Source: Moniliella sp. 'wahieum' (lineage: Eukaryota). From it: DNA of 64,000 nucleotides. This document shows positions 1-64,000 of this stretch, one piece after another. The notes below the pieces were generated by a model that saw nothing but the letters and a program-made list of their open reading frames with translations, was not told where the DNA came from and made no database searches. The position numbers were made by a program, and so were the translations under genes. The DNA lies in contig RSEE01000003.1 in NCBI GenBank assembly GCA_003971905.1, positions 682,001 to 746,000 on the forward strand. The letters run 5' to 3'. Position 1 is the stretch's first letter, and each line of letters opens with the position of its first letter.

Positions 1-711
1 CACTCCCTTCGTTCAGTCGCAACAGGTTCCACTGCACCCTCTGCTTCCTCCTTTGCGATCCCGGTGCAGGATACTTCCCCGCTGCGCACTGCACGCGCTG
101 GAGACCTGTCCCTCGACAGCTCCCCTTTCTTGTCCTCTTCAACCGCACCCTAGTCCTTGCCACCGCACCTTAGCATACCTCTCCTTGCGCACTTTCCTCC
201 CTCTCTATTGCACGCCCCCCTTGCACGCCTCTCATCCAATGTCCCACTCTGCCTACCCCTCCCGCATCCCTCTGTTCCCTCTCTGGTTCCCCCGTTACCG
301 GTTACCCTGGTTGCAATGGACGCCTTCTGTGACTGCTGGGTATGGCTCAGTCAACGTCCAGCTCGCTCTGGATCCAACAAGCGAGCCGCCGCGATCTGGC
401 TGGAGTGATTGGCGTTGCGTGTTCTGGATTCGTAGTAACCGGGGTGTCTCCACGCGTGAAGGCGGCAGATCTATTCTCGTTGGATTTAGCAATCTGCAAA
501 GCCCGCCGGGCGGCGCTGCGCCGCAGCCCTGAGCCGCTGAGCCTCAGGAGCCAGCGACGCGGAAAAAGAGGATCGGGTTTGGATTATGTAACCCGGTGGA
601 ACAAACTCGGTCGCTTTTGTGAGTCAGAACCACACCTGGTTAACGCCCCTCCCACCTCCTACTCCGATACCACCCCCGTCTTAACCACTTGCCCCGCTTC
701 CACTCGCCCCA

Positions 712-2028
712 ATGGCCAGCAAATCCGAAGCTATCTCGTCTCAGCTCAGCCCCGAGGCCAAGTACGAGCTCATCACGCGTGACCTGCAAGAAGTGTGGGC
801 GGGGGAGAAGGTCAAGGCGATCCTTACGGCGCAAGAACGGCCGGTGCGGGCGTACTTTGGCACGCCCCCACGGGTCGGCCGCACGTTGGCTACCTTGTTC
901 CGCTCTGCAAGTTGGCTGACTTCCTCAAGGCAGGTGTGCACGTCAAGGTGCTCCTGGCAGACATCCATGCTTTCTTGGACAACCTCAAGGCGCCCATTGA
1001 GTTGGTCAAGGCGCGCGCGGCTTACTACGGCGCAATGATCAAGGTGGTGTTGCAGGCGATTGGTGTGCCTGTGGACCGTCTCGAGTTTGTCGTTGGGTCC
1101 TCGTACCAGCTTACGCCCGAGTACACCATGGACCAGTACCGTCTAGCGTCCATCGTGACCGAGCACGATGCGTTGCGTGCCGGTGCCGAGGTGGTAAAAC
1201 AGGTCGCTTCTCCTTTGCTCTCTTCGTTGCTCTACCCGGGCCTGCAGGCACTGGACGAGGAGTACCTGCATGTGGACTTCCAGTTTGGCGGGGTGGACCA
1301 GCGCAAGATCTTTACCTACGCTGAGGCTTTCCTGCCCAAGCTGGGCTACGAGAAACGGGCGCACTTGATGAGTCCCATGGTGCCAGGGCTCAAGGGGAGC
1401 AAGATGAGCTCCTCGGACAAGGGAAGCAAGATTGATTTCCTCGACTCGCCCAAAGAGATTCAAAAGAAACTCAATGAGGCATTCTGCGTCGAGGGGCAAG
1501 TGGAGGAGAATGGCGTGCTGGCATTTGCCAAGGCGGTCATCTTCCCCGTTGCGCGGCTACGTGCCGAGACGCGCGCCGAAGGTCATGGTGACCTTCTCCA
1601 CCCGGACAATGGTACGGGTGGCGAACTGCACCTCGACTCTGCTCCGGCGGTACGCTCTTTCCATTTCCCGTCCGGAAAAGTTCGGTGGGTCGCTTCACTA
1701 CACTTCGTACGCCCAATTGGAGGAAGACTTGTTGCCAAGAAACTCCACCCGCTCGACTTGAAGAAAGGGCCGATGCGATCATTGCACTTCTTGAACCCGT
1801 GCGAAAAGCATTTGAGCAGCCGGAATTCGTCAAGATCAACCAGGAGGCTTACCCCGCCGATGTGCCGGCCAAACCGGCCGAAGAAGACGGTCAAAGCGAA
1901 GAACCCCGGGTGGCACACATGTTCACTGTAGGAGGGGTGGCACGGCCAAGTCCAAGGAGGAGGCACTGGCGGCGCAGAAGGCGGATAAGGAGGCTAAGAA
2001 GGCGGCTAAGGCCCAGGCCCAGGCCTAG
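712..2028 (+). CDS. TYS1: Cytosolic tyrosyl-tRNA synthetase (frameshifted in this assembly)
   Basis: Joined ORFs 712..1038 and 795..1931 plus a tail give '[12 protein letters not shown]', the class-I HIGH region '[12 protein letters not shown]', '[13 protein letters not shown]', 'KMSSS' and 'KLHPLDLK'. The Lys/Ala-rich tail ends at TAG 2026-2028. Several small indels. Confidence 0.95.
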
Positions 2029-2387
2029 GCTCAGGCTGCGGATTGGAACAGTCACTTGGACGTCACATTGCCTCTTTACTGTGATGTGTATAGCAGTCGG
2101 AGCCAAGTAGGAGATACAGGGAGGGAAGTCGTTGGTGCGCTAGCGAGGGAGAGGACAGTGGCGGCGCCCATAGCCCAAACAGGAGCAATTGGATCGAGGA
2201 CTCCTTTACTGTCAGATCTCAGATCTCACCGATCTCACCATTGACCTCAATCTCCATTGTTGCAGTTGCAATCCCGTCTAATCTATCCGAGCGCACAACC
2301 TTAATCGGCTTGTCAATTCACGCTCCAAGTGAAAGCGGAACCGCACATTAAGAGCTCACGGTGACCGCCACCATCTCCTCCACACCG

Positions 2388-3830
2388 ATGGGCGTGCACC
2401 CGACCGCCGAGCTGACACGCGCCATCGCCTACCTAGGCCACGTGGCGGCGGAGACGGTCGTGCTGTTGGCGCTAGCTGCTGGGGAGCGCCATGGCAGCAG
2501 AGGCGTTGTGTGGCGTCGTACTCGCTTTGTGTGCTCACTGCAGCACCAGAGCGCCCAGGTACGCGCCCTCCTGGCCTCGCACTTGCTCATGCTCTTCCCC
2601 CCTCCCCTATCCCCGCGCCACTCGGCACCTGAAGACCTTTCCTCGCCCGAGCTTCGCTCAGCTAAAAACCGAGGGCGTGCGGTCGTCATCCTCCCCTCGG
2701 CTGCCCCGAGCTCGCATACAGCCTCGCTGTCGCACTCGCCTCCAACGCTACAGGTGAGAAAGTGGGGTTGCCTGGTGGGCGAGGGGAAGGGCTGTTGCAG
2801 GGCCTAATGCAGCGCTTGTTTCCTCCGCCTCCATCGGGGATTACGTGCTTGTCTTGGTTCGGACCAAGAGGCGTTGGGGACGCTGATCCCCCGTTGGGCC
2901 CAGGCCAAGGCTCAGCACCACCGCTCCGAAACGACTCATACGCCTCGCCGTCAGTCCTGGGCATCGGGACGAGGCTTGGTTGGTGTGCCTGACTTACTCA
3001 AGGGGTGGCGGGTGGGAGAAACGTCGTCGCTCCGATCTTGCTCCCACACCACGTCTCCTTCCCTCTCCCCAAGCCCGGAACGCACTCGCATCGGACGCGT
3101 GATCCCCTTTCTTTGCCCCAGCGAGGGGGGGAAGGAAGAGTATGTTCAAAGTTTGGTTGGCGAGTACTGTTCCTCCAACACCTTGGTTCTCAACGGCGTC
3201 GTCCTCCTACCCCCAGCACACGATACGCAAATCCAAGTGGGCCAAAGCCTGGTTCGCACCTTCCATTCGCGGCTGGTGCAACTGCTACCACCCGGACACA
3301 AAGGTGCACGAGGTACAACCCAATTTACTTTAGTACGTTGACCCGATTGGCTGCATGGGACTAACACTTCTCCTGTTGTTGGCTTCAGATGAGGCGACGG
3401 CCCAGCCTCTTGTTGATCTGGTGGAGGAAACGACGATGCAGCTTAGAGAACATGGGCTATGCTTCTTGCTTCCGCGCACCACACCCTACACCCAGGACAG
3501 GAGATGATTATCCATCGTCTGAGCCAAGCTTTTGGAGCCTCCTGGGCTTTGGCCTGGGACTGGCCCACTTTCTTCAACAGGCATCGGAGTTGGTTCTCTG
3601 GCCACAGGGTCTTGTACGGCGGCCACTCCGTCTCGGCAGAAGAAACGGAGGAAGAGGAAGAGTATTCCACGACTCGGATTGGGGGGGCAAGCATACTATT
3701 CCCCACCGAACCCACAATGGGAGTAAATAAGTTGCTCTTGTACCTTGTCCGTGACGCCCTTTTCCGCCCTACCCCACGCGCCTCTTACTTTCTTGGTTGG
3801 GGCGCACGCTGGACCAGCCTGATGGCCTGA
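2388..3830 (+). CDS. Hypothetical protein, one intron, frameshifted
   Basis: Chain of overlapping + strand ORFs (2361..2807, 2491..2757, 2762..2992, 2874..3341, 3459..3830). Canonical intron GTACGT...GACTAAC...TTCAG at ~3333-3388. No family recognised; ends uncertain. Confidence 0.45.
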
Positions 3831-4678
3831 TGGCCTAGCGGCCTCGTGGCCTCGTGGTTCATGGTCTAGTGCCCGATAGTCTAATGTCCCTGACGCACCT
3901 CATTCCGACTCCTTGGCTCCTGTTCGTGCCTGGGTCGGACGGAAACGAAACAAATGATTTAGTTGAGCATGTTGGGATCGGTCCCTCCGCGATGGTTGGG
4001 GGGATACCCTCCCCGGCGATTACTTTGGTGCAGGGGCATTACGTTGCTTTGTGCAATTGGGCCTGGGGACAGTAGTCGAGGTAAGGCCAAGATAGTGGAA
4101 CGGTAGGGGGTAGGCAATGGGCCGTACATGTTTTACGTATGAACTGAACCTACTAGACTGAACGGACTGAACGGAGTAGTCTATGAGAAAAGGGTGCCAT
4201 ACTGAGGAAGATGAACTCGGTCGGGGGAGCACGGGATGCAAACGCATGGACCTTGCATGTATCAGACGTCAGTGCGTCAGATCAGCGCTCTTCGCAAAGC
4301 AACTCATACAAAACGCAAGGCCAACGGAAACATGAACGTGACGAATTATTGGAGTAACTAGTAGTAAAGCGTAAATCCTCCTGCCGTGAGACTACTTAGA
4401 ACTATAGATGCTCACTTAAAGCGAGTTCAAGCAGTTCAAGTGAACGCTTCACCTGAACTGGTAACTACAACTCTTGAAACCATGACATGCATGACAGCTA
4501 TAATGCCAGGGACATGGTGTACACCTTATAAGCCGAAGCAGCCAATACACGGAGTGGCAATGAAGCTTCATTCATAGCGGGGGAATGTCGAAAAGCACAG
4601 AAAAGTTGTGCAAAAGGGGAATTTAACGTGACAAGCACATATTGATAGGCAACAATAATATGAAACAAAGAGACTCGA

Positions 4679-6522
4679 TCAAGCGACCGAGCCCGGAGTA
4701 CTAGCGTCGAGAGTGCCAATGTTGGTTCCCTCGAGCTTCTTTTCAGCCATAGCCGCATCTTCTTCCGAGGGAGAGTGCCACTCGCCCGGCTCGGCAATGT
4801 TGCCTGTGTCCACGGCGCTCACGCATCTCCTTGTTGAACGTGGCCGACTTGAGCGTCGTCGTCTGCCGTACATCTCGTCCACCTCCTCAAGCGACAAGCC
4901 CGCCGTTTCGTACACGAAGAAGTAGACAAACACCATGCCACACAGAGTGGTAGCCATCCACACAAAGAATACCTTGGTTCCAATCCGCTCAACAATGTAC
5001 GGCGTCGAGGAGCCAGAGAGACATTGATCGCCCAGTTGGACGCCGCGCACAAGCTCATTCCCTTGGCACGGATGGCCAGGGGGAAAATCTCACCGCAGAC
5101 AACCCAGCGATCGGACCCCAGGTCGGGGCAAAGCCAGCACAAGAGACAGACAAAGGCAACCATAGCGTTCCGAGACGGCAGGTTGGTAATCGGCGTGCTG
5201 AGCGAGACCACAGCGACAATCAAATGGCACAACGCCATCCACGCAGCACCAGCCAGAAGCATACGACGCCGACCCACCTTGTCCACCAGAACAACCCGGG
5301 AATCGTGGCGACCACGTTGACGATAGCCGGGATCAGGGCAAAGACGAAAGGGTCCAAAGTGGGAATAGCCTGCGAGCCAAAGACAGTTCCATAGTACATA
5401 ATGTAGTTGATGCCGGTAAACTGTTGCCAGACTAAAAACGAAAAGAGACAGGTCAGGTCAGTATCCAACTCCATCAATGGGGTGGAAGCGTCTGGGAAAT
5501 CGTGTTGGGGGATAGTACGCACATTGGATGAAAATACCCGTCAACGTGCGCAGCAGGTACTTCCTGTTGCCCATCCGGAAGCAGTCAATGTAACCGTGAA
5601 TGCCGGGGGAAGTTTGGCCGAGCTCCTCTTCAGGTTGGACTTGATCTCGGCGTACTCCAGGTCGACCTCTTCACTGTCAGGAGCGACGGAATGCAGACGG
5701 CTGAGCGCTTGGCGCGCCTGTGCGTCCCGGCCGGAACGAACGAGCCAGCGGGGCGACTCGGGCATAAACAGAAGACCAGCAGAGAGTGCAATTGCCCATC
5801 CAAGCTGTATAGCAATCGGGACACGGTACTCGGCCGTGGTGTCGTGGTACCGACGTGCCCAGGTTGACACCCGACGCCAACAACAAACCAATAGTGATCG
5901 CCCACTGATAGGCGACGATTGCGCCACGAATCCAGCGCGGGGCAGTCTCCGACTGGTAGGTCGGGATGATGGTCGAGATGATACCCACGCCCACACCAGC
6001 CACAACACGTCCTCCGACAAACATACCAAGGTGGTGCTTCGGCGCGCCCGTCTGGGAGTGCCACGCCAAAGACAAAGATGAGATTGGCCAGGTGCACCGC
6101 GTTCTTGCGGCCAAAGTAGTCGCCAAAGGGTGCACCAACCAAGGCACCAACAAAGGTACCACAGACAAGAGCGAGGTGACCATCGACGTGGTCGAAGACC
6201 CGAGAGCATATTTACCGACCACTGCCGCTACCAGCTTGCCAGTGACCAAAGTCTTCCTTGAAGCGCCTGGTCCAGACCTGCACGATGTGACCCAACCAAC
6301 GTCTGGGGTCAGATATGGATCCTTGGAACACACAAGAGGCAGAAGAGAGGTTGGGGGACCCATGCCAGAGGGAGTACGTACCAGAAATGGTGCCGGTGTC
6401 GTAACCGTACAGAAGACCGCCCATGGACGCGGCAATGCCAATCAGAATGGCCGGCATGACTGCCGGATGCTCAGGTCGGCAGGCTTGTGAGCGGCGAGGC
6501 CGCCACCAGTAATGGCGGGCAT
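4679..6522 (-). CDS. MFS sugar porter, hexose transporter / Rco-3-like
   Basis: Motifs 'GGLLYGYDTGTISG', 'DYFGRK', 'YQSETAPRWIRG', 'PESPRWL', 'QQFTGINYIMYYG', 'DKVGRR', 'GEIFPLAIRAKG', 'YET-GLSLEEVDEMY'. Introns at 6278-6381 and 5432-5522. Several indels. Confidence 0.93.
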
Positions 6523-9500
6523 GATGGGAGAGGGTGTGAGGTGGTGAAGTTGAACGGGGAGAGGGGCTTGGAGAAGGCGACTGGAGGGGAAACGGCCCAG
6601 AGGTAGCTGGACGTGTTGGGGGAGGGGGGAGGGGAGGAAGAGATGAGATGAGACGAGGGGACGGGAATTGTCGACGGAGAAGGGCGTGAGGGGTTTTATA
6701 CCCGACGCTTTGCAGGCCCCAAAAACATGGCACATGGAAGTACCGTTGTGGGACGGGCGTCGGGGGAGTGTCCCCCAAGTCGTGGCAGTGGTGACTACTG
6801 ACCCCACCATGGCATTTCTTCAAGCCGCGCTGCTCTCGCTTCTGGGCGGCTGTAGAGGCTACGGTGGTGCCTGTCGCGGCAATAGACGGAAAGGCATGTG
6901 TGCCGCAGGCGTGGCGGGGCTTCTTGGCGGGGAGGCCCAGCCTGGGTCTCAGCAGGCGGCAGCTCTGAACGATCGACCGCTGGACGCCGGGCGAGGGGGA
7001 CGAGGCTAGGGGGGGGCACAGAGACACCAAACGCGGGGCGATGGATCGAGGGATGCAGGCCGCACACTACTGCCGCACAGCGCAGCAGGACGCCGAGACT
7101 AGACTAGTAGTGACTAGCGACATCCGTGACCTGCCTCTGGGGTGTGTGTGACGGCGGCAACCGGGGGTGTTTCGGTGGGAACAATGCAAATGGTGGTAAT
7201 GACTTATTGACTAGTGGCTAGTGATCAGCTTAACTGGCCAGTATACCAGCCAGTACCCTGCCAACTGGGGGGTGGTTGATGGTGTTGATGGTGCATGGGA
7301 TATGTGATGTAGGCTGGGCGAGCGTGGGCGTGATGTGTGATGTGGTGCCAGAGCCTTGTGTTCTCGCCGCGCGGGCCTTTGCGGATGTGATGTGTCTGAC
7401 ATGTCGCGTGCGCGGGGCCACTGGTAGGGACGAATAGCCACGGGGGGGGGGCCAGGCACTAGGCACTAGGCACTGTCCACTCCTCTCGGCCCCGACTGTC
7501 CCGGCTGCCTACGCGCCGAACCCAGACCGCGCCTTGGCGGCCGAGCTTGGTAGCCGGTAGAGCGACGGAGTCGATAGTCGATGTAGTCGATAGGGCAGCA
7601 CGCAGTGGCGCCGTGCGCCCTGAGACGGACGCGCTAGGCGCAAGCACCTGGGGGCCAGGCCCTGCCACGCCCGCGCCCTGCCAACACGCCCTGCCAACAC
7701 GCCCTATTCGGCTTACTTGCAGATTGGGCATTGGCACCTATGTGCACGCGGCCTTTAGTGCGTCTCACCAGCGTCCGCACCGCCTCCGCCCTGCGTCAGC
7801 CGCCCAGCGGTTCGTAAATGGAAACGTTAAACGTTAAACGTTAACCTACAGGCTCAAATGTCCGGTTGGTGGGGAAGGGGTGTGGATGCAGTGAGGCCGG
7901 TGTGGGGGAAGATCGAGACGAGTACTGATGTCCATGACCGGCCCCGATGGTGTCGAGATGCCGGCGCCCCAGGGCGGAGGCGGCGGAATTCATTCTATTC
8001 AGCACCCAAAGGCCTTTCGGTGGGGTGCGTTCTTGTGCAAGGCACGTCCTGGAGATATTCGATCATCGACCAGTATGCATACTCAGGTACGCAGGGATCA
8101 GTGCCCGGTGCTCAACGGCGTCGGCGCAGCACGGGGGCAGTGCGTGGAGCAGGAACAGCAGAGGCGCAACTCGGAAAGCTTAATGTGTGGCTGGCCATCG
8201 AGCGCATCATGATCATGTCACCATCATGCATCATGCATCTCTCTGCAAGCTCCGCCTTCGAGCGTTGCAGCAGCAGACTGTGGGCACCAGAAGACTGGAC
8301 CCAACGATGGCCGGGTAGCATTCCGCCGCGCTTGGGCCATGTCTCTTGTGCTGTGGCCCCCCCATGCAACCCATGGCTCCTGCCACGTCTCGTACGCGCA
8401 GCTCCACCATCTTGCTCCACAGAGGTCCCTGAAGCGATCAGGATGCACATGGGCTGCCTGTTGCACTCCAAGATATGATCCAAAGTGTTCCCTCTCCTCC
8501 CCAGCCGTGGTTGTGATGGTGTGTGGCCACATTTTCTGACACTACACATGTGATGGTAAAGGTTTTGCTGTCGCGCGGGGGGGGGGTTGCGCTTATAGTG
8601 TGTATACTTCCTATACTCTGTACTCACACAGTTCTCATGGGCAACACGCGTCGCAGGCTAGTCACTACTCACGTCTCTGTGCCCCCACACCCCCCAAACA
8701 GGGATGCTGCCCTGCCATCACATGCATCAGGGGGGCTTTATGCTGTGTTCTGTGTTCTCATGTGGATAGGAGAAAACCGCCCCGAAGTTCCCCGATAGTA
8801 TATACATCAAGTAGCCTGTCGACAACGAGACCTGGTCGACACGTCTCAAGTGTTACTAGTTACTCGTTACTAGCTACTGGCTACATTCTTTCTAGTGTCT
8901 TCAAGCTTCAGATCGAACAGACCATCTAGCATACTTAATTCCCCCTGTGTGACATGTGACATGCGACATGTGATTGTTGGTGTGGGGCGGGGGGGGTAAT
9001 AGGGGACACATAAAATGAGAGCTAGAATGTATACACATCTTAGATCTTAAGCCCACGCTCGCGTCGTGCTATATGTATGCTAGATGGCAACCTGGGGCAA
9101 CGCGGGCATATGTGTCTAGATTGCCGTTTGTGAGGTGCGCCACCTGGTACATCAGCCCGGGGCGGCGGGTCAAACGAGGATTATAATTGCCCAAGAAAAC
9201 CTTTGCAGCGACGGAACAGGCCGCGCGCAACCCCAGAACCATGGGGCCCTCGTCGACCCACAGTTTTGAACTATTATACTGTGTGGGGATGCCATGCGGG
9301 AGGGGAACGACGGGAGACACATAAGCTTGTGGCTGAGAGCTCCACAACTACTCAGAGAGAGAGGAGATGACATGATCGATATGAGATTGCATTGGCCGGG
9401 TTCCGCTCTGCTCCGCCCCTCCTCGTTGCGCTCTGGGTGCCTCCCCCTTGATTAAGATTGCATCTTCAAGCTTCAGGTTTCAAGCTTCATCCCCACCATT

Positions 9501-12322
9501 CTGCCCCTGCCTTGATCGCTCCCCACTTCTTGGTCACGGTCACCGGCCACTATAGTCACTACTGTGTAAATGGCCGATCAGAGCAATAAGTTCATCGTTT
9601 AATCCATCGTTCGCAGCGTCCCCTCTCGCGAAAAAATGACCTCCGCACTTACGGGAACGAGAACCACATTGTCCACCATAGCTGCCCCCCTCTGGTTTGC
9701 TGAGGTGTGGAGGGTCTCCCTAATAGGGGTATTACCATTACCAGCATCACCTGCATCACCTCCCTGAAGGTGTCTCTGCAATGGCCTAAGCCCTAAGTCA
9801 AAGCCCTAAGGCCTTTACGACCTAATATTAAATCTTACCAAGCTCTAAGCTTCTAATGTAAGCTCTATAAGGCCAAATCCCCCAACGTAAACTCTCTTCA
9901 TGTCGGAGCAGTTGAACTCCCCTTTAGTCCGTTCAACGTTTAACCTTTCGATACACTCAACTCCCACAGTGCAGAGCTAGCTGTGCGCATTGCGCTGTAA
10001 GACTGGTGATCGGTAACGGTAAACGGTAAACACTATGGAACGATTAGCAGCACGGGGTGAAGAAGAGAGAGCGGCTATTCTTCTCTATGCTACCTACTAT
10101 ACGTCGGGCCGTTTGGTGTACTTGCTGTTGGTGTATGTGACGTGGTAGAGTGTGATGCGGCCTGCGGGTTATGGTGTGGGGTTTCGATAATGTAGGGGGT
10201 ATCTCCAGAACGCACGTAACAGTGAGAGCATCGAGCACTTGGAGTAAGAGAGGTAAGACTCGTACTTCTCGGAGTAGTACTCTGCGCGGTATAGTAAAAA
10301 CAGGAAGGTCCTCATCAGCCGCCTGTGTACTCAGTTAAGTGCTCCAGTATCAGTCCTGCAGGTATTGGGCCAACTGTTGGCCATCTCACACAGGTGCGAG
10401 GCGCTTGGAGGCAAAGGTGTCGTCATACGCGTCGTGTTGACATGGTGAACAACACATGTGTGCACATACAGAAGCTGCATTGAATATTGAGATCTGAGAG
10501 CACTGACGATTGGTGACTTCAAGAGTACTGAGTATATACTGCGGGTGACATGGTGACATGTGACATGTGACGCTTTCGCGTGCGTGACGCGTGACGCGTC
10601 GCGGCCCTTGTGGGATCTGATGAATCTGATGCACAACAGGATCTGTTGGCCGCGATTGGTACGTTGTACGTCGTACGTCGTACGTCGTACGTTGAACGTT
10701 GGACGTTGGAGGCTGTTTGTGGCGACTATAACTCAGCGCTCGTACTCATTGTGGGCAACAGACGTGGCTGAAGCGGCGGGGCATGGGGACGTGGGACGGG
10801 CGGGGTGGGGGACGGCGTGTTTGTAGTTGGGGTGCTGGAGTTCCTACCTTCCTGGGAGGATGGGTGTGTGACATATGTGACAGGGTATACACTGTGGGGC
10901 GTGCGGCATGGGACGGGTGGCCGGTGACGCATGTCACCATGTCCCCGACTATCGATTATCGATCGATTTATCGATTAACTCGATTAACGTTTAACGTTAT
11001 TTAACCTCAATCTTACCGTTGCATGTACATTGAACTTTGAACCGGGTAACTAGTAAGTTGCCCCGCCAACGCGTCAGCGCGCACTACAGTAACTGAGCCG
11101 AGCAGGCCTGTACTACATACTGTGCCTGACAGGTATACCGGAGCTTTAGCGTCAACGCTGTCAGCCGTTACGAGACCCGATGATGTCTCTTCTTCTCCTT
11201 GTCTCTCAGAGACTCCAGCGCGAACGAGAGTCACAATTGAGTACTGAGTACTGACACCTCATTGATGTGGGGACGCGCTTGTTTTAAAAAGTCCGTTCAA
11301 CGAGTTCACATTCAATCGATCTATGACCTTAATGACCCGAACGGGTATCGGCCCTATGTATCCTTGGTTGCGAGAGCGGCCCTTTCTTGCCTGGGTATTT
11401 ATTTTCTGTTCTTCCCCACGCTTCGTCTCCGTGGGAAGGAGGAGCGTCGCTGGTCCGCCACTAGGTGGTCCATTCGGTCCTTTGTTCACCGGCGCCCAGG
11501 AACGGTCTAGTTTTTGTGGCGACTTTACTGCCCTCCACGCAGTTCCTGATCTATAGTAATCTCCCCGTTCCCACATCTGGGATGTCTTTCACAAAAGACG
11601 TGTCACACGTCACTACGGCCCCAAAGCCCCTGTGCCTACGCAGCCTTTTGCTATCCCGGCCACCACCTGGCTATTGCTGATGTGCCCCAGAGGCCTCATG
11701 GCGATGCAGTGAAGCAGAGGGCGGTCGTGGCATCTATAGTGCGCTTGTGATGGGTATAATACCGTGGAAGGCTGCAGCCGAGAGCCACGGACGATTGGAA
11801 GAAGTTTTTTCCTGTTCCTTTACAGGAGTTGGCTGGTGCATTCATATCTCTTATACAGAAGAGATCAAGGCTGGGACAAGGAAACGCTGTGCCTAGAAAA
11901 CAATTGCCAACCAGGAGTACGAAGAATCCGCACGATATCCAGCTAATAATGCAGTGATGGCGCCTATAGCAGGCCTATACGTTGTAGAGGAGGCTGACAT
12001 GGTACACTGTGGAAGGATAGAGACCTGAGAGGGATCTCATCTAACAACCATACAACTTCAAAGAAGAACCAGAAAATGTGTGTATAATATACGCGTAATA
12101 TAAAACCTTTGAACCCAGATGTATGTCGGATGCCAAGGGATAACGGGCTTGAAGAAACCGCCGATTGTGGGGAGGATACAACAACGAGAAGTGGAAGGAA
12201 CAAGCTGTACGAGATAGACATGAGATGATAACAGAAGCAGAAAACAGTAAACAGTAAACATGAAACAAAACGAATCGAAAAGCTGTATAACAGAGGTCCA
12301 ATGAGGTGGACCACAAACGCTT

Positions 12323-13895
12323 TTACTCTTGCCCCGGCTCTACAGCAACCTCGGGCCAGACCACAGCGATCATCTTAGCAATCAGGGTGCTGGCCAGGCT
12401 CCCTGACGAAGAGGAGGAAGCCGTCGAGTCTTCTGATCCTCTTCGCACTTTGTCTTCCTTTTGATTTCCCTCTCCCTGCACGGGCGGAGGGACGAGGGGG
12501 GGAGCTTGCGACTCGTACATCCGGTAGAAAAATGAATCCTCTTCCTCTGCATTGTCAGATGAGAAAGAAACCCGAGTCACTGTATCTGCGTCATTCGCAT
12601 CCTCCTCATCATCTTGCTCTTGCTCCTGCTCCTGCTCCAGGGCATTCTCCTCCTGGGCCTCTTGGTTCATCTGATAAAGCCGGGGCAAGCTTGGTGACCA
12701 TGGCCCACACTCTTGGGGAAGAGGCATATGATCCTTTTCTTCCTCGGGAACTTCGATGATTGCATCGAGCTGCAGCTGCATTCCCGGGCGTATAAAGGGA
12801 AGGTAATTCCACTTCCACCACGATGGGTTCAGTTTCTCCATCATGGCCGAAAGGATAAGAACCAAGCCAGCCAGCCTCATCACGTTGTTCGGCTCGTCCA
12901 CCGCGCCAATCCACTCGACGTTGACCGGACCCATTCTGCAGGACGAACTAGTGAGTCGGATAAGGTTTCCGTGCATCTCTGGTTTCGCTCTTGGTCAGTT
13001 CATTCATCTTTTCTCAAAGTGAGACGATGGGGAGGAGGGGGGGAAGGGGACGTACGCAATCCAAATTGCAACGGGAGCAGGCCGGCACGCTGCATGCATC
13101 GGTCCATACCAAGTCGCTCCAACTTGTTGCGCACGGAAACGGGACACGCATACGTAGGTCCATAGACGCCGGAACGTAGGCGGAGGTATAGTTTGCGTTC
13201 GGGCGGATGCGATCGACAAAGTAGCCAAGCCAATCCCGTGGCGCTTTCACGCGGCAGGAAAGGTGTGACCACCATCCGGACCGCCGAATCCAAATATGGC
13301 GTGGTACGGTCACGCTGGGGCAAACTAAAGCCGATCTGGTCCATACCTTTCATGTCGGACAGGATGGACAGGTAAGCCTTGGAGGTCTTGTACTTGGTTG
13401 CACGGGCCAGGCGAGCATTCATCTTGCCCGCTTTGGCAAATAGGTTCAACACCAACGCCCAGTGAACGGGCAACTCATCTTCTGGTCCTTGGAACAGGCG
13501 TCGGTAGCCAGCCATGGTGGAAGGGGGAGGAGAGATGCCCAGACGGTTAGCCAACGTGAGCGATACCAGCCACTCCACCTCGCCACCACCCTTTTCTTGC
13601 GCTGGCAGAAGACAGAAAACGTGCAAGCACATGGGCTTGGGCCAGGACACCATCTTAAACACCGCTTCGGCCATGAGCATAGCTGGTACATGCATACCAG
13701 GCCGAATGGAATGCAGAGCCTGTAGCAAGGACCACTCTGTCGGCCGGATCGGCTGCACAGAGCGACCAGGTGTTAGGTCGCTTAGACGCATGCCTTCCCG
13801 TGAGGACGGTGAGGGGAGGTGGGCAGGTGGCGAGGAGCAGGAGCAGGCTGGTAGGTAATGGGCACAATGATGGGGAGTGACGGGTCCATGTCCAT
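12323..13895 (-). CDS. Hypothetical orphan protein with acidic C-terminal region
   Basis: ATG in CACCACCATGG context at 13895. Consecutive minus-strand ORFs 13000..13791 (263 aa) and 12323..12976 (217 aa, E/Q/D-rich). No recognised domain. Confidence 0.5.
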
Positions 13896-16800
13896 GGTGG
13901 TGGCGAAGATGCTGGGTAGCAGAGAGAGATACGGATCGCAGAGGTGGGGGGGTGGAGGAGGTAAAAAACAGATGCGTGCCTTCTCCTCGCCTATGATATT
14001 AATGGGTTTTGCATGGCAGGGGGTGTGGGGGTCGTACTGACCGATCCCCTTCCCGCGGCCGCTGACTCGCATCTGCTTATGCGCGCAGGTGCTATAGAGT
14101 TGGCTGCTGGGGCCTGCTATGCTCCCAGCGCTGCCCGAGTGCTCCAGCGTCTGTGGTCAGCAGCCTCCAGCGCACAGTGGGTACTACCACCCTAACTACC
14201 AACGCCTGCTTTGGCCTGTGGCCTGCGGCCTAGGCCGCGTCTGGTCTCTGTAGCCAGACGCTTCTTCGGGGTGCGTTGGGGGTGTTCATCGCTATCCTCA
14301 CCGGTCAGTTTCCTTTCGACCCGGGTACTGCGTGGGGCTGCTGCATCCTACTCCACTGTGATGACGTGTGCACCCTTAACTGTTCGCCTGTGCGTGTGCA
14401 CTTTGCGCTTGCAGGCCGCAAGCGGGCACACTCCGCCATCCTCCAGCCAGATGTCTTCCCCCGACCGTACGCTGGCACACACCCCGCATCCCATCGTTTT
14501 TTTTAAAGCACACTTGTTTCGTTCCCCGACGGCCGTCTGCAATTCTGAAAGTATGAAGCCCTGGCGCACTGCGCTCCTGTGCCTGTGTGCGGTGGAGTGT
14601 GCTTTGACTAGTGGCTGGGCACGGAGCAATCAAGCTTCAAGCTTCAAGCGTGGTTTTTGCCCCACGCCAAAAAGTCACAGCCGGCCTGCCTCGCCCTTTA
14701 GGTCGTCTAGGCCCAATCCTTTGCCACCCAGGCTGTCTGCCACACGCGCCTCCCACAAAAGCACCTCCCAGTGCAAGCCAGTGGCCTGGGGCACCTATCC
14801 GTCTATCCGTCTGTGCGCTCTCAGCACGCCTGGCAACAGACATCTGCGGTTGTATGACCACAATTAAGCAGGTTTCCCCCTACTTTTTTCCTATCTTGCA
14901 AAATGTGACAAAAAAGCAATACACAAGCTCTCCGTCTTGCGCACTCTCCTTTTCTCGTTTCCCCGCGTTGGGACGGCCCTTGCTCTTCCTACTAAGCGCA
15001 ATCTTGTTGGATCAAGAGGCAACTGCACCACCTCTCTCCACGCACAGCGGGTCCACCTCGCCGTCTCTCCCTGCAACGTCTTCAGCCCTAAACCCTTCGC
15101 CGGCCTTCTCCTTATGTTGACTAATACCTTGGGTCTTTCAATTGATCGATTCTCCCGTCCCGTCCATCATCCATCATTCATCCGCACAGCCCACCCTGGG
15201 CAGTACCCCTCCCCGCTCTCCCGCCCGGTTCCGTCTTCCTTCGTATTTGCTACCCTCCTTCTCTGGACCATCTACTTCGTCTCGGGTAACCTTATTATTC
15301 CGTTAGTGCATTCAAGTTATTAAGCTTTAAGCCTTTTATTAGGAGTGAGTATACATATGCCACACTCGGCTTGCGTAGCTCTTGCCCTATCCTAACTCGG
15401 GATCGGTGGGGTGTAACATGTAAACAAGTGGCAAAAAAGACCCTTGAATGTGACGCACGATGTGGTCGACATACTAGTGCGGGGGCAGCATCAGAGAAGG
15501 AAAGGACTGGTACTCCTGTGTATGCCAGGTGCACAGTTCGACGAGCGAAAAAATCCTATATGTTGTCGATTCGATACGCGCATCGGTGGGGTGTGCTGTG
15601 CATATCTTATTGTGCGCATAATATACTACTAGTAACTACCGTTCGGCGTCCAAAGAGGCCATCAGATCTAGTGTCTTAAAAACCCTGCGCCCTGGTAGCC
15701 TTTTTGGGCCTCCCTGCACTGTTGAAACCCTTCGTTTTTCTTAGGATGATGAGGTCGGTTTAACGTTTGTAGGTAAAGCGCTGAGCGTTCCGTTATCCCA
15801 GCCTTACGCTTCGTACATGGTATTATGAAGACCGAAGCAGTCTATTATGTCCAAAGGGCACTTTCGCCCTCTCGTTCTTGTCTGGACAGAGAGGAACGAG
15901 TGCGGGAACACGTTGCCAGAGAGAAGCTGTGCGGAAAAATAGTAATGGGTCTCCTCTCCAAGCAGGAACCTTCTTTTGTCAGAAACACGCTCAAAAGTCT
16001 TGACACTACATTTGCGCACACATAAAATCTTGATTCCCATTCCGGGGAACGAACCCAGCGATGAAATTAAAGCTGCTGCAAGGATCCCTTGCTCTATCAA
16101 GCCTTGTGGGCAAAGGGGGAGACGGTATAGCTTGAGTGCGGAAAAAATAGTCCATGGTCGTGCGGACAAGGATAGACTATGACAGAGAGAGGTTCATGCC
16201 TATATATCACAGGAGAGAATATAGTTGAACGTTGATGTCGCCTCTCACAAACTAGCTTCTCGGCACAAAAGAGATGTACGTTGAGCACGTTGAGCGGGGC
16301 CTTCTCTCTGTTATACCGCGGGGACGATATACGACTGTGTACGTGGAGTTTGGATGGGCAGAGTGGAATGAGGGTAAGGTTCAATGTTGGAATGACCTAT
16401 CGAGCCACCGGGTGGCTCGTGCTTTGGCTAACGTCCCTTCAGTTCCTCCTCAGGGCTAGGTGTTCCGTTGTCTTGTTCTCTCTCCTGTTTTCCTTGTTGA
16501 TACACAGCTCAGCCCCTGGTGGCGACTTCTGCTTGATGTTCCTTTGTAGGTGTTGCGGGTTGGCTTAGACTACACACCACCACCACCAGTGTGATTGCAC
16601 CACCCTCGAAAACCATCCGGACCCCAGGTCTCATCAGGGACGTACATATTAGGCCAAGGCGTTTGATTCCGACCATCGGCTTGATCTTTACCCCTTGCCC
16701 CCGTATAGTGACCTCCGAAGCCTCCACGTACTTATACCTCATTCGGCCTACTCGAACCTCTCTGTTTCTTCCAGGTGTGGCGCGAGGCTTGGAGTTTTGA

Positions 16801-17796
16801 GTCCTCAACCACCACCATCATGGATAACATTACTATCCATTTCCAGAAGGTCACCACCCACAATTCCTTGGGTTCCTCCGGCCGGTCTTACAAGAGGGGT
16901 GTGGATCGCCAGGTTATAGGTGTGCGGCGGAGGCAGGGCTTCTCCTCTTGACCTCGGCTCTGTCCCAGTCGCATATTGGATTTTGAAGTGGTCTGGTCTT
17001 CGCCCGGCTGATGCTTGCATGGGCGTCTACAGAGAGAAGCTCTCTCGAGCAAGTCTGGGTCCGTAGCCAAAAAGGAATCCGTTGTCCAGCGCAGGGTGAT
17101 GGGCATGGAAAGACGTGTTGTGTGGCTCAAACAGAACCAAGAGAGAATACGCGCCACCGAGACGGTGCTATAAGGCGGATGCATCGGATGGCAGGGTTGG
17201 GGCGGCCCTGGGCTATGTCATGATGGTGACGAGATGGCTGGGTTGGCCGGAGCGTGCAAGTGGTGCTACTCCAGGTGGTTGTAGGCGGCCAGGCGGAGCG
17301 ACGGGTGACGAGGTCACGTGGCCATGTTTGCGAGCACGCAGGGCGCGCACGGGCCATAGACTGCCCCCTGGCTCTGCTGCGGCGCGGCAGCCGCTGCACG
17401 GGGGGGTGGGAGGGTGCAGCGTGCAGCGCTCCGGCTGAGCGCGCCGGCCTCGCGTTGGCCCACTGCTTGTCTGCGCAGCCACGTGGGAGCACAGGCGCTG
17501 GGCGAGCACGATGTGACGTCAGTGACCACGCGGGGCGGGCGGTGCAGACGCACAGAGCGAGTGTGGCGCGCGTGCACATCCCCTGCGGCTGCACACGGGT
17601 GGCGTGCATGCGCCTGGCGCTGGGCGCGGGGGCAGTGGCGGCGGGTCTGGCAGTGCACTGCCTGCCTGCGCATGCGGTGTGCGGCGTGCGGCGTGAGGGT
17701 GACGGGTGAGCGTGACTGAACGCGGCCGGTGCTGGGGCCGCTCGGAAGCGCTCGCTTTGTCTCTGGCTCACCACCACCGTCGCTGGCTTTGCCGAG

Positions 17797-20700
17797 ATGG
17801 TGAATCTGCCGCACCACGCCTCCCGCCCCAGTGGGGACGCCGCAGCCCCCGCTGCGCCTGTTCCCGCCCAGCCGCCCGTGGCCGACGCCAGCGCTCCCCC
17901 CGCTGGCCATGCGCCTCCCCCCGAGCCGCCTGCGCCCCACTTCGATCCCAAGGCTGCCCCGGCCGCCAAGGCCGCCGAGCAGGCCCAGTCCGCCATCCGC
18001 CAGGGCCTGATGCAGGACCCTCAGGCCGGCTTCGACAAGCCTCTGGTACGTCGCCCTTTCCTTCTTCTCTGCTCTCCGCGTTGGTCCCCCCGCTCACGCT
18101 CCTCCTCTCCTTGCCCTGTCAGCCCCAGCCCACCGAAGAAGCTGTCCAGGCCGCCAAGCACCCCATCTCGAGTGGCGCTGCCAACCCCACCGCCACGTAC
18201 GATGACCAGGGCCGCCTCGTCGCTCCTCCCGGCATGGCCGTCGAGGGCGAGGCCGAGGCACCTGCCCCCCAGGCCCCGTCCGCCTCGGCCCAGAGCACCC
18301 AGCACAAGGAACTCGCCACCACCGTTGCTTCGGGCGCCAAGGAGGGCCACATGGCCACCGTCTTTCGTATCCGCGACCACATTGCCCACAGCCACTTGGG
18401 CAACTTTCTTGCCAATGGTTCGGTCATTCTCGGTGCCTCGTTCTTTGTCTGGCTCTTGACCAAGATCCGCCTTGGCGTGGCGGGCATGGTGATTGTTGGC
18501 ATGTTTGTCATCGCAGCGTACAACCGTGCTCTGGAACGTGTTGCAGTGCGCTACAAGGACGACCAGGAACGCATCATTATCCGCAAAAAGGCTCTCGAGG
18601 ACGTGTCCGATGGCGATGGGGAGAAGATGATGTGGCTCAACAACTTCCTTGCTCGCTTCTGGCCCATCTACATGCCCGCTCTTTCTGCCCAGGTCATCCA
18701 GATCGCCGATGGCATCCTGGTCCAAAACTGCCCTTCGTTCCTCGATGCCATCCGTCTGACCCAGTTTACTCTCGGTTCCAAGGCGCCCCAGTTCACCTAT
18801 GTCCGCACCTTCCCGCACACTGACGAGGACGTCATCATGACCGAATGGAAGTTCAACTACACCCCCGAGGACACGAGCGACATGACGGTCAAGCAGGCCA
18901 AGGAAAAAATCGATCCTAAAGTCGAGCTGAGCGTGCGCATTGGCGCCGGATTGGCTGGTGCCACGTTCCCGATCCTTGTGCAGAACATGCAATTTTCGGG
19001 CACCCTTCGCGTTCAGTTTAAGCTCATCTCCAACTTCCCCAACGTTCAGACAGTTGGCATCAGCTTTATGGAACCGCCCAAGTTTGACTATGTACTCAAG
19101 CCTGTTGGGGAAGCAAGCTTGGTTTTGATGTCGGCAACATTCCAGGCCTCAATGAGTTTATTCAAGGTCAAGTGCATGCCAACCTGGGACCCATGATGTA
19201 TTCCCCCAACGTGTTTACGGTTAACTTGGAAGAATTGCTTGCCGGAAATCTGATGGACACGGCCATTGGTGTCCTGCAAGTCTCGATCTACTCGGCCAAG
19301 GACGTGCAAGGTGTTAAATTTGGGGGTGGCACACCGGACCCTTACGTCTCGCTCACCCTCAACGACAAGCCTGATATATTGGAGAAGACTTCGGTTAAAC
19401 AGAGTACCAGCAACCCGAATTGGCGCGAAACCAAATTTGTGCTGATCAACTCCCTCGCTGGTCTGCTCACGCTCAACACACTGGATTACAATGACGTGCG
19501 CGCCGACAACCCATTGGGGACAACCACGTTTGACCTTGCTGAGCTAGCGCAGAACCCGGAACAAGATGGACTGTCGGATCCGATCATCCTCAATGGCAAG
19601 GCGCGTGGAACGCTGCAGTATGGAATTTCGTACTTCCCCTGCTCAAGCCAGAGAAGACGCCAGATGGAACGGAGCTCCCGCTTCCTGAGACGCGGACGGG
19701 TGTGCTGGCGCTAACGGTGCACTCGGCGAAAAACTTGGGAAGCAAGCAACTGAATTCGAAGGCCCGGATTCTACTCAATGGCAAGCAAGTCTTTCGAACG
19801 TGTTCAAAAAGTCTGACGCACCAAACTGGGAATTCCAACTGCCGCTGCTCGTCACTCAACGCGAGAAGGCGGTGGTGGGACTGGAGATTGTGGATGACAA
19901 TGACAAGCCTGTGGGACAGCTGGCGGTCAAGCTGGACGATATGCTGGAGGCTGCGGCGCATGGACAGGATTGGTTCCCGCTCCTGACGCAAAGCGGTGGG
20001 TCTTCGCGCATGCGTGTATCCATCTCGGCCGTTTGGAAGCCTGTCCGGATGGCTGGCGGAGTGAACTCTGGTTCGGGCTACACCCCTTCGATTGGCACGT
20101 TGCGCGTCACGCTCGGCAAAGGCTCTGGTTTGGCAGGTAAACCCTTGCCGTTTGTGGAGCTGCGTAACAAGGGCCTCGTTTCCGATCGCAGCAAGGTGCT
20201 TCTCCAGACGTCTACACCGGACTTTAAGGCCCAGCCACTGTATGCCCCGGTTCATTCGCTCCAGGAACGGGTGATGGTGGAGTTGATGGACTATCAGCCG
20301 AATGGCAAGCATCGGTTCTTGGGCAAGTACGAGTTGACGGTGAATAAGTTTGCGCGGGAGGAGAGTGAGAACGCACACAAGTCTCAAACCGACCCTGGCC
20401 CTATCGCTCAACGGGAAAGAACACAATTAAAGCCCAGGTGGGCCTGGGGGGCAAGAAGACCGGCACGCTTGAGCTGGAGGTGGAGTTCCTACCTGCTGTG
20501 CATTTGCGTGACGCTGTGTTCGACAATGGTGAACCGGAAGCGGTGGAGAAGGCCAAAGAGCTGGATCAACCTTCTTCCAAGGAAAGCCTGCCTGCCATTC
20601 CCGCTGAATCCACCAAGGAGACGACTGAGACGACTGAGACGACTGCGGACAAGGCTCAGCCGACGCCGACCCAAAAGCCCGAGCCTGAGGAGGAGAAGCC

Positions 20701-22129
20701 CGGGGGAGTCATCCTCTCACCCGAGCAGCTGGTTAAGCAACCGCGTGGCGTGTTGGCTATCAACGTGCTCGAGGGTAAATTGAGCGTCAAGCAGGCCCGC
20801 GTGGAAGTACTGGTTGACGATGGCTACTGGCCTACGTACCTTACCGAGCCCTCACGGCAAGCGGTCAACGTGTTTGACGAGGTGTGCGAAGCGGTAATCA
20901 AGGATCTGGACACGAGTGAGATCACACTTCGTGTGCGCACCCATGGCGACGGCAACGATACCAACCTGTCGGACGTTGTGGCCACGGGAACTTTCCCGGC
21001 CCGCGCCTTCCTCGAGGCCACATTGACGGGCAAGAACACGTTTACATTGGCAGCCAACCCTTCTTTTAACCCGCAGACCATCCCTGGCTTTGGGAATCTG
21101 CCCGATTCGGCACAGGAAGCAGCGAAAAACGCGGCGGCCAACGCGACCAAGAACGTGCCTGGGTTGAGTGCCGTCTCGTCGGGCTTGGGCGGGCTGGGCA
21201 AGTTTGGTTCCGGGGCGATGGGAGCCGTGGGCAAGAGCGTGTCGGGCGTCACGTCGGGCGTGACGGGTGCAGTGGGCAATGTGACGGGCTTGCAGATCCC
21301 GTTGGGCCAGGGAGGTGGGCCGTGTACGATTGAGGTGCAGAGCCGGTGGATCCCCATTCCGTTTGCTCCGTCGGCGCAGGAGAGCGTGTTGAACCAGGGA
21401 CTGCTCAAGATCGATGCGCTGCATGCTGAGAACCTACGTGGGGCCGATCGCGGCGGCAAGTCCTCCGACCCCTTTGCCGCTCTGGTGATTGGAGACGAAC
21501 GCGTGGCGCAGACCAAGACGATCAAGAAATCGCTCCACCCGACCTGGAACGAAACCTTGGGCACTGTCCCGCTGCTCGACCGGACTTCGCCTGCGGTACG
21601 CATCGAGCTACGTGACTGGGACCAATTGGGAGCTGGCGACGCGCTGGGCGGGTTCAACCTCCCGGACTTATCTGCGCTCGAAGCGGACGAAGCGCGCGAA
21701 GTCACCTTCCCTGTCGTGGGCGAGCATGCCGGCGACGGTCATCCCACATGCACACTTCGCCTCACGTTCCATCCCGAGTGGGTGCCCAATGGCCGCGCTG
21801 GCATCACAGCTGCCGCATCGGGCATCGCCGCTGGGTTGGGTAACGTGGGTGGCGCCGTGGGCGCCGTGGGAGGCGCCGTGGGAGGCGTAGCGGGCGGCGT
21901 GGTAGGTGGCGTAGGTGCGGTGGGTGGAGCAGTAGGTGGATTGGGAAAGAGCGTCATCTCTACTCCTAAGCACTTGTTTGGCCATCGTAAACATGCGTCG
22001 GCTGCGTCGGGTGTGCCTGCCGGTGCGGGTGTGGGTGCCCCTGTGGGTGCGGAGGGCCAAGATGACACGATGAACACGATGGCTACGGCGGGTACGGCAG
22101 ACGCGGATGATTCTCGGTCCGTTTGGTAA
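17797..22129 (+). CDS. Tricalbin / extended synaptotagmin (TM hairpin, SMP domain, multiple C2 domains)
   Basis: SMP signature 'WLNNFLARFWPIY...SFLDAIRLTQFTLGSKAP'. C2 domains 'IGVLQVSIYSAKDV...PDPYV' and 'GLLKIDALHAENLRGADRGGKSSDPF...KTIKKSLHPTWNE'. Also 'VEVLVDDGYWP'. Intron 18046-18122; about 4 frameshifts. Confidence 0.92.
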
Positions 22130-22315
22130 GAAAGGCCGGAAGCTCGGTTCGCTCTTCCATAAGAAACATGGTTAAGCTCCCCCTCGGGGACTAATACTGT
22201 CCCTGTCCTCCTTCTACCTGTCCCTTTTCTCGCTTGTTCTGGATGCACGAACGATGAACGACCAACTTTGGTTCCGTTTTTTGGTTCGTGGGTTCTTGTT
22301 CTCTTGTTCTTTTGC

Positions 22316-22324
<9 letters not shown>

Positions 22325-22346
<22 letters not shown>

Positions 22347-22370
22347 TTTTGTTTTTTTTTTTTTTTTTTT
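22325..22370 (+). repeat. Poly(T) tract interrupted by a single G
   Basis: Directly visible homopolymer run downstream of the tricalbin stop codon. Confidence 0.95.
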
Positions 22371-22526
22371 GTACGCCTTGGTCGTATGGCGTATGCGCCG
22401 CAGTTCCCAATTCATCTTTCTTCTTCTTCATGAAGTCGGGGTCGGGTCGGGGTAGAGGTCAGGATAGGTAGGAGATGGGTTTCACATCTCCCAGATCTTT
22501 CGATACGATAAGGAAAACAAAAAATA

Positions 22527-22611
22527 CGCCCCACGTGGGACTCGAACCCACAACCGTGAGATGGACCTCTGTTGTAAGAGTCTCAAATTCTACCGATTGA
22601 AATAGCGAGGC
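22527..22611 (-). tRNA. tRNA-Lys(CTT) with 12-nt intron
   Basis: The minus strand folds as GCCTCGC-TA-TTTC-AATCGGTA-GAAT-T-TGAGA-CT CTT A[caacagaggtcc]A-TCTCA-CGGTT-GTGGG-TTCGAGT-CCCAC-GTGGGGC-G, followed by a T-run Pol III terminator. Confidence 0.92.
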
Positions 22612-23388
22612 GGAGTGGTACGATGGAGGGAGGTGAAATCTACCGAGGGATTAATGCGAGGCAAAGGCAAAGGCAAAGGCGGGGTTTATAGTTGCTTTAT
22701 GTCGACCCTCATTTTGTTGGTTTGAAGGTAAGGTCCAGATCATGTGATCTGAGCGGCTGAGGCTCGGCCTGGCTGGGCACGGCGGTGGGTGGTTAGTGGT
22801 TAGTTCTGACGTCGATCTGATCTCCACGTTCCACCAGCTTAGGCTTACTTGCGGCTGGGCGCAGGGAAACTTCAATGTTCAATGTCAATGTCAAATGTCC
22901 AACTGCATCGGCCGGCTACCTCAGGCCCCGCGCCCGAGTCGGCCGGGGACAGGGCTGGTGCGTGGGGCCCAGCTCGCATCTTCGGCATTTCCCAGGTACC
23001 CCGTGCAGTGCCTGTGTGCGCAAACAACGCACCACACTCCCCGCGTGCCAGCCAGAGCGCTTGCCCGCTGCCCGGCACATCGGCCGGCATGCAGCAAGAC
23101 AGCGGGGGGCGGCGGCAGCGCTGGGGCCGAGGCCCAGCCTGCGCTCCTCCCGCACCGCCGGGTGGGTGCGCGCACGCGGCAGCCGCCCACATGCCCTCCT
23201 GCCCCCAGCTCAGCAGCACCCCGACAAGCGGCAGACGGGCAGTGTGACGTAGCGTCCCCGTTTCCTCAGCCCGTAGACGTTAGACGGTGACCAACCCTCC
23301 GTCCGCACCTGTCCCGGCCACCCAAAGCCCACCCGCCCGTCCAGCATCCAGCCTACACCACCACCACCCTACCCCCTTTCTCTTCGCC

Positions 23389-25061
23389 ATGCTGGCTGCC
23401 CTGATCGCTGCTGCCTCGCTGAGCGCTTCGGTCGCCGTGTCCGCCGCGCCCCTGCCCGACGCTGCTCCCCGCCGCATCTCTCGCTTCCCGTCTACAAGTT
23501 CGACCGCCACACGCCGAGCGCCATGCTAAGCGTGGTCAGGCCAGCGTCGATGCCACCCTTGCCCACTTCCGCGGCCAGCAGGCCTACCTCCGCAACAAGT
23601 ACAACCCAACAACGCCACTTCCCATGCCAAGCGCCAGAGCACCGCCCTCACCGACGTTGGCAACCGACTCGTACTACTATGCCCCTGTCGGCATTGGCAC
23701 CCCGGCCCAGACATTGGCCGTGGTGCTGGATACGGGTTCGAGTATGTCGCTCGCTCCGTTCGGATGTGCATACACTGACACTTCTCAGGCGACCTTTGGA
23801 TTGCCTCGAACGAGTGCACCACCCAGGCGTGCAGCAGCCTGGCCAAGTTCTCCACGTCGGCCTCCAGTACCTTCCAGTCGTCCAACACGCCCTTCTCGGT
23901 GACGTTGGCTCGGGCGCGACCAAGGGCCACCTTGCCTCTGACACGGTCAGCCTTGCCGACTACTCGGTGCAGCATCTGACGTTTGCTCTGGCTACCGACA
24001 TGGCCCAGGGTACGCTGGATGCGCCTGCGTCGGGGCTGATGGGTCTTGGTCTGCAGCAACTGAGCTCGGCGGGCGTAACGCCATTCTGGGAGGTCCTCGC
24101 TAAACAAAACGTGCTCTCCTCGCCTGTGTTTAGCCTCCAGTTGGCTCGTAACCCTCGTGCTACCTCGGCCACGTCCCAGATCCCCGGCGGTGTGTTTACG
24201 CTTGGCGAGCTCGACTCGAGCCAGTACTCGGGCAACGTTAACTGGGTCAATCTCGATCCGGCCATGGAACAGATTGGTTACTGGGCCATTCCTCTGTCTG
24301 CCATGCAGCTCAACGGTGGTAACACGGTCACGTTTAATGGTCAGAGCGCGATTGTGGACTCGGGCACATCGTTGATTGGTGCCCCTTCGGCTGTCGTGTC
24401 GCAGTTGTACGCTGCTATCCCCAACGCCCAGCAGTTCGGTAGCCCAGACCAGGGCATGTTCGTCTTCCCCTGTCGGGAAACCGTCAAACTTTCCTTTACC
24501 TTTGGAGGCGTGCAGTACATGGTCGACCCTAACGACTTTAATGCTGGCGCGGTGGACAACCAGGGATCCATGTGCTTGGGCGCCGTGTTCGCTATGGACA
24601 CGGGACCTTCGATGCCCAACTTTATTTGCGGTGACTCGTTGATGAAGTCGTACTTTACTGCGTTCAAGTTGGGTGAGAACGGACAGTCGTCTCAAGTCGG
24701 CTTTGCTCGGCTTAAGAATGGCGATTCGGCTCAAACGATTGCTACCACAGCGACGTACGTGACCGCTACGGGCGCGGCGGGCGCAACGGGCTTCCCACAG
24801 CCCACTGCTTCATCGTCTTTCCAGGTACCGGGACTTACCTCGGTAGCCAACGCTGGCGCAACGGGCACACAGGTCTACTGGGGTTCGGGCCTTTCTTCCC
24901 CCATCGGGTCGGGGTCTCAGGGCCCAGCCTCCCCGACCCAAGCGTCCCACGGATCAGGTAGCTCAAGCAAGTCCCCAGCGTCTACCACGCTCGTTTCTAA
25001 CGCCGTCTTGATCACGTCCACCCTCCTGGCCACCTTGGCGGGCATGGCGTGCGTGCTGTAA
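23389..25061 (+). CDS. Secreted pepsin-family (A1) aspartic protease, likely GPI-anchored
   Basis: Signal peptide 'MLAALIAAASLSASVAVSAAPL'. 'YYAPVGIGTPAQ..VVLDTGS|SDLWI' across intron 23742-23788, and second motif 'AIVDSGTS'. Ser/Thr-rich stalk and hydrophobic C-terminus. Confidence 0.92.
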
Positions 25062-25534
25062 CTTTCGTCCTTGGGCCTTGGACCTTGCGGTACCTATGCT
25101 CCCCTCCCTCTCCTACCCCACTTACTGTTGCCTGCCCACCTTGGGTCTCCCATTTTCTGCCCATTCACTCTCTCCTTTTTTTATCGTTATCGAACATTTT
25201 GCCTCATCTCCCCCCCCCCCCAGCCCTACCTTCCCTCTCCCCTCCTCTTGTCTCCTTTCCCATTCCCCATTTTTCCCATTTTTTTCCCTTCTGGAACGGT
25301 TCACTGGAATGCGGGTCCCTCCGGACGCAATACACTGTATCCCATCCCTTCCTCCAGACTTACTGCTGCTGCTGCTGCATCGTTTCCCGCATCGTTTCCC
25401 GCATCGTTTCCCCGTTCCGTGGGGTGTGAGAGACGCCTTGTTCTTCCCCTCGGACCGGGGTGCTGCGTGTGGCGTGTGGCGTGTGGCGTGTGGCGTCTTG
25501 CGTGGCCAGACAGCTGTCCCGGACTCTTGTAACG

Positions 25535-25665
25535 AATGTCCAGATGCTTAGATGCCTAGATGTCCAGATGTCCAGTTGTCCAGTTGTCCAGATGTCCAGA
25601 TGTCCAGATGTCCAGATGTCCAGATGTCCAGATGCCCAGATGCCCAGATGCCTAGATGCCCAGAT
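25535..25665 (+). repeat. 8-bp minisatellite (GATGTCCA)n, about 16 units with variants
   Basis: Units counted directly: GATGTCCA, GTTGTCCA, GATGCCCA, GATGCCTA, GATGCTTA. Confidence 0.95.
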
Positions 25666-26188
25666 ACTCTGCTTGTCAATGACCGGCGCGCTCGTTGTTG
25701 TATCCGCCCATTTAATTGCTGCCCGTCTACGCATGCATTCAGTTGCATGGACATGAATCTCCCCCGCCATCGATCCGATTGGGTCGTGGCTTTTTCTTTT
25801 CGGAGCGCCCCTCGGGAGCCGCGGTGCATTAGGAAAGATGGGAAAGCGAGATCGTAGTTGGCTAGTGTGGCTAGTGGCTAGTGGCTAGGGACTGCGCTTG
25901 AGCTGGCAGCTTACAGCTTGACAAAAGATGCAGCTCTTCTCCCTTGTCTGCACTGGACTGGAAGCTGGACTGGGCAATGCGCGGTCGAACTCTTTTCCTT
26001 TTGTATAAGCTGAGGAACCAAAAGGTGGTAATAATATACCCGGTAAACAAAGTTCGACGTGTTGAAGTTCAACGTACTCAACGTCCAATCGTCCCGACCA
26101 ACATCAGTTTCTTCCCGTCCCTCTCGGTCCAGTGCTTCACCAGCCCTCTCTGCCTGGCGCCCAGTCCTGGTCACTAGGTCACTATAGT

Positions 26189-26252
26189 CACTCCATATGC
26201 CGACGTGGGCGGCGCACAGCACTCCTACTATGCCGACATGGGCGGCGCACAG
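26189..26252 (+). repeat. Two-copy ~32-bp tandem duplication
   Basis: CACTCC..TATGCCGACRTGGGCGGCGCACAG occurs twice in tandem. Confidence 0.85.
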
Positions 26253-27177
26253 TGAGATCTGAGACTGCGGCGGCCCCGCAAGCCACATGGGCAATTCTCA
26301 GATCTCAGATCTCACGCGTCACGTTTCACGTTGTGCCAGTGTCTGCTGCATCGAGTATCGAGCATCGAGTATCTCGCTGTGTAATATCTCCCCGGTTGCA
26401 TACCGCGTTCGTATCTCGGGTGCGACCGGGCAGAAGAAGCAACACAGGCGGCGGATGCGGCGATAAAAAATTTAAAAGGCGATAGAGAGGCTGTGCTGGT
26501 CGTAGAAGATGCAAAAGATGGCTGGCTGAGCCCTGAGCAGCTGAGCGGTGGCGCTGGGGGGGCTGAGCCGGCACGGGGCGATGGCGTGCACATTACATGT
26601 GCATGTCGATGGTGGCGTTCCGATGGATTGATTATCGATCACCGAAGTTATCGTTATCGAGTATCGGTTATCGACTTTGCGGTTTCGTGGCTGGCGTGGG
26701 TGGCGAGGCTGAGCGGAGCAGCCGGTTGCTAGTTGCGGTGCAAGTGCAACGTGCACCGTGCGTGCAGGACCCATGCGGTGCCCATTTCAAATCGTCCCTG
26801 CACCACCGCCGTTCAAATTGACGCCTCCAGGTTCTCGGGTCCAGGTCAAGCCTATTATAGCTTCAAGCCTAGCTTCAAGCTTCCTACCCTAGCAGAGCTT
26901 CACTCTTCGAGCTTTGAGCTCTTCACGTTCACCACTCCTTGCTGTCCCCACGCCACTCGGTACGCGGCACTCACTCAGTACTCGGTTCAGTAGTGAGACT
27001 CACTAGCACTGGTCAACTCACGCCGTCACACATGAGTACCGTGAGTACTGGAGAAGACAAGGTGAGGCCCAGAGGCAGCCTGGCTGTCTAGGCTGGGTTA
27101 CTAGTTCGGTGAACCAACGGTTGACACGTGGGCCGAGCGTTGGCCCAACGCAGGGTGGCGGTGGGGTAGCCAAGGGT

Positions 27178-27231
27178 GGCCCTTTGGCCTTTGGCCTTTG
27201 GCCTTTGGCCTTTGGCCTTGGGCCTTGGGCC
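27178..27231 (+). repeat. 7-bp tandem repeat (GGCCTTT)n
   Basis: Directly visible, about 7 units. Confidence 0.9.
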
Positions 27232-27846
27232 ATTAACCATTGGCCTTACTGCGTCCAGTGTTACATGCTACCAGTTGCCAGTTGTAGTTCCCCCCAGCCA
27301 GGCGGGCGATCCACGGTGGAACGGCAGACGTCTGCCCACGGCGGCCCCACTGCGCTGCCGTGCGGTGGCCTGCCCCACACCCGCCGCATGCGTGATGCGG
27401 ACGCGTGATGGGGACGCGGCCTGTGTGATATGTGCCATCACATGTCACACGGCGCATGGGGCAGCGCGCATGGTGCATGGGGCATGCGGATGGAGGCACG
27501 GGGCGGGTGTGTGCTGGTTTGAAACGGCTGGGACCGATGATGGCTGATGCATGATGCAATGGGAGCTTCAGCTTCGCGCGCCGCCAGCCGCCCGGCGCAA
27601 CAATTCGCCCGCCCCACACTGCCCCCGTGCCTGCGCTGCTGGGCTGGGTGGGATGGGGCATGGGGCATGGGCCATGGGGTTAGGCCATGGGTTACCGTTA
27701 CCGGTGAGGTTATGGCTGGCCCACGCCTGCGTTGGCTGTTTCTGCTGCTGCCTCGCCCGCCCAACACTCGCGCCTCTTAAACGCCCTCAGCCTCCCGCCC
27801 CTCCCTCGTCTGCTCCTGCCCCCCACCCCCCCACCCTCCGCCCGCC

Positions 27847-29419
27847 ATGGTCCTCGCCAAGTCCAACCCCCGCACCCGCGGTGCCAGCAACATCGACTTC
27901 CAGAGCGCCACCACTGGCATTGCCAGCAAGGCCATGCGCAATGAGCTCAACCAGCTCATTGCCGGCGTCGAAGACCCCGCCGCCGCCGCCGGGCCTTTGA
28001 TGCCGAGATGAGCGGCTTCTTCACCCTCTTCAACCGCTACCTCGCCGAGAAGGCCAAGGGCGAGAAGCTGTACGTACCCTTCTCTCGCTTCCTCCTCCCC
28101 ACTCCCCCCCCAGCTGACCCCCCGCCCCCCTCAGCGACTGGAGCAAGGTCAAGTCCCCCTCGGCCGACCAGATCGTGCCCTACTCCAAGCTGGCCACGCC
28201 TACGGACATGCGCGAGTCCCTGTCGAAACTTGCTGTGCTCAAGCTCAACGGCGGCTTGGGCACGACGATGGGGTGTGTCGGTCCGAAGAGCGTGATTGAG
28301 GTGCGGGATGGCATGACTTTCCTCGACCTGTCTGTCCGGCAGATTGAGCACCTCAACACGCAGTACGATGTCAACGTGCCCTTTATCCTGATGAACTCGT
28401 TCAACACTGACGACGACACGGCCCGCGTCATTCAAAAGTACGAGAACCACAATGTTCAGATCCTCACTTTTAACCAGAGCCGGTACCCTCGCGTCAACAA
28501 GGAGAGTCTGCTTCCCTGCCCGCGCTCAGCTACGGCAGACAAGAACCTTTGGTACCCACCCGGCCATGGCGACTTGTTTGACGCACTGAACAACTCGGGC
28601 TTGCTCGACCGTCTCCTTGCCGCAGGCAAGACGCACGTGTTTGTCTCCAACGTGGACAACCTCGGTGCTGTGGTCGACTTTAAGATTTTCCAGCACATGC
28701 TCGACACGGGCGCCGAGTACATTTCCGAGGTTACCGACAAGACCAAAGCCGATATCAAGGGTGGTACCCTGATTGACTATGAGGGCACCATTCGTCTCCT
28801 CGAAGTGGCCCAGGTCCCATCGGAACACGTCGACGAGTTTAAGAGCGTGTCCAAGTTCTCCATTTTCAACACGAACAATCTCTGGCTCGACTTGCAGGCG
28901 GTCAAGCGCGTGCTCGACGAGGAAGAACTCGACTTGGAAATCATTGTTAACAACAAAGCTTTGCCTTCGGGCGAAGCTGTGATCCAGCTGGAAACCGCCG
29001 TCGGTGCAGCTATCAAGCATTTCCGCGGCGCGATCGGTGTTAATGTCCCCCGTTCCCGCTTCTTGCCTGTCAAGAGCACGTCGGACCTGTTGCTGATCAC
29101 ATCGGACTTGTACACACTCCAACACGGTCGTCTTATCGCCAACCCGCGGCGACAGTTTGGTGCAGACGTGCCCCCGGTCGTCAAGTTGGGCGATACGTTC
29201 AAGAAAGTCTCGGAGTTCCAAAAACGGTTCAAGTCCATCCCGGAAATGGTCGAGCTTGACCATCTCACCGTCTCGGGCGACGTCACGTTTGGCCGTAACA
29301 CCTCTCTCCGTGGCACGGTCATCATTGTGGCTACTACCGGCAACTCGATTGCCATCCCGGACGGCGCCGTGCTGGAAAATAAACTCATCTCGGGTAACTT
29401 GAGCATCATTGACCATTAA
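27847..29419 (+). CDS. UGP1: UTP-glucose-1-phosphate uridylyltransferase
   Basis: '[21 protein letters not shown]', 'LMNSFNT', 'WYPPGHGD', 'SNVDNLGA', '[10 protein letters not shown]', C-terminus 'GNLSIIDH'. Intron 28070-28134; one indel near 27990. Confidence 0.97.
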
Positions 29420-30943
29420 GTCGTTTGATGTTTGATCTTACATCTTGGATCTTGGACCTTGGATCTTGGACCAGACCAGGCGGCGGCTTTGCTCTGTGTT
29501 TTTCTGTCGTTTCCCGACCTTGTTTATTGCTGGCTTGTATCCATGTCGCTTGTGCGCTGCGCCCCCGATGCATCTTGTTAGACCATGATTAAGGAGTCCA
29601 GATATATTATAGGTCGTTTCCTCTAGCTCGCGTCTTGTCCTGAGGCTCAGGCCTGCCCCCCTGACCGGCTGGACCCTCCTGATGCATGATGCTTCAACTT
29701 CACCTTATGATACGGCTGATTGCACACAGAGAAAGGGGCGCAACACCCAAGGTTTGAAATTTGAGGTTCGAAGTTCGAGGTGACCGGTGACCGGTGAACG
29801 TTCAAGTTGAACGTTGAACATCATCCATGCCCATCGTGCGCACGTACGTGTTGGCGTACACGAACCACGCTCTACTCTACTACTTACTTTTCCTCTATTA
29901 TATTCCTCTAAAGCCCCCTCCCTCGTGTCACGCTCATCTCAATTCCTTGTTCGTCGGCCCGCACCAGCTTGCGCCTAGCTGGTGCACTGTTGACTCTTAC
30001 TTCATTACTTCACCAAGCGGGTTAGGCAGCCCACCCACCCCTCACCCCTCACGCAGAGCCCAACACGTTCCTCCCACTGCCACTGTTCGCTTGCAGCAAC
30101 AGCCCCAACCCAGTCGCTTGTCTTGCCGTACTGGAAATTGTGCATGCGCATGTAGGCCGTAGGCTTGGTGCGGTCGCCTATGCCCACTGCACGATAGCGG
30201 TGCAAGTGAGCTCGTAGCTGTGTGGTCCGTACGGGAAACGGGCGGGGGGGGGGGGTAATACGTATCTGTTCCCCCCTCGGCCATCAGTCACGTCGCTATT
30301 TGATGCGGGTTGATCTGATCTCGCTCTGCTCCATGGCCAAGACAGTCCGTTCCTGCTGGGGGTCTATTTCGTGTTGATATAGGTGGTTTTGTAGGAAAGA
30401 GCTTTACCATAGAATACCTGCAGGCATGCCCTGACTAGAATAAGGATGAGTACCGTACGCCCACGCATATAGGCCAGGTTGGGGCCAACAGGGACACGCC
30501 CTTGTACAGGACGAGCTGTCGGAGCTTACTCCTCCCTCTTGAGCCGTGGCAATGTGGGTCTCCTTGAGAGCTTGAGGCCTCATTGAGACCCCTTTGCGCA
30601 TGGCCACCGCAGACAATGCTGCTCCTTCTGGCGATGCACAGGCGAGGGGGTCATCAATCACTGGGTCACGTAACACCTGGCGGTAATTTAACTCGCCTTC
30701 GACCCATGACGCCTGACGTCGCAGCGCCGCTTCTTTAACTTTCAAGGGCGGAATGCGCCCCCCCTCCCGCTGGGGCAGTTCCGCCGGGCTCCGCAGCGAC
30801 ACGAGGGGTTGCCTCGTCGCTTCGCCAGGCTGCCATCGCAACCACAGAGACCCTCCAGCTGCGCCTCCTCCGCCTCTCCGCCGCCGCCTCCTCCTGCTTG
30901 GCCAGCCGCGCTCAGCCGATCGGGCTGGTTTGAGGTGCTGTCC

Positions 30944-32533
30944 ATGAGCACCTCCGGTTTCCGCGGTGCGCCGGTGAGCAAGGCCTGGATGCTGGCCACC
31001 CTCGTCGTCCCGCTCCTTGCCACCATTGCCGGCCTGCGTGGCCACCCGGTCCTTTCGACTGGCGCTGCGTTTTACCCCGTCGTCCCGCTCCCGGAGGGCA
31101 CCTTGGCCCTTCCCCCCCCACCCAGTCAGTCCCCTGACTCGGTCGCCTTTGCCCACAGCCCAACTGTGCGTGCGTCCATCTTTAGCCTCGTCCAGTCGGC
31201 ACTGCATTCCCTCCCGGCCATCGTGATGGCCTACGTCTCGGTCGCCAGTAGTGCCGCCCACCTCCTCGTCCTTACTACGCAGTATGCCCTCTCCCGCCAA
31301 GTCGAGCGCCGACTTGGATCAGCCAAATTTTTCTCCTTCCTCCTACGTGCCTTTTTGGTCCATGCAGCATTGACCTTTACCCTCGTCGTTGGATCCGCCT
31401 GGCTGGTCTACATCTTGGCACCCCCGCCTAACTCTCTCCTTCTCCCCCTTTTCGCCCGGGGGATGGGTACGGTTTCGACCTTTGGGGCGTACTTCCCCCT
31501 GAGGTCTCTTCTCGCCAAACCTGGGCTCTGGTTCAGGTTGTTCCGCAAGCTGGCCGATGTCCAGATCCCAGGACCGGTGGGTCTTTTGGTTCCTTTGCTT
31601 ACTCTCCTTCTCCACCTTTCCCCGGATTGTGGAGTGTCCAAGTCACGCTTCCTCTCCAACAAACGGGGACCGAATCGGTTTTGTGCGCCGAATTTAAAGA
31701 TGTGCACATATGGACAGTCATTGTCTTGGTGGTAAGCCTCCCCCCCCCCCTCCCCTCCCACCCTGCTGCGTTTATGATGAGCCTTACTGACCGTAGGACC
31801 CTGAACAGCTGGCCGTGTCAGATATGGGGAGTGTTATTAGCGCAAGTATTGCCCTTGTCACAGCGAACGTTATCGTTTCCCCTTTCCTTCCTTCGGCATC
31901 AGCGCTCACGTCTTCAAAGCAGACGTATTGGCCCCGTTGGCTGTGTCGGGTGGTTATGGCTGGAAAGTCCAGGAACATGGGTACCAAGCGTTGAGTGACG
32001 AGCAAGATTCATCTCAATCTCGCAATGGCGCATCGTCACCACCTTCGCATCCTACCCACCGAAACGACCACCACGAGCGAACCATGCGGCAACGCGCATT
32101 TGCTGTTGGGGCCACTTTGGCAGGTCGTGTACCACTTGGTCACCGGGTACGATGGATCGTGCGTGCAATCTGGCGTACTTTGGCAAAGACGTTCGATAGT
32201 CCTCCTCCCCCACGTAGTTCCCGTGCCGAACGTCGTCACGCTCACATTATCCCCATGCCACAGCAAGGTCAAGCTGATACCCCTGACTCGCACACCACTC
32301 AAGGCGCTACTACGCCTCGGTCCCGTCTCACCCGCTCTTTGGCTCGCTTGTTCACCCGAGGCGATGGTGATGCACCGCCCCCTTCCCCCGAGCAGGGGGC
32401 ACACGGTCCTGGTGTCGATGGGGAAGGTTCACGTCCGCCTGCTGGCTCAACTTTGCAGCCTCGATCGGCTGGATCTCCCTTTGCCCCCCGCGCGGTTCCG
32501 GCCCGTGAGGATGGCCCTTCCCCGAGCACGTAA
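30944..32533 (+). CDS. Dsc2/UBAC2-like rhomboid pseudoprotease membrane protein
   Basis: N-terminus 'MSTSGFRGAPVSKAWML' and 'RQVERRLGSAKFFSFL...PGPVGL' resemble the Dsc2/UBAC2 family. Intron ~31732-31808. 3' end uncertain; no UBA domain seen. Confidence 0.65.
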
Positions 32534-32836
32534 GCTGCATGCAAATGGCAATGGCCGAACTGGACAATAGTTGGATTGGGTGAGCATGATACATTGAGCA
32601 CTTTTTCCCCCTTACTTTTCCTACGGCTCCTAGTAGGCCCTATCCTCGATCCAACTCTCTGATCTCCGTCCCCCCCCCCCGTACTACACTCCGCACATAG
32701 TAGCACTGTTTCTGCCATAGTGCATAGGCTCTTATTTGCTTCTACTTGTGGAATTGGGCTCGACTCGTGGGATATGAGCGACGAGGAAGTGCTATCGGAT
32801 GATATTCTTAGTGCCTTCGCAGCCTTCGCTTGCTTC

Positions 32837-33095
32837 TGTTGGAGGGTAGTGCTGGGATTCCCCTGCACCCCTCAGTACTGGATCGGTGACGCTCGCTTAG
32901 CCGGTCAAAAGAGTTCCGCTCGCAGGGCGCGCACGCCCTGCTCGCTTCATCTCGTTTCTCTCTCTCATGTCTCCTTCCCTTCAGACGTTGCTTGAAGACT
33001 TGTGGCTCACTGCCACTTTGCCTTCACCCCTTGTCTGAAGGCTGCTTTTCAGCTGATCCATAGGATCGCGAGTGCTCCCAAGTCGCACTGTAGCA
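32837..33095 (+). mobile_element. Solo LTR of a Ty1/copia family
   Basis: TGTTGGAG...CTGTAGCA flanked on both sides by GCTTC (32832-36 and 33096-100). Aligns end to end with the reverse complement of 60937-61188. Confidence 0.9.
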
Positions 33096-34278
33096 GCTTC
33101 GTCTGCTTCGCCCTGTCAACGTCTATGCCACAGTGCGATGGGGCTTACTAGACAGGAGGGGGCTACCACAAAAAGGGGTCAACCAACAGCCAGTATCCTG
33201 GATCAGTGGGAACCCTTTTTTATCCCACCTTCCATTCTCGTCCCTTCCCACATTTCTTGTCCAAAATAAACTCTTGACCGTTTCCAGCCAATTAGCTGCC
33301 TTATCTTCATATCATCCAACCTCGTCCTCCAGTTTTCCATCCGCTCAGTCGCGCGAGCCTTCCTTCAGCGATGCCGATTCCCCCTACCACCGCATATCGT
33401 GTGGGTTCCTTTCACAGCTACGTCGACACCCGCCCCTACCCAGCTTCAACCCTGGCAGTGTTTGTCCTCCACCGCATCTACCCATCCCTAAGCCCCGGAG
33501 GCTTCAGAAACGTTACTACCCTCAAGCCGGCGCATACGCAGCCTTGCCAAGCGTGTGGCCGCCTCGGCTTCACGCCCAAAGTCTTCTCCTCGACTCGGAT
33601 CCACCAAATAGCCCAAGTTCGAAACCACCGTGAGTCGTCCTTCATCTAAGGGATTGTACCCCACCAAGCTGGGTGAGCCCCCTGGCAGATGGATCGAGAC
33701 TACCACATCCTCAGTACCACCGATCATCCTTGCTCCATCCCCTCTTTTTTAGTTCCACCGATCCCCTTTGTCGCCCCCCCTCTTTATGTCCCACAAACCC
33801 CAATTGCTCTCCACATCTCTTCCTTGCTCCTGCCACGGTTACTCTTTGCACCACTGCTCCCCTTTTAAGGTAGCGGAGGGACACATCCATACGACTCGAT
33901 CATATGCCCCATCGTTGGCGTTGCCAGCCCCCCCCACCCGTCACGCGCGTCACGTGCAGGTCGGCGGGCAGTAAGGTTGCACACTTTTGTTTCCTTACTG
34001 CCATATGGAATTAAAGAGATGAGCTCGATGAGCCGTGCTCGGCGCTAGATACGTGAAGGTTTGGACAATCGTCCGACGAAACTCTAAGCCCTATACTGAC
34101 CCCCCCCCCTCCCCCCCTCTTCACTGTACCTGAAAAAGGGCAAGAAAACGGGATCGCAAAGCCACTTGTATTTAGGGCGCCGTCATTCACAGAGATAAGG
34201 AACCAGAAATGGAAAGACAATAAGGAGATGGGAGTGTGTCGCGACACGTTCCATCCGCGTCTACGTTCAGTTGTTGGA

Positions 34279-34640
34279 TCAAACGCAGCGCTGGACCAGG
34301 TCAACCAGGTGCGGGAAAATGACCGAGTTGGTCCCCAGCACCACGGCGTTGTCGTGCCCATGGTCCGAGTCAATGAACAGCCGGTCGGGCATTCCGGCCA
34401 GGCTGGTAAACGACAAAATGTCGCCCAGAAGAACCTCGAGTCCACCAGCAGAGACGAAAACATGCTCCTTGTCCGGAAGGATGGGTGTCCAGTCAATGTA
34501 GTCGTTGAAAGGGTTGTACTGCGGCTCAACCACTTGGTGCAGGTTGGGAATCAGCATTGCCCCGGCCTGCCGCACCCCGTTGTCATTGAACAGGTCCGTC
34601 CCGTTGTTGCTTACCCACGTCCCGTTGTGCGCGGTAAGGC
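34279..34640 (-). pseudogene. Isolated C-terminal exon of an HSL/Say1-like alpha/beta hydrolase
   Basis: 'LTAHNGTWVSNNGTD...WTPILP...VFVSAGGLEVLLGDI...DHGHD' resembles the acid and His region of the family. It is preceded by an acceptor-like CCTTAG; no upstream HGG or GDSxG exons found. Confidence 0.55.
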
Positions 34641-34856
34641 CTAAGGAGATGTGTCGTTACACAAAATTACACGCTAGGGGAAAAACAATGATCAAACAAA
34701 GGCTATACACAGACAGGATCTTTAAGGAAGCAACATGCGACTTCTAGAAGAAAGAGGAAGGAATAATGCAAATGGCGAATGGTTATCTGATCTCTCAGAT
34801 CTGAGCTCAGATCTCAAAGGAACACATCAAAGGAACACAGATCAAAAGTAGGGAAA

Positions 34857-35075
34857 TGTTCTCTAGGAACAACAACAGCCAACAAACACGAAAACGGCCT
34901 AAAGTAATGGACAGGTTCTCCGCCCTTCAGCAAGAAAAACGTAGAAGTCTTCGATCTTCAGTCTGAAGGGAGATCCCACAACGAAAAGGGGACACCAAGA
35001 TCAGGAAACGGGCGTCCAGATCCGGCAAAGAGACTCAATCTTGGTCGCACACAGGTTGATATGGAACAAGTAACA
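34857..35075 (-). mobile_element. Possible diverged LTR relic related to the copia LTRs
   Basis: Collinear blocks CCTTCAG-CAAG, AAGTCTTC, GTCTGAAGGGA and GGGCGT shared with 60937-61188. TGTT...AACA ends; no clean TSD. Confidence 0.35.
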
Positions 35076-35729
35076 AGGGTGCTTCGTTTAGTCGCAACGG
35101 AGTATAGATATGGATCGTTTTTAGGCGAGCCAGACCACAGTGACCCGTCGTAACAGATGTGGTCTGTGGCTGGCCACGATCGGACTTGGTTGGATTTGGG
35201 AGCGAGCTCTGGGACCGGGGGTAGGGAGGCGGAGAGAGTGAATAAGCTCCGCCAGGCTTGCCAGTCTGTCTTCGCCCGTGAAGTCTTCTCATGGTTCCGC
35301 CTCTCAAGCGCATATCGTGTTCAAAATGGTTATCCCTTGTGCGTCTCCTTCCCTTTTCTTCCTTTTCAAGCTGTGGCACACATGGCTGGACTAGCGTCAG
35401 GGGCGTACATGAAGCGATCTCTGACTGCTTCCTATCTTGCCTTGTACAGTGCAATCGTCCTTAGCTTGGTAGCGTAGCTATACTTTTCAGAGTATAACGA
35501 ACCGCGTAACCGAGATTTATGGCCAGTGTAGGCGTCGCCACGTGTACGTAAGCACAGGTCCTTGGGTGTTGGCATTCAAGCTTCAAACGTTCAACATACA
35601 GGCCCGTTCAACTTGAACGTTCAAGTTCAAGGCTAATCGAGTTCATCGATCATCGATCATCGCGGCCCAGCTCGATTGCGCCCACCACCACCACCACCAC
35701 CGACGCGGGCGCAGACGCTGGCTGCCAGC

Positions 35730-38700
35730 ATGTCCGGGATGCTCGTCGCCGACCTGGCGGTGCTTGCGTCGGAGACCAAGCGCCGCCATCCCGATGTACG
35801 CCACGCGTGCGACGCTGCTCTCTCCGCACTCCGCACCGAGTACGATGCCACCCTCGCCCGCAGTGCCGCCGACACCGCGCCCGATCCGCTCCACAACCTG
35901 CTCCTGCGTCCCATCGTGCTTGCATGCGAAATCAAGTCGCCCAAGGTGCTCACTCTCGGCACAGCCCTGCTGCAGCGGGTTGTCGCCATGCACGTCGTTT
36001 CCGATGCTACCCTCCCAGCTGTCCTCGCGCTGCTCCCCTCTCTTGCCCAGCGTTCGGCCGACGTAGATGCACAGCTCAAGCTGCTCCAGACTGTCGGCTC
36101 GCTCATTACCACCTACCCGCAGATTCACGGGGCCCCGCTTGCCGATCTGCTGCGAATTTGCTTTTCTTACCAGGAGAGCGCTAAGGTCGCTCTTGTGAGC
36201 AGCACTGCGGCTGCCACGCTTCGCTCCGCCATCATGACCCTCCTCGATAAGGTCGTCGACGAGGACGCGCACCTCAATTCCATCAAGGGCGGGGGCGAGG
36301 AAGGTTGGTTCTTTTCTTCTTGCTAGGATTGCCATGCACTAACCTTTAAATCCTTTGCAGCTGCTGCCGCTGCGCCTTTGGCCGCCATGACCCTCACTGT
36401 GCCTGGGCTGGCCGAGGCAGTGACCCTCTTCCCTTGCTCAATGGACGCCTACCTCGTCATCTCTGACTTGAATCATCTCGCCCAAGGCGAGTTTGTCTTG
36501 GCTCAGTTTCTTGATCTACCCACAGCACCTAGGATCACGTTCTGCCTCGAACTGCTCGAGTCTGTGCTGACATACCATGTCAAACTGTTTCAGTCGCCAC
36601 TGTCGTGGGGCGGTGCTCAAGGTACGGTCCATCCAGAGTTGCAGATGGTGCTAAAGGACAAGACCTGCCCTATGCTTATTGGCGCGCTTAGTACCAGCCA
36701 CGGCGTTGAGTTAAGCGGAGGAGGATTGAGCTTTAGTATTCAAGTCCGGCTCGTGCGACTCTTGTACTTGCTACTGCGCAAGTTTTCGAGCGAACTCCCA
36801 ATTGAGGCTGAGGTATTGCTCAACCTACTTCTCAGAATGCTCCCAACCAAGCGGAACCCACGCGACTCATCAGACTCTTCCAGCGGTACAGGCCAGGTAG
36901 GCTTCGCGTTGGCGTGGCAACGCGTTCTGGCACTTGAGGTCTTGAGGAGCTTAACCCACGATCCCCAATTGGTCCTCCATTTTTGGCGGCAGTACGACGA
37001 CAAGAACCTTCCAAAACCGACGACGAACCTGGGACAGAGACGCCTGGCCCGACAGGTGTCGGTTTGGTCAGAAGTCTGGTGGAACATTTACGCGACGTGG
37101 TGCTTCAAGACCCTGGACTGTTGGATCCAGATGTGTTGAGAGACGAGCAGATCAAGAAGCGAACGGATGACAAGCCCAGCACGGCCAACACACTCTATCA
37201 GGCGGCTGCCGGGGTGTTGGGTGGGATCAAAGGCCTGACGGATGATTCCAGCAGGCATCTCCTCTCCGTCACGGCAGTGCCGGCGATGCAAGTGCTGGAC
37301 CAACTGGACAAGTCCGATGCTCCTATCACCTCGCCCGAATATGCCCCCGTCTTGGCTCTTTTTTCGCTTTGCAATGTGACCTGCTGCGTTGCTGAGGAGG
37401 TGAGGGGCGCACGCGACGCGATTCAGCGAGCGAACCCAAGCAGCGCTCTGGCTGTGCCTGGCGAGACTTCGAAAGTCCCTGCTGAGCTCGAGGCGACCAG
37501 CCGGATGGTCGAAGCCGTCTCGCCTGCCCTGGGCTTCGTTTCGGTTTACGCTCAAGACTCGCAGTGACGATGCAGTATTTGCCGAGACGCTGGCCGCATG
37601 GCAAGCTTGGGCCACCGCAGCTGGCTTGCTAGGCTTTGGGACACAGCGGGATGCCCTTCTGGATGCGCTCGCCGTGTACGCTGTGCCAGCTGGTGTGGTG
37701 GCAGCGATGGGCTCTCCCGACAGCCGTGGCCTGTCGGGGCGGAACGTGGCAGCGCTGTTGGCGCTCCTGCGGATACTGGACACTCTCAGCGCAGGCTTGG
37801 GTTCATATTGGGACCATGCTCTGACGACAATGGGTGCTGCCACTTTCGTCTTGCGCGAACACCCGGAGCCTACTACAACTCTGACTACTCTTAAGGCCGA
37901 CTTTCCCCACCCCGCCTTGCCTTTCTCTGTGGCGCCCGTGGACACGGCGACGGAGGTGCCTGTAGTGCTGATTAATGCCACCCCCAAGGCCGTGCACAGC
38001 GCGATTTCCGATATCATTTTCCACACGTCCTCCCTCCCCGACGAGGCCTTGACTCAGTTTTTGTCAGCCGTTGCTGAAGTCAGCGCCGGCGGGTCTGGGT
38101 TCTATCCTGCTGTGGCTGAGGCGGTGTTGAGCTCGCTGGGACTACCGGTGCCCGAGATGGCAAAACGTAAGAAGCCCCTCCACCCGCTCTACGTCGATAC
38201 ACGGGGACACAGCATCTTGCTTCCTTTTCTCGTTCAGGCCTGGCGCCTGAACCGGGATCGCCTCGTGCATGCTCCTCCCGAGAGGGGGTGGAACGTGGTT
38301 GTTGTTCATCTTTTGGAGCAGGTGACCGACGAGGCAATTCCGGTCCGCGTTCGCCTACAAGCCGCAACGCTTCTGGACGAGCTTATGATCACTGCCGCAG
38401 AGCAGAGCGTGGCGCAGGAGGACGAGGAGGAACAGGCACGGATCCAAACTCAGATCCTTCAGGCATTGCGATCTCAGGCTGTGCTGCTTTACCGCCGCGC
38501 GACTGCGGTGGAGGTGGAAATTCGTCAGCTGGCCCTGGAGAGCCTGCACAAGATCCTCGATGTTCGTGGTTCGCAGATGACAGCCGGATGGGCACCCGTG
38601 TTCGACTGCTGCCATGCTGCCTGCAGCGACGGCCCCTCTGACACGCCCAAGGGCAAACATTATACCTCTCCTTCGCTTGTCAAGATGGGCTTTGCCGTGT

Positions 38701-41081
38701 TGATGCAGGTGATGGCGCCACGTTTGGTAGCCCAGTTGACTGACTCGGAGCTGCGGATGGGACTCGAAGTGTTGACCGAGTACATGGCCCAGCATGACGA
38801 TTCAGCTGTCGCACTTTCCGCCGTGGCCGGAGTCGAGGGCGTGGTGGCGGATCTGGACCGCCGTGCGGCGCATACGGCTGCGCCTCAGAGCAGCATGTGG
38901 ACCCATCTCTTCTCGCTTCTCGCGTCATCACCTGCCGTCGATGACCGCCCTGATATTCGCGCGGCAAGCATTAGTACTGCGTTCCAGATCCTGACTACCT
39001 ACGGTGCTTCATTCGCCCCTGCCCTGTGGCAGGAACTCCTACTCTCGATTCTCTTCCCCCTTTTGGGCACCCTGCGAGAGCGGCAACTGACTGCACTCAC
39101 CAGGTGCGGCAGCAGCTTGACACGTCGCGGGAAAAGTCGCGGCGAGGGCGGACTTCAAGCGTGTCGGGTGAGGCGGAGTGGTCACACAAGCTCTGGCCGA
39201 GGCGCGGGAGAGTGCCCAAGCGGCTGTAGCGACACGAGCCCTGGCTCTCCAAGCACTGGGCAAGCTGCTATCTGAAGTGGTATGGACTCTGATCCTTTCC
39301 GCCCCGGCCTTCAGCACGATCTGGGCAGAGCTGCTGCAGCTGATTGATGCAGCCGTACGAGAGGGCCCTGCAGGTGGCCCAGGCGGCTCTTGACGCATTG
39401 GTTCGTGTTGTGGAGGCCGAGCACAGCCCGTCCTGGGAGGCGGAGGAGGAGAAGCAAAGCTTCTTTACGGCTCAACAGGCTGCTTGGGCGTTGCCTCGTT
39501 AATGAGAGACTTGCGGATGCCACTCGGCCGAACGCCTGTGACGCTCACTCACCACGCAGGACAACCTTCTCTCTGTCGTGCGTGCTGTGGGGCATATTAC
39601 ACCCATACTCGGTCGTTCTTTGACCTGGACCGGCTCCGTGCGCTCTTTGACAGTCTGGATGCTGTTCTTCTCTTCAGCCCGCCCGACGTGAACGCAAGTT
39701 TCTCCAGCTGGCGCAGGCGATATGGATGCGCTGTCGCCGCTCCAGGCAGCGGTGCGCACACTGGTCCTCAAACTCGATACGTCCGTCGCTGGTGCCAAGG
39801 CATTGCGCCTAGAGCAGCTGGCTCACTTGGTCTCCCTTGCCTTCCTCCCCGACCTCGGGCCCTTTTCCTACGTGGCGTTGTCCAAGACGTGCCTGAGTGA
39901 CATCCAAGCCCTCTTTCTTGAGTTGCACCGTGTGCCCGAGATATACACCCAGCGGGCCCTCCTTACTGTGCTCGAGACGCTTGCTGTACCGATCCAACGG
40001 CGGTACCGTTGCCCACCAGCGAGCTCGAGTGGTGCGGAACGCCCATTGTGGAAGGAGGCCCTCGTAGTAGCGTGCTATATCTTGCGTCTCGCTATTCCGG
40101 CCTTGGAGGAGCTCGAGCTGGGCGACACGGTGCCGGCGGTATGGGACACAATTGTGATGCTGCTGGAGCGGGCGTTGGAACCCAACTTGGATCAAGAGCG
40201 CCAGACATGCTCAGCTTGGATGCGAACGTGCATGAACACCTGCACGATGACCAGGTGTTGATCTTGTGCTTCTCTCGACGATTGAACGGTGGTGCTGGAT
40301 GCGATTGGCCGCGAGGCAGTCCCAACCGAGACGATTGAGCGGTTTGGCAAGGCGCTGGTGCGGGCCAGTCGCTTGTACCTCCGCGCCGAGCACGATGAAG
40401 AGTGGGACGACCTTGCAACGATTTGGCACACGGAACGCTCGATCCGATCCAGCTCGAGCCCCGGGAACTGACGGCGTACTGGGTGTTGGAATGCTGTTCC
40501 TGGCTTCTAGCACCGGGGGCACGGTACCTGTCCGCCAAGCTGAGCCTTCAGGAGGGGGTACGGCCGCCGCCCGCGCCCGCGTGAGCTTGCATGTGCTCCC
40601 ATTGTTGCTGGAGCGGTGCCAGACAACGTTGCGTGCGTACGAGGCGGATGCCCGCCTGGTCGGACCAGCGCTGCCCTTCGTGCGTGTACGGACCGAGGAA
40701 GTCAACTACCTCCTGGCCCAGCTGGGAGAGATGCACACTGCCCCCGAGGCTGTCGCGCGATTTGCTGCTCTCCCCACGGGAGTCGAGTCGCCGCGCAGTC
40801 ACTTGCTCGCCTTGTATGGCGTTTTGCTCGCGCTTGCGTGTCGTGCCCCTCCCCTTGCCCAAACCGCCGATCTGCGCGCTACGTATTCTGTTCCAGGGGA
40901 AGGACTAACGGCGGTGGGCACCTCGGTCCCCGTGCCACCTCCGACGTTGCCTCCCGATCTACCCTCTGCACTTTTCCATCTCGGTCGGGTCGGACCCGTG
41001 CGGCCCTTGGGCATGGCCCGCCCCGAGTTGCTGGCGCACAAATGTCTTGTGCTTGTCGGTCGTGTGCTGGGCTTGCCTTGA
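35730..41081 (+). CDS. MON2: Mon2 (Arf-GEF-like endosome/Golgi trafficking scaffold)
   Basis: N-terminus 'LVADLAVLASETKRRHPDVRHA', 'VDAQLKLLQT', 'VSSTAAATLR', 'PCSMDAYLV..DL', 'WQRVLALEVLR', 'LDQLDKSDAP', C-terminal 'LPFVRVRTEEV'. Intron 36304-36360; multiple indels. Confidence 0.9.
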
Positions 41082-41423
41082 TTTGAATATGGATACCTCT
41101 TTGCATTCACCTTTCGCTTTCGTTTGGCCTCTTGCCGCATCTGTCTGAGGGCGTACCGTATCGGGCACACCGCAGATGGGGGGCGCCCATGCGGTAACAT
41201 AACTTCTACACATCAAACCAGAGTCATACATAGCCATGGGGCATCACGATTGTTTGAGTGTCACATGCCAACCCCCGGAATCAGGGGGGTAAACGGAGGT
41301 GAAGTAGGAGCGAGCATGACGACCACGAGGTAGCAACAGAGACGCCCTGCGCACCGACACGACAATGTGACGCAACAAGCCAATAGTGTCATTTTGGTAA
41401 CAGGGTAGGCGGTTCCCTCCCGC

Positions 41424-42201
41424 TTACACGCTGGCCAGAGGGGTGGGCTCAACAAACTCGGCGCTCTTAACCTTGGCACCCAAGTCCTCAGCACCCACCA
41501 CGTTGGCCGCACCACCGTGAAGCTCAACCAGACGCGACACGTCAAACTTGGGCTTCTTGATGATCTTGACCTTGTGAACGAAAACGTCCTTGAGCGGGTA
41601 AATGCCACGGGTGGACTTCTCAATTTCCCGGCCAATCACCTCCGGAATCAGCTTCTGAACCAGCTCCTTAATGTCGCACGTCTCAATCTCGCGCTTGATG
41701 ATCTGGAACATCTTTTGCCGGATCGCGCGCACCTGGGCCGACTGGGCATAGGTCGTCTTGGACACTGTTGGAGCGGCGCTTGGTAAAGGCAATCACAAAC
41801 AGACGCACAACGTAGCCGTCAGTCAGCTTGACGTCCTGGTGAGCCTCAATCGTCGTCTGCCACTTGCGAACCAGCGAACGGATCTTGTCCGTGGTGAAGT
41901 TCATCGAGTGGAAGTTGGTCAGGCAAGAGCGGCCCTGGACCTCATCCACAACGCAGAGAACTTGCGGAACGACTGCTCCTCGTCCTTGTTCAAGTCGGCC
42001 AGCGAAGCTTCGACAATGCGGCCTTGAGCGAGTCGTTGGCGTTGACCAGACCTTGGGACTTGTTGACAATCGTCTTGCCCACAGTGCGGTTGTCAAAGAA
42101 GGTAGGAGCCCGAATGTCATGCCACACCTTGCGCGACATGGGGTCCACCGTCTTCTTCTTCATGCCCTTCTTGCGAGCTTCTTGTTCTTGCCGATCGCCA
42201 T
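41424..42201 (-). CDS. RPS1: 40S ribosomal protein eS1 (S1/S3a)
   Basis: '[20 protein letters not shown]', '[24 protein letters not shown]', '[14 protein letters not shown]', 'IYPL..VFVHKVK'. About 3 indels. Confidence 0.96.
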
Positions 42202-42278
42202 CTTGGGTACGGGGCTTGCTGGCGACGAGAGCCACGAGCGAGAGGCGGGCAGCAAGCGAAGTGGATGCAGACGCCAGA

Positions 42279-42305
42279 CAACCCTACTATCGGGACGTAG
42301 GGTTG
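42279..42305. promoter_or_regulatory. Inverted pair CAACCCTAC-N9-GTAGGGTTG upstream of RPS1 (Homol-E/telobox-like)
   Basis: Perfect 9-bp inverted repeat 78-104 bp upstream of the RPS1 ATG. TAGGGTT also lies upstream of RPS17. Confidence 0.5.
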
Positions 42306-42935
42306 AGGTAGCACCCCGCAGCAGGAGGCGCACGGCCAGTGTCATTCCCGTCGAAATGCCGCAGCATTCTATTCCGCCGGGCCTACGTGGGCCGCCGTGC
42401 AAATTGAAAGATTGTCATGTTTGATTGGACCGCACCTGAAACGTTCGGGTGGGGTTGGGAGCAGCGGGGCTCCAGCGTTTGTCTTTGTCGACAGCCGAGA
42501 TCAACTCAACTCAACGTTCACCAGCTGGAGCTGGCGGGACGCAGCACCGCTCGGGCGCTGGCGAAGCAGGATATATGATGGCTGGCCAAGCGGCTGTCGA
42601 ATCCACCCACACCACATGCCCGTGGAGGGGGGCGTGGTTGGAGTGTATGACAGCCCTGTTTCTTATCCCTTGCCGACGTGGCCATCGATCGTATTGATCC
42701 AGATGGCCGATGGTAGTACAGATGATGCTGATGATGGATTGGCGAATCGAGTGCTCGTCAGGCATGCTTACTGCGAGAGGACTTCGATTCCGCATTGCAT
42801 TGGGATGGCAACAATGGATGCAGTGGGGAACATTGCAAATATGAGGCCAAAGAATGGCGTTGGACGCTACGTGTGTGTTAGTGTTAGCCCCGCCTCCCCA
42901 CCGGCACAACCGCATACAAGTCCTTCCTCCCCTTT

Positions 42936-45900
42936 TCACCCCTCGGCACTTGAAGCACTTGGTGCTTGAGGACAGGGCGCGTGCGCACGTGCGGATGGCG
43001 GGGGGGGGGGGGCGAACGAGTCTAGGTCGTCTAGGCTAGGCGGCTCGGGGAAGGTCAAGTTATCAAACTGATCAAAGTCCAAAGGTAGCGCATCCTGCAA
43101 CTCGGCCGTTTCCTCGGCGGTCCCGGCAGCTTGCCCCTCCCCCACGGACTCCTGGGGCATAGAAACGTTTGCAGGTGGCAATGGCGCCAACGTCGAGGCA
43201 AGTGGGGATCCAACGGCAGGGGGGTGGGCCAACGGCGTGGCGGTGGACAATGCCTTTGTCGTGCGCAACGTGGATCGAATGGGCGAAGTGGCGCGGCTGT
43301 GCGCGATCCGGCGCACGGGAGACCCAGCACGCGAATGCGCAGGAGAAGGGGCCGGACTGCCATCGGCACCGGTGCGCGCGTGCCGCTTGGAACTTCGGGA
43401 TCGGAAAGGCGAGTTGGCGCCGGATCCGGAGCCAGAGCCGGATCCTGAACCTGGACCTGAACCTGAACTTGGGGTGGAAGGCCCAGCGGCCTTGCGCGCC
43501 TTGAGCTTAGCACGGAGAAACACAACGAGGGTGGATTGTAATCGTTGAAGTGCTTCTTGAATCCCAGCTCGCTCTAAGTTTTCGATCTCCGCTGAGGAAA
43601 GCGTACCAAACACGTCGGGGTGCAAATAGAGCGCCCGCCGTGGTGAACGATCGGAGGGCCATCCAGCAGCGATTCGATCGGACCCGGAAGGGACGCAGCC
43701 GGGTCAGCTTCCGCTGGTGCTGGCGCAACAATGATCTTGATGGGAGGACCTGGAGCACTTGCTGTACTTGCTGTACTTGCTGTACTGCTTGCTGCGCTTG
43801 CTGCTTGTTGCGCTTGTTGTACTTGTTGTGCTTGCCAAAGGGAACCTGGGCGATTGAGAAGACCGTTTGCTCGTGCCGGGAGAGGCACGGGTAGCTGGCG
43901 AACGTCGAGACGCCCGTGGCGGGGTAGGGGATACATGCGACCCAGTTGCACCCGGTGCTGGTGGGGCGTAAGGGAACATGGGAGGAACCATGGCAAAGGG
44001 TGCAGACCAGGGTATCCGGGAGAAAATGGCGGCATAAATGAAGTTGCACCCCCGGGGTACAGACCTGGGAGCATACCGGGCAGGACCCCCGGCATTCCCA
44101 GCGGACCCAACGAGGGAAACTAGGTGGGTACCCGAGTGTGGCTGGGGGGTATGGCACAGCCGCCGTGTCGAGGCAGAGGAGAAGGGAGGAGGTGGAGGCA
44201 CCATGGATGGCATGGTAGTACGCCAACGCCGCGGATTGGAAGCGGGAGGAGGCGCAAACGATGGACTGGGCTTTGCACTGCTCTTGCTTTTGGCTGGACC
44301 GAAACTGTCGGGGACGCTTTAGAGACGAGAGCTGGGTCAAATCCATCACCACTGGAGCCCTGGTAACAGGAGAATTGTCTTTCGCAGGACCATGACCACC
44401 CAATTCCGGTAACGGTGATGGTACCGGGGGCGGAGGTACCTCGACAGGCGGGGACGGGCACGTGGGGACAGGAGGGGGTGGGGGCACCGAAACAGCTTCT
44501 TCTGCTGCCCCTGAAGCTTACCAGAAGTGACTGCAGGAGGCTCAGGCACGTCTGTGGCAAGTCCAGGATCGGGCACGGCAGGGGGAGGGGGGCACGCACC
44601 CCCTTCTTCATGGGATGGGGTGCGCTCCGGTGTGGTGCCGAGGCAGTGCTTGAAGGAACAGGCGAAAGCTGTCCCAACTTGTTCTGGCAGGTTCCCTGGG
44701 CTTCAGCCGTGTCCTGCAACGGCACATCCACGGTCCCAGGTGAGGGCGCGTTGGGAGTGGAGGACTGGTCGGTTGCATGGGTGGGCTCGGGCGAAACGGC
44801 AGGCTTGGGCGTTGGCGAAGTAGACAGCGCGGGGAAGATTTGGAAAATGTCAGAATCCGTGAGGCCGGCAGCGGAAGAGGTGTGGGAGCCAAAGGCTTCC
44901 AGACCCAAGGTAGACATGCGGCGTTCGACTGGGTCGACATTAAGACCTTGCCCATTTCCGGCGCCGGCAGGGCAAGGGGGAAAGAGGAAGGGGGTCCTGT
45001 GGCAGCAGCGCAGCTGCTGCTGCTTGCAAAAATTGATGGGCAGTCTCTGCGGCCCCAAATTCGGCTTCGTCCGAGTCGTTGCCGCCGCCAAACAGGTCCG
45101 AGTCGTCCGATCCAGGACTGCCCTTCCGTTTCCTAGACATACCGGCACCCACAGCATTAACAGCTTGGATCAGTTCCTTGGCCACAGTGGGCGAGAGCGT
45201 GGAAGGCAGTTCGGATGGGGAGGGGTGCTCGGTCCCCATTAAAAGTCCGAGCATAGGGTCTTCCGACTTGGTATGTTGAAGCCCAGGTGCGTCGGCATCG
45301 GAGGGGACATGGAGCTCCAGACATTGGCTCAGGATCTGGATCGTAGAGATGGATCTGGCAAAGGAACTTTGATCAGCATTCACATTCGCAGCCTTATGGT
45401 ATGCATGAGAAGGCCAAGGCGTACCCGTATTCCAGCGGTACCGTTTCTCCCGCTTCGCATGGCCGGCCATTCAGACGGAGGCCGTGCTTGCCATGCACTC
45501 GGAGGCAGGGGGGACGGAGTTGCAGATCGATGGTTGCATGGGGCCGACTGATGTCTGTTCCAGGCCCCAATTCGACTAGTGCTGAGGCCGGGTGGAGAGC
45601 TGGCGACATGGGGCTCCGGCCAAGAACAAGGGATGCTGCATGGACTGAGAGGCAGGTAGCACCGGCCCTGATCTGGACATATTGCAGGTCCTGCACCGGA
45701 GTTGGTTCCGACGAGACCAGCAGGCCTTCTTGCGGGACAAGGCTCACCGATACAGGCGACTGCTCCCCCATTTCCTCGTCCAGCTCATCGTCGGTTGGGT
45801 CACCTAGGTCATGCGCAGGAAGGAAAGAGGCAGGCATCGCACCGGTCGAGGAAGATGCAAAGAGAGCCAGGAGTTGGTCGTGGACTGCACTTCCGGGGAG

Positions 45901-46120
45901 CATGCTGGCCACGGCCGGGGACACATGGTTTCCCGACTCAGATGGTGAGCTATGGCCAGAATGATGCAAGCCACCTGGAAAGAGGGCGGCGAATTCGGGC
46001 GGCAACGAGTGGAGCGGAGGCGGGGCGGCCCAGGCATAGGCTCTGACTCGGACATGAGAGATGGCGGGGACGGCGTGAGGCGGGATGGGGCGGCGAGGGA
46101 GGAGGAGGGGCGCTGGACAT
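42936..46120 (-). CDS. FHA-domain protein, Fhl1-like
   Basis: FHA motifs 'SLVLGR..VELGPGTDISRPHATI..LRVHGKHGLRLNG' at ~45400-45640. Long low-complexity middle. C-terminal block 'GPPIVHH..LHPDVFGTLS..EIENLE..QEALQRLQ'. Many indels. Confidence 0.7.
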
Positions 46121-47070
46121 GGCAGTTGGTGCGCTGGGCTTAGAGGGTGGTGCGCATCGTGGCCAGGCGAGGGTCGGAGGGACAGACGAGCAGGAGGCAG
46201 GACAGGATTGTTTTGGTTTTAACGAGCGGCTGCGTTTCTCTGCGTCCAGAAAATATTTTTTTCTGCCCAGCGCCTCCGTGCCTTCCCTCACCGGTCACCG
46301 GTCACCCCTTACCTAAGGCACCGCCATTGCAATGCTGAAACTTTGCCTGCTGGGCCATGCCTGGACCAACGCGGGAGGGTTGCACGTTCCCTGTCCCAAC
46401 ACCAACACCACTCCCACTCCAAGCGCGGCATCGCGTCGGACGATCTCTGCCGCATGGTGGTGCTGCCCTCGGTACCAGAACTATCATCCGCACCGCCATC
46501 ACCATCCATCCCAGTTGGCCACACGAACCTCCTCGTTGGTATGGGCCATCCACGCACCGTTTTCGACCACAACAGCCTCTCTGCTGCTGTATCCACCGAG
46601 CCTATAGTGCACGCGGTTGAGGCAGTCAGCGGTGAGAAGCTGCTATGACGGTGTGGGTAGTGGAGGCGGTAGTGACCGAAGTGGGGGATATAGGTTCCAG
46701 GAAACGTTGTTGCGAGTTCTGTCGAATTGCAGCTGAATTGCAGCTGGGGGGTGCCATTAACGTTTAACGTTTAACCATCATTGCGCTGATGAGATCGATG
46801 AGACACAGGCCAACCGTAGAATTGGAGATTAACTTTTGTGGGCGGGGAAGCATGTAGTCAGGAAGCGCTAATAAGCTACCCCTCCATGATTTCGTCAACA
46901 AGTTGCTAAGCTGCATGTTTCGCATGCTCGAAACTCCTAACTAGTGCGGTGCTAACACCATCCTATAATACAACACAGCTGTTTTGGTACACATGCGATC
47001 TTTTCCAGGGCATTTCCCATGCTTTCAAGAAGATTCAATCGCCAATCTCTCACCCTCGGTGTACTTCGTA

Positions 47071-47295
47071 TGTGGGGAAGGAGCAATCGATGTCTGTCTC
47101 GTTCTGTAGTCTGTATAGTGCATCCCATATGCTTTTGAAGCTTTACTACCAGTGTGTGTTCCTCCGTATCGGTCTTGCTTCTCAAACCCTCTCTGCGTAC
47201 CACTGCTTCCCTATCTATCCCGTGTTCCGGATTTGCATCTTTCCTATACGACTCTCAGGGCTATAGTCGATAACTCGTGGACTCTTCCACCATCA
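47071..47295. mobile_element. Candidate solo LTR (second family)
   Basis: Starts TGTGGGGAAG, ends CTTCCACCATCA, and is flanked by the identical 5-mer TCGTA (47066-70 and 47296-300). Confidence 0.6.
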
Positions 47296-47939
47296 TCGTA
47301 TATCCTCTCTCCTCTTAGGCTTTATGTCTTACGACCGAAGGTACTGAAGAGCTTTTATGAGCACAAAAAGTAGGCCATAGCGGACCCATAGCTACCAGTA
47401 GCTCTCCCAAATATATCGTCTTCGTTGCCTGGTCTGCGACTTGTGACTCGAACCGCTAGCTCTATTAGGTTCATCACATTAGTAATAGACGTTGGGTCCA
47501 GGCGGCCTGACCCAACCAGAAGATGCTGAAGATTGCTTGCTTGACCTTGGACCTTAGATCTTAAGCTTGTGGGAGGCGAACAAGGCAGGGAAGGAAGTGG
47601 AGGTGAAGCAATCCGGCGAAGGCAGCCTGGAGGCGCAACAAGGAGGGGCGGAACAGAGGCGGAACGGGGCCGTGGCGCACAAGGCTCTTAAATCGACCGA
47701 ACATCGATCTCAAGCTTCAAGGAGCCACAGCATGCAGCAGAGCTGTCTCTCTCTTGGACAAGAGTGGGCGTTTGAAATTGGGCACCACCTTCGAGCTTCC
47801 AATTTCCGCGTCAAGCCCTGAAAAGCCTCAGGCTTTGCATGCTTTGCAGGCTTTGCAGGCTTTGCAGGCTTAGCCACTGCTTCGCGCGGCTTCCAGAGAT
47901 TCTTCCCAACCTCGCCGAAGATAAGATGGTCCCGCGTGA

Positions 47940-49290
47940 GCCTGACCGGTGACCGTCCATGGCCACCGATCATCGATCATCGACGATGATTTCGATCGAA
48001 CACGAGCGCACGAGCTGCGCCATCGTCTTAGCTCTAGCTCTTACTGGATGCAGAGGTTCAGGAGCAAGTGCAACACAAGCAACACCCAGCCCAGTCTTGG
48101 ATTCCCTGCCGATCGCGCTTTTGTCCCACTCTCGCCCCCCACCGCCACCGGCCACCGGCCACCGCCCCACCCCAGCCCCACGTCTCCGAGTCCCCGAGTC
48201 CTCCAGTCCTCCGAAAGCTGCCAGTCCAGTCGAGTCTACGTAGCGCGTATAGACCCCGTCGCAGACGATCGATGATCGATGATCGATCATGGCAACTGAC
48301 ACGCGACACGCGACATGTGACATGCAACGTGCAAGAAGGGGCACGTGACGTGTGACATGTGACCGATGATCGATGATCGATCATGTGATCGGGGGCCATG
48401 CACCATGTGCTTGCACCGCACCCTGCTTTAAAATGGCCGCGGCCGCTCCAACCTTCCAGGCCGCTCCTGCTCCTCCGCTCACGCTCTCGAGCAGCGCTCA
48501 GCCGGAGGGCGCACGCTCAGGCGCTCAGGCTGCTCTCAGATCAGGCTGTGCCTTCAGTCCAGCTGGAGACTGCTGGCGACGGCCGCACGCCTGTGGCTGT
48601 GACATTGTGAGCGCGCTGAGCCCAAGCTCAGCTCTTTCTCAACTCTGAGAAGATCTGAGATCTGAAATCTGAGATCTGAGATAATACAGGCGGCACGGGG
48701 CCAGTGGTGGTTAGGCCTTAGGGCTCGTCGCAGGCTGTCGCCACCGCCACGACAGTTCAATTCACCCACATGTGCGGGGTTGGTCTCGATGGGCGGAGGA
48801 AGGTCGGAGGAGAGTGTAGTGCGGTGCGATCCAAGCGGAGGAAGCTTCACTTGAAGCTTGAAGGTGACACAAGGCGATGCAAAAGCCGATACAAAAGGCA
48901 AGATGCACTGCCCGCGCTCACCGCACTGCCCGCTCGCAGCGCTCTGAGTACTATGGATATAAGAATCCTGGGTACCTAGCTAACTGGTAAAACTGCGCCC
49001 TGGTGCTCCATCGGGGTGCAGGAGGGTGCAGGCGGATGCAGGCGGCAGGACACACGATGCGGTGAGATCTGAGATGTAGGACATTTGACGTGTGACATGT
49101 GACAGGTGACGTGTGACAGGTGGCGTATGTGACGTGTGACATGTGACGTGTGAGATCTGAGATACGATGTGTCGCTGTCGTGCAATGGATGGGATCCAAT
49201 ATCTGTGCACCATGAGACCATCGATCATGCACCATGAGATTCATGAGATTCATGACGCTGAGTACTACTGAGTTACTGAGTACTGATTGG
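47940..49290. repeat. Dense cluster of 7-bp-period TGA-N4 quasi-palindromic arrays
   Basis: Examples: 48346-48383 TGA cgtg TGA catg TGA ccga TGA tcga TGA tcga TCA; ~48650-48683 (TGAGATC)n; 49086-49167. Confidence 0.85.
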
Positions 49291-50087
49291 TGCCTGGGCG
49301 TCAGAAATGGGATGAGTGATGTATGATGTGCCCTGGCAAGCCCTGGGAGGTAGCGCTGTGGTACACGGTGTATTTCATGGCGTCTGGTCTTGTCTGGGTC
49401 TGGTCCAGTGCTGGAGGCCGAGTCGAGTCGCACGGACTCAGACTGAGTCCGCTGAGCGCACGGGCGCTCTGAGTTTGCGCACTGCGACTGTGTGCGAGTC
49501 TCAGTATGGCGCAGACAGAGGGCTGGGGTGCCCGGTACGGCCGGTACCATGTGTCAGTTCATCCATCCCATATTCATCCGTTGGCACTATTGTACTGAAC
49601 CCACGCTACATAGCTCCAGGCTCTTCGACAACCCCTCTCCACGCACGATGGTCTACGATCGATGAATTCGATATCGTAAGGACAAATGAGCAATGATGTT
49701 AATGATGCGTGATGAATGATTGGTGACGCGTGACGCTGTGCCATCGCGCCGAGCTCTCAGCGCGGGGCCGAGGTGCGCAGACCTCGACCGCGATTGCACC
49801 ACAGTTGGGCTAGATACCGGCGAATACCAGAGTCGCTCGCTCTCCTTCCTCCTCTCCATCTCCCCCGTCCTTCCCACCCCTGCGCGGGCTCAGCGCTCAC
49901 CTGGGCGCCCTCCTTCCCCTTGGCGCTGCGCTACGCTACGCTTCGCCCCTCTCCGTTGCAGCCTCGTCCATCGGCTGCCGTTCTGTCCTTCTGTCTTCCC
50001 TCCCCGTACCCCTTGCCACCCATTCTCCCATCGCACCCCACGCCCTTTCATCCTCCTACCCCCTGACCCCCTTACCCCGCACTCACC

Positions 50088-51800
50088 ATGGACATGTCCG
50101 TGTCCATATCCTACAGCCATCCCGCTGCTCGCCTCTCCGTCCCGCTGGCACCTCTACCGCCTGGTCCGACCGCAGCTTCACCAGCACCGCCAGCACAGCA
50201 CTCACGCCTCCCGTAGCTCTACCGTCGAATCCGCCATCACCCTCGACGGACTAGAGCCCAGCAAGGAACAGGATCACGAGCTGGAAGAGGAGCAGGAGGC
50301 ACTCTCTCTCCTCTGCCTTCTGGCCCGGGCCTTACCTGTTTCCCAGCCCCAGTCCCACCCCCACATCCGGCTTCTCCCCCCAACCTGTCCACCCGCAAAT
50401 ACAGTGTCCCACCCTCCGCCGCGCCGGACGCCCTTCCCCGCTCGACCACCCTCGCAATCTCACCATTTTCCCCATCCCCGAGGCCGGCAGGGGCGAGTCG
50501 CCCTTTGTCCCACCCCCGTCCGAATCGCACCCCCTCCACCCGCCCCAACACCGTCTCCTGCGACCGAGCCACTCGGCCTCGTTGCTCAGTACCACCCCGC
50601 GTTCCCGTCATCACCATTCCACTCGAATGGCAGGCGGCGTGGTGGGCCCTCTGCCCCCCGCTCCCGACATGCCACGGTCCCATTCATCCTCGTCCTTGTC
50701 CCCGATGAGTCTGGCTGACCATCTTCTTCAACCCCCGCGCCCGCCTGGTGCCTCCTTGGCCAAGCAGCTGTCGCGCCAAGAAGTATTGGAAAGCATTGAT
50801 TGGCTCCGGGGCGAAGTTCACCTGCTCGGATCCGAGTCCGATGCAGATGAGCGCTCGGAGGGCTCGGAGGACGATGGGGCAATCGTTGGATCGGTTGCAA
50901 GAGCGGTTGCAGGCTCAGTACCGTGGGCGGTCTTCTGCTGGCCTGGGCCAGGATCGACGTTAGGGCCCAGGTCAGGGACAGGACCAAGGTCAGGATTGTC
51001 ATTGGGCGTCCGACCAAGTATGAGTCACGGAAGCCTTCGTCCGACCCGCAACCACCTGCCCCTTGCTCGGCTTACCTGCTTCGTTTTCTTCGCCTTCGTC
51101 CTCTGCGTCTTCGTCTCTGCTTGTCCTTCTTCAGGGACTGCATGAGAGCTGCCGATCCTTCCTCCCCCTGGGTTTCGTGGCCGAGGCGAGGCAGGAGGAA
51201 CGAGGGACGCGTTGCATTCGGACTTGTTGGCCCAATGGCTCCAAGCTTCAGCAGGCGACCATGCGACCGTCTCAGAAGCGCGCCCAGCCGCGCCACCGTC
51301 CGCTCCACCTCCTCCACCCCCTACGTCGACTGTTTTGCCCGCTCGGACCGCATCGGGTAAGATGGTGCCCTCTTATCTCCCCCTTGCTCCCCTCCGTTCC
51401 ATCAGCAAAGAGACCGCTCCTCCCTCTCCTCCCTCTCCTCCCTCTCCTCCCTCTCCCTTCTCTTCTTCTCCCATCGTTCAAAAAGGTATCATGGCTGAGG
51501 GCACACCGCATCCCTCACAACGTTCCTCGCCCTTGCCCAACGATGAAAGGTGCCCAACTTGATGTCGCGGACAGTACGACGGATGCTCTCCTTCGAAAGG
51601 AGGTTACACCTGGACCTGCGCCTGTCCCGGCGTCTGCACCTGCGTTGACCCCTGGACCCACTGTCCAGCCCCAACACGGTTGTCTGCCCAACCACCACCA
51701 TCATCCACTATGGCGCTGAGGCCCCCCACCTCCGCCACCGCGCAAGCGAATCGTTCCTTTGGCGGGACCACGAGGCTCTTCGGTTGCGCGCGCCCTTTTC
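50088..51800 (+). CDS. Hypothetical Pro/Ser-rich low-complexity protein (frameshifted; end uncertain)
   Basis: ATG in CACCATGG context. Overlapping Pro/Ser-rich ORFs and one helical-looking segment 'LAKQLSRQEVLESIDWLRGEVHLL'. Confidence 0.35.
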
Positions 51801-52720
51801 TCATTCTTCTCCACTTTCTCCTTCTGCTTCTTCGCCTTATGCTTCTTCTCCTCTAGGACCGGGGCTTGGGCCAGGGCCGCGACGACAACGTCCACCATGC
51901 TTCCTACTACGTTGGGCGTACCCCTGGCCCGCCCCTGGCACGCAGTCGCCACACTGCTTCCTCCACCTCCCTCCGGACCATGTTCCGCAGAGGCGCAGGT
52001 CGGTAACCGTATTCCCTACTTAGCTATCAGCATCCTTAATTGCTTCTGTGTCCCCCTCCCCATCCCCTCCCCGTCCCCTCCCACTAATCCTTTTGGTTTC
52101 CCGGTTTTGCGGTTTTGCGGCTTCGCGGTTTCGCGGTGATGGCTTCCTCTCCCTACTTCCCCCCAACTCAAGGCGCTTAGGTTCTGCGCTTCTCATCATA
52201 CCCTCTCCCGCTCGCTATGCTTTTCGTCATCGTCATCGTCATCTCCATCGCTATCGCTATCTTTCCCGCTATCGTTATCGTTATCGGTTTTGGTTTTGGT
52301 TCTGGTTTGGTTTGGGGTTGGAGGTTGCAGTGGTTTGGGCCTTTTGTGGCTGTCGATCTACGCCTCCTCCGACCGCCCCGCAGGCCTCATCGTCATCGAC
52401 CATCCCTCACTCCCTTCGTCCGATTTGCGTTTTGTTTTGCCCTTGCCTTTGCCTTTGGTCTTCCCTTCCCATCCTTTCCCTTCTCCCCTCCCCCCCCCCC
52501 CCCCTTCCCTCACAGCTCCGCTAGACTGATATATCATACCCCTTCGTTTGTACATCTTACTCCGCACGTACCCGCAGGTACCCGCAAAAACTAGCAGACA
52601 CCTGCAGACCGATAGAGGAAAACGCGTGGCCTACGTGGGGGAGGGAGGGCAGTCGGGAAGCTTCATGTGAATGTGTCAGATTGGGGCGCGGAAGGAAAGG
52701 GAGCGAACGTTGTGTGTAAA

Positions 52721-53758
52721 TCAAACTGGGGCACAGAACCGGTTTTGGTTCTTGGCGGTACGCAGGGCGTCAAGGGTCGCCACCTCGGTCGAGGTCTGCA
52801 TCGCAGCTTGCACCTCCTCATCCATCGTGAGCAGAAACGGGTTGTGCTCCCGTTCTTGCGCCATCGTGTACACCCCGGTAAACACACCATGTTCCGGCCT
52901 TGCCGCACGTCCGCTACCAGCGCTTGCACCGCCGGACGAAGCGGGATCACCCCCGACTAAAGGCAACGTTGGAACGCGTGTACTCGTGGCCACAGTACAC
53001 CAAGGTATCCGGTGGCAACGCCGTGAGCGTACGGAGCGAACCAAGCATCTGCTCCGCTGTGCCTTCAAAGAACCGGCCACAGCCCGAGATGAACAACGTG
53101 TCCCCCGTAAACACGGCGCGATGGCCGTCCTTCGTGTCCGTGACAAAGTAACAGATCGAATCTTGCGTGTGACACGGCGTAGCTAGTGGTACCACCTCAA
53201 TCGAGGACCCTTCTTGAAGTCGAAAGGGCGTGCCGGGCGTCATCACCTCGCTCACCGCCTCGACCGAGGTAGAGCCCCCGTAGATCGGCGCATGCGGGTG
53301 CTTTCGCGCCTAGAGGGGGAACGTAACGTAGAGGGAATAGGTAGGTGAGATGGGAGGATCTGTTAGTATAGTCCACCGCAAGCGCAACGAAATGTAAGAA
53401 ATAGACGAGGGACCCAACGTACAAAGTGCCGGTTGCCACCAGCATGGTCGTAGTGGTCTGCCAATCATAAGGAGGAAAAAAGAGGGTTAGAACATGTCAA
53501 CCAAAAGGCCATCCACAAGGTCACCCAAAAGGTTGAGGAGAGTGGAGAGAGAGGGGGGGAAGAAGGGAGCGCATGAGCGTACGTACGGTGTGTCGTAAGG
53601 ATACCCAGAAACTTGTGGACGCCAGCGTGCTTGGCTGCAGTCTCGACCTTGGTCAGGTCGTATGGGTCCACCAGCATTGCCGAGCCGGCGTCCAGGTGAT
53701 CGTCGATGATCAGATACGCATAGTTGTCTTCGCGCACAAGAACAGGCACAACCTTCAT
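52721..53758 (-). CDS. GLO2: Hydroxyacylglutathione hydrolase (glyoxalase II)
   Basis: 'MKVVPVLVREDNYAYLI'. Metallo-beta-lactamase motif 'LTTH|HHYDHAGGN' across intron 53458-53586; second intron ~53310-53421. 'TPCHTQDSICY', 'FTGDTLFISGCGRFFEG', 'YCGHEYT', 'EREHNPF'. Confidence 0.95.
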
Positions 53759-54361
53759 GCTTGTGGATGCCGGGGTGGTGGGTGGTCGGTGGGATGGCAG
53801 CAGGGGCATCGGTTGAGCGTGTTGAGGCTGAACCTCAGCACTTCGACCCAAATTCCACCAATGGAAGGCCCGCTCGCACGGCCCCACACAGGATCCCTGG
53901 GCCTGAAGGATGGTGGGGTCGGTTTGATCGGTGATGATAATCCCAGTGCAGCTCAAGCGACCGAGGGCGATGACCTCATCAGATCCATCAGAGGAATAGT
54001 GCCCCCGTGGGGACGAGCGCGAGGCACTAGTGGGAGATGGGCTGGGCTCGGACGTAAGGCGGGGCTTTGGAGGTTCAATGTTCACATTTCAAGCTGAACC
54101 TTCAAGTTTCAAGCTCCCCAGGCCTGCCTCGATCGGGCACAGCCTGCTTGGGCCGCTGAGGCACGGGCGGCCCCGTGCACATGTGGGTTAGCGCGGTGCT
54201 GCGGCAAGCCCAGGCTGGGGCGCCGTGCCCCACTAGGGTTCACAGGCGCACTGCCACTGCGTCTGCGCTGAACATTTCACTGCGCCCGGCAGGCGGCCCA
54301 GGATGGCCTCTCTTCGCCCCCCAGCTGGAGGCCCGTCCGTCCCCTCTTCCACCAAACCAAC

Positions 54362-54868
54362 ATGGGCCGTGTTCGCACCAAGACGACGAAGCGCGGCGCG
54401 GGTGCTGATTGAGAAGTACTACCCCAAGCTCAACGCCAACGACTTCCACACCAACAAGCGTGTGCTCGACGAGGTGGCCATTGTGCCCTCCAAGCGCCTG
54501 CGCAACAAGATTGCTGGCTTCACCACCCACTTGATGAAGCGCATTGCCAAGGGCCCCGTTCGCGGCATCTCGTTCAAGCTCCAGGAGGAGGAGCGTGAGC
54601 GCAAGGTGCGTCCCCTCCCCCTAATCTTCCACTTCCACAACACCTCCCTTGTGAATATCCGTGTACTGACACCCTTCCCCAGGACCAATACGTCCCTGAG
54701 GTCTCGGCCCTCGACGGAGGCCAACGGCGGTCTCGAGGTCGACCCCGACACCAAGGCCATGCTGGGCGAAATCGGCTTGCCTCGCTCCCCGTTACCGTCG
54801 GTGCGCCCATTACCTCGGCTCAGCCCGAGCGTCGTGGTCGCCACGTGCCGGGTGCCGGTCGTCGCTAA
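54362..54868 (+). CDS. RPS17: 40S ribosomal protein eS17
   Basis: '[22 protein letters not shown]', '[45 protein letters not shown]'. Intron 54606-54682; small indels. Confidence 0.97.
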
Positions 54869-55714
54869 GTCCCCTCTGCTGCTGCACCGCAGCTCTTGTT
54901 GGACCCATGCATTCATGCATCGTGCCAATGCAAAACGAGGTTGTCACCCGCTGATGATCGTCTAGGCCAATCATATGAGTGGATTACTACGATGCGATAT
55001 CTTTTTCCTGTTTAGGTAGAACCTATTGGTTTTTAGGGCAAAGGGTGTGTGTGCGGCGTGCCAAAAAGAAGGATCAAGTTGATTGCCATGCGTGGAAGAG
55101 TGTAGCACAGTGGGAGAAGCCTCCACAACAATGACCAGATTGATCGAATTGTCAAAATAGGATCGGCTTTACTGAAGGCTTGGAGTCCCAGCGCCTCTAA
55201 TTCCCCCTCTTTGTGGCCCACCACATGGCCAGGTGCAGCGTCAAGAAAGCCCGATCGCTGGAGTCTTCCAATTTGGGGCTTGACATCTGGTGTCCGCAGG
55301 CCAGCAGGTACATCTGCTTATTAGTCACTGTTTGAGTCCCCAGTACGCCCGGCCTGTATTCCTGGTCTCTAGCAGAAACTGGATGCGCTGGCCACCACCA
55401 ACCGTGTCCTAAGTACGTCAACTCACACTTGCCAGATTGTGCGCCTTGGTATTTTGCCCTCACAACCCACCTCGGGTCTGATCCAAAGTTCATCAGTTTG
55501 GGGTGTATATCCACATTGCTTCTGACGTTTGCCACTATGGGGAGACCATGTTTACGTGCAAGACCATTGCACTGGTGCTACTGATGTCGGAGCTTTTGTA
55601 GAAGCTGTCCATATTTCCTCCAGTGCATGTCGCTGTGCGTGTTGACAAAATGGGAACCAACTATGAAGTTCTTAAGATGGGCCATTGCACTCGATCTGTC
55701 GCAAACAACAATCA

Positions 55715-55812
55715 GGCAACGTGCCCGAGTGGTTAAGGGGATTGATTCGAACTCCTGTTTAATGACTATCAATTAGGCTTTGCCTGCACAGGTTCGAGTC
55801 CTGTCGTTGTCG
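55715..55812 (+). tRNA. tRNA-Ser(CGA) with 16-nt intron
   Basis: GGCAACG-TG-CCC-GAGTGGTTAA-GGG-G-ATTGA-TT CGA A[55752-55767]A-TCAAT, long variable arm AGGCTTTGCCT, then ACAGG-TTCGAGT-CCTGT-CGTTGTC-G, followed by a T-run. Confidence 0.95.
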
Positions 55813-56926
55813 AATTTTTTCTGCTTATCCTGTTTGTGGGGCCGAAGCTCCCTGACAGTGGCCTAGTGCGATTGGGGCTCTAGGGCTGTGACTACGTGGA
55901 GTTTGCGGCTGGACAGAAGGTTTGGAAAACCAAACGAGACGGCGCTCGTGTCTTGGCTCTCTTCCTTCACCTTTTCGTCTTTCGCCCTTGTCCCCTTCGG
56001 TCCTCCCTTCGTCCTTTGTTAGTGGCTGACGCTTGTGGCTTCACTCCTCAAAGGATTGTTCTGTTCCCTTCATTTCCTCCATAGTGCCTCGTCGGGTCCT
56101 GGGCCCTTTGGCCCACATCAATCCACCGACTTCCAAGGCCTCACCAGGTCTTTGACCGGTTTTTACATACGTTAACCCCGTTCCCACTAAAGGGAATGGT
56201 GTGGGGATAAGACTGCCGAAAGAGACGCGCGTAGAAGGGCCCCTGCCGGTGGGCGTTTTACTGGCTACCGCGGTTACCGGTTACCGGTTATGATGCCTAG
56301 GCTTCCAGGCCTTTAGCTTTATTGAAGCTTGAAGCATGGGTGCATGATGATCGATGATTGAGCGCCTAGTACCTTTATAGTGCTAGCCACGGGAGAGCTC
56401 GCTGAGCGTGACTCAGTTTCCGTAGGGTCCTTCCGTATGTAATGCTATGATGCCGGTGGGGTTACGCGTTGCGGTTACTGGACGACTGCGGGATTGGCAG
56501 GGGCTGAGCCACTGTCCCCTTTATTACCGCGTTACGCGTTTTGCGCGTTAAGGTTGCCCGCCTGGTTGTTGAATGTACGACCAGGGCTTTGCAACGTTTC
56601 TGTTTTACGGCCCCTTGGGCTGGCTGGTGTTATTTCCGCACATCGCCCACACGGAACAGCCACATTTATGCACATCATGCTGTTCTCGGCTCTGCTTCTA
56701 CCCAACGCATCGGTTCCTTCCCTTCCCTGTCCTTGGTATAAGGCCTAAGGCTTAGGCTTAAGATCTAACATCTAACATCTAAAGGGTTTGTACAACGGCG
56801 TTAAGTTCCCGGCATCGCTCTTTTCAAGCTTCATTGATCACCCATGACCATCCGTCGTCATTTCGCCTGTAGACCGATTAAAACCCAAGAGACCTGAATA
56901 GGGGTTACCCAACTACCACCATCGCA

Positions 56927-58466
56927 ATGGCTACGCAACGACGCTGGCTCTGACGCCAGTCGGCGCAGGTGTCTACGCCGCCATCCGCGCCGCCAAAATC
57001 CCCCCGTCATCTCGGACGCACTTTTTGCGGTTGTTGTCCATCTACGCCATCGGTGTACCGAGCATCTTGCTCATACTCCCTTCACTATCGCGCGCAATCT
57101 CTTTGCCTTCACACGCCGTAAGCGCGCTTGGTCCTTCGCCAACGGTGTGACCTTCACCGTTGTTCGTCTGTATGTCCATTTCGTCACTGCCATCGGGTTT
57201 GCGCCGGCCCCAAACTCTGCCACCGGCTGGCTGCAAGGCACAACCTCGTTTCAGTTGGTTGGCAAAGATTGTACAAACATTGACTTTACGAAGTCATGGC
57301 AAGAGCATCTGGGCCAACCGTCAGAACGCGCCTCACCTCCCCCACCTTCATGGCTGCCGCCTTGATGAGGTCTGGGTTTCTCCTCTCCTGCCGATTGGCT
57401 GCGTGGACTGCTAGCGATTCGAGATCCCACACAGGCATTGGAGACGCAACAGTCCGAGTCGCCTTGTACCGCGGCCCTGCAATGTTGGCTCCAGAATTTG
57501 CAAAGCGCAGTACAAAGTGCTACTGGTACCTTTCCAAGCATCGTTCCATTCCCCCTTTGGCAGAGGACGAAAACAAGATTCGTACTACTCCTGTCGTACT
57601 ATATTGTCACGGTGGCGCAGGCATCAACTTTGGCGCCGGCGATACCTTTATGGGGGACGTGTTAGCTTCCAATTTAACCACCATTGCAGATGTCGACGTG
57701 TTTACCGTCGACTATGACTTGGCCCCTTATGCGAAGTATCCCACCATCGCTCAACTTTTCGCTGCGTGGCTATATCTAGTCATTGATATCGGCTACAACC
57801 CGAACCAAATCTTCTTGGAGGCGATTCTTTTGGTTCATTTTCTGTATTGCTTCTCAATCGCTACCTTCGTGACGTGTGGCCCCTTCTCAAGTCACCTACC
57901 TCTGAATCTTTTGCTGCGGCCGACCCATCACGTACAACCGAATGGATTCAAGACCGCGTAGCCAAGTTTACCGCGGCGCTCAGCAGCTTGCCACAAGGAG
58001 AGCCCCTTCCTACCCCTGGGCTTATATTGTTGAGCCCTTGGCTGCACCCCGATGAGAATGATGCAGAGTTCCCGCTAAAACGCATTGCGTTGCGTAATTG
58101 GGATCTGATTCCTGCATCGTTTACCCGTCAAGGTGTGATACAACTCGGACTTGCACGTTCTCGCTTGGCCTCTTTGGGTATCTCGGCTACTTCGCCTTGG
58201 GTTGCGCCCTACTATTTACCCGCAGAGGAGCTAGCTGTCTTACCCCCAATTTGGATGGCAATGGTGGCAGCGAGAGCCTTCTCGAAGAAGGGACTCAGTT
58301 TGCAGATCGCGCTCGTGCTGCGGGTTGCCCCGTTGAACACCATGTTACCGAGCCAGGTATGGTGCACGATTTTTACTGCATCCCAACTGCACTGTCCCAG
58401 ACCAAGATCCACTTCACTCTTCTCAAAGCTTGGATCCAGAACCGTTCGAAAGAAGCTACAGTATAA
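56927..58466 (+). CDS. HSL-family alpha/beta hydrolase (esterase/lipase)
   Basis: 'VVLYCHGGAG', 'VDYDLAP', nucleophile GDSFG (after an indel at ~57820), 'LILLSPW', 'GGSESLLEE', 'GMVHDF'. Start uncertain; several indels. Confidence 0.85.
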
Positions 58467-58639
58467 ATACTCCAGTATAATCTGTTGAAGATGGCTTCAT
58501 GTGAATAATGCCATTACTATATGACCCCGTATAAGAAAAAAAAACGTCATAAGGTCATATATTGATACCGAGAAAGTATTCGCCGCTGTCAGAAAATCAC
58601 CTTAACCACAAGCCATGGGGCGGTGCTGGAAGAACGAGT

Positions 58640-61188
58640 CCAGCCAAGCTCAGCGTGCGCTCATATTGTACCCCTTGCTTGGATTGTGTCTAATGACTGC
58701 GGCTACTTTGTCTGAAATAGTTGATGAACAAATCCACGTACTCCCCGTTGCGTCAGAACGTAGTGTATCCCTTCCGATCTATGCAGCCTGTGGCTCGAGC
58801 CCCTCGCGTATATGGCCAACGTGAGATCCGCGTGCGTTTGCTTTTATCCTACCACACAATTTGAATTGGACTTTGATTGGGTGCAAGTGAGCTCTCAGTT
58901 AAGCACATTAAGCCTCCAGATATCCAGTGAGCGTTAGTTTCCTGATCTCTGCTTCTCGTTTTCTTTGCTGCGAGGCTCTCTCCTAGTGCCTGTCTCGTTC
59001 CTGTGGCCGGGGGCGGAGAGCCTCTGCTCTCTATTTTTAAGCCTTTTCTTGTTGGATGTGACTGTTTCTGTTTCTCCAGGCTTAAAGCGGACAACTGTCC
59101 CTCCTGTGGATCTGTGGTCCTTTTTGAGGTCGACTGATCTCTCCAGTCGCTAGCCTATTCGAGAGGTTTCAATGTCGGGATCAGATCCACACTTATTGGT
59201 CACCGTTTTTCTCACCAAGGTGACTGGCCACCTGACTTGTTCTAGACCCTCTGTTTTCCCCGTTTGACTAGGCTCCCAGTTCTTCCTGCGTGTGACTCAG
59301 CTCGCATGATCTCTTCTTCTGCGAGGCATATATATACCTCGCTCTCGTTCCACTCGATGAATATGATCCTCATACTGTTATTCAAGCTTCACCCTGCCTC
59401 ACGCACAAATGTGTGTTATCGACCGTTGCTATAGTTATCATCGATGAAACGAACGTCATATTAGTCCGCACTACTGTAAAACCTGTCACGGCAGGCGCCG
59501 CCAGAGTGGGCCCCTGCCTAGGGGAGGGCAGGGGTTATAGGGGTATACAATCCCCGAGAGGTCTAAAGGTGCGACTCACGGTATTTATACATGCTTGGGC
59601 TGATTGGTGTGTCCGAGATGAGCCAGGGCCAAGGAGTGGCCTTTCGGAGCATATAGCAGAGGCGTCTGCAGGTGTGACAAGTCTGCGAATGCACCGGCTT
59701 AGGCGCAGTATATAACGTGTTTAATATTAATCTGTTGGTGGCCAAGGGACAGGAAGTGGCAGCAGCTAGAGGACAAATATACTTCCAGACCTGGAGTTAC
59801 TAGGAGTTCAGACGGAGGCGGCGTGGTGGACCCACGTGGCTGGTGGAGCTGATTTCGACATAGCGCGAGGAGAGCACACGCGACTTGGCTGGGTGAGAAG
59901 CTGAGAGACGGGGGATACGGGAGCTGTGGAGGGCGAGGGCGAAGAGTAGCTGGGAGTAAAGTCTCTCTCAAAGAAGAAGCTCTGAAGATTGTGGGACATG
60001 TGAGCCTACTCACGATACCCGATGCTATTCTTGTGGTCTCGGTCTCTATGATATCTATACGTCAAGCAAAATGTGTCTCTTTAGTATAGAATAGAAGACA
60101 TGAAGTACCAGGGACGCACTCAAGCCGTTTCCCCTTGGTTTTGACGACGCGAGGACACTACGGCACCAAGACAGAGCGGGCAAGATGTTTGCCGCAGTGC
60201 CAGGATTTGGCTACGGAGTTCAATGGAAATGGTTCCTCGCTCGGACCATGCCTGCCACGATCATCCGTGTCCACACGCGCTACCTAGGGTACGGGACCGG
60301 ATGGCGAGATCCAGAGGGTCCTGATATCCTGGCGATCTCCTTGGTGCTTCCAAGTACTACGCATGGCACGACGCTTCGGAGCGACACGCTTGCGACTGGG
60401 TTTGGAAGCCTGATCGTTCTCGTACAGTTGCCAAGCACGCCGCACTGCCCTGATATGACGAAAGATTGCCTTCTGCAAGTCCTCAAAGGTGGAGAAGCGA
60501 TGAGACTTGTTATAAAAGACGTAGGCAACATAGAAGTCGGTCGGTGTGAGCAAGATGTTTTTTCGCCGCCATGGTCCTTGCTGTATTCGGTAGTAATGAT
60601 ATCAGCCACAATAGAGTCTTCGTCTGCCACCGCGGAGCCAGAGAGCGGCCAGTTCAGCGGTCCGCTCGATTCCAGCTTCGAATGGTAGGAATGACTTCCA
60701 GGATGAACTTGGCAGCGACGTCCTCGGCAACGTCCGAAAGGACGGCGTTCAGTTCAGCCCAAAAACTACGTGTGCGGTTGATGCGAAAACCGGCCACTGC
60801 GCTGTCTTGCCAGGGCTATCCCGACTTGGGAGTTGGGGTCAAACTCGCCACGACGAACATACGCTTCCACAATGTCGCGAGGCGAGTAAACCGGATGCGC
60901 AGAATGCGCAAAGGCAGAAGATAAGGGGACATAACCTGTTAGAGTGCGACTTGGGAGCACTCGCGATCCTATGGATCAGCTGCAAGCAGCCTTCAGACAA
61001 GGCGTGAAGGCAAATTGGTGAGCCACAAGTCTTCAAGCAACGTCTGAAGGGAAGGAGAAAGGAGAGAGAGAAGGGAGATGGAGCGAGCAGGGCGTGCGCG
61101 GCCTGCGGCGGAACGGTTCCGTCGGCTAGGCGAGCGTCACCGATCCATTGAGAGCCGCGCTGGAGAACTCTAGCAGCACCCTCTAACA
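58640..61188 (-). mobile_element. Decayed Ty1/copia LTR retrotransposon (5' LTR, PBS, gag/protease/integrase relics)
   Basis: LTR 60937-61188 with TGTTAGAG...CTCTAACA ends; PBS-like GGTTATGTCCCC (60925-36). Then, in copia order: knuckle relic 'KSWHCGKH..CP' (~60150-60210), protease 'AHMSHNLQSF' (~59980-60005), 'AHLGHTN' (59603-23), 'YDVRFIDD' (~59437-60), 'VERERG', 'SNG..E'. A further 'LRSD..GEYV' lies at ~58735-58763. Confidence 0.85.
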
Positions 61189-61248
61189 CAGGGAGAGCGA
61201 GTATAGGAGGATCAGATTCGTCAGATACGCGCCCATGGGCACGTCAAT

Positions 61249-61374
61249 GACGTTTCTGACGTTCAAGGTGGTGACGTCGGCGACATAACTGACCTGCAGG
61301 GGGATGACATCGAGGACATATCTGACGTTCAGGGTGGTGACATCGACGACGTCACTGACCTGCAGCGCGCTGAC
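61249..61374 (+). repeat. 33-bp tandem repeat (about 4 units, ABAB) reading DVSDVQGGDVG/DITDLQGDDIE
   Basis: Units start at 61249, 61282, 61315 and 61348. GAC (Asp) codons are conserved at fixed positions. Confidence 0.8.
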
Positions 61375-61637
61375 AGAATTGCCTCACCCACGGCAAATTA
61401 CTCTGACATTTTAAAGGTATCTCTTAAACATAAATGATGTCTTTTGGTCATCCGCTGTGTAACTCTCGCGTGATCAACGGTTCGGCCCGGTTAGACGTAG
61501 CATTTCCCCTGTCCCGCCTTAACCTCTGTCAATGATATGGACGCGGTCTAGGATTCAGCTCAAATTACTTCTCATGCAGTCTGGATTGATCGCCGAACAT
61601 CCTGGTATTATTGCTGATAATCGATAACCCAGGTCCC

Positions 61638-61827
61638 TGTCACGGGGTGGGCCACACCAGGGCACGACCAGGGTTTGGGTGTACGATTCCTTAGGAGACA
61701 GGAGGTCACTGATTGAATAAAGGGAAGATCATATGCTATACATAGCTCCATCCGTGGTGCCCCCTTGCAACACTTCTACTCGATGGAACCCTATGTTAAA
61801 ATCACTGGGTCCTCTCATTGTGTGACA
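61638..61827. mobile_element. Candidate LTR relic (third family)
   Basis: TGTCAC...GTGACA inverted termini, 190 bp, internal AATAAA. No TSD or PBS seen. Confidence 0.3.
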
Positions 61828-64000
61828 CTGATCTAATAACGCACAGTGCTTAGCGCGTAACCTGCGTGCGTAGCCGGAATGACCAAGCACACATCACCAC
61901 GCTTCAACCCTCTCAATTTACACTAAAATATGCCATGCAGATGACTGGGAGTTGGGGGGTTTGGTTAGTATACGTTAGCATGCTGCTTTTGCCCAGGAAT
62001 CACGGCGACTTCAAAGGCAACTTGGCTTAGACTGCGATACTCACTTAGGGTTCTAGCTGTTTTACCAACTGCTCACACAACGGGAGGAGAGACTTGGCCG
62101 TTTCCGATGCAAAGAGGAAAAGGTTCCTTGCCCATCTAGACTGCGACCGTGAAACGTGCATGTTGCCCAGCAGCATGCTGTTCAGAGAGCTTAGCCGATT
62201 GGACACATTGTCTGCAAAACCATCAGCCCAGCCCACTAGCTGGAGACGGACCAGAGCTCGGCCACAGGCCTTGGCTCGAAGGGGATTGACGCTCTTCCCA
62301 ATTTCCTCACCGTCCCTTGTTCCTGTGTCGTACCAGGATGTGGAACGACAAGAATTGCCGCTGCGTGAAGAGCAAGAAAACTTACTAATGGTATAGTCGT
62401 CGTAGAGGCGCAACTTGGTTTGTCCAACTGAGTAAGAATGAAGGCGCGTGTCCTGTTGCCGGTGAACTTCAGCAGGTTGGACGCCAAGGGTATGACAGGG
62501 TTATGTGCGAGAGCACCTTTAAGATTATTGCCCGAAGATGTCGTCTACAGTTCTGGCAGGGGATACTGTGTTGTGTTATGATCACAAGGCCCATCATTCG
62601 TTTGTCTGACCATAACAGCATCTGACAACAAATTAGAATATTGGTGCGATGGGGGTATGTTTTCGGATGTGATTCCTGAGGAATGCTTCATGGAATGGTT
62701 AGCAAACATATTGATACAAAACTTACTGCTTAAATGCAGTGGTTGAAGATGGTGGAGTGATTATGTCGAAATGCTTTGCTCGAAGAGCAACCAAATACAT
62801 ATCTATCGTAGGGTCCTTAAATCCTCCAACGTTTGCGGCTTTCCTTGTCGAACTTTTTAGCTACAGACAAGAGATGTTGACCAACAAATATGCCGATTAC
62901 TCCCATATGAGAACATTCTGCCCCAAAATCGGGTGATAGGTATCTGATCCAACCATTTTTGACGGTACAATAGAAATACCAATTGTCCAAGGTTCCAGAA
63001 ACACACTTCCTAGGTGCAGACACGCACTGGGCGAACGTCCTCTCCAGCGGTGTAGACGTGACGAATAACATACCGTAGATGAGAAAAATCGTTCCTATTG
63101 TATTCCCTGAGGCCAACGAAATGATGAGGATTCTTCTTCCAGGTTATATCCGTCAGTTGTCCGACTCAACAGTTAAACGCGAGTAAATCATAGCCAATCG
63201 GTTTGTTTCAGCTGTTCCATCAGATTATTGTCCTAATATCCCCTTTGGTTCAATCACGGTATTATGGTCCGGTCGTAGGTCAGGATCGATGCCTGAGGGA
63301 ACCATGTCTGGGGACGATAACGGTTCATGACCGTGGATGAGGAAGGATATCAAATCCTTTTCAATCCTGCAAATATGATCGCAAAACCAAAGATGTGACA
63401 ACTTACATTAACTCGAATCCTGGTGCCTACAATCCGGAATGAACGCGAAAATTCATTCGGCGATCCCAGTGCTCCAAGCACCCAAGAGATTAGTGTTACT
63501 TTGTTAACCGCAATTACCGGTTTTAGCGGGCCTCTACCTGATGAAGCACAATGTTTTGCCGGTTTTATGTAGTGCGGTTTCCTGTGGGACTTGATAGTAC
63601 CAAAAATAACAGAGGATATACTTATTGCATTCTCGAGCAATCACTGCTCTACCCTAGGCCTCATCAGGTCTAGTGTGTCATGGAATGTGTTACCGTGGTG
63701 CATTCCAAAGTGGCCTTTTTAAATTCACGACACAATATGACGCCTATTGTTGCTGGGATAAGTGGTACTGATTTAAGTTGCATACCGGACACCATCAATT
63801 AATATCGTCGATTGAAAAACAAGCAATCATCAAACGCATATTAGTAATACGTTCAGACGAACACAATGCTTGACTCAGAAAATGGGAAAAGTGGGCACAT
63901 GTCCGTCCAAGCTGAAAGTATTCCATTCAAGTAATGATCACTAGTCTAAGGTGCAATGTATTTTTGTTGTGTGGATGAATTGCGTGCTATACTGGTGACA

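Follow-up and report, generated by a model that had tools for sequence, protein, structure and literature searches.

What process would scatter short tandem arrays of many sequences, all of one period and one internal symmetry, between the genes of a fungus? The question is raised by a single assembled 64-kb stretch of nuclear DNA (the window). Judged by its sequence, the window belongs to the nuclear genome of a fungus of Ustilaginomycotina; the closest named UGP1 matches (81-82% identity) are from Tilletiaria, Tilletia, and Sporisorium, and the original prediction was right in taking the host for a smut relative. That prediction described a stop-like triplet recurring every 7 bp around interchangeable 4-bp palindromes, and all 12 of its examples were located at, or a few bases from, the positions given for them. 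The pattern is real and apparently hitherto undescribed; a literature search found no published account of the heptamer runs suggested for Ustilago maydis. The arrays are lineage-specific, very short heptanucleotide microsatellites in the non-coding DNA of the host, and they resemble scars left by an unusual error of copying rather than protein docking sites.

Perfect arrays of at least 2p + 3 bases (where p is the period) were counted with 20 dinucleotide shuffles as the control. Period 7 gave 31 arrays, where the shuffles averaged 0.1, and periods 5, 6, 8, and 9 gave 9, 12, 5, and 5, respectively, so the predicted excess over these other periods is borne out. Tandem Repeats Finder (TRF) likewise assigned period 7 to 61 of its 183 rows, which merged into 59 arrays of 2.1 to 10.3 head-to-tail copies, as is characteristic of short tandem repeats. 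In DNA outside long open reading frames (ORFs), self-match reaches 0.2915 at lag 7 versus ~0.26 at adjacent lags, with smaller peaks at lags 14 and 21, where they had been anticipated. Period 7 is thus the dominant period of the intergenic DNA, as in bacterial-type heptamer simple-sequence repeats (SSRs) and STRR elements. Masking the TNA-plus-palindrome class described below reduces the perfect period-7 arrays from 31 to 14, against 12 for period 6; hence, the excess is almost wholly one sequence class. The earlier argument that plain slippage would hardly choose one period and one symmetry is upheld by this result, and also by a bacterial control (650 kb around bacterial (TGAGATC)n arrays), in which a 6-bp palindrome appears in 16 of the 141 further period-7 arrays, the chance rate, and six of these are of the A....T type.

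The unit of this class is 5'-TNA-3' plus a 4-bp palindrome or, equivalently, a 6-bp palindrome of the form A-NNNN-T plus one free base. TNA-pal4-TNA 10-mers whose two triplets share their N number 77 in the window, against 2.3-2.4 expected from 30 shuffles. The predicted enrichment of palindromic cores is equally plain among the 59 merged arrays: the unit contains a 6-bp palindrome in 26, all 26 of them of the A....T type, which accounts for just 3.1% of the window's own 7-mers (binomial P = 6e-24; 6-bp palindromes of any kind occur in 10.6% of these 7-mers). The symmetry therefore resides inside the unit, unlike in bacterial-type SSRs, where units are arbitrary and any symmetry arises between arrays paired in opposite orientation; only one set of opposed arrays was seen here (47967 against 48269 and 48364). 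The other symmetric triplets flank 4-bp palindromes in the window at chance level (ANT, 2 versus 1.8 expected; CNG, 5 versus 6.4; GNC, 5 versus 6.5), and GCA-pal4 forms a secondary enriched class (14 versus 3.1). Cores comprise 15 of the 16 possible 4-bp palindromes at similar frequencies; one strand of every TNA unit reads TGA or TAA, and units of the TAG type are rare. A longer-stem version, TSA-pal6-TSA, occurs 5 times against 0.6 expected, indicating that the rule is "TNA plus palindrome" and not a fixed 7-bp ruler. The free base across TNA-pal4-TNA is identical in 77 cases, complementary in 11, and otherwise different in 4, and where a tract has three TNA triplets, the cores they enclose are one palindrome repeated in 13 triples and a pair of unlike palindromes in 3. 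The identical free base and the mostly repeated core point to growth by copying of an existing unit, with direct duplication dominating. Of the fold-back or template-switch synthesis originally suggested, the self-complementarity is real, but pure fold-back predicts a complementary free base, and 77 identical cases against 11 speak against it.

The arrays vary widely in core, copy number, and perfection. Near the start of the window, there is a perfect TCA-GATC array of 2.4 copies (2212..2228, minus strand, on which it reads TGA), followed by a perfect TAA-ACGT array of 3.3 copies (7822..7844, plus), a TGA-CATG array of 3.7 copies with a T>C variant in one unit (8948..8973, plus), and a TCA-AGCT array of 3.7 copies with 78% matches (9464..9489, minus). 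Next come TGA-CATG (3.7 copies; 10545..10571, plus), perfect TGA-CGCG (2.6 copies; 10582..10599, plus), and a variant array, not of the A....T type, in which 7.1 copies of GTACGTY grade into TGA-ACGT-like units (10659..10708, plus). TTA-TCGA and TTA-ACGT units (10968-10993) lie among pieces of period 8-12 at 10951..10998 (minus), a perfect TGA-GTAC array of 2.4 copies has TGA at both ends (11238..11254, plus), and TCA-AGCT recurs as 2.9 perfect copies (14630..14649, minus). Cores can change in phase, as where two copies of TCA-GATC give way to TCA-CGCG-TCA (26296..26321, minus) or two of TGA-CCGG (29779-29797) to TGA-ACGT units (29779..29819, plus). A TCA-TCGA array of 2.9 copies (35643..35662, minus) sits at the extreme start of a Mon2-like reading frame, ahead of the first domain in that frame. 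Beyond it are TCA-CCGG (46288..46306, minus) and TTA-ACGT (46757..46775, minus), both perfect with 2.7 copies; TCA-TCGA with 2.4 copies (47967..47983, minus), oriented opposite to those at 48267 and 48364; TGA-TCGA with 3 copies, the final triplet of which is flipped to TCA (48267..48289, plus); and TGA-CGTG/TGA-CATG units followed in phase by 2.6 copies of TGA-TCGA (48345..48383, plus). A TGA-GATC array of 4.6 copies includes one TGA-AATC variant (48651..48682, plus), and the longest tract (49063..49160, plus) runs, mostly in a single phase, from TGA-GATC through about ten TGA-CATG/CGTG/CAGG units to TGA-GATC again. The remainder are TGA-GTAC units with indels (49258..49286, plus), perfect TTA-CCGG with 2.9 copies (56271..56290, minus), and a composite of TAA-GGCC-TAA, TAA-GATC-TAA, and 2.9 copies of TAA-CATC (56739..56782, plus).

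Most arrays comprise less than two full units; among 64 chains, 52 carry just two TNA triplets and 12 carry three or more. The lengths of perfect tracts group around 12-13 and 19-20 bp, and chain length modulo 7 is 5 or 6 in 35 of the 64 chains and 0, 1, or 2 in 12. Because a clean 7-bp tandem duplication should give 0, 1, or 2, the birth step is not simple duplication. Tract ends coincide exactly with a TNA edge in 52 of 128 cases, and phase coherence between units is gone beyond ~14 bp. The stop-bearing strand is plus in 34 chains and minus in 30, with mild clustering of orientation (24 runs versus 32.8 in permutations; P = 0.017). The arrays are dense in long intergenic regions (e.g., 46.2-49.7 kb and 7.1-12.3 kb) and occur upstream of genes as well as downstream, in either orientation relative to them. 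As originally noted, they avoid conserved coding sequence: Pfam-supported ORFs make up 26% of the window and are overlapped by one chain of 64, and that chain falls within the opening codons of a stop-to-stop frame, ahead of the domain. Such exclusion is expected, since 7-bp indels cause frameshifts. The arrays are embedded in unique flanking sequence, and no other dispersed repeats were found in the 64-kb window.

Comparison of neighboring units indicates how the arrays age. In-phase neighbors pair a palindrome with a non-palindrome in 26 cases (11 differing by one substitution) and two unlike palindromes in 3, which gives no hint that selection keeps the palindrome; among units with two substitutions, it is kept in 1 of 8, the chance rate. 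The arrays thus decay neutrally, by substitutions that break the palindrome, and their variants include natural-looking transitions. The class is, to judge from the sequences compared, specific to the lineage. A 21-kb fungal contig with a 78% identical UGP1 contains no period-7 arrays and no TNA-pal4-TNA 10-mers, and the full comparison set (79 eukaryotic UGP1 loci; 235 kb in total) contains 25 such 10-mers, mostly AT-rich, equivalent to 6.8 per 64 kb versus 77 here.

The reading that we favor, tentatively and at somewhat less than even odds, is that the arrays arose neutrally as 7-bp units were gained by a slippage-type process, one favored when the slipped unit can pair with itself. Units would be gained through direct misalignment of the slippage type, in a nascent strand or an Okazaki flap, with gain strongly favored where the looped-out unit self-pairs. 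Seven bases make the smallest possible hairpin, a 2-bp stem with a 3-base loop, and two units let the strand fold into a 5-bp stem capped by a TNA loop. Once paired with itself, a loop or flap would stay in the slipped state and would be handled poorly by loop repair or flap cleavage, and later point substitutions and contraction would leave stubs of 10-13 bp. The hairpin-assisted step is one that we infer, as is some feature of repair or replication in this lineage that permits unit gain. Folding with DNA parameters is consistent with self-pairing: of ten TNA-type arrays, eight are predicted to fold with the TNA triplet looped out above a 5-bp stem, and the other two with a 6-bp stem and a larger loop, at weak predicted energies of -1.6 to -4.2 kcal/mol and with z-scores against shuffles that are mostly unremarkable. 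Predicted stability fails, however, to explain the T-N-A rule, because in model 20-base arrays (mean minimum free energy: TNA, -2.42; ANT, -2.45; CNG, -3.65; GNC, -4.05 kcal/mol) the triplets that occur at chance are equally or more stable. In favor of slippage we count the direct repeats, the self-complementarity, the longer-stem version, the neutral decay, the exclusion from coding sequence, the lack of an associated mobile element in the window, the lineage specificity, and the known stability of a 7-base hairpin with a 3-base loop; against it, a stability blind to T-N-A, weak hairpins, tract lengths unlike those of clean duplication, and the reported general scarcity of hairpin-forming short repeats in eukaryotes. 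Specificity this sharp would also be expected of an enzyme sooner than of a bias that is purely physical, which weighs against slippage.

We regard transposon footprints, protein-binding arrays, and assembly artifact as less likely than neutral slippage. The sharpness of the T-N-A rule, with N unbiased and ANT, CNG, and GNC left out, resembles recognition by a symmetric protein, and the arrays might accordingly be scars of a lineage-specific dimeric DNA cutter acting at 5'-TNA-3', such as a PIF/Harbinger-superfamily transposase or another nuclease. Each event would leave a duplicated TNA around a short palindromic filler, and repeated events or later slippage would build arrays. A TNA direct repeat that keeps its asymmetric middle base around a 4- or 6-bp palindrome does match, in outline, what cut-and-paste excision leaves behind (target duplication, inverted-end remnants, target duplication); the 52 of 128 tract ends exactly at a TNA edge and the misfit of tract lengths with clean duplication agree with such scars, and basidiomycete PHIS-superfamily transposons that duplicate a 3-bp target, TWA or C|TNA|G, have been reported (PMC4482050). 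Remnants of element ends should nevertheless be few in kind, and 15 of 16 palindromes are used here; the terminal inverted repeats given in that report start with A or G (PIF) or GG (NuwaII) (PMC4482050), and the G-initial cores needed for a C|TNA|G target are not favored. Excision in the superfamily was reported as precise in 109 of 110 events (PMC2836001). The 64 supposed scars are, moreover, accompanied by no resident element and no TNA-flanked pair of inverted arms in the 64-kb window, and multi-unit tracts with mostly one core (13 versus 3) require copying, not independent visits. We therefore hold enzyme-made scars to be unlikely. We give a similarly low standing to the broader proposition that a previously undescribed DNA transaction, specific to the lineage and to sequence, places palindromic units bounded by TNA (7 bp and sometimes 9 bp) across non-coding DNA; it could involve a symmetric nuclease, a transposase-derived enzyme, or hairpin processing at 5'-TNA-3' loops during replication or repair.

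The confinement of the arrays between genes, their density in long intergenic regions, their clustered orientation, and the invariance of T and A while other positions vary would also suit selected sites, with TNA at 7-bp spacing, or hairpins or cruciforms, bound by a promoter factor or chromatin organizer. Only T and A are shared among cores, however, 52 of the 64 chains have just two triplets, phase is lost past ~14 bp, palindromes are broken at the neutral rate (26 versus 3; 1 of 8), and the arrays lie on either side of genes in both orientations and are absent from the other fungi sampled. Successive sites 7 bp apart would in addition face different sides of the helix. We accordingly find such function improbable, and the cooperative protein with a 7-bp footprint that was first proposed receives no support from interchangeable cores in arrays of mostly under two units. 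That TGA or TAA marks one strand of every unit, with TAG-type units rare, recalls the further notion of selection for stops every 7 bases, three units of which would halt all frames of stray transcripts. The claimed three-frame closure is true of the 12 chains with three or more triplets and fails for the 52 with two; the strand (34 plus, 30 minus) bears no consistent relation to neighboring genes, and such a purpose needs no palindromic core, making this account very improbable. Equally remote is an assembly or sequencing artifact, against which stand the respect for coding boundaries, the natural-looking transitions, and the unique flanking sequence.

The precision of the rule (T-N-A plus any 4-bp palindrome, enriched ~30-fold, with other symmetric triplets at chance) provides a clean, testable handle on how small slipped-DNA hairpins evade repair, or on an enzyme acting at such sites. 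If a DNA transaction is responsible, the arrays would be a new endogenous mutational signature, and a comparison of genomes that have them with genomes that lack them could reveal the enzyme behind it. If arrays vary in 7-bp steps, they would offer dense, easily typed markers for this fungal group and would steadily supply promoters and untranslated regions with small changes. Since microsatellite surveys usually end at 6-base units, a heptamer-dominated genome would be missed.

Several known systems share part of this pattern. Tc1/mariner-type excision leaves a footprint with a short target direct repeat around a small palindrome, as in the arrays. TNA is a known target of one transposon superfamily, PHIS (PMC4482050), and PIF/Harbinger excision is, by contrast, reported as precise (PMC2836001). 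The cores here are of nearly all kinds, the window has no elements, and units are copied in tandem, unlike in cut-and-paste footprints. Models of short tandem repeat (STR) expansion invoke slipped hairpins or flaps that resist processing. Hairpin-forming eukaryotic STRs such as CAG/CTG likewise have self-pairing tandem units with regular mismatches and are short in the genome, being described as generally rarer and shorter in eukaryotes (Murat et al. 2020, PMC7441554); the shortness of our arrays agrees with that trend, and their enrichment opposes it. They differ from such STRs in their 7-base unit, outside the usual 1-6-base surveys, in their strict rule and rarity beyond three units, and in being ~30-fold enriched instead of depleted. 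Among seven-base DNA mini-hairpins with a three-base loop is d(GCGAAGC). Another, d(GCGCAGC), is described as a stable structure (PMC3201870), and its two bases, three-base loop, and two complementary bases equal one rotation of our unit, GCA plus a 4-bp palindrome being a minor enriched class here. Loops known to be stable are of the G-N-A kind with a C-G closing pair, whereas the loop here is T-N-A with any closing pair; we found no special stability of TNA loops in print, and the folding parameters capture none. Heptanucleotide SSRs were reportedly described in bacteria by Mrazek and colleagues in 2007, and the cyanobacterial STRR sequences are also heptamer repeats. Those of Xanthomonas and Nostoc share with our arrays an intergenic dominance of period 7 and many units per genome (Rehm et al. 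2015, PMC4692102). The bacterial arrays are longer, however, and owe their self-complementarity to inverted array pairs, not to the unit. The arrays described here are a eukaryotic counterpart, by a different rule, to bacterial heptamer repeats.

Perfect tandem arrays with a period of 7 bp, for which we required a length of at least 2p + 3 bases (p being the period), occur 31 times in the window, against 0.1 in 20 dinucleotide shuffles and against 9, 12, 5, and 5 arrays of periods 5, 6, 8, and 9, respectively. Period 7 is also the top period recovered by TRF (61 of 183 rows; 1,483 bases covered), and the self-match at lag 7 outside long open reading frames (ORFs) reaches 0.2915 versus about 0.26; lags 14 and 21 show weaker peaks. 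Within long ORFs, the codon period alone is visible. The excess over shuffles and over neighboring periods that the original prediction had claimed was thus recovered, as were the peaks that it expected in an autocorrelation of noncoding DNA, and all 12 arrays that it cited as examples lie where it had placed them. Masking of a single class of sequence, TNA triplets combined with 4-bp palindromes (pal4; 1,861 bases masked), lowered the number of perfect period-7 arrays from 31 to 14, near the level of period 6 (12 arrays; period 5, 8 arrays). The period-7 signal is therefore essentially that of one class, and a general preference for this period is largely rejected.

The unit of this class is a heptamer consisting of 5'-TNA-3' and a pal4, i.e., a 6-bp palindrome of the type A-NNNN-T plus one free base, N. 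A 6-bp palindrome is present within the 7-bp unit in 26 of the 59 merged period-7 arrays, and all 26 are of the A-NNNN-T type (binomial P = 6e-24 for this type), against a background among the window's own 7-mers of 10.6% for any 6-bp palindrome and 3.1% for the A-NNNN-T type. We then compared with shuffles the counts of 10-mers made of a triplet, a pal4, and the same triplet again. For TNA, there are 77 such 10-mers versus 2.3 to 2.4 expected and at most 5 in every shuffle (TGA/TCA, 57 versus 1.7 expected; TAA/TTA, 20 versus 0.43 expected), which agrees with the original proposal that palindromic cores (the 4-mers between triplets) are overrepresented. The other three triplets with which a 6-bp palindrome would arise occur about as often as in shuffles (ANT, 2 versus 1.8; CNG, 5 versus 6.4; GNC, 5 versus 6.5). 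As many as 15 of the 16 possible 4-bp palindromes are used as cores, nonpalindromic 4-mers between TNA triplets show a small excess (59 versus 37), and TNA occurs in heptamer arrays lacking a 6-bp palindrome at the chance rate (11 of 33 by manual count; roughly 30% expected). A period-9 counterpart, in which TGA or TCA is followed by a 6-bp palindrome and the identical triplet, is represented by five 12-mers (10869, 26179, 33941, 45800, and 48608) versus 0.6 expected. We also observed a secondary class with GCA (or TGC) plus pal4 (e.g., 7456 to 7472, 23087, 26746, 47730, and 48324; 14 versus 3.1 expected, with a maximum of 6 in 60 shuffles), to which the three-copy array of AGGCACT at 7454 to 7474 belongs, and CCA/TGG plus pal4 is enriched about as much (12 versus 3.1).

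Consecutive TNA triplets spaced 7 bp by pal4 cores form 64 chains if N is kept the same (52 with two triplets, 11 with three, and 1 with four) and 76 if N may differ. Between neighboring units, N is identical in 77 cases, complementary in 11, and otherwise different in 4; the arrays repeat an almost symmetric unit in direct orientation, which is occasionally reversed. In three-triplet tracts, the same palindrome serves as both cores in 13 triples, and 3 have a different palindrome in each core. Perfect tracts are mostly 12 to 13 or 19 to 20 bp long, the length modulo 7 being 5 or 6 in 35 of the 64 chains and 0 to 2 in 12; of the 128 tract ends, 52 coincide with the TNA edge and 48 fall within the core at a depth of two to three bases. 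Over the first two flanking bases, the match to the periodic extension of the unit is 53 to 67%; it reaches background within about ten bases. Units in phase were found as 24 pairs at a distance of 7, 8 pairs at 14, and hardly any farther. With phase confined to 7 and 14 bp and flank identity soon at background, an origin of the arrays as leftovers of a single long array is rejected. A hexamer palindrome duplicated around one base is likewise rejected as the elementary unit, since no 13-mer of this form was seen among the 66 tracts that match over exactly six bases, many of which are arrays with one variable position. Chains less than 300 bp apart differ in core in 32 of 36 neighbor pairs, and chain orientation is mildly clustered along the window (24 runs versus 32.8 in permutations; P = 0.017). 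In one 3.5-kb stretch without a Pfam-supported ORF, an array at 47967 to 47983 is opposed in orientation to arrays of the same unit at 48269 to 48285 and 48364 to 48379 (285 and 381 bp apart).

Pfam matches of the reading frames point to ordinary eukaryotic genes: a class I tRNA synthetase (783 to 1931), a sugar transporter with several exons (4682 to 6441, minus strand), a tricalbin (17703 to 22129), an aspartyl protease (23277 to 25061), the UDP-glucose pyrophosphorylase UGP1 (28118 to 29419), a Mon2-like protein (from 35637), ribosomal proteins S1/S3Ae and S17, glyoxalase II, and an alpha/beta hydrolase. Such Pfam-supported ORFs account for 26% of the window and are touched by only 1 of the 64 chains, consistent with the earlier observation that the arrays avoid conserved coding sequence. 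Arrays lie upstream as well as downstream of genes, and no consistent relation between the strand of TGA and the neighboring genes was found in the window. Where TNA triplets in phase enclose differing cores, a palindrome adjoins a nonpalindrome in 26 cases and a different palindrome in 3; 11 of the 26 differ by a single substitution (typically from CATG to either CGTG or CAGG), and among two-substitution variants, the palindrome is kept in 1 of 8, the chance rate. No compensatory maintenance of the palindrome was seen among these in-phase variant units; the palindrome is therefore tied to the birth or multiplication of units rather than to later selection. Longer nonpalindromic arrays, (CCTTTGG) ×9.6 at 27181 to 27247 and (CAGGCTTTG) ×4.8 at 47829 to 47871, indicate that ordinary slippage of other units also acts in these intergenic regions. 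The longest repeat of the window, likewise nonpalindromic, comprises about 16 copies of the 8-bp unit ATGTCCAG, grading to ATGCCTAG/ATGCCCAG, downstream of the aspartyl protease gene (25536 to 25665). Other repeats are a stretch of some 55 T, interrupted in a few places, directly after the tricalbin reading frame (22316 to 22370) and three copies of a 33-bp unit with 71 to 80% identity (61241 to 61372), which may encode an 11-residue repeat.

All of these counts come from one 64-kb window, to which we added controls from elsewhere. The best named relatives of its UGP1 are from Tilletiaria anomala (82% identity) and from Tilletia indica and Sporisorium scitamineum (81%), which places the source among the Ustilaginomycotina but at a distance from every named protein set. 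A metagenome scan seeded with UGP1 yielded 79 loci, mostly of 1.5 to 3 kb and five of at least 10 kb, none of which shows the TNA pattern; pooled (235 kb, mostly short), they contain 25 TNA 10-mers, mostly AT-rich, or 6.8 per 64 kb versus 77 in the window. The locus with the highest UGP1 identity is a Tilletia-like contig of 1.9 kb with hardly any flanks. A 21-kb fungal contig (UGP1 78% identical) has neither period-7 arrays nor TNA-pal4-TNA 10-mers, and four more distant eukaryotic contigs (11 to 21 kb) have 0 to 2 such 10-mers each, matching their shuffles.

Complementarity between positions that are free in identity points to base pairing rather than reading by a protein, and a free base that stays the same from unit to unit speaks for direct copying. 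A slippage-type gain of whole 7-bp units, with the looped-out strand or flap folding on itself, is the simplest way to combine the two, and this is the reading we favor, if at somewhat less than even confidence. A single unit would form the smallest conceivable hairpin, with two pairs and a three-base loop; a seven-base DNA hairpin with a three-base loop, d(GCGCAGC), is an established stable structure according to an excerpt of PMC3201870. When 10 TNA-type arrays were folded with DNA parameters, 8 formed a 5-bp stem that the TNA triplet closes as a loop, and the other 2 had a larger loop on a stem of 6 bp, at predicted energies of -1.6 to -4.2 kcal/mol. That loops and flaps paired with themselves would evade mismatch repair and cleavage of the flap is an idea from work in yeast. 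Hairpin stability was rejected as an explanation of the TNA rule itself, as model arrays of the unenriched triplets are predicted to be equally or more stable (means of -2.42 for TNA, -2.45 for ANT, -3.65 for CNG, and -4.05 kcal/mol for GNC). Small DNA loops may follow an orientation rule of the T...A kind, and a loop geometry permitted by 5'-T...A-3' alone is possible. Besides these predicted stabilities, two findings stand against slippage: the tract lengths and ends differ from those of a clean 7-bp duplication, and in eukaryotes, short repeats that form structures are depleted as a rule (excerpt of PMC7441554).

Two copies of TNA enclosing a small palindrome also correspond to the layout of a transposon footprint, and the arrays could be scars left by a DNA-cutting enzyme; elements of the PHIS superfamily that target TWA or C|TNA|G are present in basidiomycetes (excerpt of PMC4482050). 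However, nearly every possible core is used, with no preference for those beginning with G, the units are copied in tandem, scans for inverted and dispersed repeats found no mobile element in the window, and excision by this superfamily was precise in 109 of 110 events (excerpt of PMC2836001). We hence consider scars unlikely; a nuclease acting at TNA that is not of transposon origin is a possible variant. The cooperative protein binding that the original prediction had suggested appears less probable still, given that the cores are interchangeable, most arrays are tiny, phase is lost with distance, decay is neutral, and the pattern is absent from the other fungi sampled. Selection for stop codons in all frames is very improbable, the arrays being too short and balanced between strands (34 plus and 30 minus chains), and we give equally little credence to an assembly or sequencing artifact, as the arrays follow the boundaries of coding sequence and include natural variants.

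Slippage assisted by self-pairing would make the TNA arrays hairpin-capable microsatellites, under a rule strict enough to hint at an unknown cause. The pattern is strong and odd, yet it is known from one window of the lineage. Fungal microsatellite surveys usually end at hexamers, and in the full-text literature searched, which excluded most subscription journals, we found no eukaryote described as having repeats of this kind. With respect to the d(GCGCAGC) minihairpin, GCA plus pal4 is a minor enriched class in the window, and CCA/TGG equally so. The "palindromic microsatellites" of Fusarium mitochondria, as described in an excerpt of PMC7218506, consist of opposed runs of A and T, unlike the TNA units. 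In prokaryotes, >121 contigs have TGAGATC in at least three tandem copies, with many Pyrinomonadaceae and Planctomycetota metagenome-assembled genomes among the matches listed; some of the contigs listed carry two such arrays 100 to 450 bp apart. In 650 kb around these matches and two viral-contig matches, period 7 is the commonest too (281 rows), but among arrays with units other than TGAGATC, a 6-bp palindrome occurs in 16 of 141, i.e., at chance, with 6 of the A-NNNN-T type, whereas in the fungal window, it occurs in 26 of 59, all of that type. Thus, an abundance of heptamers does not by itself yield the fungal rule.

Follow-up and report, generated by a model that had tools for sequence, protein, structure and literature searches.

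Mixed 7-base arrays with flank-templated palindromic cores, probably formed as stacked transposon excision scars

How can a short tandem array keep its register while the sequence between the register marks changes from one palindrome to another? The question is raised by positions 26298-26332 of the 64-kb stretch of DNA analysed here (the window), where direct reading gives TCA gatc TCA gatc TCA cgcg TCA cgtt TCA cgtt, with caattc before it and gtgcc after it. The array lies within the 3-kb spacer between an aspartyl protease ORF and a UDP-glucose pyrophosphorylase (UGPase) ORF. The window has a GC content of 57%, and its Pfam-supported genes encode a class I tRNA synthetase, a sugar transporter, a tricalbin, the aspartyl protease, UGPase, Mon2, and ribosomal protein S17. 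The best named relatives of the UGPase are those of Tilletiaria anomala (82%) and of Tilletia and Sporisorium (81%), which places the source organism among the Ustilaginomycotina. The features around the array are the following; the terms scar, type, and flank rule are explained below.

23277..25061, + strand: aspartyl protease ORF (Pfam PF00026, E 4.4e-44), upstream neighbour of the array
26253..26262: isolated single scar, TGA gatc TGA then ga, right type, 36 bases upstream of the array
26298 array, left block: TCA gatc TCA gatc; the left flank is tc, mirrored by gatc
26298 array, right block: TCA cgcg, which mirrors cg, the base pair following the site
26298 array, tail: TCA cgtt TCA cgtt, a plain 7-base duplicate without an exact fit to the flank rule
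28118..29419, + strand: UGPase ORF (Pfam PF01704, E 7e-187), downstream neighbour of the array

Other repeats are found nearby. A 33-base segment in tandem duplicate (90% match) occupies 26189-26252 and abuts the isolated scar at 26253. About 630 bases upstream of the 26298 array, a long period-8 array of AGATGYCC-like units (25536-25665, about 15 copies, also scored at periods 16 and 24) follows no TNA rule and has the look of an ordinary minisatellite.

The arrangement at 26298 is one instance of a pattern that recurs throughout the window. The sequence TNA, a palindromic N4, and the same TNA again, with the middle base N identical in both copies, occurs 77 times, whereas about 2.2 occurrences were expected from 50 third-order Markov simulations in which each triplet W was scored in the form W-N4-W. 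By triplet, the observed and expected counts were 31 and 1.0 for TGA, 26 and 0.82 for TCA, 12 and 0.22 for TTA, and 8 and 0.16 for TAA. No other short period is as common as period 7, which has 64 perfect runs of two or more copies compared with 21 at period 8 and 19 at period 9, and the unit of 28 of these 64 runs is a 6-base palindrome plus one base. The window holds 80 recognisable events; isolated single scars number 39. When runs of identical units were collapsed, 66 arrays were obtained, 11 of them with two identical units, and fourteen different palindromic cores are in use. Among the 72 chains with at least one palindromic core, 25 contain at least three in-register TNA triplets, and two distinct palindromic cores are present in 5 of these 25 (10481, 26298, 29781, 48346, and 49130). 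Matches to the 12-base pattern form a decay series, with 83 perfect matches, 104 with one violation (8.6 expected), and 306 with two (106 expected), which suggests scars of many ages. The TNA target rule is a preference, not a law, because scars that mirror their flanks at a 7-base step are also borne by GCA/TGC, TAG/CTA, TGG/CCA, TTG, and GGG. Such sites include 7456, 7551, 10228, 23274, 26746, 27471, 47730, and 48396; they mostly retain the T or the A, as if the halves of a symmetric site counted separately.

The core is not arbitrary: the neighbouring dinucleotide sets the N4. In 51 of the 66 arrays, the outer half of the core is the inverted complement of the dinucleotide just outside the array (on the right in 23, on the left in 18, and on both sides in 10, with neither in 15). 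When the dinucleotide was taken two bases farther out as a control, only 4 and 4 of the 66 matched. Within the 25 chains, where the cores were compared with their present neighbours, 42 of 72 cores fitted the rule exactly, 15 were one substitution off, 11 two, and 4 three. The exceptions thus amount to 15 of 66 arrays and 30 of 72 chain cores. They include the cgtt-cgtt pair at 26298, which is two substitutions from any allowed form (x2); in parsing it, one change must be a transition and a second change is left over. In the five chains with two palindromes, the left-hand palindromes are all classed as left type; the right-hand ones are right type in three, RLD then L in 48346, and the non-fitting acgt (x2) in 29781. 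The cores at 26298 are classed RLD, L, R, x2, and GATC stands beside CGCG in one register because the left block mirrors the left flank and the right block mirrors the right flank. A phase-blind comparison of mismatch by position gave 0.317 for the triplet and 0.42 for N4, a biased measure on which we do not rely, since the phase was picked by TNA count.

The first-pass annotation had quoted three similar runs, at 29755, 48346, and 49130, and all four strings, that at 26298 included, match the sequence as written. The run at 29755-29804 was quoted with the right letters, but it is not one chain: its register is broken once, at CGA gg TGA, where the spacing is 5 bases (the '..' of the first reading), and this leaves two chains, 29755-29778 and 29781-29804. 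The loci read as follows, together with a cleaner mixed array beyond the quoted four.

29755..29778, first chain of the second locus: tt TGA aatt, mirroring the left flank tt, then ggtt/agtt units, with TGA becoming CGA
29781..29817, second part of the second locus: gg TGA ccgg TGA ccgg, mirroring the left flank gg, then TGA acgt ... TGA acgt TGA ac, mirroring the right flank ac
48346..48383, third locus, left: cg TGA cgtg TGA catg, one or two transitions from cgcg, the mirror of the left flank cg
48346..48383, third locus, right: TGA ccga TGA tcga TGA tcga TCA; a few bases later TGA tc, restarting the tc of the tcga block
49130..49160, fourth locus: tg TGA cgtg TGA catg TGA cgtg, then TGA gatc TGA ga
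10481..10497, cleaner mixed array: at TGA atat TGA gatc TGA ga, classed L, R

At 10481, the left core atat mirrors at and the right core gatc mirrors ga. Similarly, at 49130 catg mirrors the left flank tg, gatc mirrors the right flank ga, and cgtg is one transition off (classed x1, L, x1, R), while the cores at 48346 are classed x1, L, x1, RLD, L, and in its right block tcga mirrors tc. The ggtt/agtt units at 29755 would fit decayed direct 7-base duplicates that were built from the right dinucleotide gg and the left dinucleotide tt. Inside 29781..29817 sits an irregular TCA agt piece, and the acgt core there, which can be read as a mirror of ac, is the one that the chain census scores as non-fitting. 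Short inverted arrangements in which TCA faces TGA, off the 7-base register, occur at 29795-29817 (acgt TCA agt TGA acgt) and 48375-48390 (tcga TCA tg TGA tc); longer joints derived from hairpins are one possible origin for them.

A second class of products, 9 bases in length, reveals how long the direct duplication is: in it, xyTNAab is followed by two inverted bases (of ab or of xy) and then by xyTNAab again. This class was found at 10 loci (0.00 expected):

9-base class: loci 2226, 4483, 9747, 10975, 16282, 33941, 34020, 46790, 49694, and 53979
4481..4496, example of the 9-base class (locus 4483): CATGACA, inverted bases tg, CATGACA again

Because the 9-base class copies the whole of xyTNAab, the direct duplication is 7 bp, symmetric about and centred on the N of TNA. 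Direct repeats of exact nnTNAnn 7-mers number 23 at spacer 0, 6 at spacer 1, and 19 at spacer 2 (each expected at most 0.1), and only 0-4 at each spacer length from 3 to 12. The spacer holds the inverted flank base in 5 of the 6 spacer-1 repeats and the inverted flank dinucleotide in 10 of the 19 spacer-2 repeats; the other 9 of the 19 are not inverted copies. The latter include perfect 9-base tandem duplicates (at 4157, 7275, 49233, and others) with TNA at a fixed offset and two extra bases that are not inverted, which may represent another product class or a different process. Two other schemes were considered for the elementary event. A 5-bp duplication with one-sided P nucleotides matches the 7-base scars alone (5+2) and is excluded by the 9-base class, which duplicates all 7 bases, and a 3-bp TNA duplication with remnants of transposon ends cannot yield cores that depend on the flank. 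On a (k,m) grid of duplication and inversion lengths, the elementary event is not separable, as the interiors of arrays satisfy several classes together. The spectrum of unambiguous products, with each 7-base product expected about 0.1 times, is given below; the census sees solely joints that keep both TNA copies, and heterogeneity is under-counted accordingly.

Right type (7-base): 21
Left type (7-base): 17
Plain 7-bp duplicate: 3
9-base class: 7 unambiguous and 4 ambiguous
Inverted bases taken from both flanks: 0
7-base scar with a single inverted base: 0 unambiguous

We consider it probable, on balance, that a cut-and-paste transposon, one that duplicates 7 bp of its target and whose flank hairpins are opened 2 nt off the tip, left the mixed 7-base arrays behind as excision footprints stacked on one another. 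From the products we infer the transposon, the hairpins, the position of their opening, and the joining step. In this scheme, a cut-and-paste DNA transposon would insert with duplication of the 7-bp target xyTNAab centred on N, and upon its excision both flanking ends would be sealed as perfect hairpins. A host nuclease would then open the hairpins 2 nt from the tip, producing 4-nt overhangs, ab-b'a' at the left end and y'x'-xy at the right end. These overhangs would be self-complementary, and the duplex would end at TNA. The ends would be joined with one overhang of the two surviving and filling the 4-base gap, either through trimming of one overhang or through ligation one strand at a time, with replication or mismatch repair afterwards. 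The predicted outcomes are TNA-ab b'a'-TNA (right type) and TNA-y'x' xy-TNA (left type), each with a net gain of 7 bases and an unchanged triplet. Joining by one overhang predicts the two 7-base products in approximately equal numbers, as is observed. Opening of one hairpin at the tip would add 9 bases (the 7-bp copy, 2 inverted bases, and the 7-bp copy), and opening of both at the tip would leave the plain 7-bp duplication.

Arrays would grow by repeated hits on the original or on a copied TNA. A left-type scar would be a palindrome of the left flank and a right-type scar a palindrome of the right flank, so that cores change within an unbroken register, and older units would later be blurred by point mutation. 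The triplet would appear to be kept since every event re-copies TNA as the centre of the 7-bp duplication. Of the earlier proposal that the spaced triplet, and not the repeat unit, is maintained or generated, the second half agrees with this scheme, in which each event generates the triplet anew, and the first finds no sign of upkeep by selection. In 48-50 kb, about 86 (ancestral) TNA sites bear 15 recognisable scars, and at this density second hits on one TNA site are expected without any special expansion mechanism; slippage may additionally contribute to the arrays. Pfam searches of 53 + 29 ORFs detected no transposase in the 64-kb window, and a TIR+TSD scan for elements with matching target duplications of 3, 5, 7, 8, and 9 bp returned only chance-like matches. 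Absence of the element from 64 kb is weak evidence, because low-copy cut-and-paste elements seldom fall in such a sample.

The most familiar explanation of short head-to-tail arrays is slippage, by which a hairpin-prone palindromic 7-mer would slip, mutate, and have its variants re-expanded as an ordinary microsatellite. The arrays share with micro- and minisatellites born by slippage their short head-to-tail units, varying copy number, and decay by point mutation. Some adjacent units are one transition apart (cgtg/catg, ccga/tcga), the window has other short-period arrays without the TNA rule, and the plain cgtt-cgtt duplicate at 26298 fits slippage equally well. Against this, the units here arise singly at a specific triplet, carry the inverted flank, and show identity of length 5+7k. 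The 39 isolated single units argue against slippage, as there is nothing there to slip. Around the 77 sites, lag-7 identity peaks at 5-6 and 12-13 bases and spans 3-6 bases in 40 sites, which argues against duplication of whole units, since that would give at least 7. Neither the mirroring of the flank nor the 9-base class belongs to slippage. To assess the switches between palindromes, slippage with point mutation was simulated as the first-pass annotation had suggested, from pure palindromic arrays with point mutation and unit gain or loss under 40 parameter sets. Two distinct palindromic cores were present in 0.3-5.7% of the simulated chains, compared with 5 of 25 observed (binomial tail 0.012 at 5.7% and 0.0001-0.003 at 2-4%). 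This evidence carries moderate weight because the simulation is simple, and the flank rule is the stronger argument. The single-strand folding of the four arrays was not notable (z -0.72, -2.31, -1.13, and +1.30). The marks of a slippage repeat, namely whole-unit copies, a unit independent of its flank, and rarity of palindrome-to-palindrome switches, are therefore not those of these arrays, and we regard slippage as a very improbable origin. The first-pass statement that the arrays are not plain microsatellites is supported by the isolated units, the sub-unit identity, the flank-templated core, and the simulation. Of the switches that it quoted, cgtg/catg, ccga/tcga, and TGA/CGA are single transitions and possibly ordinary decay.

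A host process could also act without a mobile element: a nuclease, perhaps a domesticated transposase, might cut TNA in open chromatin with a 7-nt stagger, leaving breaks that are sealed as hairpins and then closed by end joining. It predicts the same product spectrum, agrees with a window in which no transposon was found, and would suit products that are unusually uniform. However, strand transfer by an inserted element normally leaves a direct 7-bp duplication, whereas a break alone requires additional fill-in at both ends before hairpins form; no candidate gene was seen in the window, and the missing element counts for little in a 64-kb sample. We consider this route unlikely. A polymerase that switches template at TNA during replication or repair, so that the growing strand takes up a copy of two bases from the strand opposite before copying the site a second time, could in principle make direct-plus-inverted copies, also with no mobile element. 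The return jump would take place without microhomology, as the two bases before xy mismatch the inverted pair in the 9-base examples, and both the symmetric T-N-A preference and the sharp choice of 0 or 2 inverted bases are left unexplained, which makes template switching quite unlikely. Selected arrays of palindromic sites for dimeric transcription factors at a 7-base spacing would agree with the intergenic position, and some units may resemble known half-site palindromes, e.g. TGAC-GT and CACGTG. Such selection is hard to reconcile with fourteen different palindromic cores, a core that follows the local flank, scars that also lie between convergent ORFs (2226, 4483) and directly downstream of the UGPase ORF, and the decay of many scars; we hold it to be highly improbable.

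Excision footprints are a known kind of scar. To this kind the arrays of the window would add a symmetric 7-bp duplication, a product spectrum with a proposed joining scheme that gives a fixed period, stacking by density, and an account of the core switch. Like flank-hairpin footprints, the scars have a target duplication of fixed length and inverted (P) nucleotides at the joint. Transib elements duplicate 5 bp of their target, which separates Transib- and RAG-like systems from the scars described here, where the 9-base class duplicates 7. To our knowledge, no described superfamily combines a 7-bp TNA-centred duplication with perfect flank hairpins.

According to the available portions of one source, flank hairpins are formed by hAT, Transib, MULE, and RAG, the target duplication is 8 bp for hAT and 8-10 bp for MULE, and the flank hairpin of the MULE Muta1 is perfect, with 43+43 nt (PMC5499845). 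In the available portions of a second, Ac/Ds in Candida albicans left 28 kinds of footprint among 128 events, the joints centre on the complement of the element-adjacent base, and Pso2 is the yeast protein implicated in repair of the Ac/Ds hairpins (PMC5873905). The scars resemble those of Ac/Ds, other hAT elements, and Muta1, as far as these portions describe them, in that a target duplication flanks the joint, short inverted (P) nucleotides derive from the flank end, and hairpins on flanking DNA followed by end joining serve as the explanation (PMC5873905, PMC5499845). Compared with hAT as outlined there, the duplication here is 7 bp and not 8, the palindrome is even-centred, and N is the same in both copies. 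Compared with MULE, the even-centred inverted bases fit a perfect hairpin, but 7 bp falls outside the 8-10 bp given in that source. The joints here are nearly uniform, with one product pair dominant, in contrast to those reported for Ac/Ds, a contrast possibly overstated by a census that is blind to joints losing a TNA copy. Unlike hAT and MULE footprints, the scars are dense enough to stack as arrays. For V(D)J coding joints, the available text on Artemis states that 17 of 17 tested coding-end hairpins were opened primarily at +2, and the features shared with the scheme proposed here are a perfect border hairpin opened mainly 2 nt from the tip, a resulting 4-nt self-complementary overhang, and two inverted bases (PMC2175297). 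V(D)J joints have neither a target duplication nor a TNA site, and their diversity comes from deletion and from the addition of nucleotides. A literature search, limited in reach, found no account, whether from smut-related fungi or from other organisms, of palindromic 7-base scars at TNA.

A wider claim would be that the lineage has its own hairpin-forming transposase system, possibly domesticated or still active, which continues to write 7-base scars, all nearly identical, into regulatory DNA, generating 6-10-bp palindromes and new arrays. Its target class, defined by 7 bp, nnTNAnn, perfect hairpins, and uniform joints, would lie outside the described superfamilies. We regard this claim as doubtful. 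If it held, the transposase system would be a built-in source of palindromes that might serve as binding sites for dimers, and of fresh short tandem arrays.

As a control for lineage, 79 metagenome contigs were retrieved via the UGPase. The closest, a 21-kb piece with 58.5% GC and a UGPase 78% identical to that of the window, contained 0 TNA-palindrome-TNA in 822 TNA sites and one 9-base case, a comparison of limited power given its compactness (long-ORF share 85% vs 64% in the window). The other 78 loci, pooled (213,689 bases, 14,771 TNA sites), contained 24 TNA-palindrome-TNA and 5 flank-fitting cases, where approximately 14 and 2 were expected by chance. These counts are slightly above chance and far below those of the window, with 77 TNA-palindrome-TNA and 65 flank-fitting in 2,592 TNA sites. 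A UGPase 95% identical to that of the window (P0001) is present on a 5.1-kb contig of a public run assembly; a close relative has thus already been sequenced. If the excision reading is correct, a large share of the intergenic short repeats would be a readable record of thousands of transposon visits, and would provide a direct measure of how transposons moved and chose their targets, and of how hairpins were repaired, in a basidiomycete that has received little study. Excision scars would then also seed tandem arrays and palindromic motifs near genes. For annotation, the flank rule should be checked before such arrays are called slippage microsatellites or conserved regulatory motifs.

The scars are depleted from coding DNA. 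None of the 39 isolated scars lies inside a Pfam-supported ORF, although these ORFs make up about 27% of the window (0.73^39, about 5e-6), as expected for insertions of +7 or +9 bases. Scars are located upstream of genes, between the convergent tRNA-synthetase (+) and sugar-transporter (-) ORFs (2226, 4483), and just downstream of the UGPase ORF; the latter two settings indicate that they are not confined to promoters. The region 58001-64000 has a GC content of 45-53% and the densest TNA sites (110-132 per 2 kb), yet contains one recognisable scar. No Pfam domain was found in the ORFs beyond 58 kb. This region seems to have been spared by scarring or to be young. Rfam and tRNA scans identified two tRNA genes only, neither of them at the arrays:

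22527-22611, - strand: tRNA gene
55715-55812, + strand: tRNA gene

ARAGORN missed both, perhaps owing to introns. A T-rich tract of about 55 bases (22316-22370, 88% T) adjoins the tRNA gene at 22527-22611.
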